Part shown: one piece after another, positions 1 to 62,169 of the stretch
Layout: the number at the start of each line of letters is the position of its first letter
Position numbering within the stretch: position 1 is the first letter of the stretch
NCBI RefSeq assembly: GCF_001194135.2
Contig: NW_026370633.1
Span: 1-62,169, forward strand
Direction of reading: 5' to 3'
Origin: Octopus bimaculoides
Lineage: Eukaryota
DNA length: 62,169 nucleotides
Position numbers and translations under genes: made by a program
Notes under the pieces: model-generated
The model's database searches: none
What the model saw: the letters and a program-made list of their open reading frames with translations, nothing else
What the model was told of the DNA's origin: nothing

Positions 1-150
1 GATGGTGGTGATGATGGTGGTGATGATGGTGATGATGGTGGTGGTGATGGAGATGATGGTGGTGGTGGTGGTGGTAGTGGTGGTGGCAGCGGTAGTGGTG
101 CTGATGGTGGTGGTGGTAATTATGGTAGTGGTATTGGTGGTAATGTTGGC
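1..150. repeat. (GGT/GAT)n trinucleotide microsatellite
   Basis: Directly visible; explains the spurious poly-V/M ORF 2..352. Confidence 0.95.
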
Positions 151-170
151 GGTGGTTGAGGTGTTGGTGT

Positions 171-305
171 ATATATACGATGGGCTTTTTTCACTTACCA
201 AATGCACTGACAAGGCTTTTGGTTGGCCCAAGGCAATAAAAGGGAACATTTGCCCAAGACGCCACACAGTGGGACTGAACCCAGAACCATGTGGGTGGAA
301 AGTAA
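171..305 (-). mobile_element. tRNA-derived SINE family A, degenerate fragment
   Basis: gggctttttt..caaggctttt..ttgcccaag..cacagtgggactgaacc matches the fuller copies at 34375 and 51630. Confidence 0.7.
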
Positions 306-1024
306 TCTTCTCTATCTCCTCGATCACGTGTTTGTTATTATATATATATTAAAAAATTCTTATTAATAATTAATTAATATATAATTAATACACATCGTTG
401 AAGATAATTTTGTCTCATATCAATTATATTTAATGTTTTAAATGAACATAACACGATGACAGACTATATACTTGCTTCAGTCGTTTGTCTGCGACCAGAC
501 TGGAGCACTACCTTTTAAAAAAAAAGCCTGATACTTGTTCCGTTGGTCTCTCTTTGCCTCGCTGCTACGTTATTGGGAAGTAAACAAACCAGCACCGGTT
601 GTCAGGCAGCTGTGAGGACAAGGAGAATGACACATTCACACATATATATATATATATATATCTATGTGCGTGTGTATGTATGTATAAATATATATATATA
701 CACACACACACACACATACATATATTTTAACCCTTTTTTTAAACCTAACAAAACTCTCAACTCTCATGCATCCTTATTTTTCCTACCAATTTATACATGA
801 ACTACTATTGAACTACAAAAGCTCAAAGACAATATAATGTATGGGTATATTTATTTTTTTATATATTATTGTTTTATATATTATTTTCTTCATTTTGTAC
901 TTCTTTGTAAAAAAATATTTTCATTCTCCTTCTTGATAATTTGCTTCTTCGCAATGAAAACCGGTTAGAAAAAACCTTTATTAAATTATGCTTCCAGTTC
1001 AGCATTCTGGCTTTTTTTCATTTT

Positions 1025-1065
<41 letters not shown>

Positions 1066-1069
<4 letters not shown>

Positions 1070-1250
1070 TCGTTTAACGTCCGCTTTCCATGCTGGCATG
1101 GGTTGGACGATTTGACTGGGGACTGGTGAAACCAGATGGCTGCACCAGGCTCTAATCTGATCTGGCAGAGTTTCTACAGCTGGATGCCCTTCCTAATGCC
1201 AACCACTCAGAGTGTAGCACCCCACCACCCACCTGCCAGAGCCTTGTAGA
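1066..1250 (-). mobile_element. SINE-like repeat family B with (GAT)n tail, RTE-type 3' end
   Basis: catcatcgtttaacgtccgctttccatgctggcatgggttggacg... recurs at 3715, 4635, 8120 (reverse complement), 21833, 23310 and 60155. Confidence 0.75.
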
Positions 1251-1679
1251 GCTTTAAGTGTTTTCGCTCAATAAACGCTCACAACACCTGGTCTGGGAAT
1301 CGAAACCAAAATCCTACAACTGCATGACCGTTGCCCTAACCACTGGGCCATTGCACCTCCACAATACACACACACACACACACATGCACTTATGTATGTT
1401 GTTTTGTGTTGGGAGAGTCATGCCAACATTAATAACACACACACACACTGGTTCAATTCCACTCCTTTATAACTAGTCGATTGGTTAAATAATCAAGATA
1501 ATCTTTTAGTATTTAAACGTGCCATATCTGATATGAGGGTTTATACCTGTTTGATGTTCCAACTGGCCAAATTTGGCCTCTCACCTATACCGAAAAATGT
1601 CATTCAACACAAAAGTGGTCACAACATTGAAATCTCAAAACAACAACATAAGGCATGATTAATTCAAATTCTTTTCAAA

Positions 1680-2045
1680 GAAGTGTTGGCCACATATGGA
1701 TTGGCATATATCTGTGTGTTAAGATGATATTTTGAACAAAACATGACTAAAATAAATTCAGAAATTTAAGGTACATTTTTTTAAAAATTGAAATTGGATA
1801 CACTTTAGATATAAAATGATAATTTTTTTTTTTATACAAGAGGCTGAAGAAGTGTTGGCCACATATGGATTGGCATATATCTGTGTATTAAGATGATATT
1901 TTGAACAAAATATAACTAAAATAAATTCAGAAATTTAAGGTACATTTTTTTAAAAATTGAAATAGGAAAGACTTCAGATATAAAATTTTTTTTTTTTTTT
2001 GTACCAGAGACTAAAGAAGTGTTAGCCACATATGGATTGGCACAG
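1680..2045. repeat. ~168-bp tandem repeat, about 2.2 copies
   Basis: aagtgtt(g/a)gccacatatggattggca starts at 1681, 1850 and 2017 (periods 169 and 167). Confidence 0.9.
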
Positions 2046-2217
2046 AAAAGAGTCAAATATTTTAGTGTTAACTTACAGATAAGTCGGGCATATCTATATC
2101 TTGGACATTCACAAAGGTAGCACTAAGGTATCCTGATTGGCGACGCTTTTTATGCTGTTGATGAAAAAAAATGAAAGAAAAAAATTTAGGAAAATACATT
2201 TATAATATTTGCTTTAG

Positions 2218-2445
2218 AATATGGCAGAATCGGTAGAATGCCTGGCAAAATGCTTAGTGGCATTTTGTCTGTCTTTACGTTCTGAGTTCAAATTCTGCTG
2301 AGGTCGAGTTTTCCTTTCATCCTTTCGGGGTTGATAAATTAAGTACCAGTAAAACTCTGGGGTTGATCTGATCAACCAGTCCACCCACCCCAAAATTTCA
2401 GGCCTTGTGCCTACAGCAGAAAGGATTATCATCATCATCATTATT
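2218..2445 (+). mobile_element. tRNA-derived SINE family C
   Basis: tggcagaatcg..aaatgcttag..gagttcaaattc (B-box-like)..ggggttgataaattaagtaccagt; further copies at 6760, 6990, 21373 and 33982. Confidence 0.8.
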
Positions 2446-2467
2446 ATTATTATTATTATTATTAGTG

Positions 2468-2715
2468 GAAGCGCGTGGCTTAGTGGTTAGGGTGTCAGCA
2501 TCATGATCGCAAGATTGTGGTTTCGATTCCTGGACCGGGCGACGCGTTGTGTTCTTGAGCAAAACACTTCATTTCACGTTGCTCCAGTCCACTCAGCTGG
2601 CAAAAATGAATAACGTTGCGATGGACTGGTGTCCCGTCCAGCTGGGGAACACATACGCAACTGAAACCGGGAAACCGGGCCCATGAGCCTGGCTAGACTT
2701 TAAAAAAGGCGCAAA
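2468..2715 (+). mobile_element. tRNA-derived SINE family D
   Basis: A-box tggcttagtgg and B-box gtttcgattcc, followed by tgttcttgagcaa; related copies at 14372 and 19890. Confidence 0.8.
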
Positions 2716-2799
2716 AAAAAAAAAAATATTCTTATTGCCTTTGCCCAGCTTCTAATGCTGGAGATGTTCTATGGTGCCAGCTGTTCCCTACCAGTGAAC

Positions 2800-2935
2800 T
2801 AATGTAACACCCCTTATTTTTCTGGAGTATTCGAGTGGTTCCAAGCAGTGCTGTTTTCTGCAAGTGCTCCTCCCTTATTGCAGCCCCTATTTGTTCCATG
2901 TACTTCTCGAGATTTTTGCTCACTGTTCCCTCATA
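2800..2935 (-). mobile_element. R4/Dong-like non-LTR retrotransposon C-terminal fragment
   Basis: Translates to GTVSKNLEKYMEQIGAAIREEHLQKTALLGTTRILQK, resembling the end of the restriction-like endonuclease domain (..LQKTALLGTARILRK) of R4-clade LINEs. Confidence 0.7.
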
Positions 2936-3250
2936 ATAGATGAGCTAAGAGAATAGTAAAAAGGGCCAATAACAAGCAGAAAACATTTTTATTTTCGCTC
3001 TTTTTATATATTTTTCCTTCTCTCTACCTTTTGAGCTACATTTCTTAATGTGACACAAAATATAAATAGAAGCATACTATTTTATTAATACATAGACATA
3101 TTAAACATTATGGTTTGTGAGTAACTACAGATCATGGAGATTTTTGGTAATTCATTGTTAAGATTAAACATTAAAAATAAAATGATGCATGTTATCTCAG
3201 TTAAATTATTAGCTCTTGTGCTAACATCAAAAGGGATTACAGAAGTGTTG

Positions 3251-3355
3251 TTAAACCAGGAATAATGCACAACAGATGAAGTGAGAAAAGTAGTAAAATG
3301 AACTAGAAGCTGTGGATCGGATGTTAAAAGCATTTAGTGAAGATGTTATACTTCT
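3251..3355 (-). CDS. Putative terminal coding exon of an unidentified gene, GPI-signal-like C-terminus
   Basis: Acceptor atttgtgcttgtcag; phase-0 frame RSITSSLNAFNIRSTASSSFYYFSHFICCALFLV*; AATAAA at 3086-3081. No family recognised. Confidence 0.4.
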   Translation of the reverse strand, partial: RSITSSLNAFNIRSTASSSFYYFSHFICCALFLV

Positions 3356-3563
3356 CTGACAAGCACAAATTGCAATTATTTCACACATTTAACAACAGGT
3401 TAAGATGCTTTGGGTCATACAGGTGTTAGTAATTTTGCTGTCTTTCAGATTCCATATATATTAGGAAAGAGGTAGGGAGTTGATTAGTTATCCTGACACG
3501 GATTCTGCATTCATGCCTGATGATGAGGCCATTCTACATGCTTAAAACCTAGCTAGAACCTAC

Positions 3564-3591
3564 CTCAAAACCTACAAAGAGATTGCAGTAA
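3564..3591 (-). CDS. Putative 28-nt micro-exon (YCNLFVGFE) of the same gene
   Basis: Strong acceptor catctcttcttttacag, donor GAG/gtaggt; phase 2 to 0 joins 8393 and 3355 in frame. Confidence 0.4.
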
Positions 3592-3714
3592 CTGTAAAAG
3601 AAGAGATGTGGTCTCGTTTGCTGCTCCTTGGGGAAACAAAAGAAAAAAAAATTGTGTACATCTGTTTCAGTAAATACATATACATTACATAAATATATAT
3701 ATATCATCATCATC

Positions 3715-3964
3715 ATCATCATCGTTTAACGTCCGCTTTACATGCTAGCATGGGTTGGACGATTTGACTGAGGACTGGCAAGCCAGAAGGCTGCACCAGG
3801 CTCCAATCTAATTTGGCAGAGTTTCTACAGCTGGATGCCCTTCCTAACACCAACCACTCAGAGAGTGTAGTGGGTGCTTTAACGTGCCACAAGCATGAAG
3901 GCCAGTCAGGTGGTACTGGCAATGGCCATGCTCAAAATGGTGCGGTACTGGCAACGGCCACGCT

Positions 3965-3965
<1 letters not shown>
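3715..3965 (-). mobile_element. SINE-like repeat family B
   Basis: Same tail and body as 1066-1250. Confidence 0.75.
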
Positions 3966-4001
<36 letters not shown>

Positions 4002-4587
4002 NNNNNNNNNNNNNNNNNNNNNNNNNNNNNNNNNNNNNNNNNNNNNNNNNNNNNNNNNNNNNNNNNNNNNNNNNNNNNNNNNNNNNNNNNNNNNNNNNNN
4101 NNNNNNNNNNNNNNNNNNNNNNNNNNNNNNNNNNNNNNNNNNNNNNNNNNNNNNNNNNNNNNNNNNNNNNNNNNNNNNNNNNNNNNNNNNNNNNNNNNNN
4201 NNNNNNNNNNNNNNNNNNNNNNNNNNNNNNNNNNNNNNNNNNNNNNNNNNNNNNNNNNNNNNNNNNNNNNNNNNNNNNNNNNNNNNNNNNNNNNNNNNNN
4301 NNNNNNNNNNNNNNNNNNNNNNNNNNNNNNNNNNNNNNNNNNNNNNNNNNNNNNNNNNNNNNNNNNNNNNNNNNNNNNNNNNNNNNNNNNNNNNNNNNNN
4401 NNNNNNNNNNNNNNNNNNNNNNNNNNNNNNNNNNNNNNNNNNNNNNNNNNNNNNNNNNNNNNNNNNNNNNNNNNNNNNNNNNNNNNNNNNNNNNNNNNNN
4501 NNNNNNNNNNNNNNNNNNNNNNNNNNNNNNNNNNNNNNNNNNNNNNNNNNNNNNNNNNNNNNNNNNNNNNNNNNNNNNNNNNNNNNN

Positions 4588-4628
<41 letters not shown>

Positions 4629-6153
4629 TAATCATCATCATTGTTTAATGTCCGCTTTCCATGCTAGCATGGGTTGGATGATTTGACTGAGGACTGGCAA
4701 GCCAAGAAGAAACTGAATTCTTGGATATAAGATAAAGCCATCACCTCCTATCATAAACCCGGAAACCGGGCCCATGAGCCTGGCTGGGCTTTGAAAGGGT
4801 GCATTTATTATCATTACTATATATAGAAATGTATGTATATATATATATATGTATGTATGTATATAGAAGATATGGAAGCCAATGAATCAGCAAGTAGCTT
4901 AATGTCCTCGTTTGATTTATTAAAATTAACGATAAAAATTTCTTTGAATAAAACTTTACTGTTTTCACAAGAGGAAACACTCAACAGTGTAGTGCCATTG
5001 TACTATGAACCAAAGGTGGGATGGTCACTAATGGAGCACCTTCCATCATCGTAATCACCACCACCACCACCACCTCCACCACCGCCAACAACAACAACAT
5101 CACCATCATAATCATTATGGCCATCATCATTAATTATCATCACCATCATCATCGTCATCATCATCTTCATTGTCGTCATCATCATCATCATCATTCATCA
5201 TCATCTTCATTGTCGTCATCATCATCATCATCATAATAATAATAATAATAATAATAATATCAACCATCATCGTCATCATTATCATCGCCAAGATTACAAA
5301 GTTGGTACACAGGAAATTCTTTAAAATATCCTCTGGCATTAAGAATGTGGGAGTGGGGGTCGGGTGGCTGTGAAGACAGTGGGGGAGGAAGTGTTTGACG
5401 ATGATGATGATGGTGATGATGCTGACGATGAGNNNNNNNNNNNNNNNNNNNNNNNNNNNNNNNNNNNNNNNNNNNNNNNNNNNNNNNNNNNNNNNNNNNN
5501 NNNNNNNNNNNNNNNNNNNNNNNNNNNNNNNNNNNNNNNNNNNNNNNNNNNNNNNNNNNNNNNNNNNNNNNNNNNNNNNNNNNNNNNNNNNNNNNNNNNN
5601 NNNNNNNNNNNNNNNNNNNNNNNNNNNNNNNNNNNNNNNNNNNNNNNNNNNNNNNNNNNNNNNNNNNNNNNNNNNNNNNNNNNNNNNNNNNNNNNNNNNN
5701 NNNNNNNNNNNNNNNNNNNNNNNNNNNNNNNNNNNNNNNNNNNNNNNNNNNNNNNNNNNNNNNNNNNNNNNNNNNNNNNNNNNNNNNNNNNNNNNNNNNN
5801 NNNNNNNNNNNNNNNNNNNNNNNNNNNNNNNNNNNNNNNNNNNNNNNNNNNNNNNNNNNNNNNNNNNNNNNNNNNNNNNNNNNNNNNNNNNNNNNNNNNN
5901 NNNNNNNNNNNNNNNNNNNNNNNNNNNNNNNNNNNNNNNNNNNNNNNNNNNNNNNNNNNNNNNNNNNNNNNNNNNNNNNNNNNNNNNNNNNNNNNNNNNN
6001 NNNNNNNNNNNNNNNNNNNNNNNNNNNNNNNNNNNNNNNNNNNNNNNNNNNNNNNNNNNNNNNNNNNNNNNNNNNNNNNNNNNNNNNNNNNNNNNNNNNN
6101 NNNNNNNNNNNNNNNNNNNNNNNNNNNNNNNNNNNNNNNNNNNNNNNNNNNNN

Positions 6154-6640
6154 CTTCTTATGTTCAACTTTTCTCTCAAGATACTTACGCTCTATCGAGT
6201 ATGCACACTGACATTACTCATCCATTGGAGCATACTGGCTTCATTCCTTGCGAGCTTACGCATGTCCTCAGCAGTCACGGCCCATGTTTCACTGCCATGT
6301 AGCATGGCTGTTCGTACACATGCATCATACAGTCTGCCTTTTACTCTGAGTGAGAGGCCCTTTGTCGCCAGCAGGGGTAAGAGCTCTCTGAACTTTGCCC
6401 AGGCTATTCTTATTCTAGTAGCTACACTTTCAGTGCACCCACCCCCACTACTAACTTGGTCACCCAGGTAGCAGAAGCTATCAACTATGTCTAGTTTTTC
6501 CCCCTGGAATGAGACAGAAGTTGTTTTCTGCATATTTACAGTGTTTATTGCACCTGAACATCTGCCGCACACAAAAACTAACTTCCTAGTTAACCTGCCA
6601 TTGATATTGCTACAAAAATTATGGGACCTCATAGATTCTG
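6154..6640 (-). mobile_element. RTE-clade LINE fragment, region C-terminal to the RT domain
   Basis: Translation VDSFCYLGDQVSSGGGC..TRIRIAWAKFRELLPLL..KGRLYDACVRTAMLHGSETW is typical of RTE/BovB-like ORFs; truncated by a gap. Confidence 0.85.
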
Positions 6641-6759
6641 GTTTGGTGTCCAGTGTAGTTGTATGCTGTCAACTTAATGTGACAGTCCCATGAAGGGAAT
6701 AATACTACTGCTATTTAGCACTAGGAAGCAGCACCGCTTCCTGTCGGTCTTGACACATT

Positions 6760-7210
6760 TCCTGTGGGGGCACATACACGGGACACACAAGGACAGACAA
6801 ATGGATTAAGTCGATAACATCAATTCCAGTGCGTAACTGGTACTTATCTAATCGACCCCGAAAGGATGAAAGGCAAAGTTGACCTTGGCGGAATTTGAAC
6901 TCAGAACGGAACGGCAGACGAAATACTGGTAGGCATTTCGCCCGGCGTCCTAACGATTCTGCCAGTTTGTTTCGCAATAACGATAATTTTTTCTGCTATA
7001 GGCAAAAGGCCCGAAGTCTTGGGTGGGGGGTAGAAGAGAATAGTCAATTACATCAACTCTGATACACAACTGGTTCTTAATTTCTTAATTTATCGACCCT
7101 GGAGAGATGAAAGGCAGAGGCTTGACCTAAGCAGAATTTGAACCCATAACATCAAGACCGATGAAGTGTTGCTAAGCATTTTCGTCGGCGTGCTAACGAT
7201 TCTGCCGATA
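6760..7210 (-). mobile_element. Two adjacent SINE family C copies
   Basis: Reverse complement of the 33982 and 2218 elements (atcgacccc..gatgaaaggc..gaatttgaac..gcattt..aacgattctgcc), seen twice. Confidence 0.75.
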
Positions 7211-8392
7211 ACGAATTTCATAGCCGCTCAAATAATGCTCCTCGCTGTAAAATGCTCGACTTGCAGTTAGCCAATGTCTCTGGACAAGACACAGTATAAA
7301 AAGCATGACAAGAAGAAGAAGAACAACAACAACAACAACAACAACAACAAAAGCACCAACAACAACAATACTAATAATGACAACAGTAAAAATCTAATTA
7401 TAGTGGCCCCTTTTTAAAAAAATCCCAGCTGAATGAAATAAATGTGTCTTTATATAGTTGTCACACAGGATGTAGGGTGATTCAAGGAGATGGTGGTGGT
7501 GGTGGGGGGATGTGATGGAAGTGGTTGTTGCTATGGTGACAGTGATAGTAGAGGTGGTTGTGTCGTTGTAGTGCTAGTGGTGGCAATGGTAGTAGTAGTA
7601 GTGGTGTTGCAGGAAAGGCATGTATATATAATATATATATATATANNNNNNNNNNNNNNNNNNNNNNNNNNNNNNNNNNNNNNNNNNNNNNNNNNNNNNN
7701 NNNNNNNNNNNNNNNNNNNNNNNNNNNNNNNNNNNNNNNNNNNNNNNNNNNNNNNNNNNNNNNNNNNNNNNNNNNNNNNNNNNNNNNNNNNNNNNNNNNN
7801 NNNNNNNNNNNNNNNNNNNNNNNNNNNNNNNNNNNNNNNNNNNNNNNNNNNNNNNNNNNNNNNNNNNNNNNNNNNNNNNNNNNNNNNNNNNNNNNNNNNN
7901 NNNNNNNNNNNNNNNNNNNNNNNNNNNNNNNNNNNNNNNNNNNNNNNNNNNNNNNNNNNNNNNNNNNNNNNNNNNNNNNNNNNNNNNNNNNNNNNNNNNN
8001 NNNNNNNNNNNNNNNNNNNNNNNNNNNNNNNNNNNNNNNNNNNNNNNNNNNNNNNNNNNNNNNNNNNNNNNNNNNNNNNNNNNNNNNNTATATATATATA
8101 TATATATATATATACAGATTGGAGCCTGGTGTAGCCACCTGGTTCACCACTCCTGTCAAATCATCCAACCCATGCTAGCATGGAAAGCGGATGTTAAACG
8201 ATGATGATGATGATGATGATGATGATATATATATACATACATACACCCACACACACATACATATATCTATCTACATAACAGCCCACTAATTATTCTACTC
8301 TACCTTTGTAAGTTGTGGGTATAGGGGTATGATATCTACTATGTATATATTTCCTATTTAGTATTGGGGAAGTTTCATTTATGAGGACGTAC

Positions 8393-8548
8393 TCTTGCAT
8401 TTGTCTGAGTGTTGGGGCCTTAGGATGCTTGGATAAGATGTGGATGTCAAGTTGAACCAGGTTCCCTCCATGTTGGTAGAGTATGGAAGACTGTTTTTTG
8501 TCATCATGCTGAATAAAATCAACTGATTCTCTTGCACACAAGTATATC
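8393..8548 (-). CDS. Putative internal exon of the unidentified gene
   Basis: Acceptor ttattcaaacag, donor GA/gtacgt, 156 nt. Two frames are open; the phase 2-2 frame IYLCARESVDFIQH..LRQMQ(D) splices in frame to 3591. Confidence 0.4.
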
Positions 8549-8719
8549 CTGTTTGAATAAAAGCAATGAGTGAACGACCTGAAATTGAATATTAATTAAT
8601 TGTATTTCACTCCGAGGTAATTACTAGTAATTTCTGAAAATTTTATTAAGTAGAAAACTGTTAATTAAATTATTTGTTAACTGGAGTACCAAAATGTTTG
8701 TGACAACTTCATCATTTGT

Positions 8720-9910
8720 CTACCTGGGGTTGATAAAATAAAGTAGCAGTGATATACTGGGGTAGATTTAATATTCCTATAAAACATCCAAGATGTCAAT
8801 GGAATTATAATAGAAGACTAACTCTAACTTTACCTTTCATTGTTGTGGGGTTGATAAAATACNNNNNNNNNNNNNNNNNNNNNNNNNNNNNNNNNNNNNN
8901 NNNNNNNNNNNNNNNNNNNNNNNNNNNNNNNNNNNNNNNNNNNNNNNNNNNNNNNNNNNNNNNNNNNNNNNNNNNNNNNNNNNNNNNNNNNNNNNNNNNN
9001 NNNNNNNNNNNNNNNNNNNNNNNNNNNNNNNNNNNNNNNNNNNNNNNNNNNNNNNNNNNNNNNNNNNNNNNNNNNNNNNNNNNNNNNNNNNNNNNNNNNN
9101 NNNNNNNNNNNNNNNNNNNNNNNNNNNNNNNNNNNNNNNNNNNNNNNNNNNNNNNNNNNNNNNNNNNNNNNNNNNNNNNNNNNNNNNNNNNNNNNNNNNN
9201 NNNNNNNNNNNNNNNNNNNNNNNNNNNNNNNNNNNNNNNNNNNNNNNNNNNNNNNNNNNNNNNNNNNNNNNNNNNNNNNNNNNNNNNNNNNNNNNNNNNN
9301 NNNNNNNNNNNNNNNNNNNNNNNNNNNNNNNNNNNNNNNNNNNNNNNNNNNNNNNNNNNNNNNNNNNNNNNNNNNNNNNNNNNNNNNNNNNNNNNNNNNN
9401 NNNNNNNNNNNNNNNNNNNNNNNNNNNNNNNNNNNNNNNNNNNNNNNNNNNNNNNNNNNNNNNNNNNNNNNNNNNNNNNNNNNNNNNNNNNNNNNNNNNN
9501 NNNNNNNNNNNNNNNNNNNNNNNNNNNNNNNNNNNNNNNNNNNNNNNNNNNNNNNNNNNNNNNNNNNNNNNNNNNNNNNNNNNNNNNNNNNNNNNNNNNN
9601 NNNNNNNNNNNNNNNNNNNNNNNNNNNNNNNNNNNNNNNNNNNNNNNNGTTGATAAAATAAAGTAGCAGTGATATACTGGGGTAGATTTAATATTCCTAT
9701 AAAACATCCAAGATGTCAATAGAATTATAATAGAAGACTAACACTAACTTTACCTTTCATTGTTGTGGGGTTGATAAAATAAAGTAGCAGTGAAATATTG
9801 GGGTAGATTTAATATTCCTATAAAACATCCAAGATGTCAATGGAATTATAATAGAAGACTAACTCTAACTTTACCTTTCATTGTTGTGGGGTTGATAAAA
9901 TACAGTAGCA
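8720..9910. repeat. 121-bp minisatellite spanning a gap
   Basis: tgataaaata at 8731, 8852, 9651, 9772 and 9893 (period 121). Confidence 0.92.
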
Positions 9911-12528
9911 GTGAAACAGATATTTTAAAATCTTACACACTCATCACCTCCACTAAACGCATCCTGTGTTTTTGTCTATACATCATGTCACTTATGAGAT
10001 CTTTTAATCCACTTCAGTCTGTTTCATGGTTGACTCATTGGTGACTAAAGCGACAAATATTTAAAGCATTCTTAGTGAAGAGGATTAATAGAAATCCAGA
10101 AGAACTAAAAACAGGATCTGTGAAAAGGACGGGTGAACCTAATGTAGGTTCAACAACTGTCAATCAAAAGCACGGGGCCTCGGAAATTCCAGGCAGGTTT
10201 CCAGTGTGCTGGAAGACCACTGGGAGTGAGGAATACCCTAACTTTTGTTAAAGCATGTCTGTAGAACCTGCTTGAAACCCAAGCTGTCTCTGCTCCAATA
10301 ATCAATGTTAACTTGGTCAGTGAATTATCTATGACGATTAGCAATCAATGATATGAGGAACGGCTATACATCACACCATTCCAAAATGACCGGGGACCAC
10401 ACGTGAACTTGCGTTGTTACCAAAATTCTGAACACAAACTCTAAACCTCAACAGCGAATGGTAATTACAGCTATGGCTTCTGATCCCTCTCCGATGTGCT
10501 TGCTCTCAGAATGTGACATTTGTCAAATCCATTACAGCCTTGACCGCAGCTAACCATCAGATGTGGTCAGCTTTTCTGAGGGCCATGGTGAATTTTGTCA
10601 AAGCTGGTTCAACCCCCTCCTGGGTAAATGTTACTGTAAGTACATACAAGTAAGTAAATACATATTCCTGGCCCCTAAAAGTTATTTCTTTTAACTCATT
10701 TTCTTTAAATTATGGGACCTCAGAGATTCTGGTTTGGTGTCCAGTGTGCTGGAAAATCACTGGGGGTGAGATACTTCTTAGTGCATACACACACACATAC
10801 ATACTTTCACATATACATACATACAGACATATATATATACATACATACATGCATACATAGACACATACATACATGCATGCATACATACGCATATACATAT
10901 ATACATAACCAAACATGTATATACATACACATATACATGCATGCATAAACATCCATTTAGTATACACACATAAATATATACATTTACATACATACATAGT
11001 ATATACTTACATAGACATGCATACACGCATGCATACATACATACATACGCCAATTCATATATACATAAACAAACACATATGTATATACATACACATATAC
11101 ATGCATATGTAATAATATACATATGGANNNNNNNNNNNNNNNNNNNNNNNNNNNNNNNNNNNNNNNNNNNNNNNNNNNNNNNNNNNNNNNNNNNNNNNNN
11201 NNNNNNNNNNNNNNNNNNNNNNNNNNNNNNNNNNNNNNNNNNNNNNNNNNNNNNNNNNNNNNNNNNNNNNNNNNNNNNNNNNNNNNNNNNNNNNNNNNNN
11301 NNNNNNNNNNNNNNNNNNNNNNNNNNNNNNNNNNNNNNNNNNNNNNNNNNNNNNNNNNNNNNNNNNNNNNNNNNNNNNNNNNNNNNNNNNNNNNNNNNNN
11401 NNNNNNNNNNNNNNNNNNNNNNNNNNNNNNNNNNNNNNNNNNNNNNNNNNNNNNNNNNNNNNNNNNNNNNNNNNNNNNNNNNNNNNNNNNNNNNNNNNNN
11501 NNNNNNNNNNNNNNNNNNNNNNNNNNNNNNNNNNNNNNNNNNNNNNNNNNNNNNNNNNNNNNNNNNNNNNNNNNNNNNNNNNNNNNNNNNNNNNNNNNNN
11601 NNNNNNNNNNNNNNNNNNNNNNNNNNNNNNNNNNNNNNNNNNNNNNNNNNNNNNNNNNNNNNNNNNNNNNNNNNNNNNNNNNNNNNNNNNNNNNNNNNNN
11701 NNNNCATACGCATATACATATATACAGAAACAAACATATATGTATATACATACACATATACATGCATGCATATACATACATACATGCATATATACACACA
11801 TGCATACATACATAAATAGATACATATCAATAAATAAATATATATATGTATATATATACTCACCAAAGGAAGTGCCACTGGTGTGTTGAAGGACAACTGA
11901 ATCTGAGCTGAACTGACATATGTGTCTGGCCGTTGCTGTTTTAGCGGTGATGGCCACGTTCTCCCTGACGCCGCCATCATCAATACCACTTACATACATA
12001 CATACATACATATATACACATACATACATATATAAATATATATATATACACGCTTGCAGCCTTACACATACATACTCAGAAATGCACGCTCGGACGTATA
12101 AGCTCTCTCTCTCTCTCTCACTCTCACGCGCGCTCACATATAAGATGGAGCAGTGAGCAAGGAAGTCGCTCTAAGTGGTCGAGGGGGTCGGCTAGAAATA
12201 GCAACCAAATCACCCACCACCACCACTACCACTTTCCCTCTCTCACATACACACACACACACACACCTTACGGATGAGATCCTTAATACAGGCGGCAGTG
12301 GCAGCGGCCGTAGTAGTAGTAATAGTAGTATAGTTGTTGTTGTGGTGGTGGTGATGTTATATGCGATAAAAAGAAAAACAAAACGGGGACAGTCACGCCT
12401 GGAAAGCTCCTTCGATCATTGCACCAACGGTAATAACAGCAACAACATACACACACAAACACATCGATACACGCACGCACATATATAAACTTACACACAC
12501 ATCACTGTGCGTATAAATATATATATAT

Positions 12529-12573
<45 letters not shown>

Positions 12574-12608
12574 GCTCTCATACACACATAGACATGTATG
12601 TGTGTGTG

Positions 12609-12658
<50 letters not shown>

Positions 12659-14027
12659 CTCACGCACACGCATAAACACTTACAAAGTTTAGTGGTCGAA
12701 GATGGCGGTGAGGAAGTCCTGGCTGTTGTTGACGTTGTCGTAAATGCAGACGATTACGNNNNNNNNNNNNNNNNNNNNNNNNNNNNNNNNNNNNNNNNNN
12801 NNNNNNNNNNNNNNNNNNNNNNNNNNNNNNNNNNNNNNNNNNNNNNNNNNNNNNNNNNNNNNNNNNNNNNNNNNNNNNNNNNNNNNNNNNNNNNNNNNNN
12901 NNNNNNNNNNNNNNNNNNNNNNNNNNNNNNNNNNNNNNNNNNNNNNNNNNNNNNNNNNNNNNNNNNNNNNNNNNNNNNNNNNNNNNNNNNNNNNNNNNNN
13001 NNNNNNNNNNNNNNNNNNNNNNNNNNNNNNNNNNNNNNNNNNNNNNNNNNNNNNNNNNNNNNNNNNNNNNNNNNNNNNNNNNNNNNNNNNNNGGGGGGGG
13101 GGGGGGGGTTGCCGGTATTGAATGAGTGTAAACAGAGGCTTTTATATGTGCATAAGTTACATATATACATATATATATATATACGTACATACATGTACAC
13201 GTACAAATATATACACATACAATTATACATACATACGTATACACATGCACATACAAATATACATACATACGTAGACACACACACACACACATATATATAT
13301 ACACTCACGGTGAGATAGATATACAGAGATAATAGCCTGTTTACATTCATTTAATACCGGCAGCGCCCCTCCCCACCAAAAATACACACACACACATATA
13401 TATATACATACATATATATATATATATGTACACACATATATATGCGACATATACACTTACAGGCAACCACACAAACACTTACATACACACACACAATATA
13501 GACAGAATATACTTACATAGTCTGTATAAACATCCTGACACTTACACACATACATGTATGTGTATATACGCAAAATATTTATATATATACATATAAATAT
13601 AGGTATATGTATATACACACAAATTTAAACACAAGTCACTCCCTGTAGATATATAAAAGATAAATTCACAATTCATGACTGGTGGTGGTGGTGGTGGAAG
13701 TTGGTGGGAAAGTCGTAGTAGTAGCAGCGATGTTGGTGGTGGTGGTAGCGACGGTGATGGTGACAATGGAGTGGTTGTTATTGGTGGTGGTGGTGGTGGC
13801 GGCGGCAGCGGCGGTGACGTTGTTAGCCTTGTGGGCTCTGTTAGTTTGACCCAGGTCAAACCGGAACCGACAGATCTAGGCATGAAGACAGTCCAGCTGT
13901 GACCGTCCCTTCTCGTTTTCAGCGTTATCTATATCTTTACCACACTGCTTCTAATCTTAATCTAATCTTAATCTAACCTAATCTCCGTTCTTAAGATTGT
14001 GTAGTTGAAGGAGATGCAGTAGCTATT

Positions 14028-14345
14028 TGTTTCAATCATTTGACAGCGATCATGCTGGAGCACCGCCTTTAGTCAAACAAATCAACCCCAGGACTCATTC
14101 TTTGTAAACCTAATACTTACTCTATCAGTCAATTTTGCCGAACCGCTAAGTTACGGGGATGTAAACACACCAGCATCGGTTGTCAAGCGATGGTGGGGAG
14201 ACAAACACAGACAAACACTCTCTCACACACACACACATATATACAATGGGCTTCTTTCAGTTTCCGTCTGCCAAATCCCGAGGCTATAGTAGAAGACACT
14301 TGCCCAAGGTGCTACGCGGTGGGACTGAACCTGGAACTATGTGGT
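14028..14345 (-). mobile_element. SINE family A
   Basis: catgctggagcaccgcctttagtc..gccgaaccgctaagttacgggg..gtgggactgaacc. Confidence 0.85.
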
Positions 14346-14371
14346 TATATGCAATGTGAAGATGCATGTCT

Positions 14372-14605
14372 TAGCAGTTAGGGGCATTTACTCACGCTCT
14401 TACGATCGTGAGTTCAATTCCCAGCGACGCGTTGTCTCCTTGAGCAAGACTCTTTATTTCACGTTACTCCAGTCCACTCAGACGGCAAAAATGAGTTGTA
14501 CCTGTATTTTAAAGGGGCCAAGCCTTGTCGCACTCTGTATCACGCTGAATCTCCCTGAGAAACACGTTATGGACACGCGTGTCTGTGGAGTGCTCAGCCA
14601 CTTGC
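14372..14605 (+). mobile_element. SINE family D/E-related copy
   Basis: tagcagttaggggc..gagttcaattccc..tccttgagcaag..ttgctccagtccactca-like core. Confidence 0.7.
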
Positions 14606-14607
14606 AT

Positions 14608-14810
14608 AAAGAAGTGCCGATCACTGAAAGTGGAGGGAAGTTGTTGAAGATGGGAGTTCCAGGAAGGACATGGGCTGAAGTATTTGAAGGCTACTCTCAG
14701 ACTGTTGGGTCTTACGTAGGATACGACTGGCGACCATGACACTTTCCTGTACATGAGAAGACCTGCTCACGGCAAAAGAATTGATATCCTGAAACCAAGA
14801 TACCATATAA
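14608..14810 (+). mobile_element. RTE LINE 3'-end remnant
   Basis: Frameshifted CRSLKVEGSC../..PGRTWAEV../..LGLT resembles the RTE C-terminus (VEG.RGRGRPRKTW.EVV..LGL). Confidence 0.6.
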
Positions 14811-15509
14811 AATGCATTGGTACTGGTGCCACTTAGAAAGTACTGGTCCTGGTGTCACACATACAAAAAGCAGTGGTGCTGGTGCCACTTACAAAGCACT
14901 GGCGCTGGTGCCACATAAAAAGGATTGGCATAAAGAATTGTATAAAGCCGTCCAACTCATGCCAGCATAGAAAACAGACATCAATAGATAGATAGATAGA
15001 TAGATAGATATACATTTATGAATTTGTGATTTATATATACAATGGGCTTCTTTCAGTTTCTATCTATGAAATCCACTCACACGGGCTTTGATTGGCTTGA
15101 GATTGTAGTAGAAGACTCTTGCTCAAGGTGCCATGCAGCACTTCGCACTCAAGTAGCAAGCTTCCTGAAAAGATGCTCACAATAGATATGGGTCGAGTGA
15201 AAACCACTCGTGACCTGAGTCTCTGAAAAGAATAGGCTGTTCTCTATGACCGACATCAGAATACAAAAAGTGAATCTTATGAGTCGACGGGCAACATTTT
15301 TTTATGTAGTGTTTTGTTATCGAAACCCGTCAAATCATAAAGTTCCCAAAGAGTGACAGGTTCACAAAGGTGAAACCTGCTATAAAACATCCGGGTATGA
15401 TGAATAAAATAACTTGAAGGTAAATAAATCGATCCTTATCAAGCAGTTGTTTGTTTTTAAGACGTACTGCATGAAAACACAGACCTAAGAACTATGTTTT
15501 ACACCTATT

Positions 15510-15774
15510 GTTGGCACTCCGTCGCTTAACGACGACGAGGGTTCCAGTTGATCCGATCAACGGAACAACCTGCTCGTGAAATTAACGTGCAAGTGGCTGA
15601 GCACTCCACAGACACGTGTACCCTTAACGTAGTTCTCGGGGGGAGATTCAGCGTGACACAGTGTGACAAGGCTGACTCCTTTGAATTACAGGTACAACAG
15701 AAACAGGAAGAAAGAGTGAGAGAAAGTTGTGGTGGAAGAGTACAGCAGGGTTCGCCACCATCCCCTGCTGGAGC
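15510..15774 (-). mobile_element. SINE family E, truncated by a gap
   Basis: gttggcactccgtcgc..ttccagttgatccgatcaacggaac..caagtggctgagcactccacagacacg; matches 20186-20565. Confidence 0.85.
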
Positions 15775-17339
15775 NNNNNNNNNNNNNNNNNNNNNNNNNN
15801 NNNNNNNNNNNNNNNNNNNNNNNNNNNNNNNNNNNNNNNNNNNNNNNNNNNNNNNNNNNNNNNNNNNNNNNNNNNNNNNNNNNNNNNNNNNNNNNNNNNN
15901 NNNNNNNNNNNNNNNNNNNNNNNNNNNNNNNNNNNNNNNNNNNNNNNNNNNNNNNNNNNNNNNNNNNNNNNNNNNNNNNNNNNNNNNNNNNNNNNNNNNN
16001 NNNNNNNNNNNNNNNNNNNNNNNNNNNNNNNNNNNNNNNNNNNNNNNNNNNNNNNNNNNNNNNNNNNNNNNNNNNNNNNNNNNNNNNNNNNNNNNNNNNN
16101 NNNNNNNNNNNNNNNNNNNNNNNNNNNNNNNNNNNNNNNNNNNNNNNNNNNNNNNNNNNNNNNNNNNNNNNNNNNNNNNNNNNNNNNNNNNNNNNNNNNN
16201 NNNNNNNNNNNNNNNNNNNNNNNNNNNNNNNNNNNNNNNNNNNNNNNNNNNNNNNNNNNNNNNNNNNNNNNNNNNNNNNNNNNNNNNNNNNNNNNNNNNN
16301 NNNNNNNNNNNNNNNNNNNNNNNNNNNNNNNNNNNNNNNNNNNNNNNNNNNNNNNNNNNNNNNNNNNNNNNNNNNNNNNNNNNNNNNNNNNNNNNNNNNN
16401 NNNNNNNNNNNNNNNNNNNNNNNNNNNNNNNNNNNNNNNNNNNNNNNNNNNNNNNNNNNNNNNNNNNNNNNNNNNNNNNNNNNNNNNNNNNNNNNNNNNN
16501 NNNNNNNNNNNNNNNNNNNNNNNNNNNNNNNNNNNNNNNNNNNNNNNNNNNNNNNNNNNNNNNNNNNNNNNNNNNNNNNNNNNNNNNNNNNNNNNNNNNN
16601 NNNNNNNNNNNNNNNNNNNNNNNNNNNNNNNNNNNNNNNNNNNNNNNNNNNNNNNNNNNNNNNNNNNNNNNNNNNNNNNNNNNNNNNNNNNNNNNNNNNN
16701 NNNNNNNNNNNNNNNNNNNNNNNNNNNNNNNNNNNNNNNNNNNNNNGGGGGGGGGGGACAGTAGGGGCAGTCTGCACTTTTCATCCTGTTGTAGGCAATG
16801 TGTTTTTTGTGGGGTCATTAAGAAATACCCATTTTTTAAAATGTTATGGGGAACACATCTGATTTGCGTGAATTTTCCAGAATCTCTTCTTGCCAATCTT
16901 GGAAAATGTTTTTCCACAAACAATTCGTATATATTCGGAATTTATGCAATCTGAAAGGCACATATGGAAAATTTCATTGAAAAATATTCGTTTTATTATA
17001 AATGTTTTTGAAGATATGAGGTAACAAAGTTGAGGTAGAGGCCCATTTGTGTAGGTATATCTGAGATGTTGCATCTATGCCTTGGGGTCACTTGGTAAAC
17101 ACCTGAAACCATTTTAGGCAGGAAGAGAAGAGACACAGGTAGCAAGTGTTGGGTGTCATGCTGTGACAACATGCAAGTGAGAGGTGCCGACCATGGACAA
17201 TGACGAGGGGAGGGGGCAACAAAAAACAAATAAATAAAACACGAAACAAAGTAAAAAATCAATTTAATTTATTGACAAAAAAAACAAACAAAAACTGGAG
17301 GAAAAAAAAACAACAAAGAAACTTCATAATGTTGTTTGT

Positions 17340-19490
17340 CAGTAATGAGAGGTGTGTGCAGCTGGTGTTGCAGTAGAGACAGGTATTGCAGCAGATGATG
17401 CAGTAGGTGCATAACGATGGCAAGAAGCAGTACTGCAGCAGATGCTGGGAAGTATTGACAACTGGTGATGCAGTGACAGATGCAGGAATGCAAGTGCTGT
17501 TGTTGGCGGTGTGATGCAAAGTGTAGATGCATTGCAGATATTGGTACATTGGCAAATATAGGGGCGAGTGTTGTGGCTGTCAGTGCAGTGACTGATGCAG
17601 ATGTGTTGCAAATGGTTGTGGTGCAGCTACTGTTGCCATTGGTGGTGCAATGGAAAGTGTAGATACAAGTGTTGCACCTGGTTATATAGTGACTAATGCA
17701 AATGTGTTGTGCAGCGAGTGATGCAGATGCATTGCAAACTGGTGGTTCAGTGGAAAGTGTAGATATAAGTGTTGCAACTTGTAATGCAGATGTTTTGTAA
17801 ATGGTGCAAGTGATGCCACAGTTGTTGGGGTGCAGGTGTCACACCTGGACATGTAGTGAATAATCCAGATGCGTGTTGAAATTGTTGGTGAGGTGACAAA
17901 TGCAGGTGTGTTGCAAGGTGGTTGTGCAGTTACAGATGAAGTGACATCATTGCTGCAACTGATGCAAGTGGGGCTGACAGATGAAGCGATATATTTGTTG
18001 CAACAGGAAGTGCAGTGACTGATACACTTATAGTGCAGTTCGAAAGTGTAGCAACAGGCTATGCAGCAAGTGATGCATTGTAGGAACTGTTGCATCAATA
18101 GGTTGCATTTAACAGTGCAATGGCAAATATCAAGCTGGTGGAGTAGGAACTGATGCACACTTGGGCAGTAACAACAGCAATGGAAATGCAGCAAAGAGCA
18201 CAGTGAAAAGTGTTTCAGCTGCAACAAATGCATATATGTTGCAACAGGCAATACAGTGACAGCCAGTATTGGTGCTTGCATCTCCCATAACCAAGCAGTT
18301 CAGCAAAAGCAACTGATAGAAATAGCAAGCTTAAATAATAAGAAAGTACTGGGGCTGATTGGTTTAACTAAAATTCTTCAAGGTGGTGCCCCAGCATGGC
18401 CATGATCTGATGACTGCAACAAGTAAATGATAAAAGGAAGATCTGTTGCAGCTACAAGTTCTATGTAGCTCTGGTCCAACTACAATTCCTACATCTGTTG
18501 CACATCTGGTGTGTCCACAATTCCAACATCTGGAGTATCAACAGTAACAGAAGTCGAAGACGCAACTCCTATATCTGGTGCAGTAACAATTCCTTCTTTT
18601 GTTGCAGCTATAAGTCATACTACATAGATCTGGTGTAACCACAAGATTTACATCTGTTGCAGCTACGCTTTAAAACTGCAACAAAAAAATTCTACCGCCA
18701 GTGAAGCTATCTATGCAGTGCGAGTTGCGAAAACAGCATTTGTTGTAACTACAGTAACAAGTCCTAAATCTGGTGCAACCCCAAGCCTTGCGTCTCTTGC
18801 AACTACAAATGCATTAACAATTGTACCAACAAGTCCTACATACATCAGATGCAATTACAAGTCCTGCAGCTTCCACACATTAAGATCTGCAGCAACAAGG
18901 CCTGCCGTAAATGCAAAATCGAAATCTTGCACTTTTTGCAGCTACAAGTCCTATGTACAACTGGTGCAACCCCAGGGCCTGCATCTCTTGCAGCTATAAA
19001 CTATAAACGCATTAACAATTGTAGCAACGAGTCCTACATCTGTTGCAACCAAGAGGCCTGTATGTTGCAGCAACAAATGCAGTGAGAAACATTTGTTGTT
19101 GCAAGTCCTACATGCATCTGGTGCAACCAAAAATGCTGCATCTGTGAATGGTGCTTCCAAAACAAAACCATACATTTGTTGCAACTACAAGCCCTACATG
19201 CATTTCGTGCTATCACATGCCCTGCATCTGTTGCAGTTACAAACATTAACAGCTGCATCAACAGGTCCTATCAAAGGTGCAGCAACAAGCCCTATCACTA
19301 GTGCAACTATGAGTACAAACAGAAGTTTTGCATCCATTGCAGCTATGCAGTGACATGCTGCACCACTGGTGTAGCTATCGATGCAGTAAGAGTTGCAACA
19401 GCAAAATCCTTGCATATTTTTACAACTATAACCATCTTATCTGGTGCTGCAACAAGCTGCACATTTGATGCAAGTTGCAGTCGCTGCCGC
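17340..19490. repeat. Degenerate TGCA-rich minisatellite field in two opposed blocks
   Basis: Left block is G/T-rich (internal ~101-bp duplication at 17651/17752); right block is A/C-rich (~190-bp duplication at 18771/18961); SINE-tail spacer at ~18335-18435. Confidence 0.75.
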
Positions 19491-19889
19491 TCTTCCAAGA
19501 TCAGAGGATAGCAAGAGAATACGAGTTCAATATACACAGGGTGGGGGGAGGTAAATGAGGGTAAGAGATGGAGAAGGGAGGGAATTGATAGAGATATGGA
19601 GTTAATATTTTTTTCTTTTGTGGAGGCCAACAGCTGATAACTCAGTCTGGTATATATGGATACATATTTCATTTACATAAGTAGTTAGGGTAAACTCTAG
19701 CTGTTTCCTCATGAAGAGCATCTGCTTATTCCATTATTACAATCCAATATGTAGTCTCAGTTGCTGCTGTATTTTAGCCAGACCTACGCAGTAAAATTAA
19801 TAATTATGTAAATATTATTCAGAGAACTAATCATATAATAAAACGGGAAATAATACCAAATAATTTCCACTTTTGTTTTGTTTTATATA

Positions 19890-20115
19890 TGGCCCAGTGG
19901 TTAGGTAGTGAGTTCGATTCCCGGACCAGGCAGTGTGTTGTGTTCTTGAGCAAGAGACTTTGTTTCACGTTGCTCTAGGCCTTTGCCTTTCCCTTGGATA
20001 ACATCAGTGGCGCGGGGAGGAGAGGATGGTATGAATGGGCAACTACTAGCAACCTTGCCTGGACTTGTGCCTCGGAGAGGAACTTTCTAGGTGCAATCCC
20101 ATGGTCATTCATGAC
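19890..20115 (+). mobile_element. SINE family D-related copy
   Basis: tggcccagtggttagg..gagttcgattccc..tgttcttgagcaag. Confidence 0.7.
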
Positions 20116-20185
20116 CAAAGAGGGTCTTTACTCTTTTACACTATATATATTATACAGAGTGTTAGAATATCGTTGTTGTTGTTGT

Positions 20186-20565
20186 TGTTGGCACTCCGTC
20201 GCTTACGACGACGTCGAGGGTTCCAGTTGATCCGATCAACGGAACAGCTTGCTCGTGTAATTAACGTGCAAGTGGCTGAGCACTCCACAGACACGTGTAC
20301 CCTTAACGTAGTTCTCGGGGATATTCAGCGTGACACAGAGTGTGACAAGGCTGACCCTTTGAATTACAGGCACAACAGAAACAGGAAGTAAGAGTGAGAG
20401 AAAGTCGTGGTGAAAGAGTACAGCAGGGTTCGCCACCATCCCCTGCCGGAGCCTCGTGGAGCTTTAGGTGTTTTCGCTCAATAAACATTCACTCTGGGAA
20501 TCGCAACCGTGATCCTATGATCGTGAGTCCGCTGCCCTAACCACTGGGCCATTGCGCCTCCACAT
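20186..20565 (-). mobile_element. SINE family E, near full length
   Basis: Minus-strand head gtggaggcgcaatggcccagtggttagggcagcggactc is tRNA-like; ends in a (caa)n tail. Confidence 0.85.
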
Positions 20566-20679
20566 TAGAATATCTAATAAGAGATATCTTGCATGTTTTC
20601 TCCTACATGTACAAAGAGAGAGAGAGAGAGTACATGCATGTTAAGAGACACAGCTTAAAGGTTATTAGAGCCAAAAATC

Positions 20680-20955
20680 TTTCCAAAAATTCAATTCCAC
20701 TTGAAAGGGGCAAAACTTCAAGACATCAAGGAATTCCAAGAGAATGCAACGAGGCAGCTACTCGCTGTCACTCCCAAAAAAGGAGTCACTGGCAAGCTTC
20801 CACCACTGGAAATGGCACCGGATAAGGTTTGTCACCTCAGAAGGGGACTACTTTGAAGGAGGTTAACACCAAATTGATATGTGGTGCAGTTTCCCTTCTT
20901 TTTTTGTTTTCTTTTGTAACACCAATCCCAAAACTTTTTTGATCAGTTTGTATAC
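20680..20955 (+). mobile_element. Mariner transposase 3'-end relic
   Basis: FPKIQFHLKGAKLQDIKEFQENATRQLLAV / frameshift / KESLASFHHWKWHRIRFVTSEGDYFEGG* matches the mariner C-terminal LFPKLK..LKG..GDYFEG pattern; a degenerate TIR follows. Confidence 0.8.
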
Positions 20956-21209
20956 GTGTGTGCATGTGTATATATCACAAATGTGTGTATGTGTGTGTGT
21001 GAAAGAGAGAGAGAGTCTGTGTATGTGTGTATGTATATAGGCATGTACGTAAAGACGAGTGTAAAAATATGAAGTCCATGGCAGCACGACAAAGAATGTG
21101 TATTTGTGTGTGTGTGTATATGTATGCGTGTAGGTCTAGTGTGTGGTAATGTATTTCTTAACTACATATTATCCAAGATCTGAAATACACATATTAAATA
21201 CTTTCATTG

Positions 21210-21244
<35 letters not shown>

Positions 21245-21335
21245 CATACATATACATATATATATATACATACATATATATAAATACAGACCAGTTTTTC
21301 TACATGTATATACCCATTATGAATTTAATATATTT

Positions 21336-21372
<37 letters not shown>

Positions 21373-21600
21373 GGTGGCGGGCTATCAGAATCCTTAGCAT
21401 GCTGGACAAAATACTTAGTGTTTATTTCGCCTGTTGCTACGTTCTGAGTTCAAATTCTGCCGAGGTTGACCATGCATTTCATCCTTTCAGGGCGGCCGAT
21501 AAATTGAGTACCAGTCAAATACTGGGGTCAATGTAATCAACTTACACCCTTCCCCGCCCCAAAATTTCAGGCCTTGTGCCTACAGTAGAAAGGATTATTA
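21373..21600 (+). mobile_element. SINE family C
   Basis: Same head and tail as 2218-2445. Confidence 0.75.
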
Positions 21601-23309
21601 TTATAATTATTACAAATATTTACATTTCATATATTTTTTTCTAATACTGCAATGAAACGTGTGTAACACGGAATTAAAAATATTCCAAATTTTCCAGTCT
21701 TTGTTTTCTACACACACACACATATATATACACACAGACAGACATTCCCATTTAACAGGCCGACATATACACTCACCGATAAAAATATATACCCTAACAC
21801 AAAGTGCTACACACAATACTATATATATATATCATCATCGTTTAACGTCTGCTTTCCATGCTAGCATGGGTTGGACGATTTGACTGAGGACTATATATAT
21901 ATATATATACATGTGTATATACAAACCTCTACTCAAAAACTACTTTACCTGGCTTGGTTAAAGAAAGAAAGGGCCGACCCCATAACACCCAGTTTTTAAG
22001 GGTCTACATGAGTGGTTGTAATAGGGAAAGGTGGGGGGAAAAAAGGGAAGGAGTTGATCTGGCTCCTAATGCTTACAACAGATTGAATTCTGTGAAAATT
22101 ACCAAAGAATTAGGGACTAGGTAAGTGATGAACTAGCATGATGGATTATATATATATATATATATGCGTGTGTGTGTGTGTGTGTGTGTGTTTGTGTGCA
22201 AGGTGGCCCAAGAGTCACAGAAGGGGTCTGAAAGTTTAATAAATCTGTTTTAACTACATTTTTTTTTTATTTGTAATTCCCTCCTGATGTACAATATATT
22301 TCCAGTACACACACACACATGTATATATATATATGAAAGATTGAGTAGAGATGGCTTTTTTCAAGGGATAATTGTAATTTTAATCTTGATAATTGTATTT
22401 ACTGTAAACACTATTACCACGATTAAAATTTCNNNNNNNNNNNNNNNNNNNNNNNNNNNNNNNNNNNNNNNNNNNNNNNNNNNNNNNNNNNNNNNNNNNN
22501 NNNNNNNNNNNNNNNNNNNNNNNNNNNNNNNNNNNNNNNNNNNNNNNNNNNNNNNNNNNNNNNNNNNNNNNNNNNNNNNNNNNNNNNNNNNNNNNNNNNN
22601 NNNNNNNNNNNNNNNNNNNNNNNNNNNNNNNNNNNNNNNNNNNNNNNNNNNNNNNNNNNNNNNNNNNNNNNNNNNNNNNNNNNNNNNNNNNNNNNNNNNN
22701 NNNNNNNNNNNNNNNNNNNNNNNNNNNNNNNNNNNNNNNNNNNNNNNNNNNNNNNNNNNNNNNNNNNNNNNNNNNNNNNNNNNNNNNNNNNNNNNNNNNN
22801 NNNNNNNNNNNNNNNNNNNNNNNNNNNNNNNNNNNNNNNNNNNNNNNNNNNNNNNNNNNNNNNNNNNNNNNNNNNNNNNNNNNNNNNNNNNNNNNNNNNN
22901 NNNNNNNNNNNNNNNNNNNNNNNNNNNNNNNNNNNNNNNNNNNNNNNNNNNNNNNNNNNNNNNNNNNNNNNNNNNNNNNNNNNNNNNNNNNNNNNNNNNN
23001 NNNNNNNNNNNNNNNNNNNNNNNNNNNNNNNNNNNNNNNNNNNNNNNNNNNNNNNNNNNNNNNNNNNNNNNNNNNNNNNNNNNNNNNNNNNNNNNNNNNN
23101 NNNNNNNNNNNNNNNNNNNNNNNNNNNNNNNNNNNNNNNNNNNNNNNNNNNNNNNNNNNNNNNNNNNNNNNNNNNNNNNNNNNNNGAGAGAGAGAGAGAG
23201 AGAGAGAGAGAGGGTGATAACAAAATGAAATGAAATACTGCAATCCTTTGAATATCGTGGGGGGTTACGTTCCATAACTGCCCGCAATAGGTGGGCTTAC
23301 GCATCATAA

Positions 23310-23715
23310 TCACTATTTAACATCCGTTTTTCCTTGTTGGCATGGGTTGGACGGTTTGATTGAGGACTGGTGGACCAGGAGGCGACACCAGGCTCCAATC
23401 TGATCTGGCAATGTTTCTACAACAGCTGGTTGCCCTTCCTTGCTTTTGACATGCAACCGGCACGGGGGCCAGTCAGGTGATCCTGGTAGTTATCACATTT
23501 GGATAGTGCTTTTTACATGCCACCAGCTTGAGAGCCAGTCAGGGGGTACTGGCATCGGCCACAATCGGATGATGCTTTTTATGTGCCACCAGAATGAGAA
23601 CCAGTCAGGAGGTACTGGCATCGGCCACATTTGGATGGTGCTTTTTACATGCTACCAGCATGAGAGCAAGTCAGTGGGTACTGGGATCGGCCACAATTGG
23701 ATGGTGCTTTTTATG
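23310..23715 (-). mobile_element. Family B element with an internal 66-bp x4 tandem
   Basis: agtcag at 23471, 23537, 23603 and 23669. Confidence 0.8.
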
Positions 23716-23849
23716 TGCCATTAGCATGGGGTAAACCTATTTTGTGAAACATAATCATTTTTTAATATATACTTTGCATATTTGGATTATATTTGCTGGC
23801 CACTTAATCATTCATTCTTATAGAAGAGTAGCGAGCTGGCAGAATGGGA

Positions 23850-23920
<71 letters not shown>

Positions 23921-24597
23921 NNNNNNNNNNNNNNNNNNNNNNNNNNNNNNNNNNNNNNNNNNNNNNNNNNNNNNNNNNNNNNNNNNNNNNNNNNNNNNNN
24001 NNNNNNNNNNNNNNNNNNNNNNNNNNNNNNNNNNNNNNNNNNNNNNNNNNNNNNNNNNNNNNNNNNNNNNNNNNNNNNNNNNNNNNNNNNNNNNNNNNNN
24101 NNNNNNNNNNNNNNNNNNNNNNNNNNNNNNNNNNNNNNNNNNNNNNNNNNNNNNNNNNNNNNNNNNNNNNNNNNNNNNNNNNNNNNNNNNNNNNNNNNNN
24201 NNNNNNNNNNNNNNNNNNNNNNNNNNNNNNNNNNNNNNNNNNNNNNNNNNNNNNNNNNNNNNNNNNNNNNNNNNNNNNNNNNNNNNNNNNNNNNNNNNNN
24301 NNNNNNNNNNNNNNNNNNNNNNNNNNNNNNNNNNNNNNNNNNNNNNNNNNNNNNNNNNNNNNNNNNNNNNNNNNNNNNNNNNNNNNNNNNNNNNNNNNNN
24401 NNNNNNNNNNNNNNNNNNNNNNNNNNNNNNNNNNNNNNNNNNNNNNNNNNNNNNNNNNNNNNNNNNNNNNNNNNNNNNNNNNNNNNNNNNNNNNNNNNNN
24501 NNNNNNNNNNNNNNNNNNNNNNNNNNNATATATATATATATGTCCTTGTTCTCTTTGTATCGTCTATCTGGATGTTTTGCGTTCTTGTCCCATTTTG

Positions 24598-24628
<31 letters not shown>

Positions 24629-24632
24629 CATA

Positions 24633-24847
24633 CATGAGGGGGTGCTGAAAGGTCCCTGACTTTAAGAGTGTCACGAAAGACCTAGTTGGAGGTCCAGGGT
24701 TCTGAGTTCTTTTACAAACACTTTGGGACCACTGCAAATAAAGGTGTGAATCTGAGAGGGGTATATGTTGAATAAAATCGTAATTAACTGATCCTCCTGT
24801 ATTTTCGTTTACCCAAAGCCAGGAACTTCTTGGTATATACTCTTTGT
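24633..24847 (+). mobile_element. Mariner-derived MITE
   Basis: Left end catgagggggtgctgaaaggtccctgacttt, right end aaagccaggaactt..; retains KGVNLRGVYVE*, a mariner C-terminus-like peptide. Confidence 0.75.
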
Positions 24848-25026
24848 TGTGCAAGGATATATACAGAATATAACTGAATCAGCTGGTTATTCCAAAAGAG
24901 AGAAAGGGAAAGAAAAAGAGAGTGAAATAGAGAGAAAGAGAGAGGAGAAATAAAAAGCAAGAGAGAAAAGGAAGAGGAGATAAAGAGAGAGAGTAGTGCC
25001 ACGATTGAGCCCTGAAGCATACAAAC

Positions 25027-25173
25027 CTCATCTATAGGAGATTCTTCGATAAGTTTGGGAGCATCTGACGAAAGAATGCCATGCGTGGCCATCACGTAGA
25101 TTTTGTAAGCACCTCTGTTCTTCAAAGCCTCGGCTATTTTCACAAATGGTCTCACTTCATCCACCATATCGTC
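25027..25173 (-). CDS. PRPSAP: PRPSAP coding exon 8
   Basis: [49 protein letters not shown]; ttgcag / gtttgt; phase 0-0. Confidence 0.93.
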
Positions 25174-25254
25174 CTGCAATAATACACAACATAAAGATGT
25201 CAGAGAATTAACAAAAAACAATTAACGAATAAATGTTTGTTTTGTTAGTCAACC

Positions 25255-25770
25255 ATTTCGTGTTAATTTATGTTCCAAATACCAGCTTAACCAGGACAAA
25301 GTCATTTGAATAAATTCTTCATTACTGCCAAAAATTAATTGAAACAAAGGCAGCGTATTTCTACAGAAATATGGTAAAAAAAAGGCGTTAAAGTGATCTA
25401 AATTAAAACCTTCCAGCAAAATTTCCAAAAAACCAGTTTAATTACGACAAAGTTAATTGAAACAAAAGCTAAGAGAAGGTTTAAAGTAATTTAGATCAAA
25501 ACTTTCCTTCGAAATTTTATATTAATGTTAATTTATGCTCCAAACATTAGATTAGTAATGACAGTTTTACTAAATTCTTCGTTATTTTAAAAATTAATTG
25601 AAACAAAGGCAGGGTATTTCAACAGAAAGATGCTAACAGAAGGGTTAAAGTGATTTAAATCAAAACTTTCCTTCAAAATTTTATGTTAATTTATGTTCCA
25701 AACACCAGCTTAATAATGTCAAAATTAACTAAAAAATTTTGATTGGAAGGTTTTAATTGAGATCACTTTG
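25255..25770. repeat. Intronic AT-rich duplicated repeat
   Basis: tgttaatttatg(t/c)tccaaa at 25261, 25527 and 25684; aattaattgaaacaaaggcag occurs twice. Confidence 0.75.
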
Positions 25771-25807
25771 GGATAAGCTAGAATCGAAAAAGGTTGTTGC
25801 AACCTAC

Positions 25808-25878
25808 CACAATAATGGCGATTCGGCCTCCTACGTCACCAACCACATTTAGAGGGGGTTTTTCTTTGGCTTGTAGCA
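25808..25878 (-). CDS. PRPSAP: PRPSAP coding exon 7
   Basis: (M)[23 protein letters not shown]; ttttctgcag / gtaggt; phase 1-0. Confidence 0.93.
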
Positions 25879-25987
25879 CTGCAGAAAAGACAAACAGACA
25901 GACATAGAATGTGTGTATGATAATGGTGAATATTTGTAATGATAATGATGATGATGATAGTAAGAACATCTACAACGGAAGACGTAC

Positions 25988-26192
25988 TTGGCAGGTACTC
26001 CAGTTCGTAGATCAGCCGGCCGCGGTCCTGACCAGGTAAGGGGGGTGAGTTGCGGCCGTCCTCGCTGTTAGCCTCTTTCTCCTCACCATGGATCACAGCA
26101 ATGCCCAGGCCTAGACGCTCTGCATACGACGTGACACGCTTCACCGAATTTGCGTTGCGGGAGACGATGACGGCATTACGGTAGTCTGGGAT
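25988..26192 (-). CDS. PRPSAP: PRPSAP coding exon 6
   Basis: [51 protein letters not shown]..; contains the PRPSAP-specific insert (DGRxSPP); tttccag / gtacgt. Confidence 0.93.
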
Positions 26193-26251
26193 CTGGAAAC
26201 AACAGAGAAGAAGAAACGGTTGAAGAATTTGTACAAGAAATATATACAAGT

Positions 26252-26694
26252 GGCGCAGGAGTGGCTGTGTGGTAAGAAGCTTGCTTCCAAACCACATGGT
26301 TCCAGGTTCAGTCCCACTGCATGGCGCCTTGAACAAGTGTTTTCTACTAGAGATTTGGGCTGACCAAAGCCTTGTGAGTGGATTTGGTAGACAGAAACTA
26401 AAAGAAGTCTGTTGTGTGTGTGTATATATATATAAAAAGACGGAAACTGAAAAAAGCCTGTCGTATATATGTATATATATGTATGTGTGTGTGTCTTTGT
26501 TTGTCTTCCCAATATCGCTTGACAACCGATGGTGGTGTGTTTACGTCCCTGTAACTTAGCGGTTCGGCAAAAGAGACCGATAGAATAAGTACTAGGCTTA
26601 CAAAGAATAAGTCCTGGGGTTGATTTGCTCGACTAAAGGCGGTGCTCCAGCATGGCCGCAGTCAAATGACTGAAACAATTAAAAGAGTAAAAGA
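26252..26694 (+). mobile_element. SINE family A, full length, in a PRPSAP intron
   Basis: A-box tggctgtgtggt, B-box ggttcagtccc, tail gaaacaattaaaagagtaaaagag. Confidence 0.88.
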
Positions 26695-26764
26695 GTATAT
26701 ATATATGCACACAAACAAACAGCAAAAGACCCTCCAGTTTATGCCAGGGGTGGTAGTCCCTTAC

Positions 26765-26880
26765 CGATTCTATGATGTATTGAATGAGGAACGGTGATGC
26801 CCTTAAATTGTCTACAGGAACATTGAAGAACCCTTGGATTTCCTTCTGGTGTAGATCCATTGTGATGATGTGCGTGAACC
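26765..26880 (-). CDS. PRPSAP: PRPSAP coding exon 5
   Basis: (G)[38 protein letters not shown]; gtcctag / gtaagg; phase 1-0. Confidence 0.95.
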
Positions 26881-27039
26881 CTAGGACAGAGACACAGAGA
26901 AAGACTTTTGAAAAGATGGAGCGTGATGTGCATAAAATAGGGGACAGCAAGCCAAAAAGGGGTCAATGAAGAAAACGCTAAACAACAACATCACCAACAC
27001 ACTAGATTACAGCATAATACAAGAGAATAAAATTCCTAC

Positions 27040-27212
27040 CTGATCTCGACAACATGGTAGCCAAAAGCTTACAAGCAATGGATCCTCGCTTCCTCATCTT
27101 ACTTTGTTGTGAGTACGGCAGGTAAGGTAACACTCCGACTATGTTCCGAGCACAGCTCGTCTTACAGGCGTACGAGATAATCATTAGCTCCCATATGTCG
27201 TTGTTGACTTCC
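27040..27212 (-). CDS. PRPSAP: PRPSAP coding exon 4
   Basis: EVNNDIWELMIISYACKTSCARNIVGVLPYLPYSQQSKMRKRGSIACKLL..; KMRKRGSI is the PRPSAP signature replacing the catalytic PRPS loop (RQDKKDKSRAPI); ctacag / gtagga. Confidence 0.95.
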
Positions 27213-27249
27213 CTGTAGATGGACAGAAAAAAGATGTTTGTAGACTGAG

Positions 27250-27590
27250 TGAGTGTTATATACATTAATTTGTTAGACAGATAGACAGACAAGCAGACAG
27301 ACAGATAGACAGACAGATAGATAGATGGATGGATTGATGGATGGATATATAGATAGATAGGTAGGTAGATAAATAGACAGACAGAGATAGATAGATAGAT
27401 AAACAGACAGACAGACAGACAAGCAGACCGATAAACAGACCAACAGACAGACAAACAGACCGACAGTTAGATAAACAGACAGACAGAGATAGATAGATAA
27501 ACAGACAGACAGATAGATAGATAGATAAACAGACAGACAGATAGATAGACAGTTAGATAAACAGACAGACAGATAGATAGATAGACAAAT
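27250..27590. repeat. (GATA/GACA)n compound microsatellite (similar tract at 28910-29140)
   Basis: Directly visible. Confidence 0.95.
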
Positions 27591-28090
27591 GACTGAGACC
27601 TTCGGCAATAGGATGCGCTTGAGAAGAAAACCCATCAAGCCAAGTGAAGTCATAGTTGTGACAGATATGGGTGCCATGCAACTGGCACCCATTACACTCT
27701 TGGAGTGGTTGGGGTTAGGAAGGGAAACCAGCCATAGAAACCATGTCAAATCAGACTGGTGTCTGGCGCAGTACCAGCAACGGCCATGCTCAAATGGTGT
27801 TTTTTATGTGCCAACTGCACAGGAGTCAGTCCAGCGGCACTGGCAACGACCTCACTCGAATGTTTTTTCACGTCTCACTGGCACAAGTGCCAGTAAGGCG
27901 TGACTGGTAACGATCACGCTCAAATGGTGCTTTATACGTGCCACCGGCATGGAAGCCAGACAGCTGCTCTGGCAATGATCACGTTCGGATGGTGCTGTTA
28001 GCACTCCACTGGCACGGGTGCCAGTCATCGAATTTGGTTCAATTTCGATTTTGATTTCACTTGCCCCAACAGGTCTTCGCATAGCGCAAT
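27590..28090. mobile_element. Family B-related composite repeat
   Basis: cactcttggagtggttgg..ttaggaaggg plus repeated ctggcaacg..cacgctcaaatggtgc units. Confidence 0.6.
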
Positions 28091-28196
28091 TGGGACACCA
28101 TAGCACACACCGAAGAGACCCCGCCACACAAACACACTGTACATCAGAGACCACCATTACACACGCATATCCTCATACCAGAGATCACATACTTAC

Positions 28197-28263
28197 TTTG
28201 TTGCTGTCTGAATGATGTAGACATCTTTGCCTCGGACTGATTCTTTGATTTCAACATTGGTTT
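28197..28263 (-). CDS. PRPSAP: PRPSAP coding exon 3
   Basis: (E)TNVEIKESVRGKDVYIIQTAT(K); attgcag / gtaagt; phase 1-2. Not in the ORF track. Confidence 0.92.
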
Positions 28264-29168
28264 CTGCAATGACACACATACAAATATTTGGTGAGTGCTT
28301 TCTTTATTTATTATTCTTTATTATTGTTATTATTATCATTATTATTATTGTTATTTTTGTTGTAAGCATTTAGTACCTGGTATGGATGCAGGATTAACAA
28401 GTTTGCTTCATAATCATGTTGTTCCAAGTTCAATCCCACCACACAGCACTTTTGAACAAGCGCCATCTAATACAGCCCCAGACTGACAAAAACCTGAGGG
28501 TATAATAAAAGACCCTTGCCTAAGGTGTCACACAGTAGGACTGAACCTATAACCATGTGGCTTAGGAACAGACTTCTTACCACATGTATTTAATGTACAT
28601 AAATTGTTTACACATTAATGCATTATTTTATAAAGAAGTTCTTTTAATATAATTAATTTCAATTTAAGAAAAAGTAATTTTTAATTATCGTGTCTGTATT
28701 TATTGTGATATAAAGTTTGCTTCTCAACTACATCGTTCCAGTTTCAGTCCCACTACATGGCACCTTGGACTAAAGAAAAATCAGGTTAACCAAAATCTGA
28801 GGCTATAATAGAAGACATACAGGCTTGTCCTTTGCAGGTGCCGGTGCCACTTAAAATGCACTTGTGCATTTTATATACACACACACACATATATATATAT
28901 ATACAGAGAGAGAGAGATAGACAAATAGATAAAGAGATAGACAGACGGACAGATGGATAGATATACAGAGTGATAGATAAAGAGATAGATAGATAGATAC
29001 ACAGTGATAGATAGAGACAGATAGATAAAGAGATAGATAGACAGACGGGCAAATAGATAGATACACAGAGTGATAGATACAGAGGTAGATAGACAGATAG
29101 AGAAATAGATACACTGACAGACAGACCTGTAGATAGACAGAGAGGTAACTAAAAGGTATGGCACTTAC

Positions 29169-29221
29169 CTCTATCACTCTTGTGATACGCCCTCATGTCT
29201 CCCAGCTTGATACCGAGACGG
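29169..29221 (-). CDS. PRPSAP: PRPSAP coding exon 2
   Basis: (D)RLGIKLGDMRAYHKSDR(E); tttgtatag / gtaagt; phase 2-1. Confidence 0.9.
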
Positions 29222-29329
29222 CTATACAAAGAAGAAGAAAAAAAAGTATAAAAGACATCAGGACTGTGAGAACAGAGCTGCTACACAAGCAGAATAACAA
29301 ACACGGCCTATGGTTCCCTATGCTGGTGA

Positions 29330-29990
29330 CATGTAAGGAGCACCACCCAAATATGGTCGATGCCAGTGCCTCACCGACTGGGTCCCATGCCGGGGTGGCA
29401 CGTAAAAAGCACCATCCGAATGTGGTCGATGCCAGTGCCTCACCGACTGGCNNNNNNNNNNNNNNNNNNNNNNNNNNNNNNNNNNNNNNNNNNNNNNNNN
29501 NNNNNNNNNNNNNNNNNNNNNNNNNNNNNNNNNNNNNNNNNNNNNNNNNNNNNNNNNNNNNNNNNNNNNNNNNNNNNNNNNNNNNNNNNNNNNNNNNNNN
29601 NNNNNNNNNNNNNNNNNNNNNNNNNNNNNNNNNNNNNNNNNNNNNNNNNNNNNNNNNNNNNNNNNNNNNNNNNNNNNNNNNNNNNNNNNNNNNNNNNNNN
29701 NNNNNNNNNNNNNNNNNNNNNNNNNNNNNNNNNNNNNNNNNNNNNNNNNNNNNNNNNNNNNNNNNNNNNNNNNNNNNNNNNNTGGTCGATGCCAGTGCCT
29801 CACCGACTGGGTCCCATGCCGGGGTGGCACGTAAAAAGCACCATCCGAATGTGGTCGATGCCAGTGCCTCACCGACTGGCTCCCATGCCGGTGGAACGTA
29901 AGAGCACCCACTACACTCTTGGAGTGGTTGGCATTAGGAAGGGCATCCAGTTACAGAAACCTTGCCAGATTAGATTGGAGTCAGGTGCCC
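29330..29990 (+). repeat. 69-bp VNTR inside a family B element, spanning a gap
   Basis: ggtcgatgccagtgcc at 29355, 29424, 29784 and 29853. Confidence 0.9.
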
Positions 29991-30587
29991 ATGAGCCTGG
30001 CTAGGCTTTAAAAAGGGCGCATTTATTTTATTTTAGTGCGTGAGTACTATACGACTACTATAGCCACAATGCCACAAACCTGGGGCTATAGCCACTAATA
30101 CTACTACTATACTATACATTAGATAATGTAGTCCTAGATACACTATGCCTGAATAAAAGATGGGATGGTCACAGCTTGAACGTCTTTGATTATAGGTCAG
30201 TCTGGATCACGACTGACCTGGGGTTAAACAATAACAACGACATTACGATCCTTCAATCCGTTCGTTAGACAAACACAGACGAACGTCTCCCCTCCGCTTC
30301 CCCCCATCCACCTCATATCTTAACACAAAAGCCGGAGCCACCACGTGGGTGCCCTACATTCTTATTNNNNNNNNNNNNNNNNNNNNNNNNNNNNNNNNNN
30401 NNNNNNNNNNNNNNNNNNNNNNNNNNNNNNNNNNNNNNNNNNNNNNNNNNNNNNNNNNNNNNNNNNNNNNNNNNNNNNNNNNNNNNNNNNNNNNNNNNNN
30501 NNNNNNNNNNNNNNNNNNNNNNNNNNNNNNNNNNNNNNNNNNNNCAAAAAAAAACATTCTTTTATTATAGCGAGGGATGCGTTAGAC

Positions 30588-30863
30588 CAGGGGTTTTCAA
30601 ACTTTTTGACTTGCGGACCCCTTTATATTTCAGGCTTTACCTTAGGGACCCCATTATAAACGCTTATGAAATTTACACATAAATATTTGCTTAAAATAAC
30701 ATATGTTTTTACATTTATTTATTTAACAGTATTTAACAAATAGGTTTATTGTCAATTAAAAGATTTCGATTAAAAAAACATATATAAAATCAAATTGCCC
30801 ATAAAAAGTATTTGCTGTCCACGGACCCCCTGTGGTCCGCGGACCACAGTTTGAAAACCCCTG
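30588..30863. mobile_element. hAT-type MITE, 276 bp
   Basis: Perfect 16-bp TIRs CAGGGGTTTTCAAACT / AGTTTGAAAACCCCTG; 8-bp TSD cGTTAGAC / gGTTAGAC (7/8). Confidence 0.93.
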
Positions 30864-31968
30864 GGTTAGACAACGCTTGTCCCCCGATAAGTTATTACCT
30901 GAAAAATAACTGCTACTGCTGCTACTACTACTTCTAATAATAATAATGATTTCCTTTATTTGCCACAAGGGCGAAGGATGAAGGGGACAATGCAAAGACA
31001 TGTGTTGGGGTTTACATATGAAATGATAAAAAAATAGAAAGGAGGGAAGTATGCTTAGCATACAATGGTTTAAAAAGAAAAACGAAGTGGTGGGGAGAAT
31101 GATGGAGACGTGGCCCTCCTGATACGGGAAGGCCTCTAGGGATAATCGCGGAACCCCACTGTCCGAGATTTGCCTGAAACCCCGGGAGCAGGTGCCCTCT
31201 CCGATTCAAAGGATATATTATTTTTGCCGTTTACGCAACTTCCACCCATAATAATAATCCTTTCTGTTGGAGGTAGAAGGCCTCAAGCTTTTGGGGGAGG
31301 AGACTAGTCGATTACATGGATATATTATTTTTGAACAAGAATGTTGTTGATAGTGACTTCGCCGTTTCAGCCATGGGTGGATAATGAATTAACTGGTTTA
31401 CACTCCGGTGTCAATGTCAACAACATTCTTGTTTCACAATAAATTTGTCCTCTACAAAATAGCGTTAACCCATTAGATTAATGCATAATTATTTTTTATT
31501 ATGGATACAAAAACAAGCTTACACACACACACACACATATATATATACACACACTATATATATATATATACACACCCGATTTCGGCCGACACATTTAGGC
31601 GGGTGAATTTTTTGCGCGTCGTTTATTCATGCACAGAAATCGCGGTCAACGTGAAACACCCGCGCAAATTTTATCACTGCTTATAGATATGTATAATCAT
31701 ACATACATGTATACACACACACACCAGTATGTATGTATGTATATATATATATATATATATATAATGTGTGTGTTTATTAATATTTAACAGAACGCAGTGA
31801 CTTAAGGTCCGAATGTTTCGTACGTTGACACATATGTGCGTGTGTTTGGTAAGTACCAACGCACGAAATTCACGAAACTTGAGTCACTGTTGCTTCTGCT
31901 AAATATTAATAATAACATACACACAGACTCATATTTTGCGTTCTATTTTTCCTGCTTGCACCAACAGA

Positions 31969-32027
<59 letters not shown>

Positions 32028-32315
32028 GCGCGTAAACACATACGGACACAGATATATGCATACAAACACACGCATAGATAATGGTAAATATACACGCACA
32101 TATATATGCATGTGTCCACCTACATAGACACATATATACACGTTTCATACACACACACGCACGTATACAGATAAATACATAATCGAGGTACATATACAAA
32201 AGTGCGCATATCTATATATGTATACACACACCTACGCACAAAGTACGTATACAAACATATGTAGGCAGAAACACAAACATATACACACGCGTACACACAC
32301 ACACATACTGGTATA

Positions 32316-32499
32316 TACGTGGGGGGGGGGGTACTGAAAAGTTCCTGGCTTTAAGGGTCTTGCGAATAGCCTAATTCTATAGAGGCCCAACTTTCTGAGT
32401 TCTTTTACTGAAGGACCGCTCCAATAGTTGTGTCAATTAAATGATCTTCCTGTATTTTTGTTTACCCAAAGCCAAGAACATTTCTGCACAACCTTCGTA
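32316..32499 (+). mobile_element. Mariner-derived MITE
   Basis: Ends tacgtgggg..gtactgaaaagttcctggcttt and aaagccaagaacatttctgcacaaccttcgta; TA at both ends; body similar to 24633. Confidence 0.8.
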
Positions 32500-32515
32500 T
32501 ATATATATATATACA

Positions 32516-32541
32516 CACGAGAGGGTGCTGAAAAGTTTCTG
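32516..32541 (+). mobile_element. Left end of a further mariner MITE, cut by a gap
   Basis: cacgagagggtgctgaaaagtttctg. Confidence 0.7.
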
Positions 32542-33136
32542 NNNNNNNNNNNNNNNNNNNNNNNNNNNNNNNNNNNNNNNNNNNNNNNNNNNNNNNNNNN
32601 NNNNNNNNNNNNNNNNNNNNNNNNNNNNNNNNNNNNNNNNNNNNNNNNNNNNNNNNNNNNNNNNNNNNNNNNNNNNNNNNNNNNNNNNNNNNNNNNNNNN
32701 NNNNNNNNNNNNNNNNNNNNNNNNNNNNNNNNNNNNNNNNNNNNNNNNNNNNNNNNNNNNNNNNNNNNNNNNNNNNNNNNNNNNNNNNNNNNNNNNNNNN
32801 NNNNNNNNNNNNNNNNNNNNNNNNNNNNNNNNNNNNNNNNNNNNNNNNNNNNNNNNNNNNNNNNNNNNNNNNNNNNNNNNNNNNNNNNNNNNNNNNNNNN
32901 NNNNNNNNNNNNNNNNNNNNNNNNNNNNNNNNNNNNNNNNNNNNNNNNNNNNNNNNNNNNNNNNNNNNNNNNNNNNNNNNNNNNNNNNNNNNNNNNNNNN
33001 NNNNNNNNNNNNNNNNNNNNNNNNNNNNNNNNNNNNNNNNNNNNNNNNNNNNNNNNNNNNNNNNNNNNNNNNNNNNNNNNNNNNNNNNNNNNNNNNNNNN
33101 NNNNNNNNNNNNNNNNNNNNNNNNNNNNNNNNNNNN

Positions 33137-33167
<31 letters not shown>

Positions 33168-33188
33168 TATGTATATGTCTCTACTCAC

Positions 33189-33307
33189 TCTGCTATAAGC
33201 TGAGCCAAGCCGGGATGCGAATTCCCTGCCAGAATCATCATGGGTCCTTTTTGGCCGAGAGAGCCCAGGTTGGAGGGCCGCGACACCACAACCTCTTGGC
33301 ATGCCAT
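33189..33307 (-). CDS. PRPSAP: PRPSAP coding exon 1 (start codon)
   Basis: MACQEVVVSRPSNLGSLGQKGPMMILAGNSHPGLAQLIA(D); donor GA/gtgagt; in-frame stop upstream; possible acceptor at 33317-33318; the downstream Met23/Met24 are alternative starts. Confidence 0.85.
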
Positions 33308-33477
33308 CACACCAAACTACAACGGTACGTTAATTTTTATCCTCTGTCTTCTCCCTATACAACAGGGGGGTAACCTTAGCAGTGATGGTCGCGTCTGGAA
33401 GCAAGCTAGACCTCTCTATATATAGATATATAGATATGGAAGAGGAGGTAACTCCTGTCTACCTGGTCTGATGAGAA

Positions 33478-33491
33478 CGGAAGTGACGTCA
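33478..33491 (+). promoter_or_regulatory. ETS-CRE composite element CGGAAGTGACGTCA, probable PRPSAP promoter
   Basis: Exact overlapping ETS (CGGAAGTG) and CRE (TGACGTCA) motifs, ~170 bp upstream of the PRPSAP ATG. Confidence 0.7.
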
Positions 33492-33981
33492 GGTGAAGTT
33501 TTTATTGAAATGTATTTTCGAATATATTTCTATTTATTTATTTATATTCGCTTTGATTGTTGTCTTTATTGTTGCTTTTTGGTTGTTATGGCATTGGCGG
33601 GATGGTGGTGGGAGAGTTGTTGTTGTTGGTGGAGGTGGTGATGGTGAAGACGAGGGAGATAATTATGGTGGTGGCGGTGGCGAGCTTCTTGTCCTAGTTC
33701 TTGCAGGGCCGTCTTAACAGCATTAACAACGTGCCCATGCCTTTCGCCGGTACTAATATATTGTGATGATAATGATGATGATGATGATGAGCATGGTGGT
33801 GGTGTGACGGCGTGGTATTATTTCATGCTGGAAAGCGACGAGCTGACAGGATCAAGGCCAGATTTGCCTTTCGGTTTTTCGGACTCGATGAAAAAGAAAA
33901 ATTTTTTAAATACCAGCTGAAATCAACCATTCCTACTGCCCTAGAATTTGAAGCCTTAGGCCTACAGCAGAAAGGATAAAA

Positions 33982-34350
33982 CTGGCAAGATGGCAGAATC
34001 GTTAGCGCGCCGGGCGAAATGCTTAGCGGTATTTCGTCTGCCGTTACGTTCTGAGTTCAAATTCCTCCGAGGTCGACTTTGCCTTTCATCCTTTCGGGGT
34101 CGATAAATTAAGTACCAGTTACGCACTAGGGTCGATGTAATCGAGTTAATCCGTTCGTCTGTTCTTGTTTGTTCCCTCTATGTTTAGCCCCTTGTGGGCA
34201 ATAACGAAATAGGTATTTAGTCTGTCTTTACGTTCTGAGTTCAAATTCTGTCAAGGTCGACCTTTCGGGGTTGATAAATTAAGTACCAGTTAGGCACTGG
34301 GGTCGATGTAATCGACTAGTCCCCACCCCCAAAATGAATTTGAGGCCTTG
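33982..34350 (+). mobile_element. SINE family C, tandem/partially duplicated
   Basis: acgttctgagttcaaattc..cctttcgggg..gataaattaagtaccagtta occurs twice. Confidence 0.85.
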
Positions 34351-34374
34351 TGCCTTCAATAATTTTTTTTTGTT

Positions 34375-34766
34375 TACTTGTTTCAGTCATTTGACTGTGG
34401 CCATGCTGGAGCACCGCCTTTAGTCGAGCAAATCGACCCAGGACTTATTCTTTGTAAGCCTAGTACTTATTCTATCGGTCTCTTTGCCGAACCGCTAAGT
34501 TACGGGGACGTAAACACACCAGCATCGGTTGTCAAGCGATGTTGGCGGGGGACAAACACAGACTCACACACACACATACATACATATATATATGTATATA
34601 CATATATACGGTGGGCTTCTTTCAGTTTCCGTCCACCAAATCCACTCACAAGGCTTTGGTCGGCCCGAGGCTATAGTAGAAGACACTTGCCCAAGGTGCC
34701 ACGCAGTAAGACTGAACCCGGAACCATGTGGTTGGTAAGCAAGCTACTTACCACACAGCCACTCCT
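34375..34766 (-). mobile_element. SINE family A, full length
   Basis: High identity to 51630 and 53520 and to the reverse complement of 26252. Confidence 0.88.
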
Positions 34767-35019
34767 TAATGATCATATAACTTGTTTGACATTGCATTTT
34801 TATTCTTCTCTTCCGCTTTGCAAATTCAGTGTGTGCACATGCACATTGCACATTCATGCCTCTCCTGCCAGTTCCTACTCAAAACTGTTTACAGATGACA
34901 ACCATCTCGTGAACCAACGGTCATCGAGAAACTCACCCTTGCACACATAGACACACATGTATACACCTAAATTCATGCACATACGCCTCTTAGCTTCATA
35001 AATAAGGGAGTACACACAA

Positions 35020-35103
35020 CACAGTCTTTGGTTAATTATTTATTTGTACAAAGCTCAAGAAATACTTAGAGTCGCTCGCTTTCGACGAACATTCCGGCGA
35101 CAA
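35020..35103 (-). other. Putative short terminal exon with a poly(A) signal
   Basis: Acceptor tttgcatttttctttcag at 35104-35105; AATAAA at 35044-35039. Confidence 0.35.
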
Positions 35104-35207
35104 CTGAAAGAAAAATGCAAACATACGTAACATATAATACACAATGTGTGTGTATAAGAGTGTGCATATATATATATACATATATACACACACACACACA
35201 ATATACA

Positions 35208-35250
<43 letters not shown>

Positions 35251-35817
35251 CATACAATATACAGTATGTATATAGACATATATGTTAATTAGCTGTTATG
35301 TAAATAGTTTATTAAGGTTTTGAATACATAATTTGACAGAATTAGTATATCTTGTGCTAGTTGTGTGGCGCTGTGGATCAGCAAAGAATACGGTGGCTCC
35401 ACTGTTGTAATTTGCATGTCTTAGCCATACTTCAGACTGTCTTTAAATATATATATGTGTGTGTGTGTGTGTATGTATGTAGGTATGTATAATAGTATAC
35501 CCAAGATGACAAAAATGAGTGTTTATCTTTTTTTTTTTTTTAATCATGAAGGATGATATGCATAGTTATTCAAAATGTCTCCTGATAGTCCATTGATAAA
35601 TTTACATAAATATTTGTTTGGCTTTTTTTTCACATTCTTTTCTCATCCATTTCTGTCTTTGCTTTTTCATTTTATTTATTATACTTTTGTTGCTTTTTTC
35701 TCTGTCAAAATTTCATCAATAGAAAAAGTTTTAATTGTGTCCTGAAGAATTTCTTCACATTAATTTTTTGAAATGATGATAGGATACAAATATATATATA
35801 CATATAAATACAAGGTG

Positions 35818-35858
<41 letters not shown>

Positions 35859-35996
35859 CATGCTAGTACAAAACAGGATAAATAGAACTTAAAACATGAG
35901 TATATACAAGTATATATAATATGTGTGTGTATGTATACACACAGAATTTAGGTTAGTTGAAATATGTTTGTGATATATATATACATATATATATAT

Positions 35997-36375
35997 AGTG
36001 ATTTGAGGGAAATTTGGCTGCTGTATTTAACAGATTAATTGACCACATACAGGTCAAGACAGTGATTTGAAGGAAATTTTGCTGCTATTTTTAGCAGGTC
36101 AAATTACCACATACAGGTCAAGGCAGTGATTTGAGGAAAATTTTGCTGCTATTTTTAGCAGAATTAAGTTACTACATACAGGCCAAGACTGAGTGATAAG
36201 AGAGCAATTTTGCTTCTATTTTTAGCAGATTAAGTTACCACATACAGGTCAAGACAGGGATTCATGGGAAATTTGGCTGCTATTTCTAGCAAATTAAGTT
36301 ACCACATACAGGTCAAGACAGTGATTTGAGGGCAATTTGGCTGTTATTTTTAGCAGATTAAATTACCACATACAG
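35997..36375. repeat. ~64-bp x6 tandem array, continuing as degenerate units to ~37500
   Basis: gtgatttgagggaaatttggctgct..cagattaa..accacatacaggtcaagaca near 35998, 36062, 36126, 36193, 36257 and 36321. Confidence 0.88.
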
Positions 36376-37651
36376 GATCCCTCATTTGGCTATTGTGTCA
36401 AGCTTGATCAAGTTGATCCTATCATCAAAAGACTTTCTGCCCATGACCATCCAGGTTATTACTACCAACAGACCATGGTATATCTAGGAGTACATTGTCT
36501 CAACGTGCTCAGGTTTCCATGTTTCTGATAGACGAGAGGCAGCAGATTGATCCAACGGAGAACTTACTGCTGTTACTTTTTAGCCCTAGGTTGGAACCAC
36601 TTAAGAAGACCTACAATCAAAAAACAATCCAGATATGACCATCACCATTTGTCTAGGTATATTATCTAATGTGTCCTTCGCTTCCTTTTTTTTAAAGACT
36701 AGTGGTTGGAGAGACTTAGCTGCTTTTTCTAACCAACCTTGACATGACCACCATCATTTGTCTAAGTACATCTAGGACTACACTTAAATCAGTAGTGACT
36801 GAAAAGAGATTTGGCTGTAATTTCTAGCGAATCGATCAGCCAATCCAGCTGTGACCATCACTATTTGTTTAGATGTATCTAGGACTACATTGTCAAATGT
36901 GACCTTCCTTTTTCTAAAGACAGTAGTAATTTGAGAAAGATTTTGGCTGCTATTTCTAACCAGTTGATCAGATAATCCAGCTACGACCATCACCACTTGT
37001 CTAGGGATATCTGGGACTACATTATCAAATACGACCTATTTTATGAAATGGGAGAGTGTAGCTTAAGGTAGTTTTAGCTGCTGTTTCTAGCAGGCCAAGC
37101 AACCACAGAAAGAGACTTCCTTTCTGGCTCAACTTTTGGTGTTTAACTGTGACTGAGCAGACCTATGATCAAAAGCTTTCCAACCACGACCACCCTGTGT
37201 AGCTTTTCTTTCAGGCATTGTATACCTAAGAATACATTAATCAAATGTGTCCTTTGTTTTTATCAGACAGTAAGGTGTAAGTTCAAAGAGATTTAGTTGC
37301 TATTTTTAGCACACTGAGCAACCATATAGGAGCTGTGATAGTTTTGTTATTGTTTAGCCCGGGGTCAACCAAAGGAGACAGACTTATGATGCATGGCATG
37401 CCAGCCATGCGTATCCTATCAGGACTCACATTGCCTGATGCACCAAGAATGGTAGGACGAGACTCAAAGGAGATTCAGCTGCTATTTCTAGCAGGACAAG
37501 AGACCACACTGGATTTGGCAGTGATGGTAGGTGTAGCAGTGGGTGGTGGTGGTGGTGGTGGTGGCATTGATGATGCCCACACTCCACTCCACCTGTACGA
37601 CATACTATGTGCCCACATGTGCACCCCTTGCCACCGCCTGTCCACCAGGTG

Positions 37652-40600
37652 TCAGTTGCTCCCAACGACGATGTCGTACCCGGCCTCTTGCGCCTCCCTC
37701 CTGACTCTGCCCCCAGCCCCGCCTACCATGTCCATCTCCATCATCATCATCATCATCAGCGAATGGGTGCGCATGTGACGACTGAGGGTCCTCGACTCGG
37801 TGAAAGTCTGGCTGCAGTAGACGCACCGGTACGGCTTCTCGCCGGTGTGCGTGCGCACGTGCTTGGTGAGGTTGCTGGAATCGGAGAAACGCTTCTGGCA
37901 GAAGTTGCACGAGAAGAGCTTCTCGCCCGTGTGAATACGGATGTGCTTGGTGAGGTTGTCCGACCGGGAGAACCATTTGTGACAGTGCGGGCAAGGGAAA
38001 GGCTTAAGACCAGCGTGGACCTTCAGGTGACGTTTCAGATGACTCGGTCTGGTGAACATTTTACGACATTCATACTGGGGGCAAGTGTATTGCTTCACGG
38101 TGGACTGAGCACCACTGTGGCGGGGCAGCTGCTGCTGTTTCCTCTGCAGAGCCTTTATTAAGCTTGTGGTCGTTGAAGGTGCAATAAGGTCAGCTGGCAT
38201 CATAGCTGTTGCTGTTGTTGATGCGGTTTGCTGATCTTGTTGTTGTTGTTGTGGCCAGTGACGCTTCGTTGTGTCAGCATCAAAAGAAGGTTTATCCATC
38301 TGAAGTCCACAGTTGCGTGCAATGATGTCGATGGCAGAGGTATTTGCGGCTTGACCTTTGTCAGCAAAGGAAGCGAGATTCAAAGTGTGATTTAGGCTGT
38401 TCAACAGAAACGGCTGACCACCAGAAGAGGGAGAATTTGAACGGTAGCTGATTTCGTCAGCAGGTATGGAAGGAAATGAAGATAAGGGTAACGATGACGA
38501 TAATAATTCATGGTGATCGTCATTAAGGTCGGAAAATGTTACCTTCCGATCAGCATTGTTGTCTAATTGATCAGTGAAAACATTGCCGAGGAAACGAGAA
38601 GCATTGTGCTTACTCTTAAGGGACAAATCCCTTTCAATTAGCATTTCCCTGACATTATTCTGGGCCTGGAGTTGATTACCAGACAATAAGGATGCTAGCT
38701 CATCAGTGTTAGATATCGCTTCGGCAAACTTGGACAAGTCTTCGGTCTTAATTTTGGCATTGATTGGAACCATTGCCGAGCAGTCAGAGTCTGTGGCAAG
38801 TTCTGGTTCCACTTTAATGTAAGGTTTCGGAAAATCCAGATTATTGTCAGCTGGCTGAAGATAAGACAAAAGGGACAAAGAGTTTGGTAGGGGCTGGCTA
38901 AGATTGTCTTTCGAGGTCCTGTTTTCCTGGTTGAGTTCCTTGCAGTTAACAGCGTCCATTGATCCTGTAGGAGTCACTTTTGCGGTCATCAGAGACGACT
39001 GTTTGTTACCACCGTGCATTGTATTGTTACCGTCATGTTGTATGCATTGGTCATTGTTATAAGACGAGGTGTTGTCCGGGCGGTCAGCCATGATGAGGTC
39101 AGCAGCCACTTGGTCCGACAAATTCTGTGACTTCCTTTCAGCAGCGTCGACAGAGATGTGGTTGTCAATGTCCTCGTAGTCTTCACAGATGCCTGCTTCG
39201 TTCACCCCGGCACTTAAGGTCATGGTGACATCGGACGGAAGACAATCCATGTTTGTTGTCGCTGCAGGCTTCCATGCCGCAGTCACCGAGTGGTGAAGGA
39301 GCTCGTCGCACCATTTATCTCCCTTTTGCAGAAGCAGTTGCAGAGTCTCGTCGCTGAGGGAGCTGAGAAAATCAAGCATTGCATCGCGGAACTGTCCGTC
39401 ATTTTGGTTCGACTCCCATTGAGACGGAGGAAATTTGTTAGCCCTAGAGACATCTCCATTGCTGTTGTCAACCTCAAACCCACCCTCGGGCAATGACGAC
39501 ACCAATATATCGCTTGCGCAGGGTTGAGACATCTCCTCCTCCTCCTCCTCCTCCTCCTCCTCCTCGAGTTTCACATTCACGCTCTCAAAGACGTCCTTCA
39601 GATCTTCGGTCTGTTTCATTATTACGTTATCAGCGTGATGCGTGTTGGTGGAGCCAGTAGGAACTACCGTCATTGTGAACCCTAAATTTTTCGTGCTGTC
39701 CCTGTAGTTAGAACCATCTGACATCAAAGGAACACCACCATCACCATCACCATCATCATCATCATCATCGGAAAGAGACATTGCAGAATTAGAATTTGAA
39801 TCCGAAATACAAATGACATTGTTGGTTTTGCATTTCTGGTCTGCAACAAGGGTCGATTCGGGACCACCGTTGCCACCAGAGAAATAATTCTTATTCCGGA
39901 ACTCGACAAACTCATCAAAAAGTAGAAATTCTTGAATGCATTTCTCAGCCTCAGGTTGTTTGTCAGGGACCATTGCGGTTCCTTTCCGAAAATTTCCGTT
40001 CCCATCATAGTAAGAATTCGATGGTTCCTGATCTGCGTTGCTGTAAAATCCTGCGACGTCAGTGTGGTGGGCATCTTTTGGATTTCGGGTTGTATTAAGC
40101 AGGTCATAAGAGAGACGAACGCCTTGGGATTTGAAACTGATGTCTTTGAGTCCATCGATGGTATTCTCAGAGGAAGAAAACTTGAGGTCAATATTTTTAA
40201 GTTCTTCGGCGGCATCGATGGCAGATGGGAATTTGAAGTTGATGTCTTTCAGTTCTTCGTCATCGAGAGCGGAAGGAAATACAAAATTCTCATTCAGGGA
40301 AACTGTACCAGCTAAGAGCTCACCATTATCAGAAGAGGCTGACCTCTGGAATGGTTCGGAAGGGTTAAGACTTCCATCCTCGACGACATCTTTGCCCTCT
40401 GCAACTACCACCATGGGTCTTTCTGTGGTGTCAACCTCCTGTTTGATATCAGCCCTACTAATACCCCCGACAGAACCACAACTGTTTCCCGCTTCAAACT
40501 GACCCCTCCCCGGTGGTATCTCACGTACATGAGCAGCGAGGGAAGGGATGAGAGGCGCACCGCCGTCTCCACCCCTCCATTGAAACAGCTCCATCATTGA

Positions 40601-43600
40601 GCCAGAGGTGGTGGGGGTACGATAGCCATCGTCTCCTTGTCCGTCAGGTTCTGGTGTCTTCGGTTCCTGTTTCATGGCACTACCATCAGGCAGTAGAAAT
40701 TCTTGCTTCACAGCCAAAGACAAGTTCTCTTGGAAAGGGTCAACCAAGGATTTCCTGGTAAAATTCTCTGCGGACGATTCCTGAAAATCGCTATTGTTGT
40801 TGTTGTTGTTGTCATTTATTGTGCTGTCACTGTTGTAGTTTTTATTATTATTATTGCTACAGCTGTTGACATTAATGGTGGTGGTGGTGGTGGTTGTTGT
40901 GGTACTAGCAACAGTGGTGACCATATTGTTCCTTGGAGCACTGACAAGACTGCTGCTTCCATCTGCTGTACGTAGCTCATCTCCACGGTTACTGCGGTCG
41001 TGCACGTCGTCCGGTTCGCAACATATTTCGGCCGTTGTTTCACCTTGTCTTTGCACCTGACCATTGGGGGAAGACACAGACAGAACCAACGCTGCCCGTT
41101 CTGAGCCTGGGTCCTGACCAGAACTGGCTGGACCAAACTCAGTGCCCGGTGACGAAGAAGCTGAAGGCAGTGGGGATGAAAACTGCAAATGCCAAGGTGA
41201 TGACGATGACAATGATGACCGCTCACTAGATACGACACTTGATCTAGTTTTTGCTTCGCTCTGCAGCACATCCAACTGATTCTGCAACGGTAACTTTGCA
41301 GAGTCTTCTGAGATAGACTCGGTCAAATTATGGCTAGCAGAAGTAATATTGGAGTCACTTGAGCCACTGGTGTTAGTCACAGCACTGGTCAAGCTCTCAG
41401 TCTCAGAGACAGCACTGGACAATATATCGGTTTTGGAGACAGAACTAATTGAATTGTGGTGACCAAGGGGAATATTGGTGTTACTTGAGCCATCACTATT
41501 AGTGATGGCAGTGGTCAAGTTTTCAGTATCAGAGACAGTACTGGACAGTATGCTGTTGGCTTTTGAAACAGAATTGGTTAAATCGTTTCCATTGGTCAAG
41601 CTGTTGCCATTGGAAACAATATTATCGAAGCTGTTGACATCGGAGATGGCACTGTCCATCTCATCGTCATGGGAGACGGCGCTGGTCAGCTCATTGCCAC
41701 CAAGGGAAACGGTATCAGTGAAGGTTTTAGCGTTGCTGCTACTGCTGCCTCGACAGTCTCTGAGGAGGTGGTCATTAAACACGTTGAGGTCGTGGATGAG
41801 ATTTCCGCACTCTTTACACCTGAACATCTCGCCTGTCGTGTGTAGTTTCAGGTGACGTGTTAGCTCCTCCACACCGGAGAAGAATATCTGACACCGGGAG
41901 CAATGAAAGAGACGGTTTCTCGGGTGATGGTCACTATCATGAAGACGACGATGTGTACGATGATGTTGTTGGTGCTGCTGGCTCTGATGACTACTATCAT
42001 TTTCATTATCGTTATCGTTATCATCATCACTGTTGTTAATATAAGGATGAAGGTGATTGTGATGATGATGAGGACTATAGCGGTCACTTGTATTAGGATT
42101 ATTATTGCTGTTGTAGAGATACTCATCCATTTCAGTTTCCATCTCCACTTTGAACCCACCGACAACTGTCAGGGTAGCGTTTCCTACAGCCTCATCTTCC
42201 TCTTCCTGATTCCCATCAACATCTTCTTGTTCTAATACTTCTTGCTTGATGTAATCAAGCATAAAGGGACTGACATTACAAAGGGATTGGCAATTAGCAT
42301 CATCTGGTATGGCAAGTGAAGATGCACTACCTGTCTTGCTGCACATGGTTCCTGAGCTAGTTTCTCTGGAAAAGGACATTGGTGAACATATGTTCTGTTG
42401 AGAGGAAATTGGGGCAGTTTGACCATGTTCCGACGAACCAGTCTGTTTGTCCTCTCCCACGTCATCATCCTCTTTCACCTCCTCCTCCATCTCTTCATCA
42501 TCTTCCTCTCCGTCTTTTATAGTTGGCGAGGCAGCAGTGATGGTGGTTATATGGAACCTGTAGATGTGGTTGGCAAGGGTGAACTCATCGAGAAATACCT
42601 TCCCACACTGGCGGCACCGGTGTAACTTGTCTCGCAGCTGCTTCTTGAAACGCTGCAACAGGGCAGTAGGCCCAGAGCCAAATGTCTTCTTCAGAGCTGA
42701 GGTTGCATTCTTAGCAGATGACGAGACAGATTGCAATGAAAGTGATAACAATGATGATGATGATGATGGTGGTGACGGTGGTATCACAGAAATGGTAGTA
42801 GTAGCAGTAGTAGTAATATTAGTAGTACCAATGGCAGCCCTAGCTACAGCAGCAGAAATGCTTCTTAAATCTGTTGTTGATGAGGACGGCACTGAACAAG
42901 GTAGCGAAGGAAGATGTTGTTGTTGTTGTGGTGGTGGTGGTGGTGACGGGGATGTTGTTTCTGACTGAAGTAGTGTCTTCAACTGCTGCGGAGACTGGCC
43001 AAGTTTAGCATGTGTGAGTAAATGGCGACACAGCGCGATCGAGCTGTCAAAAGACTTTGAGCAGATCATGCACCGAAAGGGAGACAACTCTGTAGACGGG
43101 GACAGCAATGGTGACCTGCTCTCCTGCTGCTCTTGGTTTTGCTGTTGCTGTCGTGACAGGAAGCAGGGGTGTTCATAATTGCTATTGTCGTCATCTCCTC
43201 CGCTGTCATGGTGTGCTGCTTCCAGCAAGAAACGTTTATGGTTGTCATGTTTTCTGTCATTATCATCGTCATCATCTCTTTCACTGCTTCCTGTGGACGT
43301 GTGCGGTGGAAAGCTGTTGTCTTGGTTACTGTTGCTGTGGCTACCACTCCTGCTACTATTGCTCTTATTGGATGCAGTTGCACCATCTGCAGCTGCTGCC
43401 GCTGCGCGGGCATGCGTGCGCAAGTGCTTGGTGAGGTTGCTGGAATCGGTGAAACGCTTCGTGCAGATGCTGCACGAGTACCGCTTGTCGCCTGTGTGAA
43501 TGCGCACGTGCTTGACGAGGTTGTCCGACCGGGAGAACGCTCGGTCGCAGTATGCGCATCTGAACGGCTTAATGCCGGCATGAATCTTCAGATGTCGGTT

Positions 43601-46600
43601 CAACTGTGTCGACTTGGAGAAATGCTTCGAGCACACCGAGCAGGCATGCACTAGGTGGCGCCAGCGGAGATGTTGGGTGAGCTCGAGGGCCGACGAGAAC
43701 GAAACCGGGAATGAAGATGCAGAGGGCGATGCTGACCCCTTGCAGTACGAACAGGAAAATTCTTTATTTCCATTGCCTTTCACACTTCCAGCTTTCTTAT
43801 CAGCTGCAGCGGAACTGGTCAAATCTGCAGCGGAAGAACTAGTAGTAGTAGTAGGAGGAGTCAGAGTAATAGTAGTAGTAGTAGTAGTAGTAGATGTAGC
43901 AGAGTCAGAAACAACAGTATCAGGAACTACTGAGATTACAGGAGAATTAGAATCTACAGCAACAGCAGTAGAAGTAGTATTGAGTGCAGCGGAGGTAGCA
44001 GTAGAGATGGCAGCAGAAGCAGTTGTGGATGAAGTGTGTGTAGCAGCGGTACTGCCTCTACTGCTACTAGTGGTAACAATAGTAGTTGTAGTGCTACTAC
44101 AGCTGTTATTACTGCTACTATTACAACTACTAGTGCTCTGGTGGCTGTTATTATCATGATCATCATATTCAGAAGTGGTAGTAGTAGCAGTGGTAGTAGT
44201 AATAGTGGTGGGAGCAGCAGTTGTGGTCCTAGTTTCGGCGTTAACAACTTCAACGTCCTGGGTCTCTTTGACACTGGAACCTTTTGTCAAGAGACCAATA
44301 GCTGAGTTGTCTCCCTTGCTGAAGTCTTTCGACGACGCAGTGTGGACGTGTGATGGAGAAATTCGTATTGAGTCGTCGTGGTTCGCTGAGCGATCGTGTG
44401 GTGGCGTCAACGCTTCCTTCTTCACCGTGACTTTCGCTTCTGAATCCATGGCGACACGGGAAACGGGCAGCGTCGGTGTTTGTGCCGATGGCGTTGAGGG
44501 AAGCGACACTGATGTCGAAGTCTCCTTCTGCTGTGTCGTACTAAAATTTCCCTTATCAGTGGGTGAGGCCCTATTGGAAACTTCCATACGGCTCACAGAA
44601 CCAAACCCTGCCACTTGGCTATGATCACCGCCATCATCTGCCACAGAGACTAGCGTCTCCCTTGTCTCTGTCTTCAAAACAACACCCCGGGGCACTGCAA
44701 CAGAGCTATACTGATCGACCACACTGGTACCAACATCATCATCATCATTATTAACATCATCAGTAAGAACTATAGTGCTTTTAGCAAAGATTTTGGATTT
44801 GCTTGAAGAAATCTGATCCACAGACATCAAATTCTGGAAGGATCTACCGGTAGATATACCACCGACGGCCCCTTCTTTTCTTTTTCGGTCTCGACAGATT
44901 TGGGGTTCTTTCACTTCTTGTTTGATGACCCTTCGAAAGTCACACCCTGATACTTTACCGATATTGCTCAGGATTTTGGCGACAATTGCATCGACTTCAA
45001 CAGTGGAATCGTTACTACTAATTACCGTTAATTTCCCCGTTTCTTCTTCTTCTTCTTGCTGTCCTTGTGTTCCTTTTTCCTTGCGGAGAGTTGAACCAAA
45101 ATCCTTACCGGCGCTGTGTTTGTTTCCTTGCCGTCTTTTCTTCTTCACCATTCCGAGCGCATCAAAAACTTCTCGGTCACCATTTTGTGACAACCCTGTT
45201 AAATCCTCTGCGCTTAATGTAATGCCATCCAAAACATTCAGCCCATGCTGCAGCAACATTGAATTCCCTGGATCTTTGATGCTGTCCCGTTTCTTGTTAT
45301 CCTCCATGTCATTATCCTCGATCTCACTATCAGACAGTATTATCTCCTGTTTCAGTTTTGGCGCCGATGGATTTACGACCATCACCGAGGAAACGGGGTT
45401 CCCTGCCGACAACTGACGACGACGATCAGGATTTAGTCTCTGGTTATCTTGTGTCATCGTGCGATGGTCTAACTGTGGTTGGCCGCCAACAAGTCTCGCG
45501 GAGAGCAATCTCTGCTGCATGAGATCAGTCTTATTCTTACTTCGGTTTGGTCTCTGGTTCCGATCTTGCGCCGGACATTGTCTCCGATGCTTCGACAGTT
45601 GGACACTGGAACTGAAGGACTCTCCACAGTTCTTACACTCAAGGCGTCGTCGGATGTGACATTTCAGGTGATCCGCCAATGCTAAAGCCTTCGGAAACGC
45701 TGCCTTGCAATAGAGGCACTCATATGGGAGGCCTGCCGATCCTACGTCAAGGTCTTTCAGGCTTGTTGCTCCGCCGACCGTTGATGTTTGGAATAAATCC
45801 ATACTACCATGGTTTTCCGACTGCCTCCTCCTTACATGGATCTTTGACACATCCTCGCTACTGTTTCCCAACAATGTGTTTATACGATTAACTTGTCTCA
45901 GATTATCATCATCATATTCATTCTTTATGCGGATCGGGGCCACGTCCTCTCCCTCTTCTGCACAGTCGTCTACGTGTCCCTTGACGTGCATTTCTAACGA
46001 GGTTCTGGAGAAAAATTGCATGCCACAATAACTGCACTGGAACGTTATCGGAAAACGGTTACGGGCCCTGCCTAAACTGTTCACGTGATGCAGTCTGTCG
46101 ATGGAATGACTTGAGGTGGGCCTAGATGAACCAGAAGCTTTCCGGTTGATTGGATTGGGTGAAAGTGTGGTGGCATTCGCAGAATATGAAAGTACTTGAT
46201 CAAAATCAAAACTGACATGGTTCGCTGATCTTGTTCTGTTCCGTTTTGACTTCATCTTACTAATATCACTACTACTACTACTACTACTACTGCTACTAGT
46301 GTTATTACTATTGTACCCCTGGATGTTTTCATTGGTTTGCGACAGTTGTCTTATGATGTGATCAGTTCTGCTGAAGACATCCGTTGCTATGGGCAGCGTC
46401 GTGTTCTTCGGTGGGGCCTTTACGATCTCCTCGTCTTCTCCGTCGGACCATTGCAAAAGATTCCCTGTATACGAAGACTTGCTTGCAGCACCTCCTGCAT
46501 CTGGTCCTAGCAATCGCGCCTCATTTGAGGGTTCACCAATTGCGCTGAGAATCCCCCTTGCGGTTGCCTCTGACTTACTAACCGACGGCAGCCGTGACCG

Positions 46601-47359
46601 AGGGTGCATTTCCAGTTGCGATTGCAACTGCGCACCTTGCAGATTTGACACTGCTGTTGTCGCGGTGGTGGTGGTCATCGTTGGAAATGACCTCTCTTTA
46701 TTGATAATATGGAGGATGTTTTGCATTTGGAGTCGTCTCTGCACATCTGCAGCAACAGCAGCTGCGTCACTCAGTGACAACAGCGACGCCGTGTCGCCAC
46801 TGACGTCCATGTTGCTTCCACGACAGTCATGACCGCCAACGGAGAGAGTGTCACGGAGTGCAACTTCGCCACTTCTGTTATCAGTACTGCTACCACCGCC
46901 GCCGCTACCACCATTGCCATCGTCGGCGCCAACAGTGCTGCCATTTCCGTCGGACACGCCGTGGGTCAACAGGTGGCGCCGGAGGGTGTCCGACTTGCGA
47001 AACGTCTTCGAGCAGAGCGTGCACGTGTAGCGCCTCGTGCCCGCATGCGTGCGCATGTGCTTGCTCAGGTTGCTCGAGTCGGTGAAGCGCTTCAGGCAGA
47101 ACTCGCAGCCGTAGCGCTTGTCACCTGTGTGAATGCGGACGTGCTTGATCAGGTTGTCCGACCGGGAGAACGACTTGTGGCAGTACTTGCACTCGAACGG
47201 CCGGAGACCAGAGTGAATCTTCAAATGCCTGGCCAGATGGCTGTACCGGTCGAAGTCCTTGCTGCAGTACTGGCATTTGAACTGACGCACCTTCGAAGAA
47301 ACAATGGCATCGTTAGTGCGTTCAATGCCAGATACTGCACTCTTAGACAGGGAATCCAT
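37652..47359 (-). CDS. Giant single-exon-ORF C2H2 zinc-finger protein (~3235 aa, ~19 fingers in three homologous clusters plus scattered fingers)
   Basis: Uninterrupted 9.7-kb ORF in a stop-rich genome; clusters at 46961-47281, 43412-43648 and 37763-38089 with HTGEK/DK-type linkers. First in-frame ATG is 47359; the 47413 start in the track is a TTG. Confidence 0.9.
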   Translation of the reverse strand: MDSLSKSAVSGIERTNDAIVSSKVRQFKCQYCSKDFDRYSHLARHLKIHSGLRPFECKYCHKSFSRSDNLIKHVRIHTGDKRYGCEFCLKRFTDSSNLSKHMRTHAGTRRYTCTLCSKTFRKSDTLRRHLLTHGVSDGNGSTVGADDGNGGSGGGGSSTDNRSGEVALRDTLSVGGHDCRGSNMDVSGDTASLLSLSDAAAVAADVQRRLQMQNILHIINKERSFPTMTTTTATTAVSNLQGAQLQSQLEMHPRSRLPSVSKSEATARGILSAIGEPSNEARLLGPDAGGAASKSSYTGNLLQWSDGEDEEIVKAPPKNTTLPIATDVFSRTDHIIRQLSQTNENIQGYNSNNTSSSSSSSSSSDISKMKSKRNRTRSANHVSFDFDQVLSYSANATTLSPNPINRKASGSSRPTSSHSIDRLHHVNSLGRARNRFPITFQCSYCGMQFFSRTSLEMHVKGHVDDCAEEGEDVAPIRIKNEYDDDNLRQVNRINTLLGNSSEDVSKIHVRRRQSENHGSMDLFQTSTVGGATSLKDLDVGSAGLPYECLYCKAAFPKALALADHLKCHIRRRLECKNCGESFSSSVQLSKHRRQCPAQDRNQRPNRSKNKTDLMQQRLLSARLVGGQPQLDHRTMTQDNQRLNPDRRRQLSAGNPVSSVMVVNPSAPKLKQEIILSDSEIEDNDMEDNKKRDSIKDPGNSMLLQHGLNVLDGITLSAEDLTGLSQNGDREVFDALGMVKKKRRQGNKHSAGKDFGSTLRKEKGTQGQQEEEEETGKLTVISSNDSTVEVDAIVAKILSNIGKVSGCDFRRVIKQEVKEPQICRDRKRKEGAVGGISTGRSFQNLMSVDQISSSKSKIFAKSTIVLTDDVNNDDDDVGTSVVDQYSSVAVPRGVVLKTETRETLVSVADDGGDHSQVAGFGSVSRMEVSNRASPTDKGNFSTTQQKETSTSVSLPSTPSAQTPTLPVSRVAMDSEAKVTVKKEALTPPHDRSANHDDSIRISPSHVHTASSKDFSKGDNSAIGLLTKGSSVKETQDVEVVNAETRTTTAAPTTITTTTATTTTSEYDDHDNNSHQSTSSCNSSSNNSCSSTTTTIVTTSSSRGSTAATHTSSTTASAAISTATSAALNTTSTAVAVDSNSPVISVVPDTVVSDSATSTTTTTTTITLTPPTTTTSSSAADLTSSAAADKKAGSVKGNGNKEFSCSYCKGSASPSASSFPVSFSSALELTQHLRWRHLVHACSVCSKHFSKSTQLNRHLKIHAGIKPFRCAYCDRAFSRSDNLVKHVRIHTGDKRYSCSICTKRFTDSSNLTKHLRTHARAAAAAADGATASNKSNSSRSGSHSNSNQDNSFPPHTSTGSSERDDDDDNDRKHDNHKRFLLEAAHHDSGGDDDNSNYEHPCFLSRQQQQNQEQQESRSPLLSPSTELSPFRCMICSKSFDSSIALCRHLLTHAKLGQSPQQLKTLLQSETTSPSPPPPPQQQQHLPSLPCSVPSSSTTDLRSISAAVARAAIGTTNITTTATTTISVIPPSPPSSSSSLLSLSLQSVSSSAKNATSALKKTFGSGPTALLQRFKKQLRDKLHRCRQCGKVFLDEFTLANHIYRFHITTITAASPTIKDGEEDDEEMEEEVKEDDDVGEDKQTGSSEHGQTAPISSQQNICSPMSFSRETSSGTMCSKTGSASSLAIPDDANCQSLCNVSPFMLDYIKQEVLEQEDVDGNQEEEDEAVGNATLTVVGGFKVEMETEMDEYLYNSNNNPNTSDRYSPHHHHNHLHPYINNSDDDNDNDNENDSSHQSQQHQQHHRTHRRLHDSDHHPRNRLFHCSRCQIFFSGVEELTRHLKLHTTGEMFRCKECGNLIHDLNVFNDHLLRDCRGSSSSNAKTFTDTVSLGGNELTSAVSHDDEMDSAISDVNSFDNIVSNGNSLTNGNDLTNSVSKANSILSSTVSDTENLTTAITNSDGSSNTNIPLGHHNSISSVSKTDILSSAVSETESLTSAVTNTSGSSDSNITSASHNLTESISEDSAKLPLQNQLDVLQSEAKTRSSVVSSERSSLSSSSPWHLQFSSPLPSASSSPGTEFGPASSGQDPGSERAALVLSVSSPNGQVQRQGETTAEICCEPDDVHDRSNRGDELRTADGSSSLVSAPRNNMVTTVASTTTTTTTTTINVNSCSNNNNKNYNSDSTINDNNNNNNSDFQESSAENFTRKSLVDPFQENLSLAVKQEFLLPDGSAMKQEPKTPEPDGQGDDGYRTPTTSGSMMELFQWRGGDGGAPLIPSLAAHVREIPPGRGQFEAGNSCGSVGGISRADIKQEVDTTERPMVVVAEGKDVVEDGSLNPSEPFQRSASSDNGELLAGTVSLNENFVFPSALDDEELKDINFKFPSAIDAAEELKNIDLKFSSSENTIDGLKDISFKSQGVRLSYDLLNTTRNPKDAHHTDVAGFYSNADQEPSNSYYDGNGNFRKGTAMVPDKQPEAEKCIQEFLLFDEFVEFRNKNYFSGGNGGPESTLVADQKCKTNNVICISDSNSNSAMSLSDDDDDDGDGDGGVPLMSDGSNYRDSTKNLGFTMTVVPTGSTNTHHADNVIMKQTEDLKDVFESVNVKLEEEEEEEEEEEMSQPCASDILVSSLPEGGFEVDNSNGDVSRANKFPPSQWESNQNDGQFRDAMLDFLSSLSDETLQLLLQKGDKWCDELLHHSVTAAWKPAATTNMDCLPSDVTMTLSAGVNEAGICEDYEDIDNHISVDAAERKSQNLSDQVAADLIMADRPDNTSSYNNDQCIQHDGNNTMHGGNKQSSLMTAKVTPTGSMDAVNCKELNQENRTSKDNLSQPLPNSLSLLSYLQPADNNLDFPKPYIKVEPELATDSDCSAMVPINAKIKTEDLSKFAEAISNTDELASLLSGNQLQAQNNVREMLIERDLSLKSKHNASRFLGNVFTDQLDNNADRKVTFSDLNDDHHELLSSSLPLSSFPSIPADEISYRSNSPSSGGQPFLLNSLNHTLNLASFADKGQAANTSAIDIIARNCGLQMDKPSFDADTTKRHWPQQQQQDQQTASTTATAMMPADLIAPSTTTSLIKALQRKQQQLPRHSGAQSTVKQYTCPQYECRKMFTRPSHLKRHLKVHAGLKPFPCPHCHKWFSRSDNLTKHIRIHTGEKLFSCNFCQKRFSDSSNLTKHVRTHTGEKPYRCVYCSQTFTESRTLSRHMRTHSLMMMMMMEMDMVGGAGGRVRREAQEAGYDIVVGSN

Positions 47360-47417
47360 TCCAATATATAATATATATATGTACAAATATAGTTTTGTAA
47401 TTATAAGATCCAATGAT

Positions 47418-47440
47418 CTAAGTGTAGAAAGTTAGTAAGC
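47418..47440 (-). promoter_or_regulatory. 3' splice site opening the giant zinc-finger exon
   Basis: gctTACTAACtttctacacttAG: perfect branch-point heptamer (47437-47431) followed by a pyrimidine tract and AG; 58 nt to the ATG. Confidence 0.65.
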
Positions 47441-48057
47441 TTTGAGCAGTCCGTGGCAGGTGTAAAAGAATTCAGTGCCCAGGAACAATAACAGAGGCCT
47501 TTCCCATACTGAAGTTTGATAAGCTGAAACACCTTTATATAATGAAGGTATCTTTGGCCTGATGATTAGCTAGTTGAGTACCCCTCATTGATCTGCTAGT
47601 TAACAAACATATGTAGTCTGGATTTTACCCTCAATTTGGCTATACATATATATATATATATATATATGTACAAATATATTTTTGTCTTTATTTGTTTTAG
47701 TCGTTGAACTGTAGCCATTCTAGAACATTCCTTTGATATATATTGATATAAATATATAGAAAAAATATAGTGAAAAAAGGGCCGCTCCAAACTTGACCGA
47801 AGTAGGAGGCCAGTGAGGTAAAAAGCATGGGAAACTATCTTATAATTTGGGGTCTTTTTTTCTTGAAAATCTTTGACATGTCTAATGTCTTTTATATAAC
47901 TTTCAGTTTTGCCTCTCTGTATCCCTTTTTTCCAACATCTTTCAGTCAAATTTTTCTTTCAACATGATTCCTTCACAAAATAGTCGGTGCCATGCTAGGG
48001 CACTGCCTTGATATATAAATCCATAAATACACACACACACATGTATATATATATATA

Positions 48058-48134
<77 letters not shown>

Positions 48135-48339
48135 ATATAGGGTGAAATATATGAGGGGAAAAGGGCCAGTTAATCTTTAAATTCTGACCAAAGTAGGTAC
48201 CAGAGAGGCATAAATTATGGAAAACTATTTTTCAATTTTGGGAGTTTTTTCCTTCAAAATCTTTCACAATGGTTTCTGTGCTTCCTTTTACATTTTAATT
48301 TTTACTTTTATTACTTATTTATCTCATCTTTCTCTAACG

Positions 48340-49705
48340 CAATTTCTTCCCAAAAAACTGTTGGCATTTCTCACCAGCATATATAGTCATTTGTGATTAT
48401 GTCTCCATAATTTTTTAAAATTCATATTTATCATTTCTTCGTGGAACAGCTGGTGCCATGCTGGAGCACTCAAAATTTTTCCATTCCACACGATCTCTTT
48501 AAATAGTTGGCATCTCTCACTTTCTCCAAATCATTTTTTCACATATTTATATCATTTCTCCACAAAATGGTTAGCACAGTTCACTTGCATATTGACAATT
48601 CAAAGTTTTTCATCCAATAAAATTTCTTCAGAAAATAACTGACACCTCTTACTTGTGTGTAGATGATTCAAAATTTTCCTTCCATCTAACACAATATTTT
48701 CACAAGATAGCTGCCATTTTTTGCTTGTATATAAACACTTCAAAATTTTCCATCCAACATTTCTTCAAACAAATAGCATCTCTCACTTATAATTTCCATA
48801 ATTTTTTTTTTATCCTTTTCTTCATTTATTCCAGTTTTTCTCTGGAAATGGTTTATTTCAAATTTTCCTTAAGCACAACACAACTCAATGAGATGACTGC
48901 AATATAACACCTCTCACTTGCATCATGGCTTTCTTGTTAATTTTTTTAATCACTATTTGTAGTCTTTTCCATTTTTGTTTTTGTAATGAGAAAACTCAAT
49001 ATTTGTTATTTTTTCCATGGTGTTTTTTATGTGTGTTTGATATACTTTTTTGACATCTGATAACTTCTTCAGTCAGTTTCCTGATATCCCATAAAATTCA
49101 AATCCTAATATGATATCATATATATCAATATATTATCAATATATATAATGTTTGCTTTTTTCTTCTTTTTCCTCCTCTAGGCTCCAGGATCAAATCCTGC
49201 CAAGGGTAGTCTCACGCCTTTTAATTCTTTGGGTTTGCAAAAGGTAACAAGGATCATAAAAATCAATTTTTGTTGGGGTTTGAAGTTCAGTTGGAATTCA
49301 TCTAACCTTGTATTTATCTGCAAAATAAAATCCAGTTTCAGGGCCAGATGGAAGAGCCCAAACTATTACATATTCAACATTCTGGGCCACACTATTACAA
49401 CATTTAAGTTACAGAGACAAAAAAAGAAAAAGAAAAAAAAAATTATGGCCAAAATGTTATATATGGTTGTTTCCAGAACTGGAAATTAAGGCATAATATA
49501 TATTCATGTTACAGGGCCCAAAAGCAAAAATATAGCAAGGTAATTACAAGTTCCAGAGCCAAAAAAGAAAAATGTAGCAAGAAACTATATATTCAGATTT
49601 CAGGTCTCCAAAACAAGATTCTAAGGTATTTTAACATATTCAGGTTTAGGGGCCCGAAAACAAAAATGATACCAAAGCATTATATATCATCAAGTACCAA
49701 AAATA

Positions 49706-49737
<32 letters not shown>

Positions 49738-49900
49738 TAACATTAAATTTTAAAAATTACCTTCAAACTAAAAATAAAAAATAAAAAATTGGGGAATAAT
49801 ACAAGAAACCAAAATATTACATATTCGAATTCCAGGCCCAGATTAAATGAAAAAAAAATCAAAGATATTTCAATATTTAAGTTCTGGGCCCAAAATTAAA
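48340..49900. repeat. Degenerate AT-rich minisatellite-like tracts
   Basis: Recurrent aaatag(t/c)tggcatctctcactt-like units (48340-48920) and catattca..ttcagggcc..aaaa units (49330-49900). Confidence 0.5.
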
Positions 49901-51629
49901 AAAGAAAATCCCTCAAGTGTTGATGCAAGATATCGATATATACACATAATAATAATGTGTATGTATGTATTTATATATATATGTATGTATGTAATAGATA
50001 TATGTATGTATAATGTATCTATATATGTGTGTGTGTAACCTATGTAGTATATAGATAAACAGGGCTAATGTAGTTATTTCTTTGTAGATTGAAAAAAAAT
50101 GAACAACCTTAATTGATTTTCGGACCTTATTGAACTTTCATCAGTGACATCTACATCAATTTGACCAATCCCAGAGAAACAAGCAGCCAATCTGTTTACA
50201 TACTCAAAAAATGCAGCAGCTACAGAGAACTGGAGCTTCTAATTTGCATACCACAGGTGTGTAACCCTTTATAGGTTGGCCCAAATAAATGCTTCCGGTC
50301 ACACCTTCACGTCAATCTCTGGTGCTCAATTTTGTTTCCCCCACACAGTGAAATCCTCCTCCTCTTCTTCTTCCTCCTTCATCACCCTAACCATCATAAT
50401 GGTTCTCCTCAAATTATCTGCCAAGAATCATGGGAATTTTGAAATTTGTTTCTTTACAGAGCAGTAAAATTTAAATTTTAAAAATGGTTCATGTTGATGA
50501 TTGGAAACACCTTAATTTTTTTGGTTTCATGTTGTAAAGACCTCCTCATCACAATTATCTTCAAAGCATTTGCTATAAAATACGGGGATTCTGAAATGTT
50601 AACGATAAAAAAAACTTCATTTCATTTTTGAAATTCAATCAAAAATTAATTAGATCCTATTTGCTGATGACTGGAGATTTTAAAAAATATAAAACAAATT
50701 TACTTTAAATGTTGAGCCTTAAACCTTTTTTCCAGGGGGTAAAGTCTTCCCAATCATTTGCATCCTCTCAATATATTTACTAAAAAATTTCAAGAATTTT
50801 GAAGTAAGAAAATAAATAAGTATAGAATGTGCTGCCAAATAGCAGCAGGTGATGACAGCGGGGACAATTTACATTAGACTTCGACCCTTAATATTTTTAG
50901 CTCATAATGAAGTAATTATCATAATTAATTAAAGAAGCATAAACATTTAACAGGAGGAATGAAAATTTTAAAATCAAAAACAGAAATGTATACGGCTTTT
51001 GTGTGTTATTTTAAATGGCTTATAAACACCTTCCACGCTGTAATTGTTTTCATTCCAGCACACACGCGATCTCAGATCAGGTCACTTGCTATGCAAGTAC
51101 ATATATAGTAAAAAAAAAAATTATTAAAAAAAATTTACATTAAAATTCAACCCTTAATTTCTTTGGCCCCACATTGCAAAGTTACTGTAGTATTCTCAAT
51201 GGTTATCAAAATATTTTCGAATCAAAATGTTGGCCTTGGTGAGATTTGAACTTGGCACTCAAAGCATTGGAAGGAATGCCGGTAAGTATTTTGTCCGATG
51301 CACTCAGGACCCTGCCAACTCACAATAATAAGAAATCTCTGAGTTCATTCCCTGTGCAGTAGTGTTCTGCTTCACATATTGTAGACAAAGGACATTTTTC
51401 TGGAAAAAAAAGCAAAAAAAACAAACAAACAGTAAAATAACACAAAAATTCAGAATAAAAATACAAAAATAATGATTTGTAAAGTAAGGACAAACATTCT
51501 ACGTATTAGAACCCTAGGGTAGCGTCCAGTACATAGGATTTTGAGGATATCAGTCAAAATGCCTGGTGGTATTGTGCAAGGGATTTTTAACACCTTCGTT
51601 ACTAGTGTTCTGTTGAAATATACTGTATT

Positions 51630-51990
51630 AACTCTCTTTTACTCTTTTACTTGTTTCAGTCATTTGACTGCGGCCATGCTGGAGCACCGCCTTTTAGTCG
51701 AGCAAATCGACCCCAGGACTTATTCTTTGGAAGCCTAGTACTTATTCTATCGGTCTCTTTTTGCCGAACCGTTAAGTTACGGGGACGTAAACACACCAGC
51801 ATCGGTTGTCAAACGAAGTTGGGGGGACAAACACAGACACACAACCATATATATATATATACATATATACGACGGGCTTCTTTCAGTTTCCGTCTACGAA
51901 ATCCACTCACAAGGCTTTGGTCGGCCCGAGGCTATAGTAGAAGACACTTGCCCAAGGTGCCACGCAGTGGGACTGAACCCGGAACCATGT
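51630..51990 (-). mobile_element. SINE family A, cut by a gap
   Basis: Near-identical to 34375-34766. Confidence 0.88.
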
Positions 51991-52416
51991 NNNNNNNNNN
52001 NNNNNNNNNNNNNNNNNNNNNNNNNNNNNNNNNNNNNNNNNNNNNNNNNNNNNNNNNNNNNNNNNNNNNNNNNNNNNNNNNNNNNNNNNNNNNNNNNNNN
52101 NNNNNNNNNNNNNNNNNNNNNNNNNNNNNNNNNNNNNNNNNNNNNNNNNNNNNNNNNNNNNNNNNNNNNNNNNNNNNNNNNNNNNNNNNNNNNNNNNNNN
52201 NNNNNNNNNNNNNNNNNNNNNNNNNNNNNNNNNNNNNNNNNNNNNNNNNNNNNNNNNNNNNNNNNNNNNNNNNNNNNNNNNNNNNNNNNNNNNNNNNNNN
52301 NNNNNNNNNNNNNNNNNNNNNNNNNNNNNNNNNNNNNNNNNNNNNNNNNNNNNNNNNNNNNNNNNNNNNNNNNNNNNNNNNNNNNNNNNNNNNNNNNNNN
52401 NNNNNNNNNNNNNNNN

Positions 52417-52463
<47 letters not shown>

Positions 52464-52468
52464 ACAGA

Positions 52469-52561
52469 TAATTAGAAAATGGAGAAAAACATAGATTAAC
52501 CAGCGCATCGACAGGACTACATTGCGCTGGTTAATCGATGTTTTTCTCCATTTTCTAATTA
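52469..52561. other. Near-perfect hairpin: 39-bp arms, one mismatch, 15-nt loop
   Basis: 52469-52507 is the reverse complement of 52523-52561 except for the 52493/52537 pair. Confidence 0.95.
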
Positions 52562-52562
52562 C

Positions 52563-52766
52563 CTGCATTATTGGTTCCTGATAAACTTTTGTTTATCCTG
52601 TTGTTACCTGCGATCGACGTATATAGTGTTCCTGTACACACCACTGCCCGGGGTTAACACAAATACCAGATACTGATAGTATATACGGATATTTTATCCT
52701 TTAGTCGGTTCCTACAACCGCTAACTCTATTTATGTAGATGTAATTATCACAGTTACAAAGTCCGA
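52563..52766 (-). other. Putative 5'UTR exon of the zinc-finger gene with two alternative donors
   Basis: Long pyrimidine tract ending in AAG at 52768-52767; donors CAG/gtaaca (52607) and CAG/gtaatt (52562). Confidence 0.35.
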
Positions 52767-53142
52767 CTTTGTGAAACGGGAAACTTAACATAAAAGAAAT
52801 AAAGACGAAAAAAAGGTGGCACTAAAAGAAAAAGAACAAACAACCATAACAACATCAACAGGGGCAGAAACTGTTCGTTGATAGAACAAAACCCCTTCAA
52901 CAGAAAAAGATAAATACACAAATATTACAAGGTTCTTCAATTATACTTCGTTTCTTGTCAGTAGGAAACACTCTTATTTTGATCGTGGTTTTTAACAGAC
53001 ATAATTTTAAACGGATTTTACATCGTGTGTACATGTGGAGGGAGATCCGTTTTAATGAATTAATTAACTATTAATAAGGACAGAAGGGGTAGGAATGATT
53101 AAAAAAATAATAATAAATTAAATCAATATATAAAGGCCTTAC

Positions 53143-53230
53143 CTAGGAGTACAGGGCTTCCAAGCTTTTCAAATGGATATTATTCTGGCCGAGCACCGGT
53201 TACTACTATAACTGCTTTCCTTCACAACAA
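53143..53230 (-). other. Putative upstream non-coding exon (upper boundary unknown)
   Basis: Consensus donor TAG/gtaagg at 53142; no ATG in the stretch. Confidence 0.3.
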
Positions 53231-53519
53231 AGATTTCTCCTCCTCTTCCTCCCTTTCGCTCTCTCTCTCTGTATTTATCGATCTCCTATTTTCCCTTTTT
53301 CTTTATCTAACCACTCTCTCCCTCCCCCTCTTTCTCTCCTTTACTCATTCATTTATTCTTTCTTTCTTTTTCTCCCCCTCTCTCTCTGTTCCGTTCTCCC
53401 CCCTCTCTTTCCTTCCGTCTCATTCCTTGTCGGGACCTTTGCTTCCCTTACACCGGCTTCTGGCATATCTCCGACTTAGTTACTTGTGTATATATATATA
53501 TGTGTATATATATATATAT

Positions 53520-53747
53520 TCTTTTACTCTTTTACTTGTTTCAGTCAATTGACCGCTGCCATGCTGGAGCACCGCCGTTAGTCGAATCAAATCGACCCCA
53601 GGACTTATTCTTTGGAAGCCTAGTACTTATTCTATCGGTCCTTTTTGCCGAACCGCTAAGTTACAGGAATGTTAACACACCAGCATCGGTTATCAAGCGA
53701 TGTTGGTGGTGGTAGTGGGACAAACACAGACACATAAACATATACAA

Positions 53748-53794
<47 letters not shown>

Positions 53795-53955
53795 TATACG
53801 ACGGGCTTCCTTCAGTTTCCGTCTACCAAATCCACTCACAAAGACTTTGGTCGGTCTGTGGCTATAGTAGAAGACACTTGCCCAAGGTGCCACGCAGTGG
53901 GACTGAAACCGGAACCATGTGGTTGGGAAGCAAGCTACTTACCACACAGTCATTC
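53520..53955 (-). mobile_element. SINE family A, full length
   Basis: Matches the other family A copies. Confidence 0.88.
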
Positions 53956-54387
53956 CTTGCAACGATGAATGAATGATTGTTGATTCAATATGAAATATTC
54001 TCGTTGCAAAAACAGTATCTTTCTTTTCTTACTTTTCATTACAATCTTTAAGTTTTGATAGAATTTATTTAAATGCTGTTTGACCCGCAGACCTCAGTTT
54101 GGCCAGTCCTGCGTCTACGCTGACCGCACCGTTTCACAGACGTTGCTTTAAGACGCGTCACTAACTAGGTTAACTTGGTCGGGAGTGTTTGTGTAGTAAT
54201 CGACCGTGTAACAGCTTGTAATGGGTTACATTTTAGAACCAAAATACCCACAACGTTCTTACTACTGACTCATACTCATGTGCAATCACAAGACACAGAA
54301 AGGAGTAATTTGAATGAGATTTGGCTGCTATTTCGAGCAGGTCTATTGGCTGAGACATACATATATACATACATATAAGACAGCATG

Positions 54388-54925
54388 GTGTGATTTGAGG
54401 GAGATCTGGTTGCTATTTCTGTTAGGTCCAGCTACCATGGAGAGGCCTCCCTCATTGGCTCATACATATATACATAGATAAGAGAGTAGGGTGTGATTTG
54501 AGGGAGATTTGGTTGCTATTTCTACCAGGTCCAGCTACCATGTAGAGGTCTCCCTCATTGGCTCATACATACATATATACATAGATAAGAGAGTAGGGTG
54601 TGATTTGAGGGAGATTTGGTTGCTATTTCTGTGAGGTCCAGCTANNNNNNNNNNATAGATAAGAGAGTAGGGTGTGATTTGAGGGAGATTTGGTTGCTAT
54701 TTCTACCAGGTCCAGCTACCATGTAGAGGTCTCCCTCATTGGCTCATACATACATATATACATAGATAAGAGAGTAGGGTGTGATTTGAGGGAGATTTGG
54801 TTGCTATTTCTGTGAGGTCCAGCTACCATGTAGAGGCCTCCCTCATTGGCTCATACATTTTTACATAGATAAGAGAGTAGGGTGTGATTTGAGGGAGATT
54901 TGGCTGCTATTTCTAGCATAAAGTG
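54388..54925. repeat. 103-107-bp tandem array, about 6 copies
   Basis: gtgtgatttgagggagat at 54388, 54491, 54598, 54672 (after a 10-N gap), 54779 and 54882. Confidence 0.92.
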
Positions 54926-54959
54926 TGACCACGTAGAGAGAATGAACATGGGAACTCCA

Positions 54960-55620
54960 TGGTTAAGGGAGAAACAGAGAGAGAGTGAGAGAAAGGGTGT
55001 TTGTATGTGAGAGATAGAGAGAAGAATGTGAATAGTGAAAGGACGAAGTAGAAGGAGAGAGAAAAAGAGAGAGTAAAGGGAAAATGAAGGAAGGAGGGAT
55101 GGAGATAGAGAGGGAAAATTAAGTATGTGAGAAAGAGAGAGAGTGGTAAGAGAAAAGGGGGAGGAAACTGAGGAAGAGAGAAGGGAATGAAAATGAGGAA
55201 GTTAGGGGTGTAAGAGAAAGGGGGAGGGATAATGAAGAAGAGAGAGAGATTTAAGAAAGAAAGGGAGGGAAAATGAGGATTAGGAAGAGGTGAAAGCGAG
55301 ACAGTGATGGAGAATAAGGATGAGAGAAAGACAGAAAGAAACAGAGAGAGAGGGAAAAGGAGCTAGTAGAAGCATGTGAGGTGTGGCAATGGGGAAGAAG
55401 AAGTGAGTAGGAAATAGAGGGAGAGGAAGAAAGATAAGAGCGAGAGATAAATAGACAGGAGTGATAGAGAGAGAGAGGTAAATCGGAGTGAGAGAGAAAT
55501 GAGTGGAAGTGTGAGAGGTAGAGTAAAAGGAGGAGAAGGAAATAGGAGGGAAAGAGACATAGTAAGTGTGAGACAGATAGATAGATAGATAGGGATAAAG
55601 AGAGGGTGAGTGAATGCGCG
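54960..55620. repeat. Long purine-rich (GA) low-complexity tract
   Basis: Directly visible; the complementary-type pyrimidine tract lies at 53215-53430. Confidence 0.85.
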
Positions 55621-55759
55621 TTGTGAGTGATAGGGAGAGTCGTGAGCGTGGCAACGGTGACAGGTCATCAGCACCTACTACCGTAACGTCAGAGAACAAG
55701 GACGAGTGTGACTGCGGACTCGTGACTGCGCGTGCACGCACACACTCATAGACACATAT

Positions 55760-55780
55760 TTGTGTATGTGTGTGTGCGCG

Positions 55781-55819
<39 letters not shown>

Positions 55820-55827
55820 ATATATGT

Positions 55828-55871
<44 letters not shown>

Positions 55872-57218
55872 GTGTGTATATATATATATGTGTGTGTGTG
55901 TATGCGCAGTGACACTGTACATGTGTCGGTATGACCTCACACACACCTGTATGTGTGTATGTATGTATCTATATATATATATTTATATATATATATATAT
56001 ATATATGTATATACATACACAGTCACACATACACTACACTCAGAAAGTCACTAAAATACACACACACTCACTTATAGGGACACTAACACAAGCACAATGA
56101 CATGAACATACATACATACATACGTACATACATACATATATACACACAGATACATAAAGACAGGCTCACACACACTAACAGAGACATTAGCACACACACT
56201 TACACATACAAAGACTGCACATACATACACATGCACACACACGTATACAGTAAGACACGCACACACTCTCACTAAGAGAAGCATGCAGACACATTAAAAC
56301 ACACTCACAAGGACACGTACACACACATTGACACACACACAGAAACATATAAGCATAGACACACTAACATATACAGACATTANNNNNNNNNNNNNNNNNN
56401 NNNNNNNNNNNNNNNNNNNNNNNNNNNNNNNNNNNNNNNNNNNNNNNNNNNNNNNNNNNNNNNNNNNNNNNNNNNNNNNNNNNNNNNNNNNNNNNNNNNN
56501 NNNNNNNNNNNNNNNNNNNNNNNNNNNNNNNNNNNNNNNNNNNNNNNNNNNNNNNNGACGCACTCAAACACACTAAGACTAACACACGTACACATATATT
56601 AGCGTCAGCACGCTACCATATACACACACATGAAGATAAACTCACACACAGAGGCACTAACATATACACACACTGACACCAACACACATACACACACATT
56701 AACACCAAAAGCTAACGCACGCATTTACACAATCACACACACACAAACGTTGACACACTAATGCATACACGTACACACTAAAACATTAGCACACACACAC
56801 ACACTTACACCTACACAAACCCGCATATGAACATAAACATAGACACACTAACACCGACACACATACACATACATGACCACCAGCACACTACCACATACTT
56901 ACGTTCACACAACTGCACACACATTAACATACACACACACACATACATTAATACCAGCACACAACCACATACACGTACACAAACCCCGCATAGAAATATA
57001 AACAGAAACACACTGACACCAACACACACACACACATACATTAACACCAGCACACAACCACATACACGTACACAAACCGACGCACACACACTTACACATA
57101 CACGTATCCGCATACAAACATAAACATAGACACACTGACACCAACACACGCACACATTGACATCAGCACACTGACACCGACACACTTACACATACATTAA
57201 CACCAGCACACAACCACA

Positions 57219-57262
<44 letters not shown>

Positions 57263-57633
57263 TTCACACAGACCTAAACATAGAAGCATTAACATCGACA
57301 CACTAACACCACAGCCCTCCCCCTCTTTCACTCTCTGTCTTACTTTCTTCTCTCTCACTCTCTGTCTCTGTCTCTCCTGTTAATCCAATATGGCGAGTGA
57401 GGTTGAAACACTCGACAGCCTTCTCAGTAAGTTTCGAGCCATTTTCTTTCCTATTCCAAAGCCATTTCTTCACCCGATTCCCTTTCGTTTCCGTCCACGT
57501 CACATACATCTTTCACTTCCTCTCTGATTTCCACGACATTGTCTATTTTAGACACAGATCTCAGACAATATCTCCACACCGATTGTCCCCTAGTCTCACA
57601 ACCACATCATTCTACACACATCATCATATACCA

Positions 57634-57677
<44 letters not shown>

Positions 57678-57882
57678 CTATATATTATTATATATATATA
57701 CAAATACATACATATATATAGAGAGAGCGAGAGAGAGAAAGAGCTATGTATGTGATGTGTAAATATATATATTTATATATGTATGAAGGTGTATTTATAT
57801 ATATATATATATATATAGCTATACATCCCTATGTGTGTATATCTATATATACACCTATATATTATTATATATATATACACAT

Positions 57883-57931
<49 letters not shown>

Positions 57932-58212
57932 AAGAGATATGTATGTGATGTGTAAATATATATATATAATGTATATATTTATATATGTATCAAGGTGTAT
58001 TTATATATATATATATATATGTAGCTATACATCTCTATGTGTGTATATCCATATATACACACATATATATGCATATATATTTGTAAATATATATATATAT
58101 ATATATAGGTAATGTGTATAATGTATCTATAGAGATGTGTGTATATAGATATCATGTATATATAATATATGATTCTGTATCTATGTATATATTGTACATA
58201 TCTATATACATT

Positions 58213-58246
<34 letters not shown>

Positions 58247-58593
58247 GTATATATACACTGCTTACTGGTTTTACATCGATATACTGATGTGATTACTATA
58301 TATATATATACACGCTTGTGCGTATATGTATATACCATCTATCTGTACAAATGTAAATATATACGTCTATTTGTATTTTATAAACAACTGTAAAATATAT
58401 ATATACATATGCACACATAAGCATTGTACGTCCGTGTGTCCCTCGAATATTGTTTTTAGCCATCACGGTCAAGGCCGAAAGGAAGCACATCGCATATACA
58501 TACATATATACACACACACACATATATACACACTTGCCAGGACTGTATTGCTTTTACTTATGTAGATCTGTTTACATAAATATGCAGACGTAA

Positions 58594-58626
<33 letters not shown>

Positions 58627-58640
58627 TATACGTACACCTG
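55760..58640. repeat. Compound (TA)/(CA)/(TG) microsatellite fields (similar fields at 10780-12060, 13140-13620, 31970-32310)
   Basis: Directly visible; source of the many YI/CV/HT-rich spurious ORFs. Confidence 0.9.
57390..57426 (+). CDS. Putative first coding exon of a divergent plus-strand gene (MASEVETLDSLL..)
   Basis: aatATGGCG start context and consensus donor A/gtaagt in a unique island; downstream exons not identified. Confidence 0.4.
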
Positions 58641-59515
58641 GGCTTCTAAGCCGAAACTCCGTAGTCACTATCGTTTTCCTTTTTTATATATATATAGATN
58701 NNNNNNNNNNNNNNNNNNNNNNNNNNNNNNNNNNNNNNNNNNNNNNNNNNNNNNNNNNNNNNNNNNNNNNNNNNNNNNNNNNNNNNNNNNNNNNNNNNNN
58801 NNNNNNNNNNNNNNNNNNNNNNNNNNNNNNNNNNNNNNNNNNNNNNNNNNNNNNNNNNNNNNNNNNNNNNNNNNNNNNNNNNNNNNNNNNNNNNNNNNNN
58901 NNNNNNNNNNNNNNNNNNNNNNNNNNNNNNNNNNNNNNNNNNNNNNNNNNNNNNNNNNNNNNNNNNNNNNNNNNNNNNNNNNNNNNNNNNNNNNNNNNNN
59001 NNNNNNNNNNNNNNNNNNNNNNNNNNNNNNNNNNNNNNNNNNNNNNNNNNNNNNNNNNNNNNNNNNNNNNNNNNNNNNNNNNNNNNNNNNNNNNNNNNNN
59101 NNNNNNNNNNNNNNNNNNNNNNNNNNNNNNNNNNNNNNNNNNNNNNNNNNNNNNNNNNNNNNNNNNNNNNNNNNNNNNNNNNNNNNNNNNNNNNNNNNNN
59201 NNNNNNNNNNNNNNNNNNNNNNNNNNNNNNNNNNNNNNNNNNNNNNNNNNNNNNNNNNNNNNNNNNNNNNNNNNNNNNNNNNNNNNNNNNNNNNNNNNNN
59301 NNNNNNNNNNNNNNNNNNNNNNNNNNNNNNNNNNNNNNNNNNNNNNNNNNNNNNNNNNNNNNNNNNNNNNNNNNNNNNNNNNNNNNNNNNNNNNNNNNNN
59401 NNNNNNNNNNNNNNNNNNNNNNNNNNNNNNNNNNNNNNNNNNNNNNNNNNNNNNNNNNNNNNNNNNNNNNNNNNNNNNNNNNNNNNNNNNNNNNNNNNNN
59501 NNNNNNNNNNNNNNN

Positions 59516-59554
<39 letters not shown>

Positions 59555-61704
59555 TGCGTGTGTATCTGTGCGTCTGTATATATTTATATGAGATATATAT
59601 ATATACAATATAATACACACACATTAATATACGCATCCGTGTATGTACGTATGTATTTGATATAAATTGAGGTATGTTTGTGTAATATACATATTAAATT
59701 ATGTATGAGTTATATATATATATATATATATGTATCTATACATACATACACACACATATAATTATTTCGTTATTGGTGTATTGATAATTGTCACTGTATT
59801 AATTCCGATTCTATGTTGCTTGTATGTATATTACATGATTGAAAGAAGGACGAATTGAATGTTCTGGAATTATGACACTGTTCTCCCTGCCTGTGTGTGT
59901 GTATATAATTATATATATAATTACACTAGACTGTACACACACACACACACGTATATATATGTGTGTGTAAGATATGGAAACTATGAAACAGCCGTTTTTT
60001 TCTCCCTCTGGTATGTCTATTTTCCTTTTCTACTTCCTTGTTGGTTTGTAATGTTTCCGTTTAGCGGTTTGTTTGGTCTGTGTGCTGTTTGTGTTTTTCA
60101 TGCCTGTATATTATTACACATATAAACACAGCCACACGCGCGCGTGTCTTCATCAGCATCGTTTTTTTAACGTCCCCATTTCCATGCTGACATGGGTTGG
60201 ACGGTTCCGATTTCTCCCTCCCTCTCTCTCCCTCCCTCCCATATGCGTTTTACTCCATTTACTAAATTTTTATATGTACTCAAGTACCCAAAATAACAAG
60301 GAGTCTCTACCTCATAAACAGGAGTTACACCAACAGTCATTTTGTGATCTTTGCTACCCTGGTATCTATTAACCAATTTATTTTGTTGGAGTTAATTATT
60401 AACTAAGAGGAAATAAATACATATAATAAAATATACATATGTATATATATACATATATAAACAAATAATAAATGAGTATATGCATATATACGTACAGGTA
60501 TGCGCATACCTACGTCTACCTATATATATAGGTGCATATCTTGGTACAGGACATTGCAAACAAAACGTAGACAAGAAAATAATAATAACCAGAGTACAGA
60601 AAACACACAAGCCACATAGAGANNNNNNNNNNNNNNNNNNNNNNNNNNNNNNNNNNNNNNNNNNNNNNNNNNNNNNNNNNNNNNNNNNNNNNNNNNNNNN
60701 NNNNNNNNNNNNNNNNNNNNNNNNNNNNNNNNNNNNNNNNNNNNNNNNNNNNNNNNNNNNNNNNNNNNNNNNNNNNNNNNNNNNNNNNNNNNNNNNNNNN
60801 NNNNNNNNNNNNNNNNNNNNNNNNNNNNNNNNNNNNNNNNNNNNNNNNNNNNNNNNNNNNNNNNNNNNNNNNNNNNNNNNNNNNNNNNNNNNNNNNNNNN
60901 NNNNNNNNNNNNNNNNNNNNNNNNNNNNNNNNNNNNNNNNNNNNNNNNNNNNNNNNNNNNNNNNNNNNNNNNNNNNNNNNNNNNNNNNNNNNNNNNNNNN
61001 NNNNNNNNNNNNNNNNNNNNNNNNNNNNNNNNNNNNNNNNNNNNNNNNNNNNNNNNNNNNNNNNNNNNNNNNNNNNNNNNNNNNNNNNNNNNNNNNNNNN
61101 NNNNNNNNNNNNNNNNNNNNNNNNNNNNNNNNNNNNNNNNNNNNNNNNNNNNNNNNNNNNNNNNNNNNNNNNNNNNNNNNNNNNNNNNNNNNNNNNNNNN
61201 NNNNNNNNNNNNNNNNNNNNNNNNNNNNNNNNNNNNNNNNNNNNNNNNNNNNNNNNNNNNNNNNNNTAAACACTACCAATTTATGATAGATTTGTTTGTA
61301 GAAGCAAAATATAGTAATGCCTCCGATATATGAGTTAATTTCTTCCCAGAGACTGCTCAGGAATCTGAAGCAATGCAACATTCTCTTTTCTTCCAGGAAA
61401 GACAAAGCATCAGAACGTAGGACCTTCGTTCCTGGAGACTTCTCATAAAACGAAAATTTGTAAAGGAGAATGATAAATTCCCATAGCAGTAGTGTTATAA
61501 ATCGTAATTCGTTCCCAGGAAAATATTTTATCAATAAGATTTATGATACTTGTAAAGAAATGGCAATAAAACAACAGCAGAATGTAAAGAATATTTCATT
61601 TAAAAATGTAAAGAATATTTCATTTAAAAAGAACATCAAAACCATTTATAATAAAAAATATGTTTATATACGTTTGTATATAAAATATGTTTATAATGAA
61701 CCCC

Positions 61705-61830
61705 GACCACATTGGTTCTGGGTTCATTCCCACTGCGTGGCACCTTGGGCAAGTGTCTTCTACTATAGCCTCGGGCCGACCAAAGCCTTGTGAGTGGATT
61801 TGGTAGACGGAAACTGAAAGAGGCCTGTCA
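61705..61830 (+). mobile_element. SINE family A, 5' part
   Basis: gggttcattcccactgcgtggcaccttgggcaagtgtcttctactatagcctcgggccgacc. Confidence 0.8.
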
Positions 61831-61833
61831 TAT

Positions 61834-61913
<80 letters not shown>

Positions 61914-62169
61914 ATGGAAGGTGGACATTAAATGATAATGATAATCGTTAGCAAATGACCCTGTTTTTATGAATGGTGGCTTTTTTTATAATCATCATGC
62001 AAATATGTCTAGATAAGGGAACACACATATACACCTAATGTACAAACACACCTGGTACCTAGGAGCATACAGACACACACACACACACACACACACAGAT
62101 GTGATACACATAAACACACACATGCTTACATAAACTGATAAACAAACACACACCCCTAAATTAATTTGC

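Follow-up and report, generated by a model that had tools for sequence, protein, structure and literature searches.

The 62,169-nucleotide stretch of octopus DNA analysed here (the window, from Octopus bimaculoides) most probably holds two ordinary and unrelated things side by side, a conserved multi-module C2H2 zinc-finger (ZNF) gene and a few old MITEs, the identity between the site predicted for the fingers and the tip of the MITE family being a coincidence. This coincidence was noticed because the ZNF and the MITEs share one window. The original prediction had tied the two together, proposing that the protein recognises integrated mariner ends. The analysis adds the annotation of an uncharacterised, strongly constrained three-module giant octopus ZNF, and an age for a mariner-type MITE family, which predates the split between two Octopus species. 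The gene lies on the minus strand, with most of its fingers grouped in modules:

37652-47359, minus strand: giant C2H2 zinc-finger protein, a single uninterrupted ORF of 3,235 aa from the ATG at 47359 to the stop at 37652
46961-47275, minus strand: module 1 (F1-F4), helices RYSHLAR, RSDNLIK, DSSNLSK and KSDTLRR; identical in O. sinensis
43412-43642, minus strand: module 2 (F1-F3), helices KSTQLNR, RSDNLVK and DSSNLTK
43072-43010, minus strand: lone finger after module 2
37763-38083, minus strand: module 3 (F1-F4), helices RPSHLKR, RSDNLTK, DSSNLTK and ESRTLSR; identical in O. sinensis
41753-46036, minus strand: six scattered C2H2 fingers (46036-45974, 45718-45656, 45637-45575, 42616-42551, 41902-41840 and 41818-41753)

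The 18 C2H2 fingers (pattern C-X2-4-C-X12-H-X3-5-H) are spaced by long low-complexity stretches rich in Ser, Thr, Asn, Asp and Glu. Pfam PF00096 matched 11 stretches of the protein (E = 2e-65), which places it in the C2H2 class. Over the whole protein, at E <= 0.01, Pfam returned zinc-finger families only, with no KRAB, FiNZ, ZAD, BTB or SCAN domain and no HTH or transposase family. The three modules are paralogues sharing 63-66% identity; their F2 and F3 helices are constant, and module 2 has a deviating F1. The linkers of module 3 are of the canonical TGEKP type.

The only clear relative of the ZNF is Octopus sinensis LOC115225209, which NCBI models as a gene with two isoforms and which is ~85% identical in our own alignment (80% over 99% of the length by BLASTP). 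Of the two isoforms, X1 has an exact product on record and X2 has none. The O. sinensis model begins at the same Met, and in the window an in-frame stop lies 17 codons upstream of this start. The ZNF is single-copy in each of the two syntenic loci, and its 9.7-kb ORF, free of gaps in the window, is open in both species. At a dS of 0.41, dN/dS relative to O. sinensis was 0.23 over the whole ORF, 0.28 for the sequence outside the fingers and 0.01 within the three modules, which are 100% identical between the species. That the ORF stems from faulty annotation or assembly, or belongs to a pseudogene in decay, its predicted site then being meaningless, might be argued from the gap-rich assembly (17 gaps here), from the mostly low-complexity protein and from an exact-product look-up in which the window ORF had no record. 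This idea is refuted for practical purposes by the ORF open in two species and its dN/dS; with zero gaps in the ORF and a two-isoform gene model in O. sinensis also against it, we grant it almost no probability. The ZNF is a real, constrained gene and not an artefact.

None of the three flagged gaps falls inside the ORF (37652-47359, zero N). They are confined to the non-coding stretch that separates the ZNF from a PRPSAP-like exon, and across each of them order and orientation are collinear with the O. sinensis locus:

29452-29782: gap; both flanks carry an identical 98-nt stretch and map to the same O. sinensis segment, so that it is probably an unclosed overlap
30367-30544: gap; flanks only ~18 nt apart when mapped to O. 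sinensis
32542-33136: gap; interrupts MITE3 (below) after 26 nt; the O. sinensis counterpart is 1.37 kb and includes a complete MITE

Beyond the O. sinensis orthologue, a full-length homologue search returned generic poly-ZNFs only. Module 3 gave generic matches at <=57% identity, an exhaustive HMMER search with module 1 was dominated by poly-ZNFs, and a PDB sequence search with the ZNF yielded generic C2H2 matches only, a Zif268 DSNR variant among them. A search with a conserved non-finger region gave zero matches, using a tool that seems biased to candidates of similar length.

The helix contacts on which the predicted site rests were confirmed in the translation: F1 carries R,S,H,R in modules 1 and 3 and K,T,Q,R in module 2, F2 carries R,D,N,K and F3 carries D,S,N,K. 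The F4 fingers of modules 1 and 3 had been omitted from the original prediction. Read through the finger code, F3-F2-F1 of modules 1 and 3 are predicted to select 5'-KAC KAG GGG-3'. In both modules F1 (R(-1), H(3), R(6)) followed by F2 (R(-1), D(2), N(3)) forms a pair of the Msn2/4 type, and Msn2/4 bind AGGGG. Module 2 departs from this pair at F1, where Gln at +3 predicts A instead of G as the middle base and thus GAN instead of GGG. Since this F1 differs, the code does not predict that three modules read the same tip, and that part of the original claim gained no support. Each predicted triplet has precedent, both in engineered modules (RSDNLVR for GAG, R..H..R for GGG and D..N..R for GAC; PMC5260015) and in the DSNR variant; the 5'-G specificity of F2 and F3 would be weaker because their +6 residue is Lys, not Arg. 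The finger code performs best in the Zif268-like three-finger class. Across natural ZNFs, the measured motif agreed with the code prediction in 11/236 cases, i.e. 5% (PMC10547256).

The MITEs are a few kilobases from the ZNF, within the non-coding interval that reaches from it to the PRPSAP-like gene downstream:

24633-24845, plus strand: MITE1, ~213 bp; left end TA followed by CATGAGGGGGTGCTGAAAGGTCCCTGACTTT
32316-32499, plus strand: MITE2, 184 bp; left end TACGTGGGGGGGGGGGTACTGAAAAGTTCCTGGCTTT, right end (reverse complement) TACGAAGGTTGTGCAGAAATGTTCTTGGCTTT
32516-32541, plus strand: MITE3, first 26 nt only (CACGAGAGGGTGCTGAAAAGTTTCTG), the remainder lost in the gap 32542-33136

The elements occupy introns and intergenic DNA beside genes. 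At the right end of MITE1 the inner repeat AAAGCCAGGAACTTCTT is retained and the terminal ~15 nt are degenerate. An alignment of nine ends from both species gave the consensus YACGAGGGGGTGCTGAAAAGTTCCTGGCTTT, with ~30-nt inverted repeats bounding short non-coding elements of 182-217 bp; the window has two copies of the core pattern, where 0 are expected. Compared with the Hsmar1 repeat, the MITE repeat scored 21 in alignment (shuffles 13.9 +/- 3.0, p = 0.03), a modest likeness, and it has no similarity to Mos1. No transposase motif or autonomous partner was found within the window. Public metagenome scans with the repeat patterns and a literature search for the repeat string each returned 0 matches. 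For nearby repeats, a tRNA-derived origin was rejected, ARAGORN detecting no tRNA.

Orthologous MITE copies are ~79% identical between the species, which is neutral-like. MITE2 corresponds to O. sinensis L001 28838-29019 (left end TACGAGGGGG; 79% identical), and MITE3 is probably orthologous to L001 28378-28594, GAGAGGG being common to both. Between orthologous copies the tips kept 25/27 positions, not significant against the 79-84% background (p = 0.07-0.17). Judged from these alignments, the MITEs are old and decay at their tips like neutral DNA, and at least two of the three inserted before the split from O. sinensis.

Four MITE ends were found where the original prediction had placed them (24633, 32316, 32499 as reverse complement, and 32516), and, as it had noted, none is perfect. 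Against KACKAGGGG, the left end of MITE2 (TACGTGGGG, then an expanded G run) agrees at 8/9 positions, and the left end of MITE1 (CATGAGGGG), the right end of MITE2 (TACGAAGGT) and the left end of MITE3 (CACGAGAGG) at 7/9 each. A fifth end, which had gone uncounted, is the right end of MITE1 (~24845, reverse complement, AAAGAGTATATACC...); it shows no match whatever. The tip consensus itself held in part. YACGAGGGG is independently backed by the O. sinensis MITE2 orthologue (TATACGAGGGGGTTGCTG), and the inferred ancestral tip is right because this orthologous copy reads exactly TACGAGGGG. The consensus probably does not begin with the TA target duplication, as had been supposed: since TA followed by YAYGAGG recurs in four ends (MITE1-L, MITE3-L and O. 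sinensis B-L and B-R), the leading YA is most simply element sequence, with the TA duplication before it. TA adjoins the termini of MITE1-L, MITE2 and O. sinensis A and B, and CA precedes MITE3-L; as the flanks are (TA)n microsatellites, TA at the termini is expected anyway.

The code-predicted 9-mer does equal the ancestral tip of the MITE family, exact in O. sinensis, and the fit is somewhat better than base composition explains. Ranked by a crude matrix built from the approximate finger code, MITE ends fell in the top 0.03-0.06% of the window and at ranks 1 and 8 in O. sinensis; five of the nine ends placed within the best 0.06% of positions overall, and the tip of the O. sinensis MITE ranked first of 109,516, the best single site in 55 kb. 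Column-shuffled matrices did as well as the code matrix in 0.5-1.1% of cases, in a comparison picked after the fact and made on ends that all derive from one consensus. G-richness or composition as the sole cause of the high ranks was dropped, ~1% of column-shuffled matrices equalling the result. The match sits exactly at the transposon tip, a functionally special place.

Counts of the motif were at chance. Sites within one mismatch of KACKAGGGG numbered 17 in the window (18.1 expected) and 19 in the O. sinensis locus (24.9 expected), so that the predicted motif is enriched in neither, and 3/36 of these near-matches are MITE ends (1 in the window, 2 in O. sinensis). ACGAGGGG was observed once in the window against 0.46 expected. 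The exact GACGAGGGG at 17202-17210 on the plus strand was confirmed as the sole exact copy in the window; its surroundings are unremarkable, and we judged it a chance occurrence. Resting as it does on an approximate code, the match between tip and 9-mer is most likely a single post-hoc coincidence at the level of the consensus.

If the giant ZNF were instead a dedicated host factor for integrated mariner ends, it would act by KRAB-ZNF-like silencing or by blocking transposase access, its modules would engage both inverted repeats, and modules 1 and 3 would be expected to bind NACNAGGGG. The identity of the 9-mer with the ancestral tip, present exactly in O. sinensis, speaks for this, as does a match that beats ~99% of column-shuffled motifs; octopus ZNFs as a class have, moreover, been computationally predicted to match TE consensus sequences, those of DNA transposons included (PMC10547256). 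However, the corollaries of a KRAB-like role that were examined gained no support. The protein has no repressor or effector domain, and its three modules of 3-4 fingers with scattered fingers form no long tandem array. The contact residues are frozen rather than diversifying in a gene that is single-copy in both loci, and with modules 100% conserved at the dN/dS and dS given above no sign of an arms race is visible. Neither locus shows enrichment of the motif, the copies nearby are ancient and in decay, and the link was noticed post hoc through co-location in one window. The fit of fingers to tip is also strained: module 2 F1 predicts another triplet, the fourth finger of modules 1 and 3 would need to contact TA and the variable flank, a preference not predicted from its residues, and tip position 1 is C or T, yet Lys at +6 most favours G. 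We consider it very unlikely that surveillance of TEs is the role of the ZNF, and improbable that the protein binds MITE ends at all. Similarly doubtful is the narrower proposal that modules 1 and 3 read the outermost 9 bp (YACGAGGGG) of the mariner/MITE family, the tips serving as genomic targets either for non-KRAB capping or silencing or as TE-dispersed sites of a multivalent looping factor.

Transposons commonly disperse transcription-factor sites. The ZNF could accordingly be an ordinary transcription factor whose G-rich site the MITE family happens to carry, intact copies then acting as TE-borne sites in gene regulation with no surveillance involved. The same tip match would follow, the position of the MITEs in introns and intergenic DNA by genes would suit it, and the spread of such sites by transposons has been discussed for C2H2 proteins (PMC12513265). 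But the exact 9-mer is already gone from most copies here, and the tips are not significantly better kept between orthologues than the background, which makes this reading unlikely too.

In the preferred reading, that of unrelated neighbours, a lineage-restricted, strongly conserved single-exon gene encodes a giant nuclear C2H2 protein with three paralogous DNA-reading modules at its N-terminus, middle and C-terminus. Each module is an Msn2/4-like pair (R..H..R + RSDNL) extended by a D.S.N finger, and the modules are joined by disordered linkers of >1,000 residues, with six scattered fingers. Such a protein would most likely work as a transcription or chromatin factor that is multivalent and sequence-specific. 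For modules 1 and 3 the target would be a G-rich stretch of ~9 bp like (G/T)AC(G/T)AGGGG, and for module 2 a related one ending in GAN, so that the protein could bind grouped sites with high avidity or link sites that lie far apart. The three old, decaying Tc1/mariner-type MITEs would have no relation to it.

Were the link to the MITE tips true, this would be the first case of an invertebrate ZNF of non-KRAB type that targets the extreme end of a DNA transposon, and a concrete ZNF-TE pair to test for cephalopods, whose genomes abound in C2H2 genes and repeats. As it stands, the value is modest and lies in the constrained three-module giant ZNF and in the dating of the MITE family. The Msn2-like finger logic of the ZNF yields a testable predicted site, and the case illustrates the ease with which a finger-code prediction can be fitted post hoc to nearby sequence.

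Among known systems, the KRAB-ZNF/TRIM28 proteins of tetrapods and the FiNZ-ZNFs of cyprinid fish are C2H2 proteins proposed or shown to recognise TEs. They combine an N-terminal effector with fingers in long tandem arrays, contact residues that diversify and paralogues in large, fast-evolving clusters, whereas the octopus ZNF has no effector domain, modules of 3-4 fingers, a single copy and invariant contacts. SETMAR is the one host protein for which genome-wide binding to integrated mariner inverted repeats is well documented, through its Hsmar1 transposase DNA-binding domain (PMC9062482, PMC8327481). SETMAR uses the transposase's own paired helix-turn-helix domain and recognises the inner 19 bp (GGTGCAAAAGTAATTGCGG) instead of the outermost tip of the repeat; the octopus ZNF, in contrast, has no helix-turn-helix or transposase-derived domain and is not of the SETMAR type. 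The MITEs themselves recall human MADE1, derived from Hsmar1, in being short (~180-215 bp in the octopus elements) and in their ~30-nt inverted repeats; they too are flanked by TA, which (TA)n surroundings would supply anyway. Their repeat core, GGTGCTGAAAAGT..TGGC, is modestly similar to that of Hsmar1, GGTGCAAAAGT..TGCGG (p about 0.03 against shuffles), but the outer tips differ (YACGAGGGGG versus TTAGGTT).

HIVEP/Schnurri and ZEB1/2 are likewise very large proteins, whose paralogous finger clusters stand far apart and read similar sites. Their finger sequences differ from those of the octopus ZNF, for which searches gave generic poly-ZNF matches and no sequence relationship. The modules share the canonical three-finger architecture of Zif268/EGR1 and its engineered variants (DSNR; the Barbas and Sangamo GNN modules), in whose code D(-1)S(2)N(3) specifies GAC, RSDNL GAG and R.H.R GGG; unlike Zif268, the octopus ZNF has Lys instead of Arg at +6 in F2 and F3. 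Msn2/Msn4 (STRE, AGGGG) are stress factors of fungi, small in size and with just one finger pair, at the C-terminus. This pair has the same contacts in the same order as F1 and F2 of modules 1 and 3, which supports the predicted (G/T)AGGGG core. The octopus ZNF, by contrast, is an animal protein of 3,235 aa that carries the module in triplicate, with a third finger (DSSNL) to lengthen the site, the likeness being that of the generic C2H2 fold.

The giant C2H2 zinc-finger gene of this region (ZNF) is genuine, and the residues with which its protein would contact DNA are frozen. It encodes a protein with 18 C2H2 fingers, on which Pfam detected zinc-finger families and nothing else. The only close relative of the long ORF is its Octopus sinensis orthologue LOC115225209; BLASTP aligned 99% of its length at 80% identity, and our own alignment gave ~85%. 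The ORF and its three finger modules are placed as follows:

47359 to 37652, minus strand: ZNF ORF, 3,235 aa
47275-46961, minus strand: finger module 1
43642-43412, minus strand: finger module 2
38083-37763, minus strand: finger module 3

The modules are paralogous (pairwise 63-66% identical). The F2 and F3 helices, RSDNLxK and DSSNLxK, are invariant across all three, and F1 reads R..S.H..R in modules 1 and 3 and KSTQLNR in module 2, so that the helix residues listed in the original prediction were right; modules 1 and 3 also have a fourth finger (F4), which it omitted. Compared with O. sinensis, the whole ORF has a dN/dS of 0.23 and its non-finger part one of 0.28; in the three modules the ratio is only 0.01, despite a dS of 0.41. 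After the last finger, the C-terminus (window 37652-37760, minus strand) carries a Met-rich run, LMMMMMMEMDM; isoform X2 of O. sinensis has a different tail, with …GRASCSERM at its end. The difference is consistent with an alternative 3' exon far downstream, which the 35-kb extent of the gene in the orthologous locus of O. sinensis (L001) implies.

Under the canonical code, with fingers read antiparallel, the site predicted for modules 1 and 3 is 5'-(G/T)AC (G/T)AG GGG-3' (KACKAGGGG), which F4 would carry on into the element flank. For module 2, with Gln at +3, the predicted last triplet is GAN, not GGG. The PDB matches included the Zif268 'DSNR' variant, which reads GAC, and analogy with Msn2/4 would give AGGGG for the ZNF fingers. 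Engineered modules concur triplet by triplet: RSDNLVR with GAG, R.H.R with GGG and D..N..R with GAC (PMC5260015). Code predictions of this kind often fail: among 236 human KZNF motifs that had been measured, only 11 fitted theirs (PMC10547256).

The site had been proposed to match the ends of mariner-type mini-transposon copies (MITEs), which were found where and as originally described:

24633-24845: MITE1
32316-32499: MITE2
32516 onward: MITE3, interrupted by a gap

The four ends on which the proposal was built (CATGAGGGG, TACGTGGGG(G)n, TACGAAGGT and CACGAGAGG) each agree with KACKAGGGG at 7-8 of nine positions, none of them exactly (0/4), and the degenerate right end of MITE1 had been left out of the count. 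The ancestral tip deduced from them, YACGAGGGG, was independently confirmed in O. sinensis, where two MITE copies occupy the syntenic place: copy A, the MITE2 orthologue, starts TATACGAGGGGGTTGCTG, containing an exact TACGAGGGG. Taking the leading TA of the 9-mer for the target duplication was a mis-assignment. Because four ends read TA-YAYGAGG, the YA is most simply taken as element sequence, with the duplication in front of it. TA flanks and ~30-nt repeats, with a core resembling the Hsmar1 repeat in support (alignment p ~0.03; GGTGC..AAAAGT..TG.G, PMC9062482), suggest a Tc1/mariner-type MITE. When up to three mismatches were allowed, the repeat core of the MITEs was found twice (0 expected), and no transposase partner was seen in the window. 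(TA)n tracts flank all MITE insertion sites and most gaps. Orthologous copies are ~79% identical, a neutral-like level; the insertions are therefore older than the species split and now decaying. Their tips are conserved at 25 of 27 positions, which is not significantly above background.

The surrounding DNA is eukaryotic and AT-rich, with many repeats and many gaps. Window ~25,000-52,000 is collinear, in reverse orientation, with L001 on chromosome CM016885.1, which places the window in an Octopus genome other than that of O. sinensis. In both loci the downstream neighbour of ZNF is a PRPS-associated-protein-like gene, represented in the window by an exon:

~25030-25190, minus strand: PRPS-associated-protein-like exon (O. 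sinensis neighbour downstream of ZNF: Pribosyltran_N / Pribosyl_synth)

The MITEs of the window sit in non-coding DNA between this exon and ZNF; those of O. sinensis lie inside the called range of the PRPS-associated-protein-like gene. None of the 17 window gaps falls inside the ZNF ORF. Three flagged gaps all lie in non-coding DNA between ZNF and the same exon, the sequence across each keeps the O. sinensis order and orientation, and the reading frames are independent of all three. The gap at 29452-29782 is bordered by two identical 98-nt stretches (29354-29451 and 29783-29880), both of which fall on a single O. sinensis segment; it is probably an unclosed contig overlap. Only ~18 nt separate the flanks of gap 30367-30544 (178 N) in O. 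sinensis, and gap 32542-33136 (595 N), which cuts off MITE3, has a 1.37-kb counterpart there with a complete full-length MITE; both estimated sizes are at odds with that species. Exact duplicates also occur across gaps 54645-54654 (171 nt) and 8863-9648 (105 nt). Other repeats in the window are:

14024-14346, 26252-26700, 34373-34766, 51638-51990, 53522-53957, 61703-61865: abundant repeat, ~350-450 nt
1066-1217, 3703-3943, 23302-23720, 27771-27993, 29783-29988: second dispersed repeat family (GGTGGCACGTAAAAAGCACC…)
27259-27618, 28843-29135: long (GATA/GACA)n-type microsatellite arrays

The abundant repeat, which has many counterparts in the O. sinensis locus at 77-93% identity, is probably a SINE; ARAGORN found no tRNA gene in the window. 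The second family has numerous copies in both octopus loci, and one copy abuts a duplicated gap flank.

Exact or one-mismatch occurrences of KACKAGGGG number 17 in the window against 18.1 expected and 19 in L001 against 24.9 expected, and only 1/17 and 2/19, respectively, fall at MITE ends. The sequence around the exact site at 17202 is unremarkable. Near-matches are not peculiar to the mariner-type MITE, since one-mismatch matches occur in other repeat families, namely GACGAGGGT (window 15534, L001 25206) and TACGACGGG (window 51868 and 53797). Scored with a crude code matrix whose weights we chose ourselves, the MITE tips rank 34, 35 and 61 of 106,144 window positions and 1 and 8 of 109,516 positions in L001. 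Only 0.5-1.1% of column-shuffled matrices fitted the nine ends as well, and G-richness was therefore rejected as the sole cause of the match. As the nine ends descend from one consensus, the match is one coincidence, not nine. It came from scanning a 62-kb window with many repeat families and other features, and we estimate its post-hoc probability at between ~0.002, if TE termini alone would have counted, and ~0.4, if any repeat position would have.

The best explanation, and in our judgement a probable one, is a coincidental match: ZNF would be a multi-module C2H2 factor of an ordinary kind, under strong constraint and with a predicted G-rich site, adjoined by old mariner-type MITEs that lie in non-coding DNA toward the neighbouring gene. 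That the protein binds MITE tips at all appears unlikely, and the originally proposed role in TE surveillance as a KRAB-ZNF-like factor is very improbable. Four features would be expected of such a factor (an effector domain, a long finger array, rapid turnover and contact residues that diversify), and ZNF showed none of them. Engagement of the same tip by three modules, also part of the proposal, is not what the code predicts, given the KSTQLNR helix of module 2, and Lys at +6 most favours G, yet tip position 1 is C or T. The original observation stands in part: the fingers, the MITE ends and the ancestral tip hold, but no MITE end in the window matches exactly, one end went uncounted, the TA was mis-assigned and module 2 is different.

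Targeting of TEs by octopus ZNFs, DNA transposons included, has already been published as a statistical prediction (PMC10547256), and the idea is discussed in PMC12513265. In contrast to ZNF, in which nothing resembles a helix-turn-helix domain, SETMAR, the known host binder of integrated mariner ends, reads the repeat over its inner 19 bp, via the transposase's own domain of that type.

What the first reader, a model, noticed from the sequence alone, without database searches (positions are those of the whole stretch)
37652..47359. Tri-valent zinc-finger architecture: the same DNA-reading module three times, ~1100 and ~1770 aa apart
Seen: clusters at the N-terminus, middle and C-terminus share the order H/Q-finger, RSDNLxK, DSSNLxK (plus a fourth T..R finger in clusters 1 and 3), while framework residues have diverged. 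Eight further single or paired fingers have non-canonical helices, some ending in C or with an insertion. The linkers are low-complexity. Known: expanded octopus C2H2 genes are described as tandem finger arrays, and multi-cluster proteins such as ZEB or HIVEP have two separated clusters. Inference: one polypeptide could bridge up to three copies of one site, acting as a looping, architectural or repeat-clustering factor. I do not recognise an orthologue.
Basis: partly seen in the sequence, partly recalled or inferred. Interest (0 to 1): 0.8.

Follow-up and report, generated by a model that had tools for sequence, protein, structure and literature searches.

The report
Octopus protein with tripled DNA-reading module
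One intron-free octopus gene encodes a 3,235-residue zinc-finger protein that carries the same four-finger DNA-reading module three times, far apart, with identical base-contacting residues, so it probably grips two or three copies of one short DNA motif at once; no relative was found outside the genus Octopus.

Summary
Window 37652-47359 (minus strand) is one uninterrupted 3,235-codon ORF of Octopus bimaculoides. It has 19 C2H2-type fingers: 11 in three clusters (aa 27-133, 1238-1316, 3091-3199) and 8 solitary or paired degenerate ones.

The clusters are in-register copies of one module. Its second and third fingers (RSDNLxK, DSSNLxK) keep all 8 base-contact residues in all three copies, while only 11 of 27 framework and linker positions are kept. 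Against the Octopus sinensis orthologue the clusters have dN/dS 0.011; the linkers have 0.27. The triplication predates the split of the two species.

The solitary finger at aa 1428 is probably the detached fourth finger of the middle copy. The linkers look disordered but are not junk: they hold 13 SUMO-consensus motifs (1.8 expected) and two strongly constrained islands.

No orthologue turned up outside Octopus, but proteins of about 200-1,800 aa could not be searched with the clusters.

Best reading: a lineage-restricted, multivalent sequence-specific DNA-binding regulator. It works like ZEB or HIVEP, whose two separated clusters read similar sites, but it has three clusters and is not a member of either family. 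Loop or bridge formation remains untested inference.

The parts
37652..47359 (-). Complete single-exon coding sequence: 3,235 codons plus the stop codon at 37652-37654, ATG at 47357-47359.
   Evidence: The O. sinensis orthologue has the same unspliced ORF (isoform X1, 3,250 aa). Whole-gene dN/dS is 0.23.
46961..47281 (-). Cluster 1, aa 27-133: four C2H2 fingers with helices RYSHLARH, RSDNLIKH, DSSNLSKH, KSDTLRRH.
   Evidence: No amino-acid change against O. sinensis: 0 nonsynonymous and 17 synonymous differences. GC3 is 0.90.
45974..46042 (-). Solitary finger, aa 440-462.
   Evidence: No nonsynonymous change against O. sinensis. No clear relation to the module fingers.
45575..45724 (-). Finger pair, aa 546-595. 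The second finger ends in Cys (CCHC type).
   Evidence: dN/dS is 0.06. The second finger matches module finger 2 at 7 of 17 variable positions, which is only a hint of common origin.
43655..43759 (-). Finger with a 12-residue insertion between the Cys pair and the His pair, aa 1201-1235. It sits directly before cluster 2.
   Evidence: dN/dS is 0.26.
43412..43648 (-). Cluster 2, aa 1238-1316: three fingers with helices KSTQLNRH, RSDNLVKH, DSSNLTKH.
   Evidence: dN/dS is 0.021. GC3 is 0.80.
43079..43411 (-). Low-complexity stretch of 111 aa (Ala-, Ser/Asn-, Asp- and Gln-rich), aa 1317-1427, between cluster 2 and finger aa 1428.
   Evidence: It is the least conserved part of the protein (54% identity in aa 1351-1400). 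Read here as an insertion that split the middle module.
43010..43078 (-). Finger aa 1428-1450 (…CSKSF…RHLLTH), probably the detached fourth finger of the middle module.
   Evidence: Its best match among all fingers of the protein is cluster-1 finger 4, at 13 of 23 positions. Only 6 of 2,277 control fingers match it that well. It evolves faster than the clusters (dN/dS 0.68 over 23 codons).
42551..42622 (-). Solitary finger with H-x4-H spacing, aa 1580-1603.
   Evidence: dN/dS is 0.23.
41753..41908 (-). Finger pair, aa 1818-1869. The second finger is degenerate and ends in Cys.
   Evidence: dN/dS is 0.15. The first finger ends RHLKLH, like the module's finger 1, which is a weak resemblance (5 of 17).
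39860..40339 (-). Constrained non-finger island, aa 2341-2500. It contains three short repeats: ELKDINFKF, ELKNIDLKF and GLKDISFKS.
   Evidence: 94-98% identical to O. sinensis. dN/dS is 0.06. No Pfam family. Structure prediction gave low confidence.
39260..39439 (-). Constrained non-finger island, aa 2641-2700, predicted to form a helical hairpin (…FRDAMLDFLSSLSDETLQLLLQKGDKWCDELLHH…).
   Evidence: dN/dS is 0.02. It holds the only helices of the single-sequence AlphaFold2 model, at pLDDT about 50. No Pfam family.
37763..38089 (-). Cluster 3, aa 3091-3199: four fingers with helices RPSHLKRH (CX4C knuckle), RSDNLTKH, DSSNLTKH, ESRTLSRH.
   Evidence: dN/dS is 0.009. GC3 is 0.76.

Best explanation
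This is a real, conserved protein-coding gene of Octopus. It encodes a very large nuclear C2H2 zinc-finger protein that arose by intragenic triplication of a four-finger DNA-binding module.

Selection has kept the base-reading residues of fingers 2 and 3 identical in all three copies. By the standard finger recognition code:
- RSDNLxK reads GAG;
- DSSNLxK reads GAC;
- finger 1 reads GGG in copies 1 and 3, and GAG in copy 2.

Each copy should therefore read a site built on the core 5'-GACGAGG(G/A)G-3'. Copies 1 and 3 would read three further bases through their differing fourth fingers.

The copies are joined by flexible, mostly disordered linkers of about 1,100 and 1,770 residues. These carry SUMO-acceptor motifs, SUMO-interaction-like motifs, basic nuclear-localisation-like patches and two constrained islands that probably dock partner proteins.

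The protein most likely acts as a multivalent, sequence-specific transcription or chromatin regulator. It would gain affinity and selectivity by occupying two or three related sites at once, with loose requirements on their spacing and orientation, as ZEB and HIVEP proteins do with two clusters.

Shown: the anatomy, the homology of the copies, the selection pattern and the restricted distribution. Inferred: the DNA motif, simultaneous binding, SUMO regulation, and a repressor or scaffold role.
For: - Anatomy and Pfam hits.
- In-register homology of the copies.
- Similarity far above the background of other fingers.
- Contact residues 8/8 invariant against 11/27 framework and linker positions, p = 0.003.
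- Between O. bimaculoides and O. sinensis, pooled clusters have 60 synonymous but only 3 nonsynonymous differences (dN/dS 0.011). The other fingers have 0.15 and the non-finger sequence 0.27.
- DNA of each cluster groups with its orthologue (91-94% identity), not with its paralogues (76-81%). The triplication is therefore older than the species split and has not been homogenised since.
- All inter-finger linkers have the canonical five-residue xGxxx length.
- 13 psi-K-x-E motifs against 1.8 ± 1.3 in shuffles, 12 of them conserved.
- Conserved SUMO-interaction-like and basic patches.
- Same gene order (a PRPS-like gene downstream) in both species.
- Precedents for two separated clusters reading similar sites with flexible spacing: ZEB (PMC8304685) and HIVEP/ZAS (PMC3048431).
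Against: - There is no binding, expression or localisation data.
- The motif comes from the recognition code, which is only approximate for natural fingers.
- Finger 1 of the middle copy and the fourth fingers differ, so the three sites need not be interchangeable.
- Nothing shows that the clusters bind at the same time, or in trans rather than to neighbouring sites.
- C2H2 fingers can also bind RNA or protein.
- The disorder of the linkers rests on composition and on one low-confidence single-sequence model.
Confidence: 0.6

Rival explanations
1. The copies have divided the work. They read related but distinct longer sites because fingers 1 and 4 differ, or only one or two of them bind DNA while the rest bind RNA or proteins. 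The protein is then an ordinary multi-domain transcription factor with no bridging and no avidity for repeated sites.
For: - Finger 1 contact residues differ in the middle copy, and the fourth fingers differ or are detached.
- The detached finger aa 1428 evolves faster (dN/dS 0.68 over 23 codons).
- From general knowledge, other multi-cluster proteins use different clusters for DNA and for partners (for example ZNF423/OAZ).
Against: All eight contact residues of fingers 2 and 3 have been kept identical in three copies while 16 of the 27 framework and linker positions changed. That is hard to explain unless all three still read the same bases. All three clusters are equally constrained between species.
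Confidence: 0.25
2. It is a repeat or transposon binder. The three identical readers evolved to coat or cluster a tandem or dispersed repeat family carrying the motif, analogous to satellite-binding or KRAB-type zinc-finger repressors.
For: - Multivalency suits repeated targets.
- Octopus genomes are repeat-rich and have expanded C2H2 families linked to transposons in the literature (PMC10547256 was listed but not read in detail).
- The many SUMO motifs fit silencing factors.
Against: - Contact residues are frozen between species (dN/dS 0.011), whereas transposon-chasing fingers usually change their contact residues quickly.
- The gene is a single-copy syntenic orthologue, not part of an array.
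- No repeat in the window carries the predicted motif. Its few matches lie mostly in the gene's own GC-rich exon.
Confidence: 0.1
3. It is an artefact: three neighbouring small zinc-finger genes fused by a chance open frame or mis-assembly, or a decaying pseudogene.
For: The window has many assembly gaps (8,953 N). The linkers are low in complexity.
Against: - No N lies inside the ORF.
- A 9.7-kb frame stays open in two independently assembled species, and every length difference between them keeps the frame.
- The linkers have dN/dS 0.27, not about 1.
- RefSeq models in O. sinensis span the whole ORF.
Confidence: 0.03

Closest known systems
ZEB1/ZEB2 (deltaEF1/SIP1; Drosophila zfh-1)
   Same: One polypeptide with widely separated N- and C-terminal C2H2 clusters that read the same kind of short site (CACCT(G)). 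Both clusters are needed, the spacing and orientation of the half-sites are variable, and the long flexible linker carries partner-docking motifs (PMC8304685).
   Different: - ZEB has two clusters, not three.
- ZEB has a homeodomain-like domain and CtBP-binding PxDLS motifs. Neither is present here.
- The finger sequences are unrelated beyond the generic fold, and no ZEB protein appeared among the hits.
- This protein is three times longer.
HIVEP1-3 / ZAS / Schnurri
   Same: Very large proteins (over 250 kDa). Two widely separated finger units each bind the same consensus on their own, next to acidic and Ser/Thr-rich tracts (PMC3048431).
   Different: - ZAS units are finger pairs reading GGGGNNNNCC-type sites. 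Here the units have three or four fingers with different helices.
- HIVEP proteins match only at E 1e-9 to 1e-12 over 2% of the query, which is generic finger similarity.
- There are three units here, not two.
Expanded tandem-array C2H2 genes of coleoid cephalopods
   Same: Same domain type, same genomes, canonical linkers (PMC12513265; examples P0152, P0004 and P0006).
   Different: - Those proteins carry long arrays: 28-34 fingers in the three examples. Their contact residues vary, with only 0-1 of 142-196 unit pairs sharing all eight.
- This gene has three dispersed copies with identical core contacts.
- It has huge non-finger linkers.
- It is a single syntenic orthologue under strong constraint.
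Engineered Zif268-type finger modules (RSDNLVR for GAG, DPGNLVR for GAC)
   Same: From general knowledge of the recognition code and the Barbas module sets: Arg at -1, Asn at 3 and a basic residue at 6 specify GAG, and Asp at -1, Asn at 3 and a basic residue at 6 specify GAC. Asp at position 2 favours G or T as the next base, which agrees with the G-starting triplet predicted for finger 1.
   Different: Those are designed fingers with Arg at position 6. Here Lys is at position 6 in a natural framework. The prediction was not computed or measured here.

Membership tests
Classical C2H2 (Krüppel/TFIIIA-type) zinc-finger DNA-binding arrays | CX2-4C-X12-HX3-5H ligand spacing with a conserved Phe and Leu core. 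| tested here: met
   16 strict matches, including all 11 clustered fingers. Pfam zf-C2H2 scores 213.9 bits against a cut-off of 25.2.
Classical C2H2 (Krüppel/TFIIIA-type) zinc-finger DNA-binding arrays | Consecutive fingers joined by five-residue TGEKP-like linkers, the hallmark of DNA-binding arrays. | tested here: met
   The linkers are SGLRP, TGDKR, AGTRR / AGIKP, TGDKR / AGLKP, TGEKL, TGEKP. All have canonical length with Gly at position 2.
Classical C2H2 (Krüppel/TFIIIA-type) zinc-finger DNA-binding arrays | Sequence-specific DNA binding. | not testable with these tools
   Only a recognition-code prediction was possible (GACGAGG(G/A)G).
ZEB family | Homeodomain-like domain between the N- and C-terminal clusters. 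| tested here: not met
   Pfam finds only zinc-finger families in the whole protein.
ZEB family | CtBP-interaction motifs (PxDLS type). | tested here: not met
   No match to P[ILVM][DN]L[ST].
ZEB family | Sequence orthology of the clusters. | tested here: not met
   No ZEB protein among the hits. This is limited by the search tool's apparent restriction to proteins of similar length.
HIVEP/ZAS/Schnurri family | Two ZAS domains, each a finger pair plus an acidic tract plus a Ser/Thr-rich tract. | tested here: not met
   The units here have three or four fingers and there are three of them. Acidic and Ser-rich tracts do follow cluster 2, but that is compositional resemblance only.
HIVEP/ZAS/Schnurri family | Sequence similarity beyond generic fingers. 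| tested here: not met
   HIVEP1 and HIVEP3 hits score 52-62 bits over 2% of the query.
Cephalopod expanded tandem-array C2H2 genes | Long uninterrupted finger arrays with diversified contact residues, belonging to lineage-specific paralogue groups. | tested here: not met
   The fingers form three short clusters plus solitary fingers. The core contacts are identical in the clusters. No close paralogue appeared.
Teleost ZNF1035, ZNF236-like, ZNF407 and RREB1-like proteins (names that appeared among the hits) | Shared cluster layout or shared helices with this protein. | tested here: not met
   The fetched sequences have no RSDNL plus DSSNL pair and no collinear similarity. The best local alignments cover 2-5% of the query.

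The most novel reading that the evidence does not exclude
An Octopus-lineage invention: a trivalent 'molecular staple'. Its three equivalent readers, spaced by very long flexible tethers under SUMO control, would gather two or three distant GACGAGG-type sites into one hub. That would be a sequence-specific chromatin-looping or clustering factor built on a different principle from CTCF or YY1: multivalency within one chain instead of dimerisation or cohesin blocking.
Probability: 0.12. Interest if true: 0.75.

Novelty: new variant of a known kind. Interest (0 to 1): 0.45.

Why it matters
Proteins with two separated finger clusters that read similar sites (ZEB, HIVEP) are the known natural examples of intramolecular multivalent DNA recognition. 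A protein that has kept three copies of the same reader frozen while everything around them drifted is a cleaner and more extreme case.

If all three copies bind, it offers two things:
- a natural model for how tether length and valency set the site-spacing tolerance and avidity of a transcription factor;
- a candidate lineage-specific genome organiser in cephalopods, whose genome architecture and C2H2 repertoire are already known to be unusual.

It is also a well-defined example of gene growth by internal domain triplication plus expansion of low-complexity sequence. If only one cluster binds DNA, it is just another large orphan zinc-finger protein.

Tried and rejected
1. **Whole-protein homology search, repeated with low-complexity runs masked.** Only the O. 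sinensis orthologue was collinear. All other hits were generic poly-finger proteins. The fetched candidates (Haliotis, scallop, Mactra, sea urchin, teleost ZNF1035 and others) lack the module.
2. **Profile of the three clusters.** The tool returned only proteins of 202 aa or less, at 30-51% identity. It served as a background but not for finding an ancestor. The tool seems to return only proteins of length similar to the query, so proteins of about 200-1,800 aa were never searched with the clusters.
3. **Exhaustive HMMER with non-finger aa 2200-3085.** The only hit was a partial model of the same protein.
4. **Degenerate DNA pattern for the two-helix core against JGI metagenome contigs.** It found 0 hits. 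The pattern is valid, matching exactly the three clusters in the window. This is a weak negative because that collection is not made of animal genomes.
5. **PDB sequence search.** Only generic finger arrays came up (ZNF568, Aart, PRDM9, CTCF and others). It was not informative for orthology.
6. **Dating the triplication from synonymous divergence.** Rejected. Paralogous clusters share as many codons (21-29 of 33) as orthologues do (25-26). Cluster codon usage alone predicts 19.3, because of extreme GC3 bias, so the apparent dS of 0.3-0.57 is not a clock.
7. **Recent gene conversion between clusters.** Rejected for the time since the species split.
8. **Extra degenerate module copies at aa 546-595 and 1818-1869.** Only weak resemblance was found and no claim is made.
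9. **AlphaFold2 on aa 2330-2720.** Mean pLDDT was 34, so no fold search was run.
10. **Motif counts in the window.** The small excess is explained by the GC-rich exon itself and is not evidence.
11. **Literature search for the locus and accession names.** Nothing was found.
Full report
**What is there**

The interval is one uninterrupted open reading frame on the minus strand, ORF 37652..47413. The first ATG is at 47359 and the stop at 37652-37654. It encodes 3,235 residues.

An exact-sequence look-up places the window on contig LGKD02075763.1 of assembly GCA_001194135.2, Octopus bimaculoides. There the same 9,708 nt are annotated as a single coding exon. The next gene downstream on the same strand is a phosphoribosyl-pyrophosphate-synthetase-like gene. 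The exon is a GC-rich island (0.44-0.48) in AT-rich, gap-ridden surroundings. No N lies inside it.

A strict C2H2 pattern finds 16 fingers. Three variants bring the total to 19: two that end in Cys and one with a 12-residue insertion. Eleven fingers form three clusters, at aa 27-133, 1238-1316 and 3091-3199. Eight are solitary or paired. Pfam reports only C2H2 families.

Aligned, the clusters are 62-64% identical overall and 69-76% identical over fingers 2-3. Three controls show this is more than chance:
- 844 two-finger units from 205 other zinc-finger proteins, themselves retrieved by similarity to this protein, average 40% identity (sd 7) and never exceed 61%.
- None of those proteins has the RSDNL..H + DSSNL..H pair.
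- In five other giant poly-finger proteins, including octopus ones, only 0-1 of 142-409 unit pairs share all eight base-contact residues. Here all three pairs do.

**The copies are in register, and probably all had four fingers**

A finger-by-finger matrix over the 17 non-structural positions pairs F1 with F1 (6-7 identities), F2 with F2 (9-11), F3 with F3 (10-11) and F4 with F4 (7). Unrelated fingers score 0-4.

The solitary finger at aa 1428-1450 (…CSKSF…RHLLTH) has cluster-1 finger 4 (…CSKTF…RHLLTH) as its best partner, at 13 of 23 positions. Only 6 of 2,277 control fingers match it that well. I therefore read it as the fourth finger of the middle copy, separated from finger 3 by a 111-residue low-complexity insertion (aa 1317-1427). 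That stretch is the least conserved part of the protein. This is moderately supported, not proven.

Resemblances of the pairs at aa 546-595 and 1818-1869 to F1-F2 are weak. I make no claim for them.

**Selection**

The O. sinensis orthologue (LOC115225209) is "uncharacterized". Isoform X1 is the same unspliced ORF at 3,250 aa. Isoform X2 splices after …GGAGGR to a distant exon. The orthologue is 85% identical to the window protein and lies next to the same neighbour gene.

Codon-aligned Nei-Gojobori estimates:

| Region | dS | dN | dN/dS |
|---|---|---|---|
| Whole gene | 0.27 | 0.062 | 0.23 |
| Three clusters pooled | 0.40 | 0.004 | 0.011 |
| Other eight fingers | 0.33 | 0.050 | 0.15 |
| Non-finger sequence | 0.25 | 0.069 | 0.27 |
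| Island aa 2341-2500 | 0.32 | 0.019 | 0.06 |
| Island aa 2641-2700 | 0.68 | 0.014 | 0.02 |

The pooled clusters show 60 synonymous and 3 nonsynonymous differences. So the ORF is a functional gene, the clusters are almost frozen, and the linkers are constrained too.

Among the three paralogous copies, all 8 base-contact positions (-1, 2, 3, 6 of fingers 2 and 3) are invariant. Only 11 of 27 framework and linker positions are (Fisher p = 0.003). Selection has therefore preserved what the fingers read, not merely that they fold.

**Age of the triplication**

At the DNA level each cluster is 91-94% identical to its orthologue and 76-81% identical to its paralogues. The triplication is therefore older than the split of the two species, and the copies have not been homogenised since.

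The apparent synonymous distance between copies (0.30-0.57) looked young, but it is not a usable clock:
- At the 33 codons with the same residue in all six sequences, paralogues share 21-29 codons and orthologues 25-26.
- Cluster codon usage alone predicts 19.3 shared codons.
- The clusters have GC3 of 0.76-0.90 against 0.50 for the gene.
- The twelve highest GC3 windows of the gene all lie in the clusters. The other constrained islands have GC3 of 0.42-0.58.

I have no explanation for this local codon bias. Translational-accuracy selection on finger codons, or a legacy of past GC-biased conversion between the copies, are possibilities.

**Distribution**

- Two searches with the whole protein, raw and with low-complexity runs masked, found only the O. 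sinensis orthologue as a collinear match. The other hits (teleost ZNF1035, ZNF236-like, RREB1-like, ZNF407, HIVEP) match generic fingers over 2-5% of the query and lack the module.
- An exhaustive HMMER scan of 1.84 billion representatives with the non-finger residues 2200-3085 returned only a partial model of the same protein.
- A degenerate DNA pattern for the two-helix core matches exactly the three clusters in the window and nothing in the metagenome collection.
- No paper mentions the locus.

Limits apply to these negatives:
- The word-indexed search appears to return only proteins of a length similar to the query. Proteins of about 200-1,800 aa, where a single-module ancestor would sit, were never searched with the clusters.
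- Other octopods more than 50% identical would be hidden inside the same representative cluster.

So "restricted to Octopus" is provisional. [quoted passage not shown] is better supported.

**How it most likely works**

What follows is inference from the standard recognition code for Zif268-type fingers, which is general knowledge and was neither computed nor measured here.
- RSDNLxK (Arg at -1, Asn at 3, Lys at 6) reads 5'-GAG.
- DSSNLxK (Asp at -1, Asn at 3, Lys at 6) reads 5'-GAC.
- Finger 1 reads GGG in copies 1 and 3 (R/H/R) and GAG in copy 2 (K/Q/R).
- Asp at position 2 of finger 2 favours a G-starting neighbouring triplet, which fits.

Arrays bind antiparallel, so each copy should read 5'-GACGAGG(G/A)G-3'. 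Copies 1 and 3 would read three further bases through fourth fingers that differ from each other. All inter-finger linkers have the canonical length for DNA-binding arrays.

The linkers are Ser/Thr/Asp/Asn-rich. The one segment tested was predicted with very low confidence, apart from a helical hairpin at about aa 2654-2694. The linkers nevertheless carry:
- 13 psi-K-x-E SUMO-acceptor motifs, against 1.8 ± 1.3 in shuffles (maximum 8 in 2,000), with 12 conserved;
- SUMO-interaction-like hydrophobic-acidic motifs (…EIILSDSEIEDND…, …VICISDSNS…DDDDDD…);
- two basic patches.

The best-supported model is therefore a multivalent, sequence-specific nuclear regulator. Its affinity and target choice would depend on two or three related sites within reach of long flexible tethers, and its activity would be tuned through SUMO-dependent partners.

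This is how ZEB proteins use their two clusters on two CACCT boxes of variable spacing and orientation (PMC8304685). HIVEP/ZAS proteins likewise carry two separated units that each bind the same consensus (PMC3048431).

Whether this protein bridges distant DNA (loops or hubs), or simply gains avidity on locally clustered sites, cannot be decided here.

**Membership**

It is a bona fide C2H2 array protein. It is not a ZEB: it has no homeodomain, no PxDLS motif and no sequence relation. It is not a HIVEP/ZAS protein: its units are not finger pairs and only generic similarity exists. It is not a typical member of the cephalopod tandem-array expansions: it has short dispersed clusters, frozen contacts and a single syntenic orthologue. 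It works like ZEB and HIVEP but does not belong to them.

**Verdict**

I rate it a new variant of a known kind, at moderate interest. The main open risk to novelty is an undetected mid-sized ancestor or orthologue in other molluscs.

Noticed in passing
window 46961-47281, 43412-43648, 37763-38089 (the three clusters): Third-codon GC is 0.76-0.90 in the clusters against 0.50 for the gene, and all 12 highest GC3 windows lie in them. Other equally constrained segments have 0.42-0.58. Synonymous divergence from O. sinensis is nevertheless higher in the clusters (0.40) than in the rest (0.25). Unexplained.
   Followed up: partly
window 37655-47359, linker regions (for example aa 478, 669, 812, 895, 979, 1704, 1736, 2217, 2229, 2305, 2596, 2848, 2870): There are 13 SUMO-consensus psi-K-x-E motifs, against 1.8 ± 1.3 expected from shuffles. 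Twelve are conserved in O. sinensis. There are also two hydrophobic-acidic SUMO-interaction-like motifs (aa ~672 and ~2515) and two basic patches (aa 739-743 and 825-828).
   Followed up: partly
window 39860-40339 (aa 2341-2500): The most conserved non-finger island contains three short tandem peptide repeats: ELKDINFKF, ELKNIDLKF and GLKDISFKS. It has no Pfam match and dN/dS 0.06.
   Followed up: partly
window 37704-37706 (after codon 3218, …GGAGGR|GT…): A GT follows this codon in both species. The O. sinensis RefSeq isoform X2 splices here to a distant exon, replacing the last 17 residues. The gene range of that model overlaps the neighbouring PRPS-like gene. I could not locate the alternative exon.
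   Followed up: partly
window 24784-25221 (-) and downwards from ~33307: A phosphoribosyl-pyrophosphate-synthetase-like gene lies on the same strand downstream (Pribosyl_synth, E = 5e-21 for one exon ORF). The same neighbour is present in O. sinensis, so gene order is conserved.
   Followed up: yes
window 35997-36376 and 54345-54915: Tandem repeats on either side of the gene (64-bp units downstream, 103-284-bp units upstream) share a core GTGATTTGAGGGA(A/G)ATTTGG(C/T)TGCTATTT in the same orientation. This is probably a common octopus repeat family.
   Followed up: no
L002 (O. sinensis) against the window, aa ~1150-1200: The linkers change length by in-frame expansion of short peptide repeats. 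For example, O. sinensis has about 8 copies of an ANLTSSAA-like unit where O. bimaculoides has about one. Cluster spacing differs by +41 and -28 residues between the species.
   Followed up: partly
window 6192-6632 (-): This 146-aa ORF looked to me like the C-terminal part of a retrotransposon reverse transcriptase, but it has no Pfam match at E ≤ 0.01. Unverified.
   Followed up: partly
whole window: 8,953 N sit in many assembly gaps outside the gene, typically flanked by TA/CATA microsatellites. They depress the apparent GC content in several 2-kb bins.
   Followed up: no
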